A DNA stretch of 64,000 bases, taken from the NCBI GenBank assembly GCA_905178155.1, contig CAJINV010000006.1, positions 1,799,876 through 1,863,875 on the forward strand, given 5' to 3'. The position numbers and the translations under genes are program-made. The notes beneath the pieces were generated by a model. The model was not told where the DNA came from. It saw nothing but the letters and a program-made list of their open reading frames with translations, and made no database searches. The stretch's first letter is position 1, and each line of letters opens with the position of its first letter. Of the stretch, positions 1-64,000 are shown one piece after another. The DNA comes from Amoebophrya sp. A120. Lineage: Eukaryota; Protista; Dinoflagellata.

Positions 1-94
1 GACGAGCCGGAGGCAAATCCCTATGTACAACCTCCACCACAACAAGCTGCACTTCTTACTCACGGAACGCCGGGCCACTTCAGCTCGTCTGAGA

Positions 95-960
95 TCCCAA
101 AAAGATCCTATCAAGATCCTGGCCGCTGGGCTACTTCGGCGCCCCGAAATTACGAATCAGGCCCAATGTTTTGGCCTTCGCTCTGCCTCCTTTGTATAGC
201 AAATTTGCGCGGCCTTTTCTGGGCGTGTCGCATAGCTGCCGAGCTTTTCCTGGCCCCTCCCCCGCCTAGAATCTATGGATTTGGCGGCGCAAAAAAGTGG
301 CCAAAAAAGTGTCCTCTGGACAGGATCTTGATCGGAACTTTATCGGATCTTGAACGGAACTTTTTAGGAACTTTTTTTTGGCCTCTGAAGCTTTCGCCAT
401 ACCGCCGTGATTGGCGACTTTGAACATTGTTTGAACATTGGCCGGATCCTTTGTTCGGGGTTCAAGAAGTGGCCCTTCTCCCTTTGAAACACGGGCTGTT
501 TCTTTGATTCAACAAATTCAGCGGCTTCGTTTCTTTTTGAATCAAAAAAAAAACTCGCTTTGGGCTAGTGCGCCGTCTTTTGCTGGACCATTTCCGACCT
601 GGCCTTGTCCTCGGGCTCAGGTATATCTGGCCCATGGAGGCGAGATGGACCCTGCGGACGGGGGCAATTCCGTCCATTGCCGGGCCCCAGATTGTTCCGC
701 GTCGCGCCAGGGCTTTTACAACCGCGCGACCACTCGCTCGCCTTTGTTGGGCGTGGTTATTCGTCACTCCCAGCAAGCTAGCGCCTGTGGCAACGCCCGC
801 GGGGCGTCTGGCCCTTTCTCACATCTACCATACCTTCGTGTAACGCGCGTTACACGAGCGGTCTATGCTTCCCTTTCGTCGGCAGGCTGTCCCTGGAAGC
901 TACAGAGGGGCGGACGCTCCGAATCTTTCCGACCCCTCCCCCTGGGGTGTCGGGGGTAAT
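95..960. repeat. Probable repeat/TE-derived GC-rich segment upstream of the ZRANB3-like exon
   Basis: Inverted repeat AGATCCTATCAAGATCCTG (~103-121) vs CAGGATCTTGATCGGAACT (321-339); repeated GGA(A/T)CTT motifs; 22-bp perfect palindrome at 836-857. Confidence 0.45.
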
Positions 961-3900
961 CTTTTCAGGATCTTCGTGGGTTCTCAGGGCGTCGTCTGTG
1001 GCCCGTCGTGCCGCCAGTAAACTTCGGAACAACAACTTTTCTACCCCAGCACAGCCCTTGCAGGATGAAAATAACAGCACCAGAGGACCTGCTCTTTCAC
1101 GACGACCACCGCATGATTTTTATCAGCCAATAAACCAACTACCAGGTCGTGGACCCCCGGTAGGAGGAGGAGGAGGAGCAGGAGGCGCTCATGCTCAACC
1201 CCCACACCACCACCTCCCGTCAGCGACTGCGTATGGCGCAGCGCCCGGGCGGCAACCGCGTGGTGGTGGACTGCAAGAACTGCAAGCGGCAGCAACAGCT
1301 TCTGGTGTAGGTTGCACTTCTACGAGTACAATAAGCGGTGGGCAGCATGTTGTGTTTTCCGCACTGCAGCAACCCCCGGCGCAAAAAGGCGCCTCTCTAT
1401 TCGGACCAAGTACACTTACACAAAGTACTAGAGGGCTACACCGGCACATGTTACCGCCGCCGCTGGTGCCGGCGGGGCAAGTGCAACCAGGCCTTCCTGG
1501 CGGTAACAGCACTAGCAGCACCGCGGAAGGAGCTAAAAAAAATTTCCAGGAAATTATACCTGGTGTAGTACTACAAGAACCCTCGTCAAGTTCTTTCCCT
1601 TTCTCTGGACCTTCGCAGATTAAACCCAGCTCTGCTTCTGCTGCTGTCGTGCAGCCAACTAGATTTGGAGGTAGTAGCGCCTCTAGTGGGGCTGGGTTTG
1701 GATCATTTGGTAATCATAATCCCGCTGTAAAAATAAAACAGCAGCCGTCAACGCCCGTCGCTCCATTCGGTGCCGCTTTTGGAGGACCTAGTGCAGCTGC
1801 TGCGCCGACGTCGTTCTTTGGGGGTTTCGGCAATTCAAGTAGAAATGCCACTGCTAGTGGAACAAACATAGCGGTGGGGAATGCGGCGGCGCCTTCCTTT
1901 GGCGCCGCAACACCGGGTATTAACAAGCAGGCAACTAGTTCAAGTGGAAGTGGTTTCATCTTGTCCGCACCACAAGCGCAACAGCAGTTCGGCAGCTTCG
2001 GTGCGACGACGACGAGCACTAACACTGGCCGCACCACCGGATTTGCATTTGGCAACACGAGGACAAACAACGCTTTTAATACCAACCAGCCGGCGCAGTT
2101 CAACCAGTCGACCTCGCAATTTTTCCAGTCGACCTCGCAATTCGGACCAGTGCAACAACCACAACTAGGAAAAAGCGGAAATAATGTTACAGTGAACAAC
2201 AAAAATAGCACCACAACACATCCAGCTGTTTCACACCTACTACAGCTTGGGGCCCCGATGAGGAACCTGTACGAGAAGAATGTTCGCACGGCTGAACAAG
2301 AAATAGCGGAGATGCTGGGCGACAAGTACGTGAATGAAAGCGAACTGATGAACCGCCTACAGGTCTCCACCATGCGGCTGCTCTGTCGCGAACTGAAACT
2401 GACCATGGGCAACAGCAAGAGAGAGTGCGCGCTCGCCTTATCGGGTAAGGTTTTGCGGAAACGGGTGAATGAACTCGCGCGGGACGGGTTCGGTGGGGGA
2501 GTGTCGGGTGGGGGATCGACGACCTTCTGGTGGGCGCGGGAAGTAGTCGGGATAGGAGGTGATGGTGCTCCTGACAAAAGCAGCACAGTAGGTGAGAGGA
2601 ACGACCACCAGGAAATAAATGCAGTGGATGCTAGTATTGGAGGTGAAGACCGTTTCAATATGTTTTCCAGATCACGAACTCTTGTTCCCTATCCTTCGTC
2701 ACCCGAGAGAACATCAAATAAAGCCCGGATGATGAGGAGATCCTACAGTCCGGAGATAGTGAAGTACCGAAACGAGTTCCACCAGAAGGTCACCAGCGGT
2801 TTCGACACGGGGCAAAAATTGCTAAAAGTCATCATGAAGTGGCTGGATACCAGCAAGGGCGTGCAACGCCCCCGGATCAAGCATCTGGGTTGTTGGACGC
2901 CAATGTATACAAATTACTGCCCCCCCACGGGAACAACTGGAGGAGGGGCTGCACCTACTACAGGTGGACCGATGCAGACACGCAGCTTTGATGTTCATCG
3001 CGGCGGCGACATTTTCGTCTGCGAGGGCACGAAAAAGCCGGGCATTCACGACGTGGTTGCGGGAATTACCGCGAACGGAGAATATCAAAAGGAAAAATCC
3101 CCCCTCCTCATATCAAAACGAAGTTTCTGATGCTGGATTTGCGTACACAAATCAGATTTGCTAGAGAGGACTGCAGGCTTAGGCTGAGCCTGAGTAGGGA
3201 GGTTTTGGGCTAGGCGTTGAGCATGGCAAACGTCAAGTCTGTGGGGCCAGCAGCATCACAAACCGCCTGCAGAATGCGGCGGAGCCTGTGGAGTTGCGTT
3301 CTTGCAAGACAGAGGCCATCTGTGGCCACAAATCAGTATTGCAAATTTTCTGAGACGTGCCTTTTCGTCATGGGGAGGCTTTTCCTTACGATAGAGAAAA
3401 GGTGGACTCCATTCCCTGGCTGTACGCCGAATGCACAACGTGCAGCGGGAAACAGGACAGCCTGCTGAGTAACTTTGTCAACTACAACATGCGCGGCGGG
3501 AAGTGGTTGGCGAAAACCGGGTTTGCACAGCTGGAAAGTTTAAAATCTCCGCGTTTACTGCTGCTCTTCCGGCCGCGGATATGCATTGCAAATATCCCTG
3601 GATGTCTGGAAGGATGGAACTTGATGTGATGCGTCTGGTGGATCACACAAATTTTATCTGTCTTGCGTGATCAACAATGAGGCCCTTTCCTGACCAGCAT
3701 GAGAGGGAATCTTTCATGCAGGACAGGCATGATAGAGACCTCGCAGATGAATCTGTCATGCTATGTCCTGCATTCCAGACCGTATGGGGCATGGAAAGTC
3801 TGCATGACAAGTTTGCACTCTTCCAGACATCCAGGGATATTTGCACTTAATAGCGGAGCGTCGCCGACAACTTCTGCTGCGAGTTGCTGATTGATACCGA

Positions 3901-6900
3901 TTATGAATTGCAAAATCACCGTACCTACTCGTAGTAATTCCATTTTATATATGCATTACAAATCTCTTTCTGAAGGTAAATCAGCATTACAAATTAAATT
4001 TGTAATGCTGGGCTAATTTGTAATGCAATTTATACGTAGAAGTACGATGGTGCTTTTGCAGTTCATACCGATTCGGAAGAAGGAAAGCGGTGGATGGAGT
4101 ATTTTCTTCTGGAAAAATTTCAGTTCTCAGAACAACAGCCAGAACTTGGCGTTGTACAGCAGCGGGGAACAGAAGTTGCACTTCCGCAGGAACAGCGCGG
4201 TCTTGTCTCCAATACAGACCTACCATCATCTGGCATAAGCGCAGCAGCAGCTATTGGAGCTCCGGATCATCTTCATGTGAACAAGACGTCCACTGGGACG
4301 AGCTCTTTCAAGGATTATCTGCGTGTGGTGCACAAGAATGTTGTTCCTCCGGCGACCACTTCGGCCAATCAAAGTCTGGCATCTGCTAGTTCAACATCCG
4401 CCCAATTCTTTTTCAAGCTCCAGGATTACGACCAGGTTTTGCGCATGCTGCAAGAGTTCGTTTCCGACAAGTGGCTCCAGAAATGGCGGTGGTGGAAGAT
4501 GAGACCGCAGAACGAAGTTGTTATACACCACGTTGACCAGGGGAGGGCTGCGCCTTCCGTAGAAGTACGACACCAACCCCATGCTGCTCAGCAGGGAGGG
4601 ACGGTGCTGTTAAACACTGGAGCTGTACCTCCATCCAGTGCAAACGCAATGCATCAGTTTCAGCCAAACTATAGCTATCCAAACAGTAACTCCGCGCCCC
4701 ATCGTCGATATAATCTTCATGCTGGTGCGGGTGCGCCACCGCATGTTGTTCACCAGAGCTATGAACGGCAAAAGTATCGTACTCGTATAAATGCATTACA
4801 AATTTCCTCAGCATGAGAAATAAAATTTATTGTCATGCGGATTTACCTTAAGGAAAAAATTTGCATAACTGTGATTACTACGAGTGCGATACTTTTGCAC
4901 AGGATAAGAGTGCAACCACCACAACAGCCTCGTCTGCGCAACCGGCCGCATCGTCCTCTTCGACTTTGAAGCAGATTCCCGCCCATGAGCTGTGGGACAG
5001 AATCTGGATCGACCCGATTCCCGCCTTGCACTTCGAATTGCTGAAGCGGGACACCAGTTTGTTTGATGCGAGCAACAGAAGCAGGGCCTCGTCGAGAGCC
5101 ACGAGTGTGCTGGAATTAGTGCTGAAATTTTGCAAAAAAGTCGCGCACTTGAGTTGTAGTGTTTCGGAAAACACAGACCCGGGTGAGGAGGACATGAATT
5201 TGGAGAAAGTGCAAGAAAATAAAGATGACGTTCTTGCACATCAAGTTCTACATCTCTCCTTCAAGGAAAAGCTGACAAGGGCCCGGGAGCAGTTCATTGA
5301 GAACCACCGACATCTCAGCCTCGGGACAGACACAAACGAGATGGAGAACAATGTGGCACTTTACCATGTATGCATTGCAAAGGTACCGTACTTGTCCCAA
5401 TTGCAAATATGCATTTACAAATCTTCTTCTTAAAGGAAAATCCGCATTACAAATTCAATCTGTAATGCTAAGTCAATTTGTGATGCAATTTATACTTAGT
5501 ACGATGTTTTTGCAATGCATACCATGACATTCTACTGGACATTGATTCCTATGTCCGACAGCTCTACGACTCAAAAATCTGGACCCGCCTGGCCCGCTAC
5601 CAGCGCGAGGGGGTGCTGAGGATGTTGAAGACCAACAACTGTCGTGCGATTTTGGCGGACGACTGCGGGCTGGGGAAGTCGGCGCAGGCGCTGGCGACAC
5701 TGGCGGCTTTGCCCGCGGCGGAGGCTTTTCCGTATCGAAAGGAAACATCCCCCGTCCCCATATCAAAACGAAATTTCTGATGCTGGATTTGTGTGCACAA
5801 ATCCGAGCTGTCTTGCTGGAGAGCACTGCAGGCCCATACTAAGTGTGAGTAGAGAGGTTTTGGCGGCCTAGGCGCTTAGCATCAAAAACCTCCGTGCTGT
5901 AGGCCCAACAGCATGACAAACCGCCTGCACAATGCGGCGGCTGTCTGTGGAGTTGTCTTCTTGCAAGACAGACACGATTTGTGACCACAAATCAGCATCA
6001 CAAAGTTCCACAAATATACCTTTTCAGTATGGGGAGGGGGGATTTTTCCTTTTGATATCCCGGTGTTGATCATCTGTCCCGCGAGCTGCAGGAACACCTG
6101 GGCTATCCTGTGCAGAAGTATCGTACTCATATTGCAATCATGCATCACAAATCTTTTTCTCAAGGCAAATCCCCATTACAAATTTCATTTCTCATGCTGG
6201 GGAAATTTGTAAATGCATTTATACGAGTGCGATACTTTATTTGCAATGCATATGGGCGCTGGAAATCGAGAAGTGGTTATCGCCCTTGTTGAATCCGCTG
6301 GAAGTGTTCTCGACGAGATCGGGCGCGTTTGAAATCTATCAAGTGCAATAAATATGTCTGGGTCTGGAAGATTGCAAGAGTTGTCATGCTAGTCTGGCAT
6401 GACTCTGCACTCTGTATTGCGTGGCCACAAACAGCCTCTCTCGCCTGTCATCTCATGCCGCAACGCAGTTTCTCATGCGAAATACGCAGCACAGAAGCAC
6501 GAGAAAACTTGTCATGCTTGGCTGCACATTACAATTCACCTATTGATCCCTGACTTGCATCACAAGTAGCCAGACCCAGGCATATTTGCAATGCATAAAA
6601 TCTTTGAGGAGTATCGGAAAGCGGAAAAAACCGCGAAAGAGCGCAACGACCCGGAGTATTTGAGCTCCAAGAAATTTGTCTGCATCACCTCGTTATCCTG
6701 TGCAAAATTATAGTACTCGTACTAATTGCGTTTATGCATTACAAATTTCTTTTTCAAGGTAAATCAGCATTACAAATAATGCTGGGCTAATTTGTAATGC
6801 AATTTGTGCTAGTACGATGCTTTTGCATTGCATACTCGTACCACCTTGCTTCCCGCTGCCAGGACCAGTTTACGCAACACAAATTTCATCATTTCCCCTG

Positions 6901-9900
6901 CAAGCACAAACTGCATCACAAATTTCACCAATTTATTTGGAGCGCATCTGTCACTTGTCATGCTGAACAGGATTGGAGAAAAATTTTGTCATGCGGGAAA
7001 CCGCATTTTTATGTGCAGTACGGGAAAGTTAAAAAATTTACGTGTGGATCCTTTTCCACCGGATCCCGTGGAAATTCGCGATCGTGGACGAGATTCACCA
7101 GTTTCTCTATGCATTGCAAACACGTCGGGGTTTGGAAAAGTGCAACTTGTCATGCTGCCTCTGGACTCGAAAAAAATCTGTATAACTGCACGAGCAGCAA
7201 CAGGAACCCAGTTCATGCTGTGCGGAGATGGCATTTCTAATGCGGGGTAGGCATCAAAAAGCCCTCAAAAGATCCGTAATGCTAGGACATGCATCACGGA
7301 CGTCATGGGCCAAGCGAAACATGTGAACCAGTACACGAAGGGTACCCAATACGCGAAGGGTACCTACAACATACGAAAGGACCAGAATACATACGAAAGG
7401 AGAGAGGAGCAGCGAAATCCGCTATACAAAAAAGCAGTTTTTGTATGTACTGCCGGACGCAGACAACGGAGTTGTATGGTCCAAGAAAAGCGAGTAAAAA
7501 GCTGGCCGTGAGTGTGGCAGAGCAGCAAATTGCTACTCAAAGCAGGCCACAATGCACCGCGCGCGAAAAAATCGCTCCGCGGAACAACAGAAGAGCGCAA
7601 AAGGGGGCTTGCGGAGAGCGCACTGCGCACAAGGAGCGACACAAGCGGAGAAAAGGGGCGCTAAACCAAAAAAACTAGCGGCGCGCGCGCGGTGAGGACC
7701 TATTGCGGATCGATATTTTGTTAGCAGGCGGTGGGGGCACGCTTGCAGGCGGCGCTTCGAAAACATACAAGGGCCGAGCTTGTTTCGTGTGCGCGCTTTG
7801 GTAGCTAGCAGAGTTATCTCGCTCCTTAGCACTCTTGCTGCAGAGTCTACTGAAAGTGGAGAAGACCGAGGTGTAGCTCATCTTTTTTCAATGTTATTCA
7901 CTGAGTGGCTGTTTTGTTTTGGCTACGCAGCCACGTATTGCAGTCGGACAAAACCAGGGCAATAAAAAACGAGGGCGCAGGGGCATCGTAGGACCAGTTG
8001 CGTACTACGGGGCCCCGAGTAGTTACTGGGGGCCCCGTACTTGACGGCCGGGCCAGTGCTGGAAGGGTCCGGCGGGACCAGAAGGGGCCAGACAAAATGG
8101 CCATTTTATATGCACTGGCGATTTGTATGTGGCGTTTGTTCTAGGACAGGAAGGGGCAGGGCCCTTCGTGTACTGGCATACAAATATATTATGGGGGTAT
8201 CAGTAATTACTGGTTCACATGCATGATAAACCAGCGCGCTTTTTCTTTTCCAGACCCAGACGCTTTTGCAATTCATATCCTTTGTCCGGAGCTGAAATCG
8301 AAGTACCGGAGAAACCAAGCGATCGAGGAGTGGAGAACGCAGAGTCGCGTGGCCCAGGTGGATCGCAACCGAAACGGGGGTGACATCTCGAATATCCGGA
8401 AGCACACGATGGAGCTATTAAAGCGCATGTCGAAGATCCTGCTGCTGTCAGGGACGCCCCTAGGCTCCAGTAGCAGCGTCTCTGCGATTTTTGGAATCGC
8501 GCAGCTGATCGGAATCCCCATGACCAATGAGGGTGCTGCACGTGTTGGCGCAAGTGCTTTGATGTCCTCCCCGACCTCGTTTTCAAAGGACCTTGTCCAA
8601 GTGGGACCAACGAGAATTCCAAACTTTTTCGACACCCTGAACGAGGAGCACTTCCTAAAACGCAACTGGGACCTGTGCGAGCACACGTGCGAACGAGCCG
8701 ACGAGCTGGCGTACCTGTTTCGAAATTACCTGCCCATTATCCGCCGCGAAAAGCACGAGGTGCAGGGCGAAATCGCACGGTTGCCGCCGTATTTTACCAA
8801 AGTATATCCAATGCAATATAGTACGTCTGGGTCTGGAAGGATGCGAGGTTTGTCATGTTCGTTCGGCACGACCGAAGAACTTGTGATGCGTGTCCAACTA
8901 GAGACCCTTTGTTTTGCTTGTCATCCAAAAAACGCAGCTTGTCATGCCGAAACTGCAACACTAAGAAAGCAGCGCAGATACTTCCCATGCTTGGCTGTGC
9001 ATTACAGAGCATTCACTATTCTGAACTCAGCATTACAAGTTTCCAGACCCAGGCATATTTTCTCGGAATAAAGTAATTCCGGTGAAAATTTCCAAGGAAG
9101 TGTTTGACTTCGTAAACGACTTACGCCCCGAGGTGGTGTTTCTAGAGGGAGAAGAGAGCAACTACAATACAGGGAACAACGCAGGAGATACAAACAAGAG
9201 TGCAGTTAATTCCGGAAGAGCAGCAGCACAAGCTGCAGTCGACAAGACAAATTTCGTTATCGCGACCGAGTATGAGCGTACCGGGTACATGAAAATCCGC
9301 GAGCTGTTTGCCCAGTACAAGAAAGACCCGTCCCATGGCACGGTTTCTGCGGGCGCCGCTGCAAACTCGGAGTCCTTCGCCTCAAGGGGTTTGTACGAGT
9401 GGCTCAAAAGCGACATTTTCGGGAAAGCGAGAAACCGCCGGAACAGTGTGGGAGAGACAGTGGAGGAGATCGGTCAAACGTTAGAAGATGACAGTGATCC
9501 GGAGGACCAGGACGCGGACCGTTTTGGTTTTCGCTCTCAACCTGAAGCAGCTGGGCGGCATGATACAACTGGCCAGAACACCAATACACGACAGCACGGA
9601 CCACACGGAGTAGAAAATAAATTCTCAAACCGGCACAAGAAATTCATTTTTTTCACGCGTCACCACCGGGTCACCGACTTTCTCGCACAAGTCTTGCTGG
9701 AGTTGCGACACTATGAACTGCAAAAGCCAATCGTGCGTAATAGTAATCGCATTACAAATTTTCTCAGCATTACAAATGGAACTTGTCATGCCGATTTACC
9801 TTGGGATGGAGATTTGTGACGCATAAATGCGATTACAACTACGAGTGCGGTACTACTTTCGCACAGGATAGTCACAAGCTCCGTATCGACGAGATCCGAC

Positions 9901-12900
9901 AGATTGACGGTAGAACGCCAGAGCAGGATCGCAAGGAGACGGTCGAGGAGTTATCAAATGCAAATATGTCGTCCTCTGGGTCTGCCGGGTTGCCGCAACT
10001 TGTGATGCGTATTTTGGATCGGACGAAAATCTGTCATGCGTGGACAGCAAAAATAACTTATGATCTGTCATGCGTGGGCAGCAATAATAATAGCTTACTT
10101 CTCGTACTCGTCACCAAAATCTGGAATTTCTTATGCGGGATTGTAGGCATTGGGGAAGCTCGTCAAGACCTGTGATGCTTTTGCTCGCATGCCAGAGCTT
10201 CTTGGTCACGCAAAAACAGCATGACAAAGTCAAAGTCCGCACTCTTCCAGACATCCAGGGATATTTGCTGTTGATAGGAATGGTTCGCGCACGAGGACTA
10301 CGCCGAGGAGACCCTGGCTCTGGTTTGCGGTCAGGAAGTATCGTAAGGAAAAATCCCTCCTCCCCATATCGAAAAGGAAATCTGTGATGGTGATTTGTGA
10401 CCACAAATCAGCTTTGTCTTGCGTGCAAGGCAAAGGGCACCCATTGGCGCATTGTACAGCGAGTCTATCCCGCGTTTTCGCCTATGTCAGACTTGTTTCG
10501 CATGCTCAGCTGCTAGCCGGATGCGTACCCAAATGGGCTTAGAATATGCCGACACGCTCTCGCTGCAATACAAAGTGCATTGGTGTACACAAATCCAGCA
10601 ACGCAAATTGTCTATTTGACTATGGGGTGGGGGCTTTTTTCACTTTGATAGGAAGCCATGGGGACGGGAGTCAACGGGCTGCAGATTTCTTCCTGTGCGA
10701 TTTTTGTGGAAATTCCGCTCTCCGCGGACCTATTTCGCCAGTGCTTCTCGCGCTTGCACCGGCATGGGCAGAAGGCGAAGCAGGTGGACATTTTCGTTCT
10801 CTCCGCGGAAATATCCTGTGCAAAAGCATCGTACTCGTACTAATCGCAGTCCTGCAAGACAAATTTCTTTTTCAAGCTAAATCATCATGACAAATTCCAT
10901 TTGTCACGCTGACCTAATTTGTATTGCAATACTACGAGTACGGGACTTTTGCAATTCATAGGAAAACTCGAGCAGTATCGACGGGAGCTGTGTCGGCGAC
11001 GGCATTGAGGACCGAACCCGCTGGGAAACGATTTTGGATCAGCAGGGCAAAAGCTCCGACTTTTTCTACAAATTCGACGACACTCTAGTGCCGGCGAGTC
11101 AGCATCTTGACGGGGGTGGGGGAGGTACGCAAATATTGAATGCGACAAGAAGACCCGACGATCAAGATCATCCTGGAGCTTCAACATTATGTGGGACGAC
11201 TGGATCAATGCTACATCCAGTGGTCCCAGCGGCACTACACCCAGGTGGCAGTGCCTCGATAACAACGACCTCCTCGCAATTCGTTGCGCAAAATAATAGC
11301 CTCCACCAACCCGCCCAGTTCCTCCCTTGTGGTCATCCACCAGCGACGGCCGTTGTTGCGGCACAATTCTACTCAGCTGCGCCGGGTCGTTCTGCTGTTT
11401 CCGCGCATCAAGGTGGGACGTCCAATCCGACCGCCCATCTCTCTGCCGCCGCCGAACAACCTTCTGCGGCCGCAAGGAGAACAAGCAAGAACTACACAAC
11501 TACTGCAAACGATAGCAGAAGCGGGGTTTCGAAAATCCAGGAGATGAAGCTGAAAATGGATTCCGCTCTGCGGATAGCCTCGAACGCGGAGAAAGCTGTC
11601 TACGAGAAGCAGGAGTTGAAGCTGCGAGATATGGGATTCTCAAACCTTACATTCTCAACTGTTTACATGTTTTATTTTTGTCATGCAAAATTACCATCAG
11701 ACAGCATCGAGATCGACGCGATCAATGAGTACTTCTACTTCGCATGACGAATAATTATTGGTTGAAGCGCCGAACATAGCATGGAGATTGATCTGAGCCA
11801 AATCTGTCGTGCAAGACGCGCAAGTAGTTTTGTTTGCAATGCACTTGTTTTGTTATTCCTGCATCTTCACAAATTTATGTAAGCACAAACAGTTGAGAAC
11901 GTAACGTCTGAGAACGCCATATGGGAGAGAAACCAACTGCGCAGTGGAGATCCTGCTTCGTCCGGCGACTTGCAGCGGCAAAAGTGGATCGACAAGTTGA
12001 ACTTCAACGAGGACAACTACCGATTCCTCGTGCACCCTCTGACAGAGCACTTGCACATGTTTGAAGTGCTGGCCCCAGAAGATCATGTTCTACTTGACGA
12101 AAAGAACGGAGCTCGTTCAGGGAGTGCGGTAGTGGGGAGCTACAACAAAGACGAGGAAGGAGGAGCAGCGTCTCCAAGCGAGGGACCACCAGCACGCGGG
12201 GACAATCATTTCATAGCTGCGACCACAACGTCGACATCATCCACTTCAACCACGAACCAGGTTTTGGAAACCATCGACCACAGCTTTTGTTTTGACAGCC
12301 AGGAATCCCGGGTGCTGCTCGATGTCGGTCAAGAAATATTAAGCCAAGAGCTCGTCGCTTCGCAACCTCCGCCGGGCGAGGTGGGTACAAAGCAGGTGGG
12401 CAGCGGTACTGCAGCTACTGCACCTGTTCTTTCCGCTGACACGACGACGGTTGGTAGCACGACCAAGGCACGTCACAGGAGAGTGACGAAGCGACTGCGG
12501 TTTATTCGGTACTTTTCGCAGGTTTCCAACGCGGATATCGGGGAAGCGAGGGTGCGGGCGGAGGTCGCGGAGGATAGAGATACCGGTCGTGTAGTGGCAC
12601 CATCGGCGGCTGGTGGTCGTGCAGATACTGGCGATGCGATCAACACTAGCAACGGGACAAATCAGGACGAACGAGATCATCTTCCGTCGTTGCAGATCCA
12701 GCAACAGACCGCCAAGAATGAATCCGATATCAGGAATATCCAAGAAAAAAACATTGTAGGTGTAACTTTTTTGGAGGAACAGCATTACAAATTTGTCTGG
12801 CATGACAGCAAAAACCTGTCATGCGCGGATAGTACGGCAAAACGCCCTTTAATGGACCCTATGATGCACGCCAAGCATGACAGACGCAATCATCTTGCGT

Positions 12901-15900
12901 GTTGCGCATCACAAATTTACACTAACAACGTTTTTTTCTTTGATAAGGAACTTCCTGCTCCTCACCCTCGCGCGCGATTTTTATGACCTGCTCAAATCGG
13001 TTACCATCTCAAATCGGTTACCATAGAATCTGGATTTTGTCTTGCATGAACAGCATGAGAAACCAATAGAGGGCTCCGCTTGCTGCAATACAAATTTCGC
13101 CAGATTCTCATGGGGTTTGAAGCTCCGGAACTTCTCATGCGCAATCCTATGGGACTAGACTAGATCATGCACTTCTTGCATCACAAATTTCCATATTCTA
13201 TTGTAGCGTTTCAGATTGTAACACCTGAGCAGGTTATAATTTTTGGGACACGTTTCTCCGCATTCCGGGTATCCGCAGGTGCGAGGTGGCCGAGTACCTG
13301 ACCGCGAAGGAGCTCGTGAAGTTCCTGCCGAACTACTGCGGAACACAGGAGGCGCTGAAACGGTATGAACTGCAAAAGTATCGTACTCGTAGTATTGCAA
13401 CACAAATTACCTCAGCGTGACAAAAAGATTTTATTTGTCATGCTGATTTAGCTAGAAAATGAAATTTGTCTTGCATGACTGCGATTAGTAAGTACGAGTG
13501 CGATGCTTTTGCACAGGATAAACGGCCGGACGGAACAAAACTGTACCTAGACGACACGGACGAGAACAGGCTGGCCCGATTAAAGGATACGCATCGCAAG
13601 AAATATGTCTGGGTCTAGATTTGTGATGCGAAATTTGAAGGACAGCGAGGAGATCTGTAATGCATGAATGCGATGGTCAGGCGGTTTTTTTGTTGTTGTA
13701 CTGTAAGCGAGTTTGTCATGCGTTTTGCAATTGGATCGTGCAAATAAGCCTTGCGAAACTTCTGATGCTGTTATGCCGTACAACACTGGGACACTCGACG
13801 AGTTTCAGCAACACAAATTTGTTCCAGACCCAAAAATATTTCCATTTGATAAAGGAGAAGAACTTTGTAAACGGAGAAATCTGCGAGGAGAAGATGCGAA
13901 TGATCAAAGAGAAGGGACTGGAAAAGGTAAGTACAAGTAGCATTGAAAAGGAACCAGGCCCCGGAGGGGCGAACGAAGGAGATCATGATCATGATGGAAA
14001 AAACACAGTAAAGACATCAAGTGGGCCGCACCTACACGACGTCGAGGGATCCTCGAGCCGGCACCCGGAAGAGATGAATAACGAAGTGGACGAGAACATC
14101 AAGCAAAGCAAAAGACGCAGGCTTTCATCGGATAATATGGAACAAGGTGGACCAACTTTCGTCGACATCCGTTGGACGGAAGCAAAGCTTCTAGCCCGCG
14201 GACACCAAATGGGAGGGAATTCCAATAACCAGGGTGGAGGTGTAACAACTGCTAGAGCTGGAGGTCCGGCGTCATCTGGAAATCCAAATCCACCTGGTGA
14301 TAATGATCATAGTTCCTCTCTTGTTAAAGACAGCACCAACACCAATACCGTCCTTGTGCCCTTCTGCCGCACAACGAAGTCGCTGTATTGCAGCAAGGAA
14401 TCCTGCTTGAAGTTTGCGATTGCGCACGACCCCGAAAAGTGGGAGAATTGCCGCGGTGCGGAAAATAACAACTGGATCGTCTTCGGGCACTGGAACGTCA
14501 TGTACTGCAGTGCGAAATGTTACGAAGACACCCGGCTGACCGTGTCGCGTGCGGAAGGCAGGGCGCAGTGCTGGCGGTACGAAAGAGGCGTTTGTCAGGC
14601 TTGTAGGTTAGACACGGAAAAGTTGCGCGAAGCCTTGGTTCGCAAATTCCGTCCGATGGCTACGTTGACCGATTTGAGTTATCGAAAGCAAAAATCCCCC
14701 CTCCCCATATCAAAACGAAATTTCCGATGCTGGATTTGTGTACACAAATCCGCGCTGTCTTGCTGGAGAGCAATTCAGCCCCATGCCAAGTGTGAGTAGA
14801 GAGGTTTTGCTGGCCTGGGCACTTAGCATGAAAAACATCCGCGCTGTAGGCCCAACAGCATGGCAAACCGCCTGCACAATGCGGCGGTTGTCTGTGGAGT
14901 TGCCTTCTTGCAAGACAGACACGATTTCTGGCCACAAATCAGCATCACAAATTTCCAAAATGGGGAGGGGGAATTTTTCCTTTTGATATGAGTCGCACCT
15001 TCACCGCGGAGGGGCTGTTACAGGGGTGTGTGGACGAGAACGTGGACGAAATAAACAAGGGCAGTGTATTATCAAAAGTAAAAATGTCTGGGTCTGGAAA
15101 CTTGTGATGCTGGGTGGCGTCTCATGATGAGGCTACAAATGCTGGCTCAGCATGACAAGTTTCTGAGCTCCTAGGTGTTGCCTATTCTGCATGACAAACT
15201 GCGCTTCTGCATCACAGAAAAACGGAGCTCTTGAGTAACGTGCATGACAGATTTAAGAGGCGTACCAGACAAGCAAAACAAACGTGAATTCTTCCAGACC
15301 CAGACATTTTTACATTTGATATGTATTTTTCGCGGATGACGGAGGTGGAGATGACAAGTTGGATGAACCAGCAGGAGAAACAGGTGATAAAAGCGACGTT
15401 GACGAAATACAGCTAGATGAAATGGCAACAAAAGCAAAACCAAGAGAAAACGAGACGGAAGCGGAGAGACTGCAACGGGAGTTGGATGAGGAGCTGGGAT
15501 TAGGCGGCAAGGATGATCTTCAGCGCAACGCGAAGAACGACATCAACTCTTCCGCCAGCGGCGCTGCATCAAGCTCTTCCTCTGCTGCGATAGTACAACA
15601 TAACGGCGGAAACAAGCGCGCTGCCGGTGGTACAAACAACAGCAAGGCAAGGCCGAAGAAGAAGCCGAGGCACTTCAAGAAAAAGACGAATCGGGCCGCG
15701 AAAATAAATCCGCATGATTTCTACTGGGATTTAGAGAACGATGATGCGGATCAATATTTCGAAAAGCCCGTACCGGAGGCATGGAACTACAATTTGAGCA
15801 CGATATCGCAGCACGAAAAAAGTGTCACAGTTACACAATTGTTGTGAATTCAGCAACACAAATTTTTTCTGCATGAGAGAAAAAGTTTGCAATGCAGAGA

Positions 15901-18653
15901 ACATAAGGGAAAACACGTTTTGAAATGAGGCTCGCAAGCATTTTGCGCATGACAGAGCGTGTCTCTGTTACTTGGTTTGCAGCACTATGTATAACTGTAA
16001 CACTTTTTTCTTTCCATACACGAAGCAATGGCGACATTACCTAACCGAGGTCATCACCGGCCGTGCGCATCGGTCCGGACTGCTAAATCCCCTGTGGCAG
16101 GCGGACCACGTTTTAGGGGTGATGTTTGGGGGCGGACAGTGCAAGAAGGACAATTTCCAGACCCTCTGCATCTCCTGCCACTATCAAATGCAAAAGTGTC
16201 TGGGTCTGGAAGACCGCAGAAGTTTGTCATGCTGTTTTTCCGTGACACGAAAGTTCTGGCATGGAGGCCCTAGCACCACAGGTCTTGAGAAGTAGGCATC
16301 TCAATGCCTAATCCGCATGACAAGTCCCCTCTTTCGGTGACACAAAGTGGGCCACTTTTGCTGTCCGCGCATGACAGATTCTCGTGTGGTTTGAAATGCG
16401 CATGACAAGTTCGCATCCTTCCAGACCCAGACATATTTGCAATGCATAGCCACGCCAAGAAAACGAAAGAGGAGCAGGCTTTGAGGAAAGAACAGAATCT
16501 AGCCAAGAAAAAAAAGGCTATCAAAAGTAAAAATGTCTAGGTTTGGAAGAATGCGCGATTTGTCATGCAGCTTTTCCATGACCCATGAGGTCTGGAATGC
16601 GAGACCCAGCATGACAGATTCTGTGCGACCTTTCTCATGCCTATCCTGCATGAGAAACTGCCTCCCGACTTGGTCAAAACTGGACGACTTTTGGTAATCA
16701 TGCAACACAGATTTTTGCATGCTGCAGATTTATCATGACAGGTTGCATTCTTCCAGACCCAGACATTTTTACACTTGATAAAGGCGGAAGAGGAACGACG
16801 GGAAAAAAAGCGAGAAGAAAAATTGCGTATCAAATGCGAATTTATATGTCTGGGTTTGGAAGAGTCGGAGTTTGTAATGCTAAATCTGATCGACGCAATT
16901 TTGTGTACTGTTGCATGACCAGGAAAACAAGAAGCTTGTCAAAACTTGTTAAGATGCTAGGGCCCGTACTATTCCAAATCTTCCTGGCCGTGTGCAACCT
17001 GCATGTCAAACCCCGTTCTCTTCCAGACCCGCGGACGTATTTGCAATTGATAATGCGGGAGAAGGAACAAAAGCTAGAGATCGGCGGAAAAAGAGCGGAC
17101 GAGGGCATGGATAGTGCTAGTGCAGCTCCTGTGTTAGTTCAACACGAATTGAAAAACGTCCCCACCACGACAACGTCGACCACTACGAAGCGCGGCCGCG
17201 GTAAGAAAGGCAAAGGGCCGCCGGCGAAAGTGAAAAAAGAAGAACTGGCACAGCAACTACATCAACCAGAACGGAACCAGAAAGAGCAACATGATTCCCG
17301 CGGACACCACCTGCAGCAGCTTCAGCACGACGATACCAGCGTTTTTGGCAGGTTTTTGATGGAACAGCAGAAAAAAGAGGCGGACGAAGCACGGGCTGGA
17401 ACAAGCGGTTTTATTTGCCGTGCGGATGATGAAGATGACGCAGCTGCTTCTGCTTCGGTGCATGAGTATAATGATAATCTTCAACATCATGAGCCGGCAA
17501 CTCATCAGGGAAGCAGTTTAGTACGACCTGCTCAGGGCAGCTACCAAGTAAAGAGCAGCAGTAGCAGCAGCAGCAGCAGTTTTGTCGTAGATCCTGCAGC
17601 TTCCGCCAGACCAGGAAGTCCTGCGGCGCTAGAAAGAAATCCGAACGTCGTGGTACCGCCAACGATGAACAAGCGGAAACGCGATGAAAGACCGGAAGAT
17701 GGTGTTTTGCATGGAGCAGAAAATCACGGTCAGGAGGAGCGGAAGCAAAAGCGAGAACAAGCAGCAGGAGTACAGCGATCTTCTTCGAAGCAGGGACGAG
17801 ATCGTGAGCCTCCTGGAAAAATAAAAGTGGACGCGAGGAAAAACGACGATGGTTCTACTTTTCCAAGTCAACCGTCAAATCCAGATAGCATTTTCGACCG
17901 CTTTCGGAAGTCTACTAAGTCGAACACACCCCCCGAGCAGGAGCGAGCCGCTGATGTGTTGCGTCAAGGCACCAACAAGAAGCTGTCGGCAGCTGCTGGT
18001 GCTGCTAAGGCGAGTAAAGCGACCACAAGACCGTCGCGTATAGAAGTCGCCGAAGACCCCGAAGCAGTTCCAGTTCTTATTAGGGTGCAAAACTTCCCCT
18101 CCTCGTCCTCATTTGTAGTATGGCATGAACATCAGCAGCAGATGAAAATGTAAAAACCAGCTTTCGCACGACATTGTAGTGCTGTGTGGGCGAGGACCAA
18201 AATCTGTCAACATGCAATCAGTGCCAAGAGATAGCATAGATAGTGGGTCAACGTCAAGTAGGTATTTTGCATGACAAATTAGGGGGAGGGAAAGTCCTCG
18301 TGCACCGCCATAGCTCCGTCCACCCGTCGACGAGGTGCTGGGAAAAAAACAACGTCCGAACAAGCGGGACGACCTTCTCACGGCCGTGGTTTACATGTGA
18401 AACAGGACGAAGAACACGAGGTGATTGACTTGATCTCCTCGTCCTCCGACTCTGATAACATCATCGTTATGAGCGATATCCATTGCAAAAGTATCAGTAT
18501 CGTACTATTACAAATTGCATGACAAATTTGGTCAAAACGAGAAACGCAATCTGTCATGCAGATTTAGGTTGGGATGAGCCACACGTGTCATGCGTGGCTG
18601 CGATCAGTTGTACGAGTGCGGTACTTTTGCAGTGGATAAGCGACAGTGAGTAA
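947..18653 (+). CDS. ZRANB3: ZRANB3/SMARCAL1-like SNF2-family annealing helicase with C-terminal HNH endonuclease, ~3,300 codons, split by 29 non-canonical TIR introns; true start uncertain and possibly upstream of the window
   Basis: Removing each element plus 5 nt gives 9969 nt (3323 codons) open from 947 to TAA 18651-18653. Reconstructed motifs: LARYQREGV, AILADDCGLGKS (I), FPVLIICPAS..W (Ia), AIVDEIH (II), LLLSGTP (III), KFIFFTRH (IV), IDGRTP, QCFSRLHRHGQ (VI), YCSAKC..ERGVCQAC and WQADHVLGVMFGGGQCKKDNFQTLCISCH (HNH, as in ZRANB3). Elements: 3083-3393, 3580-3852, 3902-4067, 4760-4906, 5369-5521, 5733-6057, 6104-6252, 6337-6597, 6694-6834, 6871-7050, 7108-8277, 8805-9070, 9712-9870, 9952-10276, 10339-10650, 10812-10960, 11630-11921, 12737-12945, 12982-13238, 13364-13520, 13588-13851, 14680-14988, 15070-15321, 15804-16018, 16182-16448, 16519-16780, 16828-17052, 18078-18312, 18477-18638. 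Possible AG acceptor TCTTTTCAG ending at 969. Confidence 0.9.
7324..8217. mobile_element. Non-autonomous TIR element (~0.9 kb) nested in the family A introner 7108-8277
   Basis: Perfect inverted repeat CATGTGAACCAGTA (7320-7333) / TACTGGTTCACATG (8208-8221). Subterminal repeats TAC.CGAAGGGTACC and CATACGAAAGGA. The host consensus AAACATGCATGA is split at this point. Confidence 0.8.
12982..13238. mobile_element. TIR introner family H
   Basis: TATGACCTGCTCA...TGAGCAGGTTATA, TSD ATTTT. A related copy at 31642-31974 shares the internal CTAGATCATGCAC..CTTGCATCACA. Confidence 0.82.
14680..14988. mobile_element. TIR introner family C (~310-325 bp)
   Basis: TIR TATCGAAAGCAAAAATCCCCCCTCCCCAT...ATGGGGAGGGGGAATTTTTCCTTTTGATA, TSD TGAGT. 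Other copies start at 3083, 5733, 10339, 49249 and 62873. Confidence 0.92.
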
Positions 18654-19619
18654 AAACAAGTCCTGCAGCAGCTTCTTGTGAAACACGACCCAAGGGTTGC
18701 AGTTACAGTGCACGCGCTTCCCGAATTCCATGCAGTACTATCCCTCTGAGAAAATAAATGTTGACAGCACTACGACTTCATCCTTGGTGTATATTTGTTC
18801 AGTTGTTCTGTCCTTCTCCTTGCCCTATTGAAAAGAGTAGACACTATGCGGAAAGTCGGTTGGCAACTTCCTCTTGTCGTCCAAACATGAAATATTGTTA
18901 ATATGACTGCGAGAATTTTACTCGACGTCGTTGAGCAGTACAACTATGACTTCATCTGCATTCTCGGTTTCGCTGCTTCAGACCTGCTTTCCCCGACGTA
19001 TTTTCGTGGTCTGTCGGTCATCATCTTTTGGTTTACTTATTTGGCCCGCAAAATTGAGTGACGTACTATCATCGGTCGTATTTTTCTCTTCGTTCTTCTG
19101 CAGAGCAGTTTTTTCGTACTAGTGCAATTGTAATGCTCATCGGTGTTGGTCGTACCTTGTTGCTTATCGCGGCGCGAACTACCCGTGTATGATCGTATGT
19201 CTTCGTACAACCGGAACCGTGGTAATTATAGTCGTGACAACCTGTAGAACAAGAAAACAAGAAGCAGTAAAAACTTATCTCGTCGGTTCGACGTGCACGT
19301 TGCTCGTACATCAAGTACCTAGAACTACTGGCCGTTGCTCGTCCGGAGTCACAAGTTTCTTGTGACAACTTCCAGCACCAGCGTATGACGTGGAGCGCTG
19401 TATCTCATGCGTCTTTTTCCACAAGCAAACGAATTTGAATTTCTTACAACTCTCAGGAGCTTCAATCGCCAAGCTTTGAATAAACAAAGTTTTCGGTCGA
19501 CGACGCCCCTCTCCTACAACAACTTTTTAAACTCCTTTAAACAAGCATCGAAGAAACTTTTTCCGTTACAACCGCAAACAACTTAAAGAACTTTTTCAAA
19601 AACAAATCACAATTTCCCT

Positions 19620-20350
19620 ACTTACTTACTTCTAACAAAACGATATCAAAGACGACCCAGAACTGCCTACTAACGACCTCCCAGAATTCCTTACTAACGA
19701 CCCCCCAGAATTTTTGCTATAACATAACAAAGACCTCCCAGAAGTACTGCAACGAAACGACCAAGAATTTCTACAACTAAACGACCAACCCGATATCAAA
19801 TGCAAAAGTGTCTGGGTCGGGAAGAGTGGAACTTGTAATGCTGGTGTCTGCGGATAATTCTAAAAGAAAAGTATCTGTGTTGCATGAGCAGCGAGAGGAG
19901 TCCAGTTCTTGGCACGCGCTGAGGGCATTTCTCATGCGTGATAAGTATGAAGAAGCTTTCGAAAAATGTGTGATGCTAGCACCTGCATCACAGACCTCAC
20001 GGGGCATGCAAAAACTGCATGACAAATCTCGCAATCCCCCAGACCCAGACATAGTTGCAATTGATATCCCAAGTACTGCAACTAAACGAACAACCCGAAG
20101 CACTGTAACGAGAAGAACCAGAATCAAGTACGCATCAAGCCGCAAGAGCACTCGAGGAACGAAGCGCATTAAGAGGAGTTTAGGTTTACAACCAAGACGA
20201 AGAGGGAGAACCGCAAGAGGAGTTTACAACCGAGACGAACAAGAAGAGAACCACAGCAGCTGCAACATTTTGCAACCGAGACACGACAGGAAGGTGGAGG
20301 ACAAAAAAACAATATCAAGAAGAAGTAGGTGTTTTTCAACATCAGCCTAA
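19620..20350 (+). pseudogene. Decayed repeat-protein coding remnant
   Basis: 24-30 nt repeats translate as NDLPEFL/NDQEFLQL/NEQPEAL with in-frame TAA stops. Carries a family A element. Confidence 0.35.
19794..20066. mobile_element. Family A element in a decayed repeat-coding region
   Basis: TATCAAATGCAAAAGTGTCTGGGTC...CAGACCCAGACATAGTTGCAATTGATA, imperfect TSD CCCGA/TCCCA. Confidence 0.85.
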
Positions 20351-21368
20351 CGAGACCGGCAGGAGAAGACGAGGTTGGAAAGCCTTCACGTATTTTTCAG
20401 CAGGTATTGGAATTATCGTCGTAGTAAATCGCTGCTCCGACCTACTCTGTGTAAAAAGATAGGCGGAAACAGGGACACAGCGTCCCAGGTGAATGCACTT
20501 CCAGCTGCGTCATCGATCTTTGCACCGCCGGCGCGCTACACTTGCATAGCCGTGTAGGTACTGCATGATGGCGGATTAAAAAAGAATATTAGGAGAAGTC
20601 GCGTCTCCCTACTTTTTCTTCACCCTGTTGCTTTCCCACATCTGTGAAATTTAATGTGAGCAGCTTGATGCGGCATGACCATGGCAGAAAACCCTACATC
20701 ACGATCGAACAACATCACGCACAGGAAAGAGACAAAACAAACTTCAACCGGAATCGCTCCCCGAGCATCAACAACGCCGAAAAGACTGGGGCGACCACGA
20801 CACGTTGCCTGAACCTGAGGACCAGGTAATTACGTTTGATGTACATCGACAGTCGATTCGACATGCTTAACCTTATGCGTAGGTGATTTTGAAAGTAGAG
20901 GAAGCTGCGTTACACGGTTTGTATTTCTTTGTAATGCGAGGAAAAGTTGATGTGAGTGAAACTGTAAGACGTTGCAAAAACGAGCAGAAGAACCTGAGCA
21001 GTCCCGAGTGTTACCGTCCAGCGCCATCGTGAAAGCATGTGGTTTGCCTGGACGCAGGCAAGACCTAGTGCTAATTACTTCATGGACTGTCGATACACTA
21101 TTTATAAGTACCGAAGAAAAATTGCATATTCTCTATCGATCTTTCCAACAGATCAAGACGCTGACCTACCGCTCTACTCCGATTGGAGGTGGATTAGATT
21201 TAGTACGACTTGCACAACACGTCCGTGGCCAAAGAAAAAAATAAAAATACGTTTTTACGGATTTTGTATCTGTGAAGAGATAGTCAATCCTCGCCGCACC
21301 ATTTGCAGCACAACCTTTGCCCAGCCTCGCGGCTTTTCCGAATCCCAAAAAAATCCTCGTGCAAGGGC

Positions 21369-24300
21369 ATGGCGCGCCGTGGGCTGTTTCTCGCGTCGGC
21401 CGGGTGTTTGGCGGTCTTCGGGGCCGAGGCTGTCAACCTGCCTGACAATATCAAGAATGACGCTCAGGGCGGGAAGAAGGCGAACCTGCCGGAAGGTGGG
21501 GAAGGAGGCGCTGTTGCGTCTGCGCCGTCGGTTCCCGGAGGTTTCTCAGAACTGTGGCGGTCCGCGCGATTTGGATATGAGTCCGACCTTGCGGCCTTCT
21601 TCGGCGCGTCTTATGTGTTGAAAGGCGTTGACGATAAACAAGCCAATGGCGGGGAGCTGACACTAAAATTGGCCGGAGGCACGACGAGTAAGTATCCTAG
21701 ACACGCACATTGTCGCAGCTGGCCCGCTCAAGCTTTTTCTTTTTCGGCTTTTTGTTCCTTCCAAACTATCGCAGGAGCAGCCTGCGCTCGCCTTGTTTTT
21801 TTTTTGGCTTCTTTGCGACATTCCCATTCGCAAAAACCCTCATAGACCGTCCTCGCAATGTTGTTTGCCGGCCTGCGTCGGAAGTATCCTGCGGGCATCT
21901 ACCTTACAAGGGGCGGAAGCCTTGCGGTCGTGGGTTTTTAACAAGGCCCCCTGCGGAGTTGCGTGGGGCGTTCCAAAGTTGCGCCGCCCGCGACCCCGCA
22001 CCCCCCCCCGTCTTGTGTGGTGTTTTGCATGAAAGCGTGGTGGCCTCGCAATAAACGCCACCGGCGCCCGGCGCTACGAGGGCCGCCGCCGTCCCACCTT
22101 CCTCGACGTGGCCGGGCCCCTCATCCCATGTTTGGCGCTGCAGCCTGAGGCGGGCCCTCGCGGGCGACAGTACAGAAAGAATTTGGGCCCTCCGCGCTGG
22201 TAGCGTTATTTCCACGCGCTGGGTGAAGGGCGCAATAGGTGCGCCACCCGGTGGGCCGCCAGCCTGGCATGCCCGGCGCGAGCCTGCCCCGCCGCCTTTC
22301 GCCCTCGCAAACCCCTGTGAGTTGCGTGCCACGCACCTGCCCGGGAAGCGAAGTCGCGAAACCAATGGGCCGCTGCAGCGTTTTAAACAAACTAACAAAA
22401 CATCCCAAAAAACTTACAAAGCCGGGCATCGGCTTTAGGAATGGCAGGGGGGGCGCCCGGACGGTGGATGCCCCTGAGCGGCCCTCCGCCGCCTGCCGCC
22501 GGTGGGGGGGGCCAGCCTACGTTCATACCAACTTGGCCAACAATGTTGGCAGCGCGCGTTACACGCGTGGGGACCATTGAAAGGCGCCGGCAGTGCTGTT
22601 TCGAAACGGCCGGCGTCGTGTGGAGCGCGCGCGCCCTATCTCGGCCGGCCCCTTTCTCTGGGCCGGCGGGTGCCCAAGTCGGTGGGGGAGGTGGGCCGGC
22701 CGGCCAGCCTACCTGCCAACCGGACAGAGCCAGGGGGCTTTAACGGGGCTGGCGCCCACTGGTCACAAAAGCAAAATAGAGATCGCAAACACCGAAAGAC
22801 CTAGAAAAGCACGTTGCCCCCTCATCTTCTCCGACCAGCCTCCTCACTCTTGTGTGCGTTCTTGGTATTTCACGCGGCCTGGTCGGCGGGTATCGTTTCT
22901 TTAGAGGTGTGTCTGGCCTGAGTGTGGGGGCTTGGAGAGAAAGGCAAAAACCTACCCCATTGCCGCCCCAGCGCAGCGAACCCACCAACCCGGCGCCCGG
23001 GCATGGCAACCGCCCGGACGCCGGGGGGGTTTGGGAATGTATATGTTGCGTTGGGGCGGTTGGGCGCCCAAAAGTAGCTTGTCAGTCACTGGCCTTCTTG
23101 CTAAAGAATCCAAAAAGCAAAAAACCCACAAGAGCCGCTCTTGTGCGAGGCGTCAGACCTCGTTTCCGCTTTCCCACCCGGGTATCGGAAAAAATTCGCA
23201 CGCGCGCCGTATCGCACCGCGAGGCAGGCCGCCTCACGAGTGGCGCAGAAAACGAATCGGTCTGGTGCAAGACAAAGCCAGCGCCCTCTCCCCTCCAATC
23301 GCCTCGCTTCCAAAACAAAGCAATCGCTAAAGACTGCGCGCCCGGCTGCCGGGCTGTAGCCCTGATTGCCCCCCTTCCGCCGGAGCCAGTGTGGGCCGCT
23401 GTTCGGCGGCCCCCCGGGGCCTGTGCCTCTTCTTTCTTCGCCAGCCGCGTCTACCTGTATGGCCGGAAGGCTAGGCCCCGCCCCGGTCTCGCTCTCGCAG
23501 GGGTTCTGCGGATTTCTTGGTTTTTGCGATCTGTGGCCTGGCATCCCCGGCCCGATCTGGTTGGCTCGCTGAGGAGGCGGTCTCCCCGGGTTGGCAGGCC
23601 GAGTGCTCAAACGAACAGGGCGGCTTACCGGTCGGCCAGCCTGCGTGCCAGCGGGCAGCGAGCGTGGGTGGGTGCCCGCCTGGCAACCTTTGCCCTTTGT
23701 CTCAGCGTCCCAAAAATAAGCGGAAAAGGCTTGAGCGCCTCTGTAGCGGCAGTCAAAATGGCTGCCCGCGATACCCATCACGGCGGGGCAGGAGGAGCAA
23801 CGGGAGGAGAAATCGAGCTAACGGGATTGGCGGCATCAGGCACGGAAGGCCAGCGATTCACCTTTTGGCGAGGAGAAGACCTCCGGGCGTCATTGTATTG
23901 GAACTACGTCATCGGAGACCTCCCACCCGAGTGCAGCGCTGCCGCCCTGGCAGCAAATACTTGCGGCGGAGGCGCCGACGAGGGCGACGCGGGCGCCGCC
24001 GGCCTATGGGATATCGCTGGTGGCTGGATCTTTTTCCTGCAGGTGCCAGTCGAAGGGGAAGCCGCCCGGATGGTCCAGGATGACGCGGTCAGGAAATTGG
24101 AAGAGCCTGGCAAGACCTTCCACTTCGGTAATACCAAGAGGCGCACAGCGTTTAGTGGCCAGGCAACCGAGATCCCGTTCGAGACTAGTGATTTTTACAC
24201 GCCCGTCGAGATCTTTATAACCGACTCCGACAAGAGAAATGCAAATGGCCTGAGCGAGAGTGCCAAACTGTTGCGGACCGCTTTGCTCATTCCAATCAAC

Positions 24301-24717
24301 ACAGTGACCGGGGAAATGGGGTGGGGAGCGCTGCAACGGACTGAGGGAAACGGCAAAGCGCGGGAAGAGTGGGAGAAGAAGCTGCCAGAAGTCTTTCACG
24401 GTGCCAGGAGCCAGCCGGAAGCTGGCCCAGTTTTCGTTGCGAGGCCGGTCGGGGCACCACAGCTAACGACGACCGGGAAGGCCGCTCCACCGCCTTTCAC
24501 GCTGTATGTCTTCACCGATCCAAACGGGGACCGACAGTATGCCGTCACTGATCCAAAACCAAAGGCCCACAACGAATCCATGATCCAAATTGGGACGGCC
24601 CGGCCGGTTCACGCTGAAACCCACCAGGCCGCGCCGGATTCTGATTCTTCGTTTTTGGCAAGGTTTTCGCATGTTTTCAGTTCCGCGGCCGCGGCCGGCT
24701 CGCCGCTGTATGTCTAG
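21369..24717 (+). CDS. Putative secreted protein of unknown function, ~430 aa, two exons (21369-21687 and ~23747-24717)
   Basis: Signal-peptide-like start MARRGLFLASAGCLAVFGAEA. Perfect GTAAGT donor at 21688. Phase-compatible acceptors CTGTAG (23746) or GGCAG (23752) join it in frame to the globular-looking 3' part of ORF 22852-24717 (MAARDTHH...SPLYV). No family recognised. Confidence 0.55.
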
Positions 24718-39200: not shown

Positions 39201-40577
39201 CAAAAATCTATTCGAAGTCGAACTGCATCAGTCGCAGCTTACTCCGACCGATTTTTCTGAATGAGAGGAAGAAAAATGACTCCGCTAAAAAACCGAAATC
39301 ATATCCATATGCAAACCATAATCGAAACAGCGCCGCTAGTACGACTGCTCGTCCGGGGCCGGACGAGGCCGAACGGCTTGAGCAAGACGAATATGAACTG
39401 CAAAAGTATCGTACTCGTATTATTGCAGTCATGCATTGCAATTTTTTTTCCGAAGGTAAATCCGCATGACACTAATGCTGTGGAAATTTGTAATGCGTTT
39501 ATACGAGTACGATATTTTTGCAGTTCATAACCAGGAACAAGATGAAGCAGTAGCAGGACAAGGAACGACAGAGGAAGCTGTACTTGTTGATAATGATACC
39601 ACCAGCGCGGAGGTAATGATACAACCGGTCCTCGAGAGGACCACATCATCAGAAGTAGGAGATGTTGAACCTCCGGAGAAAAAAAAGAGAAAGAAGAAAA
39701 AGAACAAAAATCCAGTTGCCGAAACGACCACTGATGAACATGATCAAACGCCGGGGGTTGAGGAAGTAGGTCGCGCGCACGATCCTGTACACCAAGAAGT
39801 AGTAGTTGACGATCAACAAGCCGGAGGACAACGACAAGACGAATCCATATCTGCTCCAAACGTGGTCAACACCGCGACTGGCACGACAAACAAGAAACGA
39901 AAACGGCGGAACAAATCTACCGCTGTTGATGTGCAGGAAGACGTGGAACTCCCGGGAGGGGAAGCTGCAGCAGCAACCACGGGAAGTGGAGCGGAAAACG
40001 AAGGCACGAGGAGTAAATCGACGCTGCTTGCTAAAAGAACTTCGTTTCTATCCCTTGCTGGTGAAGATCTTACAACAATTTTCTAGCTTCGAGCACGAGC
40101 TTTACGAAGCTGTTTGCCCATGAATTGTTCGTTTATAGATTCGTTGATCATGCTTCGTTTTCTATCACTGCTTTTCGTTTTCCTTCCAACAGGTATTGAC
40201 AATCCGAATCCTGTCGAACCAAACTCCGAGAATGCGGGCTCGGCTTTGGGAGGTGGAACGCACGAAACCACCGTGACTGCAGCAGGGAAAAAGAAGAAAA
40301 AAAAGAGCAGTAAAGGGCCGAAAGGTAAAATTCTCTTTGATCACATTCTTTATAGTGGCAGCGTGAGCGTCCAGTTCACCTTGCGTATGCATGTTGCACC
40401 TGACAATAAAAACGACCAAACCCAGATGACCCCAGTGCCAGTATGATTCCGGCAGACGAGCGTGAAGACCAGGACCTAGTACCACGGATTGACCACGGCC
40501 ACGACCTTCAGGATAGAGAACCTGACGCGGACGTTGCCGCTTCGAAGCCCAAGAAGAAGCGCAAGAAGAATCAGTGA
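27261..40577 (+). CDS. Large acidic, low-complexity coiled-coil protein with poly-Lys NLS-like tracts, function unknown
   Basis: Frame is traceable from ATG 27261 across elements 27392-~27682, 27789-27998, 28034-28351, 28394-31588, 31642-31974, 32571-32788, 32836-33104, 33231-33375, 33422-33696, 33743-33881, 33917-34142, 34234-34386, 34501-34709, 34858-34998, 35622-35783, 35876-36140, 36293-36544, 36592-36741, 36861-37031, 37206-37433 and 39392-39529. Probable GT-AG introns at 38502-38647, 40013-40192 and 40325-40455. Ends KPKKKRKKNQ-TGA. Junctions near 37514-37785 and 38745-39250 are uncertain. Confidence 0.7.
28626..28830. repeat. 41-bp tandem repeat, ~5 copies
   Basis: Unit GACGCCGTCTCAGTGCGTTTCTAGCTGGAAACCCA(C/G)CTAG; copies start at 28626, 28667, 28708, 28749 and 28790. 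Confidence 0.85.
29481..30033. other. Assembly gap (N run)
   Basis: 553 Ns. The same C-rich repeat CCCCCCCGCGCCCCCCCGCCCTTTCGA.ATGATGA.ACTGCGCCCCAATC lies on both sides. Confidence 0.99.
30205..30537. repeat. Degenerate (A/G)AGATT microsatellite followed by TGAATTATTCA repeats
   Basis: AAGATT/GAGATT tract at ~30205-30445, then six TGAATTATTC copies at 30444-30537. Confidence 0.85.
30668..30860. repeat. 92-bp tandem duplication with a GC hairpin
   Basis: Two near-identical units starting at 30668 and 30760, each containing GGGGCGGAC-AGC-GTCCGCCCC. Confidence 0.9.
31258..31396. repeat. 13-bp minisatellite, ~10 copies
   Basis: Tandem array of AGGTCACCTGTCA. Confidence 0.92.
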
Positions 40578-41528
40578 GACATGAGCTGCCAGCTCCTCGT
40601 CCTGGTCAGGATGAGCTCCTCGAAGATCGTGCTGAAGATGATCCAGAAGTTACCACAGCGAAGCCGAAGAAGAAGCGCAAGAAAAATCAGTGAGAGCAGA
40701 GGAAAATAAACTGATTTAATATAGTCTATCTATGATCTTCGTTTAGTCATGTTGCAAAAGAACCTTCGGTCAAATAAAGGCTCCTCGACAGGCAAGGTGA
40801 TTCATTTTCATTCTCTCAAGTGTCGATATGATGCTTCCAGGTGGGTAGACTATTCAAATCTACAAAGGACGAGATCATATTGACACCAGAAGAGGCTGCA
40901 AACTACATTACGACCCGCAATTTTATATTGTGCTATCAATCGTAACAAGGACGTCGTGCGACTGTGACTGTGCATCATAATCCAGTATTTATTTCTCTTG
41001 CGAACCTATATATTGCCAACTATAGTACTGGGAAACAAGAGACAACCGATTCTACTGTTCTTTCGTCTTTGGTCCACATGCCAACTTTTTGTTCGACGAA
41101 AGGAAAGTTCGTTTATCAATACCAGTAGTGCAGTGCAGAGAAACTACGGTGTTGGTCGTGGTGTCAAGTTATTCCGATTTCGATTTATTTCGTACTTGCG
41201 TGCAGTGGGAGTGGAGAGATGGACAAGAGGTTGCCTTTCTGCACTATTCTCGTCCTGCGTGAGAAGTTCTTTCGGTTTTCAATTTTCGTCGCTTTGTCGT
41301 GCTACACGAGGAGTCGTCGTGGTACGAGCCGGGTCGTCATGATCGTGGCCGCTGCGAAGGAAATTTAGACAGTTTTGGCAACAGCACCAATCTACCAAAA
41401 GAGCGTGGCCTGTCTGTACTTAATTTGTTGTTGCATTCAGGACCAAGAGCAGGAACAAGCTGCGAGGATCGTTCCTCGTCAGCAAGCAGAAGTATAAAAA
41501 GTAGAGGACGAAAAGTCATTAAGCAAAA

Positions 41529-43399
41529 ATGTCCACCTCCGCAGTGGAAAAAGAAAAGCAGCCTCCGCTGTCTCCCTCCCGCCAGGCGGCACAGTTATGA
41601 ACTGCAAAACCATCGTAATAGTATAAAAAAAAAGCATGACAAATTTCCTGAGCATCAGAAATGAAATTTGTAATGCGGATTTGACTTGACAAAAACATTT
41701 GCAATGCATGACTGCAATTACTACCAGTACCAGTGCGATACTTTTGCAAAGCATAAGAGTACCTGATCGGGAAGCACCCGGTGGACGGCGATACCCTTGC
41801 TCCGAAGGAGAATCCTCTGCCGTTGCCGACCCTGCTGATGAACCACTACCCCACGCCCAGCGGTGTTTTGCTCACCGGCCGGGAAAAATTTGTCCACGAT
41901 GTGCAGCTATCAAATGTAAAAATGTCTGGGTCTGGAAGATTCTGAGACTTGTCATGCATGTTTTGTATTGGCCATGATGTCTGTGATGCATGCCCTAGCA
42001 CCACAGATTTTTTGAGGGCTTCGCGATGCCTATTCCGCATGACAAATGCCCTCTCCGCGTAGCAAAAATTGCGTTCCCTTTGCTGCTCATGCAATACAGA
42101 TTTTTTTGGAATAGAAATTCAGCATCACAAGTTGCATTCTTCCAGACCCAGACATTTTTACATTTGATAGCAGCACGCCTTGTACTGCGAGGAGTGCGGT
42201 CAGGTGAAAAGGAACGCCTACCAGATGCCCAGTGACCACTTTCGAGAGTACAATATTGAGATCAGATTATACGCCGAGGATACGATCTATCATGTTCGTC
42301 GTTGATGCAAAAATTACTCTGATGACTGAATGCGTTTGTGCTCTGTTTTAGGCTACTTACATGAAACGTGTGAGTTGTTCCTGTAGCCGCACGAAAGAAC
42401 GATTTTGCAACTCTCTTCAAACCACCAGGACCATCGAAACGTGCTTGGAGGAGGCGATTTGGAAGGCTGGCGCGCTGAGTGGCAAAGACGTCAACGAACT
42501 GACGCAGGCGATTATGTACAGAAAAAAACTGTGTAAAAAGTGTAGTACTTTGGGTTGCAGATGACGATGATGAAGATGATGCAAGACAGTTACAATTGTC
42601 ATGCTGGAAATGCATCAGAGGATCTTTTTAAACATGTTTGATGTTCCAGGTATTAGCGTACGCATGACAGGCTTCCAGGGTGAATTTGTGATGCTGCTCC
42701 TCCAAAAATGATACTACATACACACTTTTTTTCTTCGATAGCGATGGTGCACGTCTTGACGGTGGCGAAACCCATATGCAATGCAATTTTTACGCCTCCG
42801 CAGCGTAGCCTGGATGAATTTGTTTTTGTCTTGCATAAAAAGTAGATTATAGAAGTAGACACCAGCTGCACCACAGGCTCGTAGCCAGCCGAAGGACTAC
42901 AATTCTTCTTCTTGTGTGTAATTTTGCATACGGATATGCTGCATCTTCAGGAGAAGTACACAGAAATGCGAAAAGTGCGATCATCTACTTAATAATAGAC
43001 ACGACTTACTTATTCGGGTAGTTCCCTTTGACATTGTTGTGCAGAGCGCTGGGGGCAAGGGCACAGTTGCATTGCATAGAACAACCCGAAGCTCGAAGCT
43101 GCTGCGGCGAAGACCATGAGGCGGTACCAAGAAAATCGGGTTATGGCGTTCTCAAACGTTACATTCTCAGCGGTGACATGGATTTGTAATGCGCGAACAG
43201 CAATAGTATAAGTGGCAATATTGCAACTTTCGCATCACAGGTTTGCCACAGATTATCATGCTGTTTAGCCCTTCGAAAATTTGTCATGCTAAGCACCTTG
43301 ATCAAGTGGAGGCTGATGGCGACTTTGCATGACAAATCCGTGTAACAATTGAGAATGTATACAGTTGAGAATGCCATACGGGTGCCGATCGACGTCTGA
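41529..43399 (+). CDS. Hypothetical protein, ~200 aa
   Basis: MSTSAVEKEKQPP...HALYCEECGQVKRN...ENRVPIDV-TGA after removing elements 41596-41755, 41908-42169, 42513-42740, 42775-43078 and 43142-43378 and a probable GT-AG intron 42294-42351. Confidence 0.65.
41908..42169. mobile_element. TIR introner family A (representative of ~24 copies, mostly 250-270 bp)
   Basis: TIR TATCAAATGTAAAAATGTCTGGGTCTGGAAGA...TCTTCCAGACCCAGACATTTTTACATTTGATA, TSD GCAGC. Other starts: 3580, 6337, 7108, 8805, 9952, 13588, 15070, 16182, 16519, 16828, 19794, 27392, 33917, 35876, 36293, 45512, 46770, 47109, 48388, 50663, 54752, 60575, 63246. Confidence 0.93.
43142..43378. mobile_element. TIR introner family E
   Basis: TIR TATGGCGTTCTCAAACGTTACATTCTCA...TGAGAATGTATACAGTTGAGAATGCCATA, TSD CGGGT. 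Other copies start at 11630, 32836 and 33422. Confidence 0.9.
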
Positions 43400-44918
43400 A
43401 AAGTGCCAGTCTATTGGCCGAAGCAAATCGACAATCGGAAAATGAATCAGAAGCGAGCTGTACTGACTTAAATTGATTTTAGAATAGAGGATTTTTTCGT
43501 GCGGTAGTTTAGCTACCAACTGTTGAACGAAGATGATCTTTATCTATTCCCCGTTGCAATGTGCGACTTTTCCTCATTGCCATCTGAAGATTTTTACCTG
43601 CTTCGCACGAAATTAAGTAAGTAAACTGCGCAAAGAACATGTGTAGAAGTTTCTCTTTCTGTTTCATCTCATGTGGACTTGCATAAACGCCCAGCTAGTA
43701 CTCGACAACTTTTCGTAGCGTGACCTCTAGTTGTCTACAGCTTTTTTATGTAAAAATGAATCTCCTGCTACAACACCTACGAACTGATAATGAAACAATG
43801 TGTTTTAGCATCGTTGGAGCTACTATTGCAGTTGGATTTGAACAATACATTGCACAAAAGTTGGAAATTTTCTTTATTGCGCACACCAAATAAAAGTGGA
43901 AAAGAAGAACGCAATAGCCCTTATTAGAGGCAGTGCGCTTCTTTGTCGTCGCGGATGGTCTTCGACAGGGGTAGTTCTTCAACGAAAAAGTATCACAAGC
44001 CTCTCGTCCGGGTCCGCCGCTGCAGCTGTCACGTAGTACTACACCGGTTGAGTTGTCCCGAAAAAAAAATTATCACTGCCGATGTAATTAAGAACCGACG
44101 AGGCAGAAAAATGTTGTCGAGATGAGAGGGTAGGTAAGTAGCAGGAGAGATAATGTGATGGGCGATTTTATTTCTCCGCCTCAAAATGTTGTCAATCATA
44201 ATGCCCGTCGTGTGATGTTGGTGGCAAAAAATGTCTCGAACTACTGCCCCCACCTCTTTACTCTAGTAAAGAGCGAGAACCTCCAAAGCCAAAGTGTGAA
44301 ACAAAGATCCTGATCCCCTGTCTGCACTCCTGGTTTAGGATAGACAAAAGAAAAACTCTAGTGAACTTAATTTTATCTTGGAGCTGATACGAGATGTTGA
44401 GGTTGACATAGCAGTCTATATGACGATCAAGATAAAAAAGAGCATTGCCTCTTTCTTGGACAACTTGTTCACATCTGGCTATGTCTCTTCCAAGTCCACC
44501 ACTTCATAATTTCATGACATAGTGATAAGATTAAGAAACGAAACTGCCTACAACGCAGATCTACTTCTACTTATGCCGCTTGTAGAATGAACCCGACTGC
44601 ATCTTCCGTATCTATCTGGTGGAAACATCAACAGCGACAAAACAGAAGGAAGTTTGTTCATAACATCAATTTCTGGATGAACTTGAAATTTTGTTACTCC
44701 ACTAGTACTACCTCGAGAATAAACATCAACTCGATTTTTACTAACGGCCGGTATCGTACTTCCTTGCTCGTATTTGGGCAGTTGTACTTCGCGTTGTCAG
44801 TAACAGAAATCCTTCGACGAGCCGCTCTCTGCGAGCAAGCTCTTACTAGTGCAGCCTCGCGTCGTGCTGCTGCCCGCAACAAGCTTTCTCTAACTTCTAA
44901 TTCATTCCCGAAAATAAG

Positions 44919-47900
44919 ATGGCCGATTCAGTCTGGGACAATTTCGATGCCGACTTTGAGTCTGCGCCACCACCGATGAAGCCGCAGCAGCCTGGTATGC
45001 AGTGCAAAAGTAAGTGGTACTATCGCTGTTATGCCTTTGTAGCAGGAGGAATTGCATGACAAATTCACTTTTTCCCCGAAGAAGAGAAAGTCGTATAAAT
45101 TTCTCATGCGCTTGCGCGCACCAGAGAAAAAATAAAAAATGATTTGTGAATATGCGAGAGCGATGTGTAGTACTTTTGCAAACCATACCTGATCTCCTCG
45201 CCACTGGTGGTGCAGCTACATCCTTCGCCGCGTTATGAAAGTGCACAACTCCCTCGCCTCCCCCTCATTTGTAATACAACAGCATGAACGGCAATAGTGC
45301 AAGCATCAGTAAGAGTGCCGGTTTTGCATGACAGATTTGCGCTGGAGTGTAGTGCCCTTTGTGCTACCAGAACTTGTCATACTAACAGTGCCATCAAGAG
45401 GCAAAGCGTCGATTGGGTCTTTTGCGTGAGAAATGAGAACGAGGGGGAGTTGTGCACTGTCATACGCGTTCGACAATGTCGACAACCAGAGCACGACGTC
45501 AGCCAGTGGAATATCAAAGGTAAAAATATCTGGGTCTGGAAGACTTCGAGACTTGTCATGCTGCTTTTCCATGACCCATGAGGTCTGGAATGCAGGACCT
45601 CGCATGACAGATTCTGCGAGACCTTATTAATGCTTATCCTGCATGAGAAACTACCTCCCGACTTGGTCAAAACTGGACGACTTTTGGCAATCATGCAACA
45701 CAGATTTTTGCATGCTGCAGATTTAGCATGACAAGTTGTAATCTTCCAGACCCAGACATTTTTACATTTTATATGGAACCGAGAGCCTCGGTGGATTTGG
45801 AATGATGAGCGACAGTATGATAAATCCAGCGGAAAACGGCGGTTTCGGCGTTACTGCCACAGGAAACAACGGCTTCGATAGCCTTCCATCTTCGAACGCG
45901 TTCGACAACGCCTTTGACACGTCAAATTTTTCGACCGGCTTGACACCCATGGGCGGTGGGGCCGACGATGCAGCTTCGGCCAATTTCGGCTCTTTTCCGC
46001 CAACTTTCGGGTCGTCAGCCAACGGGGAAATCGTTGGTGGGGTTAGCAGCGTGAAGCTCCTGGAGCTTGAGAAGACGGTAAGTATTTTTCTAGATCTGTT
46101 GCGATTGTGTTTTTCTTTTTATCACCGTTGTATGAATTTTTAAGCAGACCTCTCGCACCAGGAGAACATCATCTTCGTCCTCGTTCACCAAGCTCTATGT
46201 GTCCACCTCACATGCTCTTTTGCGTTTTAGTCTTAGTTTCATTGATGGCCAACCTTTAAGTTTCAACACTGACTCCCCGTAGAAGTATCTTCACGACACT
46301 AGCACTACAAAAAGCAGAAAGAAGTACAACCCTACTTCTATCAGGTAACCGACCTGCAGTCGCAACTCTCCCGCACCCAGTCCGAGCTCTCGCAGACCCA
46401 GTATGACAGTGCACAACCCCCCCTCCCCCTCATTTGTATAGCATGAACGGCAATACAAGCATCAGCAAGAATGCCGGTTTTGCATGACAAATTTACACTG
46501 GAGTGTAGTGCTATTTGGGCTACTCCAGAACTTGTCATGCAAACAGTGCCAATAGGCACAGCTTGCATTTGGGATTTTGCATTACAAATGAAGGGGAGGG
46601 GGAGTTATGCACTCTCATACCCAGACCCAGCTTTCCAACGAAAAACAGCGGTCGAATTCCGAAATGGAAACGCTGAAAGAGAAAGCGAGAAACGCTCTGC
46701 AGCTGAAAGAGAAAGAGCTAGAGGAAGCGCGATCCACTTCCACCTCGCAGGCGGCAGCCGCTTCTGGGATATGCATCGCAAATATGTCCGGGTCTGGGAA
46801 GTTGTGATGCACTACGATGGCTGAACTACGCTCTTGAATGTGCAGCCGCGCATGACAAAGTTTTGAGCTGCTATGTGCTGCGTAACTCGCATGGCAAATT
46901 GCGTTTGTGCATGACAAGCAAAAAGAGGTGCTTCTCCTACTCATGCATCACAGATTCAAGAGGCATGCCAGACAAGCATGACAAACTTGCACCTTTCCAG
47001 ACCCAGACACTTTTGCAGTTGATTTGGGAGGACGCAGAGTAACTCCTCTTTAACCGACGAGCAGTGGCAGCAAAAAGTGGACGAAATAAAGGAGAAGGCG
47101 AGAGCGAATATCAAATGCAAATATGTCTGGATCTGGAAGGTTGCAACTTGTGATGCTGCATTTGGATGCTACAAAAATCTGTATTGCATGAACAGCAAAA
47201 TAAGAGGGTCAGTTTTTGCCACGGCGAGAGGGTATTTCTCATGCGGTATCGACATGAGGAAGTCGTCACAAAATCTGTGATGCTAGGGTATGCGTCACAG
47301 ATGTCAGGAGTCACGCAAACGGTGCATGACAAACTTTGCATCCTTCCAGATCCAGACATATTTGCATTTGATACCGAAATTCCAGGAGCAGAACGAAGAA
47401 TGCGAAATGATCAAGACGAAAGCAAGAGAGGCCCTGGAGATGCGAAATACGAAGATCGCAGAACTCGAGAAACAGCTCGCAGAAGCTAATAGTGCGGGAG
47501 CCGCAGCTGCAAGTACTAGTGCAGGAACTCCAAGTGGTGGTGGTCCGAGCGAAGAAGAAATACAAAGCCGAATCTCCGAGGCGGTAAAAACCGCGGTTTT
47601 GGCCACAAAATCCGAGGCAGAAGCAGAGCTGCTACATCAGCAAGACCAGATTCGAACTGCGAAGGATGCGGAAATAGCCACGCTAAAGTCCGCGCTCGAA
47701 ACCGCGAAGGAAGAAGCTGCAGCTGCGGCGGTGAATAGTACAACTTCTTCTAGTACTAGCCTCCAACAGCAACAGGACCAGTTGGACGATTTGCAACAGA
47801 AATTGCAGGAAAAAACGAGTGAAAACGAGCAAATCAAGGAGAAAGCAAGGAGCAAAATCGGGGAATTAACGGAGGAAGTGGAGACGGTGAAACAAAAGGC

Positions 47901-50900
47901 GCGCGAGAGGATAGAGCAGGACAGCACGAAGATTGTGGACCTGGAGCAGAAACTGGCAGCAGCGTCTGCTGATAGCAGCAGTAGCAGTTCCTCCCTCGAC
48001 GAGATCAAGCGAAAATCGGACGAGCAGATAGCCGAATTAATGGCGGAGTTGCAGAAACTAAAAAACGAATCGGCGCAAGAAAAGCAGCAAGCCGACGAGC
48101 TTTTGCAGGCCACGAAGCAGCGCTTGGAGGAACTGCAAGCGCAGTCACAGACCGCAGCGTCGGAACTTTCTATGGACTGTAATAAGTTGTACTATATCGT
48201 ACTGAGATAGTTGGAATTGCATTACAAATTTGCTCAGCATTTTTGCGAAATGAAATTTCAATTTGTAATGCTATTTTACCTATAGGAACGAAGGACATTT
48301 GTGATGCATATCTGCAATTCCAATTGTGCTACGAGTGCGATGCTTTTGTTATGCATACTTTCCAGCGAATTGCAGCAGCAGCTGAACTATCAAATGCAAA
48401 AGTGTCTGGGTCTGGAAGGATGCAAGGTTTGTCATGTACATTTTGCATGACCCATGGTGCTTGTAATGCATGAGCTAGCATCACAGAGTTTTAGCAAGCA
48501 TCCTGATGCCTATTCCGCATGACAAATGCCCCTCTCGCGTAGCACAAACTGGACTCCTCTTCCTATTCATGCAATACAAATTTCTTTAGGATCCGAAGAC
48601 AGCATCACAAGTTCCATCCTTCCAGACCCAGACATATTTGCAATGCATATGAACGACAAGCAGCAGGAGGTGGACACCATCAAGGAGAAGGCTAAGCAGA
48701 GGATAACCGACTTGACCGAGGAAATCGAGCAGACGAAGGAGAAAGCCCGCGAAAAAATCCAGCAAGACGCCACGCGGATTCAGGAACTGACCGCGGAATT
48801 GGAAGCCGCGAAGGAGAAGGTGGTTTCCTCGGACACGGACAGCAGCCTGCAGAAATATCCTGTGCAAAAGTATCGCACTCGTCGTCATTGCATTTATGCA
48901 TTACAAAACTCCATCCCAAGGTAAAACAGAATGACAAATTCCATTTGTCATGCTGAGGTAATTTGTAATGCAATTGCTACAAGTGCGATTAAATTATACT
49001 TTTGCTATGCATAAGAAATCCGAACTGGCCATGCTGCAGCAGGGGAAACAAGATCTGGAACAGAAACTCGCGACCCTGACGACAAAGATGGAGGAAGCGC
49101 AAAACGAAGCAACAGGCAAGCTCGCGGAGCTGCAGGCCGCATTGGCCGCGAAAGACGAGGCGCTACAGCAGGCCGTCGCCGCACAAAGCTCCTCCGCGGA
49201 AGAAGTAAGTGCGCAGTTGGCCGAGAAAAGTGCCGCAGTTGAGCAGAATATTGACAGGAAAAATCCCCTCACCCCATATCAAAACGAAGTTTCTGATGCT
49301 GGATTTCCGTACACAGATCAGAGCTGTCTTGCAGTAGAGGACTGCAGGCAGATGCCGTGCCTGAGTACAGAGCTTCTGACGTGTACGCTTAGCATCACAA
49401 ATGTCTATGCTTTAGCCCAAGCAGCATCACAAACCGCCCGCATAATGCGGCGGAGACTGTAGAGTTGCCTTCTTGCAAAACAAAAAGATTTGTGGTCACA
49501 AATCAGCATTACAAATTTTCTGAGAAGTACCTTTTTGATAGGGGGAGGGAGGATTTTCCTTGGGATACAGAAAGAGCACGAATTAGAGGAGTTGAAGCAG
49601 AAAGCCAAGGGGAAAATCTCTGAGCTGAGCGAAGAGCTGGAACAGGTGAAGCAGAAGGCAAGAGAAAGGATCGAGCAAGACGCAGGTAAACTGCAACAGG
49701 CGGAAGAGGATTTAGAGAGTACGAATTGCAAAAGTAGATCGTACTAGTAGAAATCGCATGACAAATTTCCTCAGCATGAGAAATGGAAGTTGTCATGCAT
49801 ATTTACCTTGGGAACGAGATTTGTGATGCATGACTGCGATTACAACTACGGGCACGACACTTTTGCAGTGGATAGAAAAGTTGAAACAAGAACTCGCCGC
49901 GAAGGACGATCAAGCGTCCGCCGCAACTGCGACCGTGGAGGGGCAACTCTCTGAGAAATCAGAACTTTTGCGGCACCTGGAGGAAAAGCTTGAGAAGGAA
50001 GAAGAGAAAGCAGCCGAACTAAAAGCAGAAAATGCGGATTTGTCCCAGAAACTCGACGACCTGGCGACGGCAAACGAGCAGAGCCGGGCGTTACAGGAAT
50101 CCGGTTTGAAGGAAAAGATCGAGGAAGTGACACAACAGCTGGAGCAGCGAGACGTGGAGTATCCTGTGCAAAAGTATCGTACTCGTATAAATGCATATAC
50201 AAATTCCCTCAGCGTGAGAAATAAAATTTGTCATGCGGATTTACCTTAGAAAAAAATTTGTAATGCAAGATTTGCATTTGTGCGAGGCGATACTTTTGGA
50301 GTGCATATGGAGGTCGCCGAACTGAAGGAAAAAGCGAAGGCAAAGATTCTGGAATTGACGGATGAGTCCGAAACAATAAAACAGAAAGCGCGGGAGGCGC
50401 TGGAGCAAAAGAACGAGCAAATACAAACGTTGGAAGCGGAGATAAGTGCGGTAAAAGCGGAAGGGACGACGGCGACACAGGAACTGAAGGAGGAAATGGA
50501 CCGAGTCCTGGAGACCAAAAAACAGGAGCTAGAGCAGGACTTCAGCACCCAAAAATCCGCGATCCAGCAAGAAAAAGCCGAGATGGAGGGCAAGTTAGAG
50601 GCTATGGAGGAGCAGCTTGAGAAGGTGAAAACGGAAATAGCGGCGAAAAACGGCACGATAAGTATCAAAAGCAAATATGTCTGGGTCTGGGAGATTGCGA
50701 AGCTTGTCATGCTAAGTACTCTGGCATGACTCTGGATTCTGTGTTGCGTGGGCGCACAGAGCTCCTCTTGCCTGTCATGCAAGAACGCAGTTTCTCATGC
50801 GCAGTACGCAACTCAGAACCACGGAAACGAAAACTTGTCATGCTGGGCAGCGCATTACAGTGCTTCACTATTCCCTTTCTTGCATCACAAGTTTCCAGAC

Positions 50901-53900
50901 CCAGACATATTTGCATTTGATAATAAGCGAGCTGGAACAAAAAGTCGAGAATTTTGAGAAAACGGGGTCGCATGCCAGCAGTCGGGTGAGTGAATTATAT
51001 CCTGAGTAAAACCTACGTCCCCACCTCCCCAGAGCTGTGTTGCAAATCTGCATTTGCTCAGAACATCTGTCATGCTGGTCCACCGCATGTTGGCGGGCAT
51101 TTCCATTCTCCAATCGTGTTTGGCAATTTATTGTCATGCGCGAATCACGATAAGAGACCGGATTTGTGATGCGTCCGGGCTATTATACCTATGCAAGACT
51201 ATGTTACGTCCAGAAACTTGTCATGCGCCAGCGCCAAAACTTCAACTTGTGGATTTGTCTAGCAGATTTTTTTTTCCATCTTGATAGATTATGGGGAGGT
51301 GGGGACATTTTTACTCAGGATAAATTAGAAAACGAACTCAAGGAGAAAGAGGACGAGACAGAGGAGATCAAGCAGAAAGCTACGCAAGAAAAAAACTGTG
51401 TAAGTGTAAATCTGTGATGCAGAAAATGGAAAACAGTTTACACTTGTCATGCTTGACATGCATGATCGGCTCGCTTCGTAGGTGTTTTCCCTTCCTATCT
51501 GCGCATCACAAGTTTTTCCTGTCATGGCAGACAAACTTGTGATGCTGTTTTCCCAAAAGACAACACTAACACAGTTTTTTTCTTGCATAAAAGCGCGGGA
51601 GCGAATAGAAGAAATGTCCACCGCGAATGAGGAAATTAAGGTACTCTAGTACGTTGTGGTTTTTTTTTGTCATGCAGCACAAGCAGCGGGGCTAGCACGG
51701 AGTCATTCTTTACAGGATCACTTCTTTACCATGCAGAGTGACATTAGACACGACGGCGCTCAGCACACTGCCTTATCTAACAGGACATCTCCGCCTATTG
51801 TCACCTCGTGAATGCTGTTATGCTGCATGGTGTACCACGTAACAAAGATACCATACTGAAAGCACATGCACGACAAGGGCTGAGCCGCATGATTTCTTGT
51901 GTGGTGCAGAAAGATTTTTATCACGTGTAGACGCAACGTATTAAAACTACCCTGAAATTATAAACTACAGGCTAAAGCGCGGGAAGCCCTGGAGCGGAAA
52001 GAGCAGGAACTTGATGAGATGCGGGGAGAGAACGAAACCTTCAAACAGCGCGCAAAGGAAATGATAGAAAAATACAAGACGGAAATCGAGGAGTTAGAGA
52101 GCATATGAAGTGCAAAAGTAAAAGTATCGTTTACTACGTTGTATGAACTGCATTACAAATCAAGAGTAGCGCAACACATTGCCTTAGCATACCAGATTAG
52201 ATTTGCAGTGCGGATTCGCCTTAAGAAAGAGATTTGTAATGCAGAAACGCGATTAAAAATACTACGAGTTTACGATGCTTTTGCGTTGCATACAGCAAGC
52301 AGACCAACGTGGAAGAGATACAGGTATTTTATCCTGTGCAAAAGTGTCGTACTCGTGGTAATCGCAATCATGCATGCGGAATCCTAGCATGACGGCGCTC
52401 TAGACCGAGGCTAGTCCAATGCACCGGGCTAGGATGGGTCGCAGTGCCCTGGACGTTTGGCGCGGCCTAGCGTGGGGCAAATCGTTTTGCTTTGTTTTTC
52501 CTCATGTTTTCCTCATGCACTACCCTAGTCCGGGCCTTGCGCGAGTTTGCGAAGCTAATTTTTGACATGCTAGGCCCAAACGCTGCGGCGGACTCGCCTA
52601 GGCTAGGACAGTGACCCGAGGCCGCCTAGCCTAGGGCGTAGAGCGCTAGTTTTTGCTTCTGTCCTGTTGGCTTTTCGTGTGCCAGCTTCGTTCTTGGGGG
52701 CCTTTCGGCAGATGCGCCGGCCTTCGGCGTTGCTTTGTCTGGTTGACGTTCAGGGGCCGGACCGCGCAAACCCAGGGACGCCGCACAGCGGGGCGGCAGG
52801 CCAAGGAATGGCGTGCGGCATGTTCTTGGCGCGGCCGGGCCATTGGGAACGCCCAAGCAAGACCCGAGCGGGCCCGTGCCTCTTTTCTTGCCTGCGAGTG
52901 TGTGCGCGCGGCATCGGTGCGGTGGCCCTGTCCCCCGGCGGGCGCAGGTCTGCCCCTGCCGCGTGTTGCTTGTGTTTCTTTGACCGCCAGGCCCCCGCAC
53001 CAGGAGGCGCCCGCGCCTCCGACTGGGACCGTCGCCCGCGATGGCGCCGCCGAACTCGTCCCGCACGCAGCCCGCCGCGGCTGCTGTGAGTGTGTGGGCA
53101 CCCCCCTAAGGCCCCACGCACCGGCCGGCGCAGGGCGCGCGGCGTTGCTTGGCTGTGGTGGCTGCGTTGCGCGGTGACCCCTGATGTGGCTACCCTCCGC
53201 CCCCCCCCCCCCCCCCATAACAGCACCCACCAGCACAGGCGGGCGCCGCCTACCTTGGTGGCTGTGCGTGGTTGTGTAAAAGCATGGGCCCGCGCCGGGG
53301 GCGGGCGCTTCCCTTCGCACGTTGTGAGGCCTGCGGGGGTGCCCGCTGCTTGTTTCCCCTGCGCCCAAAGGGGGCCCCCAGCCTTGGTGCCCCGCGCAAT
53401 GTTGTGTTTGCTTGCGCGCCAGCACGTCGGCGCGCACTTTGTTCTTTTCCCCACGCCGGGCGCCCCAGTGTGATTAGATTCGGCTTCTCGCCTGAGCTAT
53501 GTGGCGTTCCGTCTGCGTCTGAAAGCAAGCGCGCGGCTTTTTTTCGCAAGCTTGCAGCGCAGCTCTGTTGTCGCGTTTCTTTTTCGCGCGCTTCGGTCCA
53601 TGGGCAGAGAAGCGCGCCGGCCCCCTCGTTCGTTGCTTGCTCATGCGTGACAATATTGCGCATCCTGATAGCCAAGCAGAAGTTTTTTGCCTTTGCTTTT
53701 TTATTTATTCGGTCCCATAGCGCTTGCTCTTGCTCTTTGACAACACAGCGACTCTGTTTCACGGCCATGACGTACACAAATACGCACTGCAAAACACAAA
53801 AAGCGCTGCAGTTTTGTGGCAGTCACCACCCTCGCGCAACTACCAGCGCCAGGCACTAGAGCAATTCCTGTTCTCTTTTGCGACTGCTTTTTGCTTCGGT

Positions 53901-56900
53901 TTTTCCCTCATCCGCTTGCGGGCCTAGCGTGTACTTATGTGTAAATGCCTAGGGTGGGTCCTGCGAGAGAGTTTGAAGCACTTGCATAATCCGTCATGCT
54001 CGGTCTTTTCTTTTGCAGTCTTGTATAAACATATTGAAATTCCCGTGCGAAGTGCGTGCTTCTCATGTTGCACACGCTAGGACAGCAATTTGCAAATTTT
54101 TACAACCATACTTTGTACCACTCTAGTCCATGACCCACCCTAGGACACTGCATGCATTACAAATCTCCATCTTAACCTAAATCCGCATTACAAATTCCAT
54201 TTTTCATGCTGAGGGAATTCGTCATGCGATTTATACTAGTACGTGTACGATGCTTTTGCATTTCATATGCGCGCCGTGGTCCAGAGCATGCCAACTCTTT
54301 ACCATAATCCGCATGAAAAATTTCTTCCATGATCTGTTTCTGCTGTAAATGCATCATGCCATGGGCATGACAAAGACGATAAAATTTTTTTGAATTTTTT
54401 CCACTTCATCAGGCCACGCTCCGACAGAAGCAGGTTCAGCTCGACGACATGGAGGCGAAAACTTTATCCACAGTAGTTGTATAAAACTCCTCCCGTACTG
54501 GTCACGTACAAAAAATGCTGGCTCTGCATGACAAAACACTTCATTTCCACATTCCTGATGTGGAGCATGACGAAGGTCATTTATCGAGTGGCAGTGAAAA
54601 AATCTGTGATGCATAGATATACGTGATGTTGTACGTGGTAAACAAATTTGTATTGCATAAACGACCCTGCAAGCCGACGAACTTCACAGCAAAGATGAGC
54701 AGATCGCAAAACTGCGGCACGAGAATCAATCGGAGCTGGAGCAACTGCGGTTATGCACTGCAAAAAATATGTCATCTGTGATGGAAGATTTGAATGACTG
54801 CATGATGCAACAAGAGCTTCTGGAAATGCGTGAATCAATAGGAGTGCACCTTAGCCTTTCATTTTCTGTCGCGCTGGATGCAGGTAGATTCGCTGGCTAA
54901 TTGAAAACATTATATGAATTCGGACACTCGCAACAAGGAAGCCGAAGATGAAATCTTGTTTTGCTGCCATGATGTAGTTTCTGTGCAAGAAACGGCCCTC
55001 CTGTCATTCAAGAACCACCATGACCAGACCCAGACATATTTTTTGCTTTCGATAGCGGTCGCAAATAAGTGAATCAGATAACCGCTTTAGCTATGACATC
55101 GCATACAGTTTCCCAACCACCGCACCTCCTCCTCGCACCAGAGGCTCGTCAGAAACATTTGTGAAGAAAGTGCAGGCCCTGCATGACAAACTGATTTCAT
55201 TTCGGGGCGATTGATGTAGTTTTGTTGGCTATTTGGTTTCCCTTTCCGTTTCAAAATAGTACTTATTCGGAACTACTGGGTCATGTTGTCATGCATGCAA
55301 GTGCTAGAAGATGAACCACAGGTAAAGATGAAGATAGAAACGAGGATGAAATCGTCATCTTCATTCTGCATTTTTACCAAGTTGAAGGAGGAGGCTACAA
55401 AGGAGGTACTGGGTTATTTGTGCACCTTCATACTCGCCTATCCAAGAAAAAAACTGTGTTAGTGTAACTTTCTTTGGCTGACAGCATCACAAGTTTGCTC
55501 TACATGACAGAGAAAACCTGTCACGCATGGCTTATAAGGGAAAACACAGCTGAAAAGAGGACTTCGTGGTTGTCTGGCATGACAGATGTAACTCTGTTGC
55601 ATGTTCTCCATTACAAAGTTACACTTACACAGTTTTTTTCTTGCATATCGCCAATCCCAAGCGAGAATCCGCGACTTGGAGTCTTTTATGCATTGCAAAA
55701 GTACTTCTATCGTATCAGTTGCACTTCTAGTGGTAATTGCATTACAAAGTTGCTCACCATCTTCACAAATGGAATCTGTCAGCGTCACAAATGGAATGGA
55801 ATTTGTCTTCATGATGATGTAGCTCCTTCAAGGAACTACCCTTCCCAAGGCTTGGGAAGAAGATTTGTAATGCATAGCTGCAATTAGTAGTACTCCCCGA
55901 GAGATCTGAAACGAGCACCGCCCGAGACTTTACTGGGTGAATATCTGAAACAGCTAAAAGATAACTCTTTTTGAATTTTTGCAGCGCGCGCAAGCTTGCG
56001 CTGCCGGGGGGCTTCGCCCTCCCCACGCTCGCGAAAGGTTTTGGACTTTACCCCGCCTCTTCGGCTTTTTCTTCCATTGCGTGCAGTGTAGCCTCGGCAG
56101 GCGATTCGTTAGTTTTCCCCGCCGCCGGCTCGCGTGCTGATGTGGGCGCCCTTGGGTTGTTTTCCGTTTTTTTTGTTGCTCGCGTGGCGCGGGTTTCCAT
56201 GTCTGAGCTAAGGCGAGCGGCTCCGCGGTGTTTTGTGCTCTATATATTTTGCCGGGGCTTTTTGTGCCTTTTTGCTATTCTATGGCAGCAGGAACATGAA
56301 CAACAGTCCGCCCCTGCAGTTGGCGCCCTTTTGTTCTTTTTCGTGTCGAAATTTTTGCCGCTGCTCTTTTTTTTTTTTCGTTAGTAAATATTGCCCCGCT
56401 AGCACATAGGATAGCCCGCGGCGCTTGTGCCTTTCCGTGCCTTTTGGTAGCGTGCCTGCCAGCGCAAACAACCGCGGGCCGTTTTCCGTGTTGCATTGGC
56501 TTTTGCCGTTTTTCTACTAGCTGCTCGAGCATGTTTGCCGCATTTTTGCACTGGCCCTCGCCGGTCTGTGCACTTCCCGGCCCCCTCCGCGTATTTTTGT
56601 GGGCCAAACCACGCTGCGCCGGTTGTCTGTGTTTTTCGCACTTTCCTTCCAGAGCTAGCGGCGCGACTGTTTCGCGTAAGTGCCCTGCATTAGCAACAAG
56701 CTAGGCTCTTCGTTGGTTTTCCATGTAATGTAATCCCGGAGGCCGGTTCGGCGTGTCAGCCAGCGGCCTGCTTCTTGGTGTGGGCATTTTTCTGATGTTT
56801 TTCGCTTTGCGCGCTGACCGCATGGCGTTTATCTTCATGCCCGGGCGCAGAGGAGTGACGCGGCAGCGTTTTGCGCTCCTTTTCTGCAAGTGTGCGGCTT

Positions 56901-59900
56901 TGTCTTTGTTATCCTTTTTGCGCTGCAGCGCCAGACCCGATTTACCAAGGAAGCACAAGAGGCGCCGCAGTTGCTAAGGTTCTGCGCTAAGGTTGGCGAC
57001 GTTGTCCATGTTCTGCCTTCGTCTTCCTTTTTTGGTGTCTTTTCGCTGCTTTTTTGCCGTACTTCGCTCATTTTGTTGCGTTTTTGTGTCTTTTCGAGCT
57101 ACGCGGAGCCTTTTCGGCGCATTTTCTTTGGGCCTAAAAACGAACAAACTGCCTGGGGATGATTATTCTCGCCGCCTTTTTGCCGTATTTCATTGGGTCA
57201 CCCTGCCGCGCTTTTGCGCCTTTTGAAACTGAAGGAATGCTCTTTGACACATTTCGGCCCTCAGAGCGGCCAAACTGTCTGGAATTGGCCTGGCGGGTGC
57301 GATACATAGCGCCACCGCTCTACGGGCTTGCTTCTGCAAAATCACGGGCGCGCGCCTTGTTGCGCTTTTGTGTCTTTTTGGAGAATTTGCAAAGTGTTGC
57401 ACTTTTTCGCCTATTTCGATGGCCTTGCGACGTTTTTGCCTTAGCTTGGGTCTTTTGGTACATTTGCACACTTTTCGAGCTAACTAAGTGAAGCCCATGG
57501 CCCACATGTGTCGCATTTGCGGCTTTTTGACTTAACAAGACCAGCTCTGCGCTGTTTTTCCTCGCATTTGGGTCCTTTTGCTGTGTTTTTGTGCTTTCCC
57601 ACGATCATTTTGCTGCGTTTTTGGGCCTTTTTTGCTGATTTTTGCGGAATTTGAGCACTTTCGACACATTTCGGGCCTCAAAAAGTCCGAGCCGTCTGCT
57701 TTTGGCTTTACCCGTGGGTCATTGCCAGCGAACGCGCTGCAGCGCTTTGCAAAAACACCGGCGCCCGCTTTGGTCTGTTCTTGGCTGGTCGTGGTTAGTG
57801 TGCAAATGGTCGCACTTTCTTGCTTATTTTGATGGTTTTCCGACGTTTTTGTCTTAGTTTGCGTTTTTTTGGGCGTATGTGCACTTTCCAGGCCCAACTA
57901 GGTGAAGCCCACGGCCCGAATGTTGCGCGTTTTTGGCTTTTTGGCTTAACAAGAGCAATTTTGCTGCAAAATAGGACTACTTAACTGCCATCAAAGAGGC
58001 GCGCTCTTTCTTTACAAAGAGTGTGACCTCGTTGCCATCGGCACGCGGGTCGCCGTGGTTTGGGTTGTTTTTCGTTGGTGTGCAAAGTGTTGCGCTTTTG
58101 TGTTTATTTCGATGAATTTGCGTCCTTTTCTTCTAAGTTTTCGCTTTTTTGCGCATCTGCGCAATTTTTAGGATTAACTAGGTGAAGCCATCGTGCGCAT
58201 TTTCGTCGTTTTTGTTCTTTTTGACTTAACAAGGCCACTTTTGCACTAAGATGATTTCACTTAGCTTCAAAAAGGTGCACTTTTACCTTAAGAAAATTGG
58301 CATTTTTTTTTGCATGTAATGCATGTTTGCAATACAAGTTAGAGACGATAGCGGTACTTTTGCAGTGGATATCTTTGGTGAAGATGCAACAGCAGAACCA
58401 GAAGAACGTATTCATGGATTTTGATAAGATGCGAGCAAGGGGTTAGTTTTGTTTGTCATGCAAGATTTCTCATGACGTACATGATTATTTCTCATGCGTG
58501 TATCTATGCCATCGCCATGTTGATGAGCTACATCAAAAAATTTCCGAATTGTACAGGAGCGCGAACAGGAGATTGAGGTGTCAAGGCTTCTCCACCTGTT
58601 GCTCGACGAATACTCCGGGGAGGTCATGCTCGGCGAGGAAAGAGGAACGCCCTTTAACCTGTGTAAAAGTACTACCGTACTACAACTCGTAGTACAACTT
58701 GTGGCAGTCCTGCATTACAAATCTTTGTCTGCAAGTAAAAAATCCGCATGACAAATCCCATAATTTCCCATTATGCTGAGGAAATTTGTAATGCAATTCC
58801 TGCTAGTACTGCGTGTACCACGATAGTACTTTTACAATCCATACCTTATCTGCAGCAGCTAGGCCGCATTATTGAAGAAACGGTGTCGATACACCAGAGA
58901 CAAGGTACGAAAATGCCTATGATGCGTTCCTATGCATGACAGGTTTGTGTTGTATTGGGTTCCTATGCATGACAGGTTTGTGTTGTATTGGGTTCCTATG
59001 CATGACAGGTTTGTGTTGTATTGGGTTCTACTCCTACATCAGAAATCACAAACAAAAATTATCATGAAAAATCCTCCAGTGATCGAAACGCGGCAAGTTT
59101 CCGGGGCTCGCGACCAACTCCGGCAGGAGAACCTGAAACTAACCTTATCCTGTGCAAAAGTTCAAATATCGATAAAACTGGATAATTCTAGGTCGAGATC
59201 GAGCTGCAGACCACTTCTAGGTCGACATGCATAGGCGCATACAACTTCTAGGTTACATACTTCATCTAGGTCGACGTCGTGTGGTTTTCTCCTACTAGGA
59301 GAAGTACCTGAAGTACTAGCATTGAATTTTTTATATAAATTCCATTGATAACTTATTCAATCATGCCGAGCAGGAATCAACAAAATTTGTCATGCAAAAA
59401 TTCTTTCACTAGTATCGTATTTACTTTTGCAGAGGATACAGGCGGGACGTGAATGATTTGCAGCGGGAGTTGGCGAATTCGGGGTTTTTCGCGACGGTGT
59501 CCAAGGTCGGCTATGAGAGCTCACAACTCCCCCTGTTCCCCCCGAGCTGTACCATCCGAAATGAGCAGCAATACAAACGCCACCACATGTGGAGCCTGTG
59601 CATGACAAAGTCATGCGCACCCTCGTGTAGAAGTACTGTTTGGGCCTGCTCCGGATGAATCTGTCATGCAAACAGTGCCACAGGGAAGCGAAGGAAGCAC
59701 TTGGATTTGATGGGGTGTAGTTGCATGACATCAAACCAGGGGGAGCAGGGGGAGTTGTGCACTCCCATATCGGCAACGCGGTGTTCTCGAGGTGTCCCGG
59801 GCGGGGAGGCGCTGGGGGACACAAAAAACAGTATCCTGTGCAAAAGTATCGCACGTAGCATAAATTGCATTACAAATTAGGTTAGCCTAACAGATGGACT

Positions 59901-60035
59901 CTGTAATGCTGTTTTTGCTAAGGAAGGCGATTTGTCATGCATATTTGCCATTAGTTCGAGTGCGATACTTTTGCAACTGATAAACACGACGGGCTGCCAA
60001 TTTCGAACTTCCACGACACGCGCGAGGATTTATAG
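44919..60035 (+). CDS. Very long coiled-coil (golgin/myosin-tail-like) protein with an acidic Phe-rich N-terminus
   Basis: ATG 44919 (MADSVWDNFDADF) to TAG 60033-60035. E/K/Q/A heptads with a recurring EIK(E/Q)KARE(R/K)I motif. Elements: 44996-45187, 45234-45464, 45512-45773, 46402-46619, 46770-47024, 47109-47373, 48171-48357, 48388-48649, 48856-49013, 49249-49567, 49720-49874, 50160-50307, 50663-50922, 50998-51322, 51381-51589, 52104-52292, 54465-54659, 54752-55054, 55092-55432, 55439-55647, 55687-58371, 58655-58843, 59146-59438, 59512-59769, 59832-59982. GT-AG introns: 46078-46344, 51641-51970, 52324-54412, 58408-58556, 58905-59079. Confidence 0.82.
45234..45464. mobile_element. TIR introner family G
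   Basis: TIR TATGAAAGTGCACAACTCCC...GGGAGTTGTGCACTGTCATA, TSD CGCGT. Other copies start at 46402 and 59512; degenerate copies at 18078 and 55092. Confidence 0.9.
50998..51322. mobile_element. TIR introner family F
   Basis: TIR TATCCTGAGTAAAACCTACGTCCCCACCTCCCCA...TGGGGAGGTGGGGACATTTTTACTCAGGATA, TSD AATTA. Other copies: 28034-28351 and 37206-37433. Confidence 0.88.
52376..54151. mobile_element. GC-rich insertion (~1.8 kb) nested in the family B element 52330-54267, itself inside the GT-AG intron 52324-54412
   Basis: Flanked by ATGCAT direct repeats (52370-52375, 54152-54157). Imperfect TIR GCGGAATCCTAG / CTAGGACACTGC. Many CCTAG/CTAGG motifs near the ends. Host B sequence resumes at 54152. 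Confidence 0.72.
55439..55647. mobile_element. TIR introner family D (~209 bp)
   Basis: TIR TATCCAAGAAAAAAACTGTGTTAGTGTAACTTT...AAAGTTACACTTACACAGTTTTTTTCTTGCATA, TSD TCGCC. Other starts: 12737, 15804, 27789, 34501, 42513, 51381; D-like at 36861, 63558 and 63972. Confidence 0.92.
55895..58290. repeat. T-rich repeat-derived insertion (~2.4 kb) inside the family B element 55687-58371
   Basis: Host TIRs and TSD TCTTT are intact at both ends. Three diverged copies of AACTA(A/G)GTGAAGCC...TTTTTG(A/G)CTTAACAAG at ~57482, ~57896 and ~58175. Boundaries approximate. Confidence 0.65.
58926..59027. repeat. 33-bp tandem repeat, 3 copies, within a GT-AG intron
   Basis: GTTCCTATGCATGACAGGTTTGTGTTGTATTGG three times. 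Confidence 0.95.
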
Positions 60036-60574
60036 CACAAGAAACTACAACTCCGGCTGCTTCATTCGCATGTGGAGATACTGACCCTAATTTGTGCTGG
60101 GAGGACGCGGTCCTCTATATATCCTCTATATGGAGTTTTTGGTGTACATCATCACACATGGAAGTACCCTCTTCACCATACTGTAGTACCCAAAGAAGTT
60201 CAAAGCCTTCTCGTTCTTCTTCCAAGTAACTCTTTTTCCTACAATTCTTTCGCTACTACTTTTCGCACGGCGAGGCCGAGGGCTATCTTCCTCTGATCTG
60301 CGCCGCGATAGTTGGTACTGTGCAAAAAATCCCCCACAGCAAAAAATCAATCTGATGAATTCGACGCATTTTGATATTTACCTCACGGCACGACCGGAAG
60401 CTGTTGGCATTGTCTGTCTTCTTTATTCATGTATTAAGTCTCACCCGAAACCGAATTGATGATTTATCAACCTAGTAAGCTCACCTCAAGCTGTACTAGG
60501 CCGTGCTGTTGTTGCCCGAGGACCCACGTCTTTCGCAGCTTGGGTAGACGATTCACGTCCAGCACATCAGCAGG

Positions 60575-60837
60575 TATCAAATGTAAAAATGTCTGGGTCT
60601 GGAAGATTCTGAGACTTGTCATGCATGTTTTGCATGACCAAGGATGTCTGTAATGCACGACCTAGCATCCCAGATTTTTAGAGGGCTTCCTGATGCCTAC
60701 TCCGCATGACAAACGCCCTTCCCGCTTAGCACAAATCAGACTCCTCTTGCTGGTCATGCAATACAGATTTTTTTTACCTTCCAAAGACAGCATCACAAGT
60801 TGCAACCTTCCAGACCCAGACACTTTTACATTTGATA
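60575..60837. mobile_element. Family A element outside any recognised CDS
   Basis: Intact TIRs and perfect TSD GCAGG; very similar to 41908-42169 and 63246-63507. Confidence 0.9.
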
Positions 60838-62391
60838 GCAGGCGCCAGCTACTTAGACTTACCGAGTTTCACTTCTAGTACACGTAAACGCAATTTCAAA
60901 GAAAATTCGCTTCCCACTGTGGTCCCTGTCGGGTGCAGCAGCATGGGACTACTTAAGCACTTAGATGCGGTTCTACTCCTCGCATCGTCTTGGAATTTAT
61001 TTCCTTCTTTCGGAAATGAACTGATGATCATGAATTTCCTACCTGTAGTTATGCTGTAGTTGTGGAAAGAAATCAAAATTCGAAAATCAAAATGTGGTCT
61101 TACCGTTGGACGAGCAAAAATGTTGTACCAAAAACTGATACTGACAAATGAATTTTTACAACATGTATCAAAACGGAACTAGTACAACGACCCATCTTCT
61201 CAATTCAGAGTCATGAAGCGAAACAACCAAGGAAGGTAGTAGCTTCATCGCTGCGGCGGCTGCTCTACTATTTCTTGTACTCGACTCAGGTGATTTCTGA
61301 TATTTCTGGTCTGCTATAGTGCCAAGGAGAATGAAGGACTGTCTCGCGGTCCTATGGTCTGGTCGTGATGTAGTTCTGTTGCGACGCCGCGATGGATCGA
61401 AGTCACGCTCTTTTTCGAGTGGAGAAAAAAATCAAGATCATTAGCCCGTATGAATTGTCGAGGTTCATCATCAATTTTTTTACTTTGTTCAGCACTGAAA
61501 ATATCGGTAGGTGAGGATCTTGCACCATTTGGTGTTGTACAACAGTGCATAAATGAAACGGATCACAAATAAACGAGGACCCAGAGCCAGAAATTCTTGT
61601 TGACACGCAAAAATAAAACGCAAATGTTCATCTCGGCAGATCTGGATCTTGTGTTTTGGACCAGGGCCTCTTGTTCCTCTACGCGTTCAATAATGCGAAG
61701 ATTGTGATTGGCCCAACCTCAAAGTGAAAATGATTTGTAATGCAAAAAAACGACTCCAGTTGGAGCACCATTTGTAGTCGGCGCATGACAAATTTCCCGG
61801 GCACTCAAAACGTGTCTGTCATGCTAGTTAGGCAAAGGGATGCCCTCCTCTCATGCTAATCAGGAGCCCAATTCTGAACCCGTAGAAGCGCAATAGTCGG
61901 CCTCCGTTGCGTTCTCTGCAATGCAGTCTTTTTGGTGTCGCATTTCATGCATCACAAATTATTTCCACTTTAAGGATTTCCATTCTGAGGGTGTCATAAC
62001 ACATTCTTCTACTCTAGGTCAACCGCTCCTCCAGGATAAATTGGTTCGACGGCTCCTGAAATATGTTAAGATCCTTAAACAAGATGACACACCATCAACG
62101 ACATGGACGAGCAGTAGCTGATGATTTATTGTCCATTTGATTTCAATCTCAATCTCAATTGATGTCATCACGACGACCACAGGCCTGAAGCTACTTGATA
62201 GAAACGGTCTTGACGACGTAGTTGAGGATTATATATATAGTGGCATTAGTCTATTTCTACTTCTAGTTCTACACAATTGCTATTAGTACACGACACGGTG
62301 AAGAGGACTACTTACTTTTGCTCTACTAGTGTTCACCGAGCCGTGCTGTCACTTTTTCCTTGAGCAGCAAGAAGTACTAGAATTGATAAGA

Positions 62392-64000
62392 ATGAAGCGT
62401 TCCCGACAGAATGCGGGTCACGACGAGGACCAGGTCTCCTTCGTGAACAACGACACAGCTCCGGCCCAAAACGACGTCGACATGATCGATGTAAATTTCG
62501 AGTTATGCTGTGCAAAAGTATCGTACTCGTATAAATGCAGGTCTTGCATTACAAATTTCTTTGTCAAGGCAAATCAGCATTACAAATTTTATTTCTCATG
62601 CTGAGGAAATTTGTAATGCATTTATACAAGTATCGGATACTTTTGCAGTTCATACGAGTTCTACGAACCCTTCGAAACCGACTTCCACGGGGTCCGGCTA
62701 TGCATTGCAAAAGTATCGTACTCGTATAAATGCATTACAAATTTCCTCAGCATGAGAGATAAAATTTGTAATGCAGATTGAGCTTAAGAAAGGGATTTGT
62801 AATGCATGATTGCAATACGAGTACGATACTTTTGCACAGGATACCGGCAGCTTCTGAACAAATCCTTCGAGTTATTACAATGAAAAATGCCCCCTCCCCA
62901 TATCAAAAAGAAAATCTGTGATGCAGATTTGTGGTTACAAATCAGCTTGGTGTTGCTAGAAGGCAAAAGATGCGGACTGAAGTGCTGCCTAGCGTGGGAA
63001 GGCCGTGCTGCTCCAGCAGGACAGGAGGCAACTGGAAGTGGGAAACAGCATGACAGATTGCCTGCAATTCAGCCCGCAGCTGCGTCTACTCTTGCTGGCT
63101 TTCTAGCAATACAAGTCGAGTTGTGTACTCAAATACAGCATCACAAATTGCGTTTCCGATATGGGGTGGAGGCTTTTTTCCCTAGGATACGAGTGGTGCA
63201 AGACGGATCCCATTTTCGATTTGACGGAAGTGACGGACGTGTGCTTATCAACTGTAAAAATGTCTAGGTCTGGAAGATTGCCAGGTCTGTCATGCATATT
63301 TTGAATGACCCATGATGTCTGTGATGCATGCCCTAGCATCACAGATTTTTAGAGGACCTTTTGATGCCTCTACCGGATGAGAAACGCCCACTCCGCGTAG
63401 CACAAACTGAACTCCTCTTGCTGGTCATGCAATACAGATTTTTTTACCTTCCAAAGACAGCATCACAAGTTGCAACCTTCCAGACCCAGACATTTTTGCA
63501 TTCGATAATGCTGCAACCAGGGCAACATCGGAACGGTGTTGAAGACTACGGATCAACTATCAAACGAAAAAAGTTCGTCACGATCACGCGTGCGCACTTT
63601 TGCAATACAAAATTTTCTGGCATGCGTAAAAATGCATCACAGGCAAACTTCATAAGGGATTTCCCTAGACGAGTTTCTGCAAAGGACGGAAAAGCTCAAG
63701 CTGTGATGCTAAAAGAATTTGTAGTGCAAGTTCGTGACTGCGGCAAACTTTTTTCTCTCCATATCAACAGGCGGGCGCTGGCGAACAACAGATACAAGGT
63801 GGCGGCAAAACTGCTTCTGGCGAGCAAAACAACAATCTTTCCTCTTCCGCCGGCGCGGCCGCGGCTGGCGCGGCCGGGGGCAGGGGAGCAACGACCACGA
63901 CGCCACAGGAAACGGGTTTATTCGGCATCACGACTGCAGTGAATCTGAAGCAGTACAAGTCCTCATTCACCTATCAAACAAGAAAAAGTTCGTCGCGATC
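62392..64000 (+). CDS. BCP1: BCP1/BCCIP family protein, 5' part, runs off the window
   Basis: Reconstructed MIDVNFEFYEPFETDFHGVRQLLNKSF..FDLTEVTDVCCNQGNIGTVLKT..GLFGITTAVNLKQYK matches the BCCIP/Bcp1 N-terminal pattern (FEF..D(F/Y).G(I/V)..LL; L.DL...Q..IG.V.K; FG....NL). Elements: 62504-62654, 62699-62843, 62873-63189, 63246-63507, 63558-63763, 63972-end. Confidence 0.85.
62699..62843. mobile_element. TIR introner family B (representative of ~33 copies, mostly 140-170 bp)
   Basis: TIR TATGCATTGCAAAAGTATCGTACTCGTAT...ATACGAGTACGATACTTTTGCACAGGATA, TSD CCGGC. Other starts: 3902, 4760, 5369, 6104, 6694, 9712, 10812, 13364, 18477, 28394, 32571, 33231, 33743, 34234, 34858, 35622, 36592, 39392, 41596, 42775, 44996, 48171, 48856, 49720, 50160, 52104, 52330, 55687, 58655, 59146, 59832, 62504. 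Confidence 0.93.

Follow-up and report, generated by a model that had tools for sequence, protein, structure and literature searches.

Transposon-like introns in a stretch of Amoebophrya DNA appear to be cut in a single register within their 5-bp target duplication

Introduction

How Amoebophrya removes tens of thousands of introns that lack GT-AG boundaries has been an open question since 2021 (PMC7789003). The same question is raised by the window analyzed here, a stretch of 64,000 nucleotides that likely comes from this marine parasite and, to judge by the signature of the element ends, from its strain A120. The introner elements of strain A120 are described as having TAT ends followed by seven looser bases and at least three A (PMC7789003). 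They fall into many families, their removal is supported by RNA, and they are mixed with GT-AG introns (PMC7789003; PMC12130899). Their direct repeats are given as 3–5 nt over the boundaries, and as 5 bp in the legend of Fig. S19, while the legend of Fig. 3 presents the border as unknown and the position of the sites with respect to the hairpin as variable (PMC7789003). The TSD lengths called in the supplementary table of Gozashti et al. lie between 2 and 5 in 19 of its 58 A120 rows considered here (PMC12130899). The true cut is hidden by the repeats, which is part of why the removal mechanism has stayed open. A literature search, which covered few subscription journals, returned no study of Amoebophrya in which the register is pinned down or lariats are assayed. 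The initial annotation of this window linked its elements to the published introners, and this link holds, 5-bp repeat included; the introner system itself is already published, and the new point here is the register of the cut.

Results

The elements share one repeat length and one type of end

The final catalogue comprises 84 elements in the window, of which 52 are flanked by a perfect 5-bp repeat; given a few extra unpaired or degenerate ends, the previous count of about 90 was fair. The five sites quoted as examples proved exact (GAGAA at 3083-3393, GCGGA at 3580-3852, CCGAT at 3902-4067, TGGGC at 6104-6252, and AAGTA at 8805-9070). Among the 80 elements paired by hand, the two repeat copies agree at all five positions in 51, at four in 17, and at three or fewer in 12, and a repeat of 4 bp fits one element and that of 6 bp none. 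When TAT..ATA pairs 100–400 nt apart and flanked by perfect 5-bp repeats were sought blindly, 49 matches emerged, against a mean of 1.7 and a maximum of 4 in 30 dinucleotide shuffles; the same scan with repeats of 3, 4, 6, or 7 bp gave no excess over the shuffles. Position counts over the 84 elements reveal an inverted repeat of TAT, seven nucleotides, and AAA at both ends. The TIR identity within elements has a median of 15/20, and the elements are inserted in both orientations. Family grouping of 81 elements produced six multi-copy groups of 25, 21, 6, 4, 3, and 2 members and 21 singletons, and the DNA contig depth over the elements is very high. The following elements illustrate their range.

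3083..3393, strand not applicable: element of the ~310-nt family, repeat GAGAA perfect
7108..8277, strand not applicable: element of 1170 nt with a GC-rich repeated insert, DNA contig depth above single copy
19794..20066, strand not applicable: element of the 260-nt family, outside all reconstructed frames
55687..58371, strand not applicable: element of 2685 nt, repeat TCTTT perfect

The inverted repeats and the fixed 5-bp target duplication are those of a non-coding MITE or TIR DNA transposon. In 16 ORFs taken from long inserts and from between the genes, no Pfam match, transposase-like or other, reached the cut-off; likewise, three ORFs of the element at 55687-58371 gave no Pfam match at the cut-off, and the 645-codon ORF at 22780 gave no transposase-like Pfam match. 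An Rfam search of the window returned no match.

Removal of element plus 5 nt restores the reading frames

All genes tested lie on the plus strand.

1448..18653, plus: gene 1, SNF2 helicase with a C-terminal HNH, ZRANB3/SMARCAL1-like, 29 elements inside, 3155 aa
6871..7050, strand not applicable: degenerate element within gene 1 that starts with TAC, repeats CAGTT/CTTTT, right end placed by means of the frame
28356..41048, plus: gene 2, reconstructed downstream of its 5' part, with a 1412-aa frame that runs across 19 elements and 5 GT-AG introns
44919..51640, plus: gene 4, resembling a coiled coil by eye, one frame of 153 codons across 3 elements and one of 839 codons across 12
62392..64000, plus: gene 6, tentatively BCP1/BCCIP-like by a motif, frame uninterrupted across 5 elements, with a sixth starting at 63972

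Removing element plus 5 nt at 29 sites turns gene 1 into a continuous open frame, which is cut short if +3, +4, or +6 is used instead at any one of the first 28; the 29th element in removal order sits at the stop codon, where the frame is uninformative, and the frame alone cannot separate +5 from +2 or +8, a distinction that RNA joints can make. The ZRANB3-like frame previously given as 3323 codons is intact over these sites, but its size was misjudged: it spans 3377 codons from stop to stop, the first ATG (at 1448) gives a protein of 3155 aa, and no ATG yields 3323. One gene 1 exon matches SNF2-rel_dom with an E-value of 2.4e-4, under the curated cut-off. The protein P0001, which is colinear with gene 1 and carries SNF2 and a weak HNH match, is without the element inserts at the protein level. 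At 6871-7050 it aligns ungapped with a Q, as encoded by the left repeat copy. The same rule had been said to rebuild BCP1. The plus-strand frame at 62392-64000 is open over five elements. Its BCP1/BCCIP-like name is a tentative one based on a motif; single exons of gene 6 gave no match in Pfam (two exons) or PDB (one exon).

RNA-type contigs lack the elements and one repeat length

The RNA joints were read from consensus contigs of one sample, whose run type is presumed to be RNA and whose consensus hides minor registers. Element plus 5 nt is skipped exactly at all 12 decoded non-GT-AG joints in these RNA-type contigs, ten of them among 15 joints listed (14 more being unlisted), one at a loose end of the same alignment, and one in another alignment. 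This loss occurs across families and is independent of repeat identity. The contig holding ten of the joints is also without GT-AG introns, and the five GT-AG introns of gene 2, all starting with GTA, are gone from it; the transcript-type contigs of gene 2 measure 3.5–4.3 kb. Fifteen joints from an alignment at 90% likeness that included a DNA run were set aside as artefacts, since copies from other loci had swamped that alignment. Two raw RNA runs contributed 9 and 4 aligned reads and nothing informative.

The initial annotation had named two outcomes that would count against its rule, retention of the elements in mRNA and splicing at nearby GT-AG sites, and the 12 joints follow the rule. Its proposal of one family-independent machine that recognizes the ends agrees with a loss that occurs in any family and is anchored on the ends, not on repeat identity; the families are nevertheless linked by a common TAT-N7-AAA end and a subterminal motif. 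The claim that exactly one 5-bp duplication is lost needs rewording, because what leaves is element plus 5 nt but the junction left behind combines bases from the two repeat copies.

The same observations bear on excision at the DNA level. The TA ends and the transposon form recall ciliate IESs, and RNA could be copied from templates edited in some life stage; rare variants are lost in contigs, and an alignment that includes the DNA run has 1890 further joints outside its listing. However, DNA contigs retain the elements, as in a single-copy contig that runs ungapped across 16755-19822, both TA ends are lost with a chimeric junction, and the element-free contigs are also without GT-AG introns. 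We regard this explanation as very improbable.

Decayed repeats place the joint after base 3 or 4

We define register k as a joint after base k of the 5-bp duplication, for which only mismatched repeat copies are informative. The reading frame is blind to the register, as all six registers give the same length. The joints and introns considered are as follows.

18078..18312, plus: element in gene 1, repeats GTTCT/GCTCC, 18074 linked directly to 18315 in an RNA-type contig, register 2-4
28394..31588, plus: element of 3195 nt spanning an N gap, repeats ATTTT/CAATT, skipped as element plus 5, register 3-5
31642..31974, plus: element, repeats TTGAT/TTGCG, contig sequence resumes at 31979 in all three runs, compatible with register 4 alone (indirect)
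32571..32788, plus: element, repeats CAGCC/CGACC, skip 223 = 218+5, register 3-5
35622..35783, plus: element, repeats AGAAG/AGAAC, skip 167, register 4 or lower
35876..36140, plus: element ending in ACA instead of ATA, repeat perfect, skip 270
36861..37031, plus: element, repeats CGAAA/CGAAG, skip 176, register 4 or lower
37206..37433, plus: element, repeats GAAGG/CAGGA, skip 233, register 3-4
38747..39020, plus: old element detected through RNA alone, repeats GATAC/TTGAA (1/5), skip 279 = 274+5, register 3-4
39392..39529, plus: element of the 150-nt family, repeats ACGAA/ACCAG, skip 143, register 3-4, hairpin z -7.0
37514-37799, 38502-38647, 39101-39330, 40013-40192, and 40325-40425, plus: five GT-AG introns starting with GTA, RNA-type contig
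60575..60837, strand not applicable: element, repeat GCAGG, the sole GT..AG reading among the 84 (in register 4)

The eight informative joints with decayed repeats intersect at register 3–4, so that the cut falls within the duplication, behind its third or fourth base. A single indirect case, the element at 31642-31974, picks register 4 over 3, and the intron is thus likely N-TAT...ATA-NNNN. The cut position therefore appears fixed, although it was described earlier as variable. In the commonest A120 repeat, four bases precede the 5' end (PMC7789003), which may be the same register. A weak hint that the register follows the transcript and not the element orientation comes from the element at 32571, which scores opposite in orientation to that at 39392, with low alignment scores.

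In register 4, T+2, A+3, and A-7 each occur in 84/84 elements, an invariance that partly reflects selection, since TA(T) ends were the basis for choosing elements, and the right ends 7050 and 27681 are uncertain. The base at +1 is free (A23, C22, G17, T22), as is the 3' end at -1, and at most one of the 84 elements has GT/GC..AG termini in any register. The earlier statement that no GT/AG boundary is shared is thus correct for GT/AG itself, but the elements do have the T+2, A+3, and A-7 signal in common. Variants of the ends are sorted by transcript polarity, with four at +4 and four at -5/-6 (naive p ~0.004). The canonical donors in the same contig read GTA in 5/5, so that T+2/A+3 would be common to both intron types. 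Compared with U2-type introns, the elements show U+2 and a purine at +3 in 84/84 in register 4 (in part by selection) and do not have GT/GC-AG termini; U is present at -9 in just 36/84, a poor yUnAy fit around A-7.

Folding and a periodic subterminal motif

Strong folding (z < -3, six shuffles each) was predicted for 66 of 81 elements. The terminal pair probability is 0.01 or lower in three of 12 folded RNA-supported elements, and the element at 38747, which has no predicted end stem (z +0.55), is yet cut as element plus 5, which weakens a pure hairpin ruler. TIR positions 8–12 match better within than between elements (0.87 versus 0.44 at position 10).

The motif GCAWBACA is present in both polarities in 80 of 81 short elements, with 256 matches versus 9 in shuffles, and is absent from all five canonical introns. 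Of its gaps, 48/116 measure 29–33 nt, about three DNA turns, a spacing that suits a DNA-binding role. This common subterminal motif with its ~31-bp spacing suggests, from sequence, one mobilizing protein. The motif contains a U-N-A-C core, and its distance to the element 3' end is not fixed. Its near-universal presence in the elements and its core would also suit a spliceosome guided mainly by the hairpin or by GCAWBACA-bound proteins, with an internal branch point and with A-7 as a mere transposon end base; the variable distance and the DNA-like period speak against this reading, which we consider improbable.

Discussion

Candidate mechanisms of removal

The reading that we hold to be somewhat probable is that a relaxed U2-type spliceosome removes the elements from pre-mRNA, with the joint likely after base 4 of the duplication. 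The elements are non-autonomous, with inverted repeats and 5-bp duplications, and would spread as DNA through one transposase or integrase, which would bind the shared subterminal motif and cut with a 5-bp stagger. U+2/A+3 would be read as the donor with a free first base, A-7 would act as the branch point, and the 3' splice site would be set by a fixed distance instead of AG; end pairing may assist but would not be required. Since 1+4 flanking bases would exit with the element, the sequence that preceded the insertion would be regained each time, whichever way the element points. The GTA of the canonical donors beside the T+2/A+3 of the elements, the polarity of the end variants, the stemless element at 38747, and the three stem-poor elements count for this reading. 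The nine predominant A120 sites in Table S4 of Farhat et al. are all NT- and the nine A25 sites all TT-, placements that are aligner output and may be biased, and the A25 repeat begins with TTA (PMC7789003). U2, U4, U5 (A120), U6, and all but six of 89 spliceosomal proteins are reported in Amoebophrya, with U1 snRNA reported as undetected (PMC7789003). Modified U2 spliceosomes are reported to process the non-GT/AG introns of Fritillaria (PMC13326754; review PMC11282704). The missing AG, the free +1 and -1 bases, and the weak -7 context count against the spliceosome. Canonical second-step chemistry disfavors a missing AG and free +1/-1 bases. The strong folding of 66/81 elements also fits a structure-reading enzyme.

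Such an enzyme could be a dedicated, euglenid-like non-spliceosomal endonuclease with a ligase, which would act on paired or protein-bridged ends and cut 1 nt before and 4 nt after the element. It would account for the same fixed geometry, the co-matching of TIR positions 8–12 within elements, the absence of AG, and the undetected U1 snRNA. The Euglena code N3-CDG...CH'G-N5-6 likewise describes a stem whose 3' spacer exceeds the 5' one, by 2–3 nt (PMC12501133), against spacers of 1 and 4 here, and euglenid introns are reported to exit as circles, without lariats (PMC11282704). On its own, however, it leaves unexplained both the T+2/A+3 register shared with GTA donors, seen here and in the site tables of both strains, and the polarity of the end variants, and 38747 has no predicted stem. 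We consider it possible but unlikely.

The spliceosomal reading can be sharpened, tentatively and with some doubt, to a spliceosome freed from the need for G+1 and AG, which would use an x-U-A donor and ligate a fixed 7 nt past a transposon-supplied branch A, so that the symmetric TAT...ATA end would serve as donor one way and as branch plus ruler the other way. If true, any 5-bp-duplicating insertion would be a seamless intron in either orientation. More generally, a fixed register reduces seemingly random boundaries to one rule, N-TAT...ATA-NNNN, which would allow gene models to be redrawn consistently and would also explain how dense transposons are tolerated in coding sequence. The exact coordinates offer a means to tell a loosened spliceosome from a new nuclease-ligase.

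Comparison with known systems

A ciliate-type TA IES leaves one TA after removal from DNA; here both TA ends are lost and DNA contigs hold the elements. A U12-type intron is ruled out, as the +1 base and the 3' end are free and the minor-spliceosome snRNAs are reported absent in Amoebophrya (PMC7789003). No hand-paired element starts with TATCCTT, though some begin with TATCCT. The U12-type introns of Physarum derived from TIR transposons share TAT at +2..+4 and inverted ends with the window elements, and a further likeness is that the spacing between their branch motif and the 3' site is nearly constant; in contrast to the elements here, they need RTATCYTT, an AG/AC end, and the minor spliceosome, and have a 2-bp TA target (10.1101/2020.10.12.336362).

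Fritillaria borealis likewise has transposon-derived non-GT/AG introns at genome scale, but there AG-AC/AG-AT termini are preferred and U1 is kept, whereas here the terminal bases are free and come from the target site (PMC13326754). The nonconventional introns of euglenids resemble the window elements in their MITE-like origin and junction-blurring direct repeats (PMC12501133; PMC11282704) and in fixed splice-site-to-stem spacers with a longer 3' spacer (PMC12501133). Their CAG/CTG with spacers of 3 and 5–6 stands against TAT/ATA with 1 and 4 here (PMC12501133), and excised circles are reported for them (PMC11282704). The elements do not follow the euglenid code, as motif and spacers differ, and the geometry is only analogous.

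The closest relatives are the A120 introners, with which the window elements are the same in kind, agreeing in TAT-N7-AAA ends, direct repeat, loss of non-GT-AG introns from RNA-type contigs, and families. Relative to the published description, the elements here are uniform in repeat length and apparently in register, and they share both a T+2/A+3/A-7 signal and a subterminal motif that recurs periodically.

Element catalogue and target repeats

All five element sites quoted in the initial annotation proved exact in coordinates and repeats. Element ends were located through similarity to seed elements and then paired manually, yielding 80 elements, whose 5-bp flanking repeats are perfect in 51 and identical at 4/5 positions in 17, 3/5 in 8, 2/5 in 3, and 1/5 in 1. 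Alternative repeat lengths of 4 bp and 6 bp fit 1/80 and 0/80, respectively. Four elements, named by left coordinate, were added on the basis of the reading frame (6871), RNA (28394 and 38747), or the repeat (55687), resulting in a final catalogue of 84 with 52 perfect repeats. A blind scan for TAT..ATA with a perfect 5-bp repeat returned 49 pairs, where 30 shuffles averaged 1.7, and revealed no excess of 3-, 4-, 6-, or 7-bp repeats over shuffles. Among 81 elements, BLAST distinguished families with 25, 21, 6, 4, 3, and 2 members as well as 21 singletons; orientations in the two largest are 13/12 and 11/10.

Reconstructed genes

The genes carrying elements include the following.

1448..18653 (+), gene 1, SNF2 with C-terminal HNH
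28356..41048 (+), gene 2
44919..51640 (+), gene 4
62392..64000 (+), gene 6

Removal of element+5 (the element plus one 5-bp repeat length) at 29 sites opens gene 1 as initially claimed, while the proposed 3323 codons are not obtained from any start: the frame spans 3377 codons from stop to stop and encodes 3155 aa from ATG 1448. For the first 28 sites, switching any one of them to +3, +4, or +6 leaves a truncated frame. One exon gives a weak SNF2-rel_dom match. The sole relative found, P0001 (SNF2 with a weak HNH match), aligns at 31–35% in two long blocks that contain 23/29 junctions. Junctions in conserved helicase/HNH motifs are gap-free (e.g., 6104, 6694, 6871, 8805, 15804, and 16182), and several in divergent stretches are gapped. 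Pfam gave no match to the 5' part (1448–2660), a low-complexity sequence rich in FG, and the true start is uncertain. Silent third-codon changes account for 7/13 mismatched repeat positions in 4760–18312 (6/8 within 4760–10276); on these small numbers, both copies could at times be used or constrained.

Gene 2 encodes 1412 aa across 19 elements and five GT-AG introns. In 37514–40425, four of the five canonical acceptors lack a pyrimidine tract and are rich in A/C (AAACAG, CCCAG). Frames remain open across 3 and 12 elements in gene 4 and across five in gene 6, which is possibly BCP1 by motif resemblance. Another gene (41440–43480) contains five elements and is covered mainly by run X6.

Removal from transcripts

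Seven runs match part of the window; X5, X6, and X7, from one sample, were assigned to RNA by guess, none being recorded as such. Their contigs, compared with 31500–43500 at 99%, contain 29 joints, and the 15 listed comprise five GT-AG introns and 10 non-canonical joints. GT-AG introns are also gone from the contig holding these 10 joints, which marks it as spliced RNA. The skip equals exactly element+5 in 10/10 listed non-canonical joints, and further such skips occur at joint 18074–18315 and in a 3.2-kb skip decoded from a loose end. Thus, the postulated removal rule holds in these RNA-type contigs at 12/12 decoded non-GT-AG joints, anchored at the element ends and without family dependence. 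Single-copy DNA contigs (run X1) traverse elements gap-free, e.g., at 16755–19822, and excision at the DNA level is very improbable.

Cut register and boundary signals

Mismatched repeat copies reveal the donor of each base at a joint, where k counts the bases contributed by the left copy.

Registers allowed at individual elements
18078: k = 2–4
28394 and 32571: k = 3–5
35622 and 36861: k = 4 or less
37206, 38747, and 39392: k = 3–4
31642 (repeats TTGAT/TTGCG): only k = 4, read indirectly from the start of the downstream piece, 31979 in X5, X6, and X7

The joint lies after base 3 or 4 of the duplication in these contigs, which are consensus sequences in which minor registers would not show. 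Register 4, with the intron N-TAT...ATA-NNNN, is likely. Contig bases are drawn from both copies, so the mRNA is a chimera of the two. Element 38747 retains the geometry although its repeat copies agree at 1/5 positions and no stem is predicted at its ends, indicating that removal requires neither matching repeats nor a strong end helix. Mismatches between copies are fewest at base 4 (5 vs 13, 13, 10, and 14 elsewhere), not significantly after correction; in register 4, this base is the last of both exon and intron.

The terminal dinucleotides in register 4 (NT-NN) comprise 44 kinds in 84 elements, one being GT-AG. T+2 and A+3 occur in 84/84 elements, partly through element selection, as does A at -7 from the 3' end (84/84); the canonical donors of the spliced contig begin with GTA in 5/5. 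The eight end variants split by side, with the left four at +4, the right four at -5/-6, and 0 reversed. TIR positions 4–7 are weakly paired (0.35–0.64), and positions 8–12 match within elements. Folding of 81 elements gave z < -3 in 66 and z > -2 in 9 (six shuffles each).

The motif GCA[TA][GTC]ACA occurs in both polarities in 80/81 short elements (256 matches vs 9 in shuffles), with two matches across the 9.5 kb of coding sequence in gene 1 and none in five canonical introns. Same-polarity gaps measure 29–33 nt in 48/116, reflecting a ~31-nt spacing, and also 93–97. The examined parts of the papers do not mention this motif. Removal by a spliceosome steered by internal motifs is unlikely. 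The constant 5-bp length of the duplication, the occurrence of elements in either orientation, and the helically spaced subterminal motifs suggest spread by one DNA transposase or integrase; neither was found among the window's ORFs checked against Pfam.

Possible larger elements

Six stretches are GC-rich or strongly strand-skewed, and several are nested in long TAT-ended elements.

1–1000
7400–8200 (DNA contig depth raised over 7176–8200)
21850–24850
28600–31450
52400–53900
55950–58300

They are possibly larger autonomous or nested elements. An uninterrupted GC-rich ORF at 23758–24717 (+), ~320 codons from ATG within a 645-codon stop-free frame, lacks elements and any Pfam match, and is possibly carried as cargo by a larger mobile element. 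An apparent GT-AG intron, seen by eye at 52324–54411, has a donor positioned 6 nt upstream of a TAT end and contains nested elements; it is possibly an intermediate between GT-AG and element introns. Repeats comprise AAGATT-type degenerate repeats (30090–30530), a 10-bp tandem array (31270–31400), and a 33-bp tandem array containing the subterminal motif (58920–59025).

Removal mechanism and known systems

The element introns were correctly recognized, and the system itself is already published for Amoebophrya A120. The consulted parts of Farhat 2021 (PMC7789003) describe A120 inverted repeats in which TAT is followed by seven less constrained bases and three or more A, together with direct repeats of 3–5 nt, given as 5 bp in the legend of Fig. 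S19. These features correspond to the elements here, so the window probably derives from A120 or a near relative. Its Fig. 3 legend describes splice sites whose position varies with respect to the hairpin, with an unknown border, and one sentence of the text puts four bases of the commonest A120 repeat on the upstream side of the 5' end, which is perhaps the register seen here. In Table S4, the predominant sites number nine for A120, all NT-, and nine for A25, all TT-, although the text finds no clear signature; no A120 transposase was found there. According to the sections seen of Gozashti 2025 (PMC12130899), A120 introners are TIR-flanked with homology to LTR elements. Related literature was consulted in part (PMC12621601, PMC12005148, PMC11453091, PMC12787238, PMC9860276, 10.1101/2020.10.12.336362, PMC13326754). 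Within the mainly open-access text covered, no literature fixing the Amoebophrya register or testing excision products was found. Our analysis adds a probable single cut register and a common T+2/A+3/A-7 signal, and such a register makes the open removal mechanism directly testable.

We infer, with moderate confidence, a relaxed U2-type spliceosome acting in register 4, which would read a donor with a free +1 base, with A-7 as the putative branch and the acceptor fixed by distance. The free +1 base is consistent with the report that A120 has U2, U4, U5, and U6 whereas U1 snRNA was not found (PMC7789003, in part). A nuclease-ligase like that of Euglena is a less probable candidate. Euglenid nonconventional introns, as described in the parts consulted of PMC12501133 and PMC11282704, are released as circles, and the Euglena code, with spacers of 3 and 5–6, shares the spacer asymmetry of the elements here.

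Follow-up and report, generated by a model that had tools for sequence, protein, structure and literature searches.

The non-canonical introns with TAT...ATA ends in this Amoebophrya genome share, in nearly all cases, an internal motif of about 13 bp (H-GCA-W-B-A-S-A-R-R-T), typically present at four to six sites per element and in both orientations. Such a site, common to all families and set at a fixed spacing, implies that one protein recognises them all. The motif is read here as a site on double-stranded DNA to which one shared protein binds, most likely an integrase-type transposase that copies every family, an interpretation to which we give about an even chance of being right. This bears on the spread of tens of thousands of non-canonical Amoebophrya introns, which are removed without GT-AG ends or detected U1 snRNA.

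In the window (the whole stretch of 64,000 nucleotides that was analysed), the strict core GCAT(G/C/T)ACA, named in the preliminary description, is found in 235 copies (123 GCAT[GCT]ACA and 112 reverse), but the true motif is longer and more degenerate than this core. Elements hold 224 of these copies over 20,141 bp, a total in which interrupted and degenerate elements are included. That description had judged exons and the island at 21.3-25 kb almost free of the motif by eye: there are no strict copies in 15,650 bp of exon DNA, where 1.2 are expected from composition, and none at 21,300-25,000. The remaining 27,656 bp, neither element nor exon, contain 11 copies against 2.5 expected; three of the 11 form one tandem repeat and several of the 11 resemble, by eye, element remnants. 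The claim that the core saturates nearly every element holds for its presence (at least one strict copy in 79 of the 83 intact elements) but not for several copies in each, since at least three occur in only 47 of the 83. The intact elements carry 215 strict copies as against 5-17 under Markov models of element sequence, a count that is partly circular because the limits of 25 of the 83 were set manually, with unassigned motif matches as a guide. A motif-blind count places 149 of the 235 copies within 59 terminal inverted repeat (TIR) calls covering 13,730 bp. In a second, related assembly, 368 elements were identified independently of the motif; 359 of them have at least one strict copy and 364 have at least two sites. 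The motif matrix (14.7 bits) was built by seeded hard iteration; a mixture-model search strayed towards palindromic or AT-rich optima, and of its output only the k-mer ranking was kept. A matrix trained on family B alone finds 102 sites in family A as against 2.7 in shuffles, and the matrix beats the shuffle maximum in nine of ten held-out families. No description of the internal motif was found in the literature searched, and Rfam gave no match in the window.

The family letters A-K are labels of this analysis, and site maps are written with F for the motif on the + strand and R for its reverse. Family A (about 250-270 bp; usual site map R38 R70 F90 F129 F183 F214) is represented by 3580..3852 and by 6337-6597, 8805-9070, 9952-10276, 13588-13851, 15070-15321, 16182-16448, 16519-16780, 16828-17052, 19794-20066, 27392-27682, 33917-34142, 35876-36140, 36293-36544, 41908-42169, 45512-45773, 46770-47024, 47109-47373, 48388-48649, 50663-50922, 60575-60837 and 63246-63507. 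Family B (about 140-190 bp; map F F R R) is exemplified by 3902..4067, with motif copies at 3953 and 3984 (+) and at 4001 and 4019 (-). Its other members are 4760-4906, 5369-5521, 6104-6252, 6694-6834, 9712-9870, 10812-10960, 13364-13520, 18477-18638, 32571-32788, 33231-33375, 33743-33881, 34234-34386, 34858-34998, 35622-35783, 36592-36741, 39392-39529, 41596-41755, 44996-45187, 48171-48357, 48856-49013, 49720-49874, 50160-50307, 52104-52292, 58655-58843, 59146-59438, 59832-59982, 62504-62654 and 62699-62843, with a B-like element at 54465-54658. Family C (about 310-325 bp; 3083..3393, 5733-6057, 10339-10650, 14680-14988, 49249-49567, 62873-63189) has three same-strand site pairs 32-33 bp apart. 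Family D (about 210 bp) comprises 12737..12945, 15804-16018, 27789-27998, 34501-34709, 42513-42740, 51381-51589 and 55439-55647, and family E, with alternating R F R F sites, 43142..43378, 11630-11921, 32836-33104 and 33422-33696. Family F is found at 45234..45464, 18078-18312, 46402-46619 and 59512-59769, with an F-like element at 55092-55432. Family G includes 37206-37433 and 50998..51322, the latter inside a + strand reading frame with six strong sites, all on the non-sense strand. Family H has a single full copy (63558..63763), family I lies at 12982..13238, 31642-31974 and about 61706-61998, and J (36861-37031) and K (42775-43078) are singletons. Before counting, 62590-62761, a palindrome between two neighbouring elements, was dropped and the element at 11628 was re-bounded.

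The families had been described as having different TIRs, which is not wholly so: all of them share the signature TAT-S-N3-TGC-AAAA together with a 5-bp target duplication. Among the 166 ends in the window, TAT is found in 160-164 per position and A at positions 11-13 in 137-148. The duplication is perfect at 5 bp in 51 of the 83 elements and at 6 bp in none, in a set partly selected on the duplication; among 520 homology-found copies, not selected in this way, 385 have a perfect 5-bp duplication. TIR arms covary within copies in families A (p 0.012) and G (p 0.002), not in B or D, which can be explained by subfamily structure. Scans of viral contigs with the TIR pattern gave no match, and the single match in a prokaryote genome was set aside as a chance match in a coding region. 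When each element is excised with one copy of the duplication, long reading frames are restored. Host gene 1 (782..18650, + strand), with SNF2-like and HNH-like pieces that both fall under the Pfam cut-off, yields 1,495 aa from 782-7237 once 9 elements are removed and 2,033 aa from 8145-18650 once 18 are removed. Two further + strand frames give 852 aa (31561..37532, 16 elements) and 841 aa of coiled-coil-like composition (46303..51646, 12 elements). Mismatches between duplication copies track codon position (21/740 vs 35/400).

The same-strand pairs singled out in the preliminary description are present, with 31 bp in 3953/3984, 34891/34922 and 36634/36665 and 32 bp in the reverse-strand pair 41950/41982; the site at 42091, 31 bp before 42122, is the variant GCAATACA. 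Such pairs, 31-33 bp apart, occur in 9 of 11 families of the window and in 12 of 13 of the second assembly. When one copy per family is taken, a mean of 7.4 families have a 31-33 bp pair, compared with 3.6 in 3,000 randomisations scored at their best 3-bp window. Family E is the one multi-copy family without it (0/11). Sites are not confined to the element's ends but run along its full length, in an order that varies between families. The proposal that the spacing reflects about three helical turns stays an interpretation: 31-33 bp recurs, with multiples near 93-97 and 124, but no general helical phasing is seen beyond these, and the other recurrent spacings (18, 39 and 49 bp) are out of helical phase. 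Within subfamilies, core positions differ at a rate of 0.04 and spacers at 0.16, the core being lower in 15 of 15 subfamilies, and this is not a CpG effect. With sites and TIRs masked, alignments across families reach Z of at most 4, as against 5-13 between related subfamilies. The spacing is thus common to families whose spacers are unalignable, so that ancestry alone does not explain it, which answers the caveat that had accompanied the first observation.

As for the mechanism, the protein would bind side by side along the element, with one same-facing site every 31-33 bp and often, about 17 bp further on, a site or remnant that faces the other way. Bound in this way, it could help to bring the two element ends together, and only elements keeping the array would go on to make new copies. 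Once inserted, inner sites would decay about neutrally, and removal from the transcript would proceed mainly through the terminal inverted repeats; the shared protein might also help to remove introns. Cooperative binding of a transposase to subterminal repeats has been reported for a MITE (PMC1636448, in the part cited here). The window plus 0.8 Mb of loci, a small share of the genome, yielded neither a transposase nor an autonomous element sharing these ends and the motif; six long TIR-bounded stretches considered as autonomous candidates were nested or spanning cases. No integrase signature appeared in 148 sequences, nor any transposase domain in 28 open reading frame pieces of the window. 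Farhat et al. report, in the sections used here, putative transposases in A25 only and argue against general mobilisation by transposases (PMC7789003). Counted against the transposase reading were also the filling of the whole element by sites, their differing order and the absence of the 31-33 bp pair from family E. The motif offers a ready bait to catch the recognising protein, and a marker for the autonomous element search and for annotation of these introns.

A120 introners have been described as non-canonical, about 240 nt long, with inverted ends starting with TAT, an A run after seven variable bases and short direct repeats, and their absence from mRNA in general has been published (Farhat et al. 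2021, PMC7789003, as far as the cited part goes). The elements of the window agree in their TAT ends, seven variable bases followed by at least three As, boundary repeats and precise removability from coding exons, and the published family lengths of 149, 209, 234, 252-260 and 319 bp (PMC12130899 Dataset, the portion consulted) match families found here. The published view, in those same parts, is one of many strain-specific families without common motif or transposase, with terminal repeats only and neither a family-specific inverted repeat motif nor an internal one (PMC7789003); in the window, on the other hand, the internal motif, its spacing and the uniform 5-bp duplication unite all families. 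Like MITEs, the elements are short, non-coding and numerous, with TIRs, a duplication of fixed length and an internal motif conserved above neighbouring DNA. The subterminal repeats of non-autonomous MITEs and TIR transposons (Emigrant/Lemi1, PMC1636448; hAT, CACTA and Sleeping Beauty cited therein) are likewise short repeated internal sites in either orientation. However, as far as the cited part of that work goes, one motif across a dozen unalignable families, filling the element with a 31-33 bp period, differs from them, as does the fact that the present elements are also precisely removed introns. Emigrant repeats copy part of the TIR (same source and part), whereas by our own count only 17 of the 166 window ends score as a motif variant. 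Among integrase-type DNA transposons (Ginger-like, IS3EU, GingerRoot), for which the open reading frame pieces of the window held no transposase gene, IS3EU and GingerRoot share the TA...TA termini but make 6-bp duplications, a length seen in none of the 83 elements; 5 bp is found in Ginger2 (4-5 bp) and A120 family 38, according to the portions of the sources used. Nonconventional introns of euglenids are also transposon-like, with TIRs and duplication-like junctions, but have conserved short CAG/CTG pairs near their ends, and the cited part of PMC11282704 describes no repeated internal motif.

The common trans-factor of the preliminary description is supported as a sequence-specific binder by the 15 of 15 subfamilies, the cross-family matrix and the shared spacing, while its possible action on RNA is disfavoured. 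Descent of every family from a single ancestor that carried an internal tandem array, the motif being a functionless relic, is extremely unlikely: the common TIR frame and duplication length do point to a common origin, and spacers of the B-like subfamily can still be aligned with those of B at 51%, but the core is four times more conserved than the spacer within subfamilies, consensuses of subfamilies are 82-97% identical in the core and 51-70% in the spacer, and the spacing is kept where spacers are unalignable. A signal in the transcript, single-stranded or as stems of paired forward and reverse copies, largely failed and we consider it improbable. Its UnAC core resembles the spliceosomal branch-point consensus, both orientations are present in most families, predicted folds have 31-73% of the sites paired to a second site (only 24/135 in family G, whose elements retain weak opposite-strand remnants) and, in 140 of 283 copies, the distance from the final sense site to the 3' end is 30-49 nt. 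Nevertheless, sense and antisense sites are equally represented (686 vs 726, p 0.30), G is inserted in either orientation (12 vs 11), and the 302 in-frame copies include 19 with no strong site on the sense strand and 13 with none on the antisense strand. The variable fifth base agrees between mirror partners in 179 of 413 cases (173.1 expected), and only 2 of 80 single covariation tests reached p 0.02. The lack of strand bias and of covariation is expected for a double-stranded DNA site. All such signatures would also fit a host DNA-binding or DNA-modifying chromatin protein unrelated to removal, by which elements gain access or escape silencing, and the excess of copies outside annotated elements would agree with it; the idea is nonetheless a poor prospect, as neither exons nor the GC-rich island contain the motif, several outside copies look by eye like remnants, and the constant placement of sites with respect to the element ends would be left unexplained.

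The motif had also been thought to mark elements for removal. A host or domesticated protein might read the same DNA site, above all its outermost copies, and mark the element on the template so that it is removed precisely, either during transcription or, with lower likelihood, as DNA; we regard this tentatively, as a minority possibility. Following insertion, inner sites accumulate changes at close to the neutral level (99/2232 = 0.044 mismatches). The invariant positions G1, C2 and A8 differ between neighbouring copies in 304/5926 = 0.051, equal to the duplication mismatch rate of 139/2535 = 0.055 (p 0.52); an apparently slower core, seen with nearest-neighbour pairs on all columns, disappeared with spacer-column pairing. 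The two outermost sites show a suggestive deficit of changes, with 22/1358 = 0.016 mismatches in 228 in-frame copies against a duplication clock of about 0.036-0.053 per copy and 19/180 = 0.106 between the two copies at four-fold duplication sites (Fisher p 0.002 with the joint clock, 0.10 with the most conservative one), although the split into outer and inner sites was chosen only after the dispersion data had been seen. Duplication edges mismatch slightly more (p 0.05), and the clock may therefore include errors made at insertion. The terminal TAT changes at a similar rate (0.015-0.019), at least two sites are kept in 299 of 302 in-frame copies, removal in both orientations would be explained by a DNA signal that is indifferent to orientation, and neither A25 nor A120 gave a detectable U1 snRNA (PMC7789003, part cited). 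Mobility selection alone does not predict slow outer-site decay. On the other side, outer sites are not relaxed in 39 copies without an open flanking frame (3/228), though many of these copies may be coding, the distribution of damaged sites among copies shows no under-dispersion, and the family A element 54752-55054, with decayed motifs, lies within a 140-aa spliced frame with one weak site. The near-duplicate locus pair L002/L019 has no shared element in the aligned stretch. If outer sites were needed for removal, a splice signal would be read on DNA. In a bolder form, which we hold to be doubtful, one DNA-binding protein would read the array both to copy elements and to mark their exact removal in either orientation, intron identity residing on the DNA template and not in splice sites; at the extreme, DNA would be excised in the transcribing parasite stage, with one duplication copy left.

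Several elements are interrupted or degenerate. The family A element 7108..8277 has about 1 kb of other DNA inside, and its removal with 5 nt keeps the SNF2 helicase frame. A degenerate family B copy lies at about 6870-7050, and a B-like element of 2,685 bp (55687..58371) combines a perfect 5-bp duplication and three motif sites with a nested insertion of about 2.4 kb. In family B element 52330..54267 the first motif copy is broken by 1.8 kb of inserted GC-rich DNA, with no matching duplication; as read from the sequence, this split element appears to sit within a GT-AG intron.

Searching the window for the strict motif GCAT[GCT]ACA and its reverse complement gave 235 copies, split 123 to 112 between the + and - strands. 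The positions cited in the preliminary description were recovered on re-searching, with the exception of 42091, which holds the variant GCAATACA. A search for inverted ends, blind to the motif, gave 59 calls that cover 13,730 bp and contain 149 of the 235 strict copies. Motif-blind counts, above all those of the second data set described below, weigh more than those from the curated set of 83 intact elements, composed of 58 of the 60 calls of a further round of element calling and 25 elements bounded by hand, because the hand-bounding was steered by motif hits. The 83 elements hold 215 strict copies (11.4/kb vs 0.45/kb outside), for which Markov models of orders 1-3 predict 5-17; including interrupted and degenerate elements, 224 copies lie inside elements. 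The near absence of the motif claimed for exons holds as a count (0 strict copies in 15,650 bp), but since 1.2 are expected exons are at background and depletion is not demonstrated. Window DNA that is neither element nor exon contains 11 strict copies vs 2.5 expected. The strict motif is absent from 21.3-25 kb, which had been described as almost free of it; the GC-rich island located there (21300-24717) also lacks elements, and its 645-aa open frame (22780-24717) has no Pfam match. Outside recognised elements, a 33-bp unit repeated three times in tandem (58929-59030) carries one motif copy per unit, its length being equal to the motif spacing.

Iterative refinement gave a motif of about 13 positions, H-G-C-A-W-B-A-S-A-R-R-T-t (14.7 bits, 349 sites), whose matches are called here matrix sites. 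An unseeded ranking of 8-mers, with families weighted equally, placed GCATCACA and GCATGACA on top. The matrix trained on family B found 102 sites in family A (vs 2.7 in shuffles), 22 in C (vs 0.9) and 25 in D (vs 0.8), and was above the shuffle maximum in nine of ten held-out families, the exception being K; the matrix trained on A was above it in 9/10 families, K being tied. In 15 subfamilies with at least five copies each, substitutions were 0.04 in the core, 0.074 in the terminal inverted repeats (TIRs) and 0.16 in the spacers. The core was below the spacer in all 15, without any CpG effect, although calling sites on consensus sequences gives conserved columns a slight advantage; the motif is better conserved than its surroundings. 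Between subfamily consensuses, identity is 82-97% in the core and 51-70% in the spacers.

Same-strand pairs of sites 31-33 bp apart are present in 9 of the 11 window families. Taking one random copy per family, such pairs appear in a mean of 7.4 families; 3,000 randomisations gave 1.2 at this distance and 3.6 for whichever 3-bp window scored best. Cross-family alignment with sites and TIRs masked, which leaves B and D with little sequence, gave Z values of at most 4, several related subfamilies reaching 5-13. As the masked families are unalignable, the spacing is kept in unrelated sequence, which answers the caveat that it might reflect common ancestry within one family. Regarding the three helical turns previously proposed, 31.5 bp fits, but spacings of 18, 39 and 49 bp are out of phase, so that a protein footprint is an equally good reading. 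Sites on opposite strands are most often 14-17 or 45-50 bp apart, and an opposite-facing site or remnant tends to be present 16-18 bp past the first site, with a mean score of -0.9 vs -7.8 +/- 1.0 (24 mutually dependent consensus pairs, nine of them above zero).

A second data set was obtained by a scan with a family B end pattern, which biases it toward B-rich regions with intact B ends; at least 153 stretches were found, every one from a single metagenome assembly, and analysed as 147 loci (0.8 Mb including overlaps). The families are the same as in the window, with best matches 67-97% identical. A search on ends and duplication only yielded 368 elements, and none in shuffled loci; 359 of them have a strict copy and 364 at least two matrix sites, the mode being four. 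Pairs at 31-33 bp occur in 12/13 families. Family E, with sites of alternating orientation, has none in 11 copies and shows a spacing of 95-97 bp instead.

All window elements start with TAT and end with ATA, within a common terminal frame TAT-S-N3-TGC-AAAA. The flanking direct repeats are perfect at 5 bp in 51 of the 83 intact elements and at 6 bp in none. Excision of the elements with one repeat each leaves open frames of 1,495, 2,033, 852 and 841 aa, spanning 9, 18, 16 and 12 elements, respectively. About 29 elements lie inside a very long SNF2-like helicase gene (782-18650) with an HNH-like piece at the C-terminus (weak Pfam hits); the gene resembles ZRANB3/SMARCAL1. Apparent canonical GT-AG introns (46078-46345 and 51641-51970) stand alongside elements within one gene, the latter with one reverse motif copy at 51668. 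In ends, direct repeats and precise removability the elements agree with the introner elements of Amoebophrya A120 in the available text of PMC7789003, which makes Amoebophrya the probable source organism.

On balance, the motif behaves in these sequences as a double-stranded DNA site. Action in RNA, either single-stranded or as paired stems, would accord with the many sites paired in predicted folds and with the weak opposite-strand remnants retained in family G, in which every strong site has the same orientation. It is disfavoured because sense and antisense sites are balanced (686 and 726, p 0.30) in 302 copies within spliced frames of at least 250 aa, and because mirror-image partner sites do not covary: position 5 matches in 179/413 cases vs 173.1 expected, and the remaining variable positions behave alike. 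Among the same 302 copies a strong sense site is missing in 19 and an antisense site in 13, and family G is inserted 12 vs 11 times in the two orientations.

A single protein is proposed to bind the motif on DNA and to assemble along the element; the conserved motif and shared spacing support the common trans-factor suggested earlier. The shared TAT ends and the 5-bp staggered cut point to an integrase-type DDE transposase, which would work in trans on every family. No transposase for these elements was found in the window and the second-set loci, and Farhat et al., in the available text, did not find a putative one in A120 (PMC7789003). Cooperative transposase binding to MITE subterminal repeats is established (PMC1636448, in the portion available). 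According to the accessible part of the PMC12130899 supplement, A120 family 38 is Ginger, with a 5-bp TSD and TA/TA termini; all 58 A120 rows there were covered, and two end patterns gave no match to an element sequence. IS3EU and GingerRoot, as described in the available part of PMC10045372, share TA...TA ends with the elements here but have a 6-bp duplication instead of 5-bp. Subterminal repeats as such are already known, and one phased array common to a dozen unalignable intron-forming families is a new form of them; it makes the spread and removal of these introns directly testable. Full-text searching of the literature turned up no account of such an internal motif for Amoebophrya introner elements, and the available portions of another genome paper and two reviews do not mention one either; the motif 8-mer appears together with Amoebophrya once, as a primer.

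Conservation among copies could originate before insertion, if copying is restricted to intact elements, or afterwards, if the host needs the site. Mismatch between the two duplication copies, identical when inserted, served as clock (13/520 copies with more than two mismatches left out). Overall mismatch is 139/2,535 = 0.055, and neighbouring copies differ at 304/5,926 = 0.051 of the invariant motif positions (p 0.52), which fits neutral decay of sites once inserted. Mismatches by codon position in 228 in-frame copies (first 12/379, second 9/361, four-fold third 19/180) indicate that constraint on coding sequence holds the clock back and confirm that the spliced frames are real; allowing for this, neutral change is ~0.036-0.053 per copy. 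Inner sites, at 99/2232 = 0.044, are at about the neutral level and give no support to the earlier proposal that the motif marks elements for removal. On the other hand, the outermost site at each end shows 22/1358 = 0.016, near the terminal TAT value (0.015-0.019; 499/597 copies with ungapped ends), and a removal role is suggested for these outer sites. Their deficit (p values of 0.002 for the joint clock, 0.0003 for four-fold sites and 0.10 for all positions) rests on a division picked post hoc, after earlier damaged-site data had been inspected, and is weakened by a slight mismatch excess at duplication edges, by 39 copies that have no open flanking frame and yet show no relaxation, and by some small subfamilies whose outer rate exceeds the inner. 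A natural test of motif need in removal is offered by an old family A copy (54752-55054) with perfect duplication, intact ends, almost wholly decayed motifs and an internal CAG-GTAG. Across all loci, duplication mismatch at first and second codon positions (0.028) is below 0.053, which is half the four-fold rate; both duplication copies may be constrained, with junction placement varying within the 5-bp repeat.

Elements seem to be safe landing places for other insertions. A GC-rich insertion of 1.8 kb (52378-54147), with imperfect inverted ends, a short duplication of 4 or 7 bp and ORFs without Pfam match, interrupts a family B element within its first motif copy. Related to this, a 540-bp repeat is nested in an I element (second-set locus L009, 1035-1575) and in a G element (L057, 8835-9370), the two being 87% alike. 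Long insertions nested within elements also occur at 55920-58310, 7200-8220 and ~28430-31640. The stretches 29200-30540 and 31260-31400 contain AT-rich degenerate short repeats, which surround a gap of 553 bases, and a tandemly repeated 10-bp unit.

What the first reader, a model, noticed from the sequence alone, without database searches (positions are those of the whole stretch)
4755..10281. Differences between the two 5-bp repeat copies are synonymous inside conserved domains
Seen: where the flanking repeats differ in the helicase region, either copy gives the same peptide. AGC/AGT Ser (4760); TTT/TTC Phe (5733); TTT CTC/TTC CTT Phe-Leu, two changes (7108); CGA/CGT Arg (9712); GAG/GAA Glu (9952). 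Also GTG/GTA Val in BCP1 (63246) and ACA/ACG Thr (32836). Low-complexity regions show replacements, often conservative (E/D, K/R, L/M, V/L), and I saw no stops. A purely intronic copy should mutate at random. Inference: both copies are under coding selection, so either copy or a chimera can reach the mRNA. Exceptions: 6871 (Q/L) and 11630 (R/W). The sample is small.
Basis: partly seen in the sequence, partly recalled or inferred. Interest (0 to 1): 0.85.

Follow-up and report, generated by a model that had tools for sequence, protein, structure and literature searches.

The report
Fixed splice cut inside transposon repeats
These are the known transposon-like introns of the marine parasite Amoebophrya A120; where their two 5-base flanking repeats differ, RNA-like contigs and a deposited gene model fit one fixed cut that keeps four bases of the left copy and one of the right, so the excess of silent differences likely reflects ordinary selection on the exon side rather than free use of either copy.

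Summary
The window is Amoebophrya sp. A120. The repeats flank its published introner elements: TAT…ATA inverted ends plus a 5-bp direct repeat (DR). The bias is weaker than claimed: 13 of 38 framed mismatches are synonymous, 6 of 8 in domain cores and 7 of 30 elsewhere, and 3 of 6 when conservation is defined by an ortholog. 'Either copy' is not supported. One fixed junction (left bases 1-4 plus right base 5) reproduces 909 of 909 residues of the deposited transcript-based protein; every other constant junction misses 2-8. Both informative RNA-like joints agree, and one is a left/right chimera. The intron therefore likely reads N-TAT…ATA-NNNN. T+2/A+3 and A-7 are invariant in 84 of 84 elements, in a pattern tied to transcription direction, suggesting spliceosomal recognition without GT-AG. 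Minor alternative junctions are not excluded (core P=0.048; no raw reads).

The parts
782..18653 (+). Host gene A: SNF2-type helicase with C-terminal HNH-like domain (SMARCAL1/ZRANB3-like by recall), stop-to-stop ORF of 3377 codons after removing 29 elements; true start codon not determined
   Evidence: ORF; blastp to AT5 ortholog P0001 E=3e-99 and 8e-80; exon 5523-5726 weak SNF2 hit E=3e-4, below cut-off; ortholog SNF2 E=2e-15, HNH E=0.006 below cut-off
4755..4911 (+). Element 4760-4906 with DR AGAGC/AGAGT; mismatch at DR position 5, Ser/Ser; low-complexity region; inferred intron 4759-4910
5728..6062 (+). Element 5733-6057 with DR TTCCG/TCCCG; position 2, Phe/Phe; helicase core; inferred intron 5732-6061
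6866..7055 (+). Degenerate element 6871-7050 with DR CAGTT/CTTTT; positions 2 and 3, Gln (left, shared with the AT5 ortholog) versus Leu (right)
7103..8282 (+). Element 7108-8277 (1170 bp, enlarged) with DR TTCTC/TCCTT; positions 2 and 5, both silent (Phe, Leu)
9707..9875 (+). Element 9712-9870 with DR GACAC/GTCAC; position 2, Arg/Arg
9947..10281 (+). Element 9952-10276 with DR GGAGT/GGAAT; position 4, Glu/Glu; not aligned to the ortholog
11625..11926 (+). Element 11630-11921 with DR CGAGA/TGGGA; Arg (left) versus Trp (right)
16823..17057 (+). Element 16828-17052 with DR TTGCG/ATGCG; RNA-like contigs keep left base 1 (Leu, as in the ortholog)
   Evidence: joint 16823->17054 in X5 and X6
18073..18317 (+). 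Element 18078-18312 with DR GTTCT/GCTCC; RNA-like contigs keep left base 2 and right base 5: a chimera, junction after DR base 2, 3 or 4
   Evidence: joint 18074->18315, both=2, in X5 and X6
27261..37225 (+). Host gene B (deposited protein P0002, CAD7953560.1, no Pfam match) with 19 elements; 10 are informative for the junction, and 31642-31974 (DR TTGAT/TTGCG) allows only 4 left + 1 right
63241..63512 (+).
   Evidence: exon 62302-62496 gave no Pfam hit

Best explanation
These are Amoebophrya A120 introner elements whose 5-bp direct repeat is likely an insertion-site duplication, and they are likely spliced at one fixed register that keeps bases 1-4 of the left copy and base 5 of the right copy. 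The intron would then read N-TAT…ATA-NNNN: its first base is left-copy base 5 and its last four bases are right-copy bases 1-4. Each DR position thus has one exonic and one intronic base. Mismatches accumulate with age from two sources, free drift of the intronic base and mostly silent drift of the exonic base, so constrained domains show a synonymous excess without the intronic base being read. Inferred mechanism: a U2-type spliceosome that ignores the terminal dinucleotides and measures from the inverted repeat. The 5' arm supplies U+2, A+3, U+4 of a 5' splice site with a free +1; the 3' arm supplies an invariant A at -7, a candidate branch point at fixed distance from an AG-independent 3' site. 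Shown: element anatomy, frame restoration, removal in RNA-like contigs, fit of the 4+1 register, direction-linked conservation of the termini. Inferred: transposon origin of the DR, exclusivity of the register, spliceosome involvement, branch point.
For: 4+1 reproduces 909 of 909 residues of P0002; constant registers 0, 1, 2, 3 and 5 miss 8, 7, 4, 2 and 5; 10 of 19 elements informative, chance of all fitting if the junction were uniform 0.0037, or 0.0016 with the two RNA-like joints, about 0.01-0.02 after allowing for six possible registers. That model was built from transcript alignments (PMC7789003 section 25). Joints 16823->17054 and 18074->18315. Ortholog keeps the left residue at 6871 and 16828. 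Overall 13 of 38 synonymous fits the fixed-junction null of 0.39 (P=0.76). Elements with DR mismatches are more diverged from their nearest relative in the window (Spearman -0.31, P=0.005, 81 elements). Termini: departures from T,A,T are 0,0,6 in 5' arms and 3,1,0 in 3' arms of 84 elements (Fisher P=0.005), although elements lie in both orientations (best hits 45 same strand, 31 opposite). All nine predominant A120 non-canonical pairs in Table S4 begin NT. snRNP27 is not detected in A120, U1 snRNA is not detected, and SNRNP27K loss goes with +4 U in yeasts (PMC10581693 abstract).
Against: Domain cores show 6 of 8 synonymous, borderline above the fixed-junction null (P=0.048; 0.02-0.09 by transition bias), and only 2 replacements in about 83 replacement sites, both in one element. 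Only 2 informative joints were seen, 15 of 38 joints were displayed, both runs are one sample, their RNA status is the tool's guess, and contigs drop rare variants. None of the finding's own five DRs is among the displayed joints. A gene model reports one path per gene and may rest on the same RNA data. PMC7789003 Fig. 3 legend calls the splice sites variable relative to the hairpin. Only 33 of 84 elements fit a yTnAy branch motif at -7. The terminus test is post hoc, and ends were sought near TAT. Table S4 may carry read-mapper bias at ambiguous junctions.
Confidence: 0.72

Rival explanations
1. Leaky register: 4+1 dominates, but a minority of transcripts use another cut within the DR, so the mostly intronic bases are sometimes translated and are under weak coding selection in conserved domains.
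For: 6 of 8 core mismatches silent and 7 of 8 at third codon positions; likelihood 0.31 under both-coding versus 0.041 under fixed junction; no stop in any single-junction variant, 0 of 25; PMC7789003 describes variable sites.
Against: 3 of 6 with an ortholog-based definition, where the fixed junction fits better (0.28 versus 0.11); replacements tolerated at aligned positions 6871 and 16828; absence of stops has chance P 0.16; no second joint at any element among 15 displayed rows.
Confidence: 0.17
2. One reading: either whole copy or any chimera reaches the mRNA freely, so both copies are fully coding.
For: Silent bias in the helicase core (5 of 7); a chimera is seen.
Against: All 12 informative junctions fit one register, P about 0.002 if uniform; non-conservative differences such as A/P, R/W, D/G, P/L persist.
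Confidence: 0.03
3. The register is fixed but set by a non-spliceosomal route: an endonuclease/ligase acting on the inverted-repeat hairpin in RNA, or removal at the DNA level in some life stage.
For: Only 1 of 81 elements is GT-AG at 4+1 and none at other registers; U1 snRNA not detected; long terminal hairpins; the runs with joints are only guessed to be RNA and no DNA run was laid.
Against: Direction-linked conservation of T+2/A+3 and A-7 matches spliceosomal positions; nearly all spliceosome proteins and U2, U4, U5, U6 are reported in A120; the elements stand in the assembled genome; reverse-transcriptase skipping cannot explain a frame that needs removal of 29 elements.
Confidence: 0.08

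Closest known systems
Amoebophrya A120 introner elements (PMC7789003; abstract, passages, sections 11, 12, 25, 32, supplement part 3 and passages read; figures not seen)
   Same: Same genome and elements: inverted repeats starting TAT, seven variable bases, then an A run; 3-5 nt direct repeats over the exon/intron border; non-canonical ends; repeated families.
   Different: The paper leaves the border 'variable' or 'unknown' (Fig. 3 legend) and does not use the word synonymous in its main text. Its phrases 'four nucleotides upstream' and 'located at 1-5' may already imply the 4+1 register; Figs S19-S23 could not be seen.
Polarella glacialis and Symbiodinium introner-like elements (bioRxiv 10.1101/2020.10.14.339549; passages read)
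   Same: Inverted repeats with target-site duplications; splice sites recruited from the duplication or across the duplication/element border (class 12 uses the last duplicated base plus the first element base).
   Different: Those need G at +1 (GT, GC, GA) and AG at the 3' end; here +1 is any base (A24 T22 C21 G17) and the last two bases are free.
Euglena nonconventional introns (PMC12501133; passages read)
   Same: Direct repeats make junctions 'slidable'; non-slidable cases reveal the rule; a fixed spacer separates the junction from a paired motif.
   Different: CAG-CTG motif pair; different spacing; tested genetically there, only inferred here.
Fritillaria borealis non-canonical introns (PMC13326754 abstract; PMC11282704 passages)
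   Same: Transposon-derived introns with inverted repeats and duplications, removed by an adapted spliceosome.
   Different: Preferred ends AG-AC and AG-AT, duplicated U2AF and retained U1; A120 has no preferred +1 or 3' dinucleotide and U1 is undetected.

Membership tests
Amoebophrya A120 introner element | Occurs in the A120 genome | tested here: met
   Exon 31980-32564 is 100% identical to a protein named Amoebophrya sp. A120
Amoebophrya A120 introner element | Terminal inverted repeat starting TAT, 7 variable bases, then 3 or more A | tested here: met
   Profile of both arms of 84 elements; A at positions 11-14 in 65-78 of 84; definition
Amoebophrya A120 introner element | 3-5 nt direct repeat at the border | tested here: met
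   52 of 84 perfect 5-mers
Amoebophrya A120 introner element | Repeated families | tested here: met
   76 of 81 elements have a relative in the window; 54 near full length, median identity 80%
Amoebophrya A120 introner element | Removed from transcripts | tested here: met
   6 of 15 displayed joints skip exactly one element plus 5 bases in contigs of runs guessed to be RNA
Canonical U2 spliceosomal intron | GT-AG ends | tested here: not met
   1 of 81 at the 4+1 register, 0 at others
Canonical U2 spliceosomal intron | U at +2 and A/G at +3 | tested here: met
   T+2 and A+3 in 84 of 84 at the 4+1 register; partly built into the search for TAT-like ends
Canonical U2 spliceosomal intron | Branch-point adenosine and lariat formation | not testable with these tools
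   A-7 in 84 of 84, yTnAy context in 33 of 84; no lariat reads available
Non-autonomous TIR DNA transposon (MITE) | Inverted ends, target-site duplication, short and non-coding, either orientation | tested here: met
Non-autonomous TIR DNA transposon (MITE) | Cognate transposase in the genome | not testable with these tools
   No genome held; PMC7789003 reports putative transposases in A25 only
   One joint per element among 15 of 38 displayed; contigs only
   12 of 12 informative junctions fit one register

The most novel reading that the evidence does not exclude
A120 runs a spliceosome that has dropped both G+1 and the 3' AG and measures both cut sites from the transposon's own terminal TAT/ATA (U+2 A+3 U+4; branch A at -7), which lets a palindromic element insert at any 5-mer, in either orientation, and still splice out cleanly; a small leak in this ruler would put intronic repeat bases under coding selection.
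Probability: 0.4. Interest if true: 0.75.

Novelty: already known. Interest (0 to 1): 0.42.

Why it matters
How A120 removes tens of thousands of introns without GT-AG ends and without a detected U1 snRNA is an open question in the describing paper. Mismatched direct repeats are natural markers that fix the cut position, and here they point to one register with candidate 5' site and branch-point bases, which makes the question directly testable with existing RNA-seq and lariat sequencing. A practical point: translating these genes with a whole left or whole right copy gives wrong residues (5 and 8 of 909 in gene B).

Tried and rejected
No whole genome is held, so no genome-wide test. Raw-read runs X7 and X8 laid only 7 and 4 reads and gave no joints; no holder was on record as RNA. 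RNA evidence exists only for 3001-20200; the stretch holding gene B has none beyond the deposited model. 9 of 15 displayed joints link intron-internal places and were set aside as pieces of paralogous elements. Searches for the deposited proteins of gene A and of the coiled-coil gene at 44901-51646 did not return them; searches covered proteins up to 2000 aa only. P0002 has no other cluster member. Dropped before counting: doubtful pairings 52330-54267 and 59146-59438, candidate 38891-39020, unpaired ends (for example near 19570, 29206, 39162, 43685, 54410, 54659, 55432); 15 of 84 elements had no reliable frame and are outside the synonymous counts. Rejected: selection for DR identity as the cause of the silent bias (it would cut both classes of mismatch alike; inference); drift of intronic bases towards GT (G at +1 in 5 of 14 position-5 mismatches, uninformative); fewer mismatches at DR position 4 (4 of 51; P=0.04, overall chi-square P=0.35) left as a weak lead. 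No earlier notes on this genome.
Full report
What the window is. It is eukaryotic DNA dense in short repeated elements with inverted ends TAT…ATA and a 5-bp direct repeat (DR) outside them. Exon 31980-32564 is 100% identical to a protein named Amoebophrya sp. A120 (CAD7953560.1). PMC7789003 describes exactly these introner elements for A120: inverted repeats starting TAT, seven variable bases, an A run, and 3-5 nt DRs over the border (section 11). I paired 84 elements by their ends, after dropping two doubtful pairings, one weak candidate and several unpaired ends; 52 of 84 have perfect DRs and 51 of 420 DR positions differ. Removing 29 elements plus one DR copy each yields one 3377-codon ORF at 782-18650, orthologous to an Amoebophrya AT5 protein with an SNF2 domain and a weak HNH match.

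Checking the observation. But 4760 and 32836 are not in conserved domains, 9952 does not align to the ortholog, and gene A has further replacements at 16828 and 18078. Over the 69 of 84 elements with an assignable frame, 13 of 38 mismatches are synonymous (codon positions 10/10/18). In domain-defined cores (helicase, HNH region, the gene at 62302-64000) it is 6 of 8, elsewhere 7 of 30 (Fisher P=0.011). Against random mutation (0.25) the core excess is real (P=0.004). That is the wrong null: with one exonic and one intronic base per position, silent change in the exonic base adds mismatches, and the expectation is about 0.40. Against it the whole set is unremarkable (P=0.76) and the core borderline (P=0.048). 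Defining conservation by local identity to the AT5 ortholog gives 3 of 6 (P=0.46). No variant makes a stop (0 of 25 elements), which has chance probability 0.16.

Which copy reaches the mRNA. Contigs of two runs of one sample, guessed by the tool to be RNA, were laid on 3001-20200; 15 of 38 joints were shown, 6 skip one element plus 5 bases, and 2 of these are at mismatched DRs. At 16828 left base 1 is kept. At 18078 left base 2 and right base 5 are kept, a chimera with the cut after base 2, 3 or 4. None of the finding's own five DRs was displayed, and the raw-read runs X7 and X8 gave 7 and 4 reads and no joints. The deposited protein P0002, from a transcript-alignment pipeline (section 25), spans 19 elements, 10 informative. 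Keeping 4 left bases and 1 right base everywhere gives 909 of 909 residues; registers 0, 1, 2, 3 and 5 miss 8, 7, 4, 2 and 5; element 31642 allows only 4. The chance that all fit if the cut were uniform is 0.0037, 0.0016 with the two joints, about 0.01-0.02 after allowing for the choice of register. The AT5 ortholog has the left-copy residue at both places where a replacement can be polarised (6871 Q, 16828 L); the unnamed homolog P0003 also has Q at 6871. Caveats: a model gives one path per gene, may share data with the contigs, and contigs hide rare forms.

How it likely works. With the 4+1 register the intron is N-TAT…ATA-NNNN. Only 1 of 81 is GT-AG; +1 and the last two bases are unconstrained. 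The elements sit in both orientations (45 same-strand and 31 opposite-strand best hits), so neutral decay should hit both arms alike. It does not: departures from T,A,T number 0,0,6 in 5' arms and 3,1,0 in 3' arms (P=0.005). T+2 and A+3 at the 5' end and A-7 at the 3' end never vary in 84 elements. I infer a U2-type spliceosome reading U+2 A+3 U+4 from one arm and a branch A at fixed distance from the other. In support, all nine predominant A120 non-canonical pairs in Table S4 begin NT (possibly mapper-biased), snRNP27 is undetected in A120, and SNRNP27K loss is linked to +4 U in yeasts (PMC10581693 abstract). Against, only 33 of 84 fit yTnAy, and the test is post hoc. That the DR is a decaying insertion-site duplication fits the link between DR mismatch and element divergence (rho -0.31, P=0.005).

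Rivals. A leaky register (0.17) would explain the 6 of 8 core value, which fits both-copies-coding about 7 times better than the fixed null, but the ortholog-defined set favours the fixed null. Free use of either copy (0.03) conflicts with 12 of 12 informative junctions. A non-spliceosomal or DNA-level route with the same register (0.08) was not tested: no DNA run was laid.

Comparison and novelty. The elements are published for this genome. The paper calls the border variable or unknown (Fig. 3 legend), though its wording on DR and inverted-repeat positions may already imply 4+1; its figures could not be seen. Polarella elements recruit splice sites from duplications but keep G+1 and AG (passages). 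Euglena work uses non-slidable junctions in the same way (passages). Fritillaria has an adapted spliceosome (abstract; review passages). PMC12130899 and PMC12005148 (passages) add TE classes and show that other Amoebophrya strains use canonical introns. Six searches of the held library returned no paper that, in the listings or passages I saw, tests synonymy of DR mismatches or states a fixed register or branch point for A120; subscription papers are not covered.

Verdict. Observation partly confirmed, interpretation partly supported (chimera yes, either copy no). Known elements, with a useful and testable refinement of their splice register. Interest 0.42.

Noticed in passing
window 7108-8277, 28394-31588, 55687-58371: Three elements are greatly enlarged (1.2, 3.2 and 2.7 kb) by internal sequence unlike other elements, two with internal tandem or direct repeats; the frame is still restored on removal at 7108, and the deposited model splices out 28394. 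The 28394 element spans the N gap 29481-30033.
   Followed up: partly
window, all 84 elements: DR position 4, the last exonic base and last intronic base under the 4+1 register, has the fewest mismatches (11, 12, 10, 4, 14 by position); weak, possibly a splicing constraint.
   Followed up: partly
window 37206-37433: An element with a 3-mismatch DR lies at the end of gene B; the deposited protein departs from my in-frame reading here, so its 3' end uses a different junction.
   Followed up: no
window 20400-26800: GC-rich element-free stretch with a 645-codon stop-to-stop frame (22780-24717) and overlapping long frames; no Pfam hit for the two frames tested.
   Followed up: partly
window 44901-51646: Coiled-coil gene with a recurring short motif and 15 elements; no database protein found between 460 and 2000 aa; one weak sub-threshold Pfam repeat match.
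   Followed up: partly
window 52330-54267 and 59146-59438: Element ends that pair poorly (4 DR mismatches each); probably nested or truncated elements; left out of all counts.
   Followed up: no
window element regions: Element sequences attract far higher contig depth in the RNA-like runs than the exons around them (for example about 977 at 4806 versus 2-8 on exons), summed over paralogues; could reflect unspliced or stable excised introns.
   Followed up: no

Follow-up and report, generated by a model that had tools for sequence, protein, structure and literature searches.

The window, by which we mean the whole stretch of 64,000 nucleotides of Amoebophrya sp. A120 analysed here, carries on its + strand a ZRANB3-like gene (SNF2 ATPase plus HNH; 1448..18653) interrupted by 29 elements. 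If all of these (between 782 and 18800) are excised, each together with 5 further nucleotides, a single frame of 3377 codons is obtained, open from 782 and ending with a stop at 18651; its first ATG, at 1448, is the putative start. Excision with 0 to 4, 6 or 7 extra nucleotides breaks the frame. Excision of the element plus 8 nucleotides keeps it, yet this is ruled out by the lengths skipped in RNA. Retention would bring in-frame stops into the gene at 27 of the 29 elements and a frame shift at the remaining 2. A homolog search for the gene gave one match among 890 candidates, P0001 (EukProt, 1985 amino acids; SNF2 and weak HNH domains), with which the product is collinear. This collinearity, together with the presence of SNF2 and HNH, fits the ZRANB3-like label.

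All 29 introns of this gene are inverted-repeat elements of the form TAT...ATA, with arms of about 25 to 35 nt and a 5-bp direct repeat flanking them on the outside. A motif scan of the window identified 59 candidate end pairs, 42 of them with a perfect 5-bp duplication, while 30 shuffles of the window gave on average 1.9 end pairs and 0.27 with a perfect duplication; the number of end pairs is beyond chance. Degenerate copies were then added by hand to give a catalogue of 81 elements, of which 76 were used for statistics. The other five (19794, 54752, 55439, 58655 and 59146) lie outside genes with frame evidence. Elements retained within 27392-27998 and 59500-63800 were assigned to the + strand from short open frames only. 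One further candidate, possibly a decayed element (38617-39022), was left out because of a misfit with the frame. The end logos of the 76 elements read T in 76, A in 76 and T in 72, with A in 62 to 69 of the 76 at positions 11 to 14, and the 5-bp duplication is perfect in 49.

These elements show hallmarks of MITEs (terminal inverted repeats, a target duplication of fixed length, no coding capacity and insertion both ways), and we infer that they spread as non-autonomous DNA transposons. No autonomous partner or transposase was found in 545 kb of loci from a second assembly (see below), in which five longer end-bounded elements (457 to 972 nt) contain no frame above 150 amino acids. A Pfam search of nine other frames of the window returned nothing beyond one weak repeat match, and two arm motifs compared with viral contigs gave no match.

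For convenience the elements were grouped into families; the names A1 to G and the orientations forward (F) and reverse (R) are labels coined in this analysis. Within the ZRANB3-like gene, family B is represented in F at 3902..4067, 5369..5521, 6104..6252 (duplication TGGGC), 6694..6834 and 10812..10960, and in R at 4760..4906 (AGAGC/AGAGT), 9712..9870, 13364..13520 and 18477..18638. Family A falls into three subfamilies: A1 (R at 9952..10276, F at 16182..16448), A2 (R at 3580..3852, F at 16519..16780) and A3 (R at 6337..6597 and 8805..9070, F at 15070..15321). Family C occurs in F at 3083..3393 (GAGAA), 5733..6057 and 14680..14988 and in R at 10339..10650, family D in F at 12737..12945 and 15804..16018, family E in R at 11630..11921, and family F at 18078..18312. 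The remaining copies are an element in no named family (12982..13238), another with family-A-type arms (16828..17052), a third with family-A-type arms and a TAC start (13588..13851), a decayed element in no named family with the ends TAC...ATC (6871..7050) and a composite element of 1170 nt (7108..8277), which is built from some 216 nt of family-A sequence, an unrelated stretch of roughly 900 nt and a 30-nt right arm.

These placements rest on frame restoration, to which RNA joints are added at 18078 and 18477, and an RNA joint and interior alignment at 16182; the ends of the 6871 element were placed manually with the aid of frame and homology. Frame restoration was supplemented by the motif scan for 8805 and 9712, by interior alignment for the copies at 4760, 6104, 6337, 6694, 9712, 9952, 10812, 13364 and 15070, and by family assignment for the copies of families A to D. 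The boundaries of the 6871 and 7108 elements were drawn using frame and homology and are not independent support for frame restoration. At 6104 the homolog runs without a gap across the junction, with 15 of 20 columns identical. At 11630 base 1 of the left copy of the duplication must be exonic, since the right copy would create a stop.

The initial annotation described ten of these copies as members of two families, A and B, sitting in both orientations within a single + strand gene. For family B this is borne out by the copies at 6104, 6694 and 10812 and the flipped copies at 4760, 9712 and 13364; frame restoration and collinearity with P0001 place all ten in the one SNF2 plus HNH gene, nine of them on frame restoration and homology and one (16182) also with a direct RNA joint. 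With 35 nt trimmed from each end, the interiors of opposite copies align as reverse complements: 80.5% identity against 54.3% in the forward comparison for 10812/13364, 75.6% against 53.2% for 6104/4760, 64.0% against 44.9% for 6694/9712, 63.1% against 47.5% for the family A pair 6337/15070 and 59.1% against 50.4% for the family A pair 9952/16182. The corresponding z values for the five pairs are 10.8 to 16.0 as reverse complements and 1.7 to 4.1 forward. Two points needed correction. What had been called family A does occur in both orientations but is not a single family, each of its three subfamilies being seen both ways. Also, the terminal word TATCCTGTGC fails as a general marker of orientation: the elements at 50160 and 59832 begin with TATCCTGTGC and have flipped interiors. 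Over the whole window, the assigned copies, reference copies included, number 37 F and 27 R.

The RNA evidence consists of contigs from four runs, which carry the flag of probable RNA and come from a single sample. Three raw RNA runs (X9 to X11), with 7, 4 and 18 reads on positions 1-20000, do not contain the strain of the window and were excluded. In the ZRANB3-like gene, run X1 provides three exact joints, at the elements 16182 (16176 to 16449, that is, the element plus 5 nt), 18078 (18074 to 18315) and 18477 (18471 to 18639). Among the 15 joints listed for 1-20000 (of 26 in all), the other 12 link element interiors and were read as contigs of other copies.

More extensive evidence comes from the region 31600-51599, for which 15 of 45 joints are listed. 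Here, in each of the four runs, a single contig of 4.7 to 4.9 kb skips 15 consecutive introns of a coiled-coil gene (44996..51322, + strand). Fourteen of these are elements (44996, 45234, 45512, 46402, 46770, 47109, 48171, 48388, 48856, 49249, 49720, 50160, 50663 and 50998) and one, at 46078..46344, is a canonical intron, GTAAGT...CAG, unlike the element families. Since this canonical intron is absent from the contig, the contig is derived from mRNA. The canonical intron has a 5-nt direct repeat and a length like that of family A; a comparison with the element families revealed no similarity (score 38, with shuffles reaching 44).

All 17 RNA joints at elements correspond to the element plus 5 nt, so that one copy of the duplication is lost with the element. 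Elements of both orientations are skipped in the same contig in all four runs: for family B, 48856 (F) against 48171, 49720 and 50160 (R); for A1, 48388 (F) against 47109 (R); and for A3, 46770 (F) against 50663 (R).

A second data set comes from metagenome contigs. Scanned with the family-A arm motif, these yielded 148 loci that total 545 kb, overlaps included; every one belongs to assembly JACKZZ01, and the same families are present. JACKZZ01 may or may not be the strain of the window, and its elements are known from DNA alone. The loci contain 321 distinct elements; as a control, 30 shuffled loci gave 0, compared with 126 in the real ones. The strand of the host gene was assigned with a codon model, which called 271 elements (205 under strict calling). 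Tested on the window by leaving out one gene at a time, this model was right for 43 elements and wrong for 2, with 17 uncalled, and its calls agreed within loci in 112 of 124 cases. In the nine families 243 JACKZZ01 elements could be oriented relative to transcription, 116 F and 127 R, and with the window copies included no family departs from 50:50 (p = 0.15 to 1.0). Removal independent of orientation, which the initial annotation had postulated for one gene, is thus supported by the RNA contigs, by frame restoration and by near equality of the two orientations in both assemblies.

The splice sites themselves show little that is familiar. The GT or GC donor and AG acceptor of U2-type introns are not a feature of the element introns; whatever the register, neither G at +1 nor AG at the 3' end is enriched in the window or in the JACKZZ01 loci, and the base composition of the duplication is close to the exon background in both. 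The register can be read where the two copies of the duplication differ, the mRNA then revealing which copy stayed. We denote by k the duplication base after which the cut is made. At 49720..49874 (family B, R, TAC start, duplication GAGAG/GAAAA) the joint runs from 49717 to 49878, and at 39392..39529 (family B, F, duplication ACGAA/ACCAG) the RNA piece begins at 39533; in both cases k is 3 or 4, and at 39392 an in-frame CAG at duplication base 5 is passed over. Other elements give k = 2 to 4 (18078, from a duplication mismatch), k of at most 4 (44996 and 35622) and k of at least 1 (47109). The cut therefore follows duplication base 3 or 4 and is tied to the transcript, not to the orientation of the element. 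A codon test of k = 3 against k = 4 gave 8 against 7 at base 4; it is a weak test, which recovered base 5 (14 of 17 with the right copy) and not bases 1 to 3. In the window, base 4 of the duplication seems to carry fewer mismatches than expected (p of about 0.2, calculated by hand), a depletion that the loci do not show (p = 0.49).

The two ends of the elements are not conserved in the same way. The window has four variants at each end, those of the 5' end always at base 3 and those of the 3' end always at base 1 or 2. Among the 205 strict JACKZZ01 calls the variants at bases 1, 2 and 3 number 0, 1 and 6 at the 5' end and 7, 2 and 2 at the 3' end (Fisher p = 0.013; p = 0.03 with all JACKZZ01 calls and 0.0007 for the pooled data). 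Thus U and A are steady at the 5' end and base 3 varies, while at the 3' end it is the last base that varies, with the A in third position from the end mostly unchanged. Since both ends share the same sequence context and yet differ in conservation, this points to reading that depends on direction. This A of the 3' arm, the candidate branch point, varies in 3 of the 271 JACKZZ01 copies; two bases upstream of it U is found in only about half of them (147 of 271).

The initial annotation attributed recognition to a symmetric hairpin or to double-stranded DNA. A hairpin probably does help removal, since the arm duplex is kept in every copy of the window (-12 to -54 kcal/mol), although arm positions 4 to 7 are frequently unpaired. 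Recognition by a hairpin or by double-stranded DNA is, however, not forced by the data, given the directional conservation of the ends and the pairing data that follow. The four 5' variants of the window all break the terminal pair (A-C), and G-U at bases 1 to 3 was seen 0 times. There is no excess of G-U over A-C on the sense strand (98:110 in the window, 214:195 in the loci and 159:168 for changes in a single arm); this test is weakened by the fact that many changes may be older than insertion. Family B alone gives 46:24 in the loci, and for single-arm changes 29:14 and 11:11, so that the bias is not repeated in both orientations. Changes in both arms together are more frequent than expected (47 against about 10), an excess that subfamily structure can also produce. 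Recognition at the level of DNA received no support from any of the data. Nor is either kind of recognition needed to explain orientation independence: an inverted repeat of 25 to 35 nt gives the transcript the same linear sequence at its 5' and 3' ends whichever way the element lies, so directional signals can reside in the arms, and identical RNA ends in both orientations call neither for DNA nor for purely structural recognition. The neighbouring elements 46770 and 47109 can form a cross duplex as strong as their own duplexes. The contig nevertheless retains the exon between them, and the choice of partners therefore cannot depend on the strength of pairing alone.

The explanation that we favour, and which we judge a little better than an even bet, is a relaxed U2-type spliceosome that is aided by the hairpin and reads N|UA and a branch-like A serving as a ruler, both supplied alike by the two arms. 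If the cut follows duplication base 4, the intron would begin N-U-A-U/C, which would keep the canonical U at +2 and A at +3 and free the G at +1. The A of ATA in the 3' arm, 7 (or 6) nt before the 3' cut, would act as branch point and as a ruler replacing AG, and the arm-arm hairpin may bring the right ends into contact in place of U1/U2AF. This reading is consistent with the 17 exact joints, the splicing of both orientations in one contig, the common register and the directional conservation of the ends. Against it, the candidate branch A is not invariant and has a U two bases upstream in only about half of the copies, nothing is left of the usual contacts of the second step (no G at +1 and no enrichment of AG at the 3' end), and the universal arm duplex and joint arm changes fit a hairpin-led route equally well. 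Published data can be viewed in the same light. The nine commonest non-canonical splice pairs of A120 all begin N-T (PMC7789003, Table S4), and in strain A25 nine non-canonical pairs all begin TT and the inverted repeat begins with TTA and two purines (PMC7789003). The +2 and +3 positions of these pairs would be the U and A of the arm, with the proviso that such tables hinge on choices made by the aligner within the direct repeat and may be shaped by them. Neither U1 snRNA nor snRNP27 was detected in A25 and A120, according to the same paper, and loss of SNRNP27K is associated with U at +4 in yeasts (PMC10581693).

A possible, though distinctly less probable, alternative is a non-spliceosomal mechanism like that suggested for Euglena, in which an endonuclease guided by the hairpin measures from the base of the stem, cuts 1 to 2 nt before it and 3 to 4 nt after it, and a ligase joins the exons. 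Such an enzyme would account for the lack of any required base at either splice site and for the arm duplex in all copies (5 of the 6 family B copies fold with one arm against the other), and might also treat the strands of the stem differently. The geometry resembles the euglenid N3-CDG...CHG-N5-6, with its longer 3' overhang (PMC12501133), and the absence of a detected U1 (PMC7789003) also favours it. The lack of a G-U excess described above counts against guidance by an RNA hairpin, and folding of the sense strand is no more stable than that of the antisense strand. In addition, copies with terminal mismatches are joined in RNA (49720 with its TAC start, 46770 with an ATT end), and with k = 4 the conserved 5' bases are precisely the canonical U at +2 and A at +3.

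Two other explanations are both very improbable. In the first, the joints do not reflect splicing in vivo: reverse transcriptase would leap over the hairpin from one direct repeat to the next, and the elements would be dealt with in the cell in some other manner (for example, by ribosome bypass). A hairpin with a short direct repeat is a classic setting for template switching, and the runs are contigs flagged as probable RNA. However, joints exist where the repeats share just 1 to 2 useful bases (49720 and 39392), 14 elements are skipped per contig in four runs, and retention would lead to the in-frame stops and frame shifts noted above. In the second, excision takes place at the DNA level, ahead of transcription, and relies on recognition of the double-stranded inverted repeats. 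Inverted repeats and target duplications are indeed typical of DNA transposons, and orientation is unbiased; but conservation of the ends tracks the direction of transcription, the elements persist in two assemblies, and the probable-RNA contigs also carry copies of elements with their own flanks (which may be carry-over of DNA). Moreover, the Amoebophrya lineage is not known to have a separate somatic nucleus. The least probable reading, that each orientation relies on cryptic canonical sites within or close to the duplication, has a precedent in Polarella and Aureococcus (bioRxiv 10.1101/2020.10.14.339549) and is largely refuted: GT-AG is possible in some register in 1 of 76 window and 10 of 271 JACKZZ01 elements, but G[TCA]..AG in none of the 17 RNA-joined elements in any register, their skips are exactly the element plus 5 nt, and the in-frame CAG at 39392 is unused, which excludes one of the two outcomes that the initial annotation had named as contradicting its proposal.

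Taken in its general form, the proposal is that Amoebophrya of the A120 type has a splicing activity that requires no particular base at either junction. Any TAT...ATA inverted-repeat cassette would be excised with exactly 5 nt, whichever way it lies and wherever in coding sequence it sits, the distances being gauged from motifs in the arms (N|UA at the donor, and a branch-like A 6 to 7 nt before the acceptor). We give this an even chance of being correct. If it is, the transposons would be scarless on insertion, and no spliceosomal splicing described so far would depend less on sequence. The mechanism by which non-canonical introns are removed in Amoebophrya has been an open question since 2021. 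The results make it testable, since they predict the position of the branch point and the bases that a reporter needs. Confirmation would permit the design of portable scarless introns and provide a natural test of a spliceosome that works without G at +1 and AG.

The elements of the window are very likely the introners published for Amoebophrya A120 (Farhat et al. 2021, PMC7789003). The text of that paper describes an inverted repeat of TAT, 7 variable nucleotides and AAA and a direct repeat of 3 to 5 nt at the exon/intron borders (5 bp in the legend to Fig. S19). We found here a repeat of TAT, 7 nt and at least three A, a direct repeat, families and non-GT-AG borders; the likeness includes the 5-bp repeat, the large number of families, the hairpin and the presence of canonical introns in the same gene. 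The border is called 'unknown' and 'variable' within the repeat in the paper, whereas the register here is limited to base 3 or 4, and the repeats are given as 8 to 20 nt, whereas the paired arms here are about 30 nt. The orientation of the elements is not treated in the searched text of PMC7789003 ('strand' gives 0 matches and 'orientation' is used for genes only). We found no statement on orientation-independent splicing or a fixed register for Amoebophrya in the literature searched; most subscription papers, the figures of PMC7789003 and the PNAS and preprint supplements lie outside this scope and may bear on the point.

Introners of Polarella glacialis and Aureococcus anophagefferens are also described as DNA transposons with target duplications that become introns in either orientation (Roy et al., bioRxiv 10.1101/2020.10.14.339549). 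According to the sections of the preprint consulted, these use GT, GC or GA together with AG, supplied by the element or by a constrained target, whereas here the target is unconstrained and the sites are non-canonical; every Polarella class in the relevant passage is biased in orientation, whereas no bias was seen here.

The nonconventional introns of euglenids show, in the accounts cited, a similar set of features: terminal pairing, direct repeats, a set distance of the cuts from the stem, a longer 3' overhang and GT-AG introns alongside (PMC12501133, PMC11282704). They differ in having a CAG/CTG motif and a required exonic purine (PMC12501133), whereas the elements described here have TAT...ATA, overhangs of 1 to 2 and 3 to 4 nt and no evident requirement for a purine. 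The euglenid signature, N3-CDG...CHG-N5-6 with an exonic purine, is not found in them; in the loci, purines begin the exon about as often as the background would predict. For the euglenid introns circular products are reported (PMC12501133, PMC11282704), and the analogous introns of Euglena have been argued to use distinct machinery (PMC12501133). Fritillaria borealis provides another case of transposon introns with inverted repeats and duplications (Henriet et al. 2019, as described in PMC11282704). There, the MITE-derived non-canonical introns are reported to be removed by a modified U2 spliceosome (PMC11282704; bioRxiv 10.1101/2025.08.15.670264), which by analogy may serve as a precedent for spliceosomal removal of such introns in Amoebophrya. 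The preferred ends of the Fritillaria introns (AG-AC/AT) come from the repeats (PMC11282704), whereas here the splice-site dinucleotides are largely random target bases.

The class of element is therefore already known. What is added here is orientation independence without canonical sites, a register defined to within one base and directional reading of the ends. With no constraint on target or strand, an insertion anywhere in an exon can turn into a clean intron, and this explains the invasion of genes such as the one described above: other introners are limited to one orientation or to rare target sites, and the Amoebophrya elements are free of both limits.

In the composite family-A element at 7108-8277, unrelated sequence makes up about 900 nt, and on the right only an arm of 30 nt is retained. 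Since the open reading frame nevertheless demands that it be taken out together with exactly 5 nt, this suggests that neither the length nor the interior of an element is important for its removal. Longer elements, of 457-972 nt, also occur at five of the metagenome-contig loci (L025, L047, L048, L071 and L073). These are bounded by element ends and flanked by perfect 5-bp duplications, and contain no long open frame.

The end words are shuffled among copies: the terminal heptamer of one orientation can sit on a flipped interior (50160-50307 and 59832-59982). Together with the similarity of the arms of the element at 3580 to the right arm of that at 9952-10276, this hints that arms have been exchanged between copies by recombination or conversion.

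Four elements (19794-20066, 54752-55054, 55439-55647 and 58655-58843) lie outside the gene models of this analysis, and may be located in untranslated regions or unmodelled exons. At 58925-59025, a 33-nt unit is present in three tandem copies, which contain the GCATGACA-type motif internal to elements.

The canonical intron at 46078-46344 (267 nt) has the length of family-A introns and is flanked by 5-nt direct repeats; no similarity to those introns is detectable. Several apparent canonical introns are also found within 37500-40430 of the 31.6-40.6 kb gene, including one with a GTAT start at 38502. In this interval, 37797 and 40424 are the first positions, and 38501 and 40012 the last, of aligned pieces of transcript contigs (from probable-RNA runs).

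Elsewhere, an assembly gap (553 N) occupies 29481-30033, and in two GC-rich stretches (22780-24717 and 52646-53860) long open frames, with no Pfam match, overlap on both strands. The ZRANB3-like protein (782-18653), with its long inserts of low complexity, exceeds 3100 aa and is much longer than its 1985-aa EukProt homolog, P0001.
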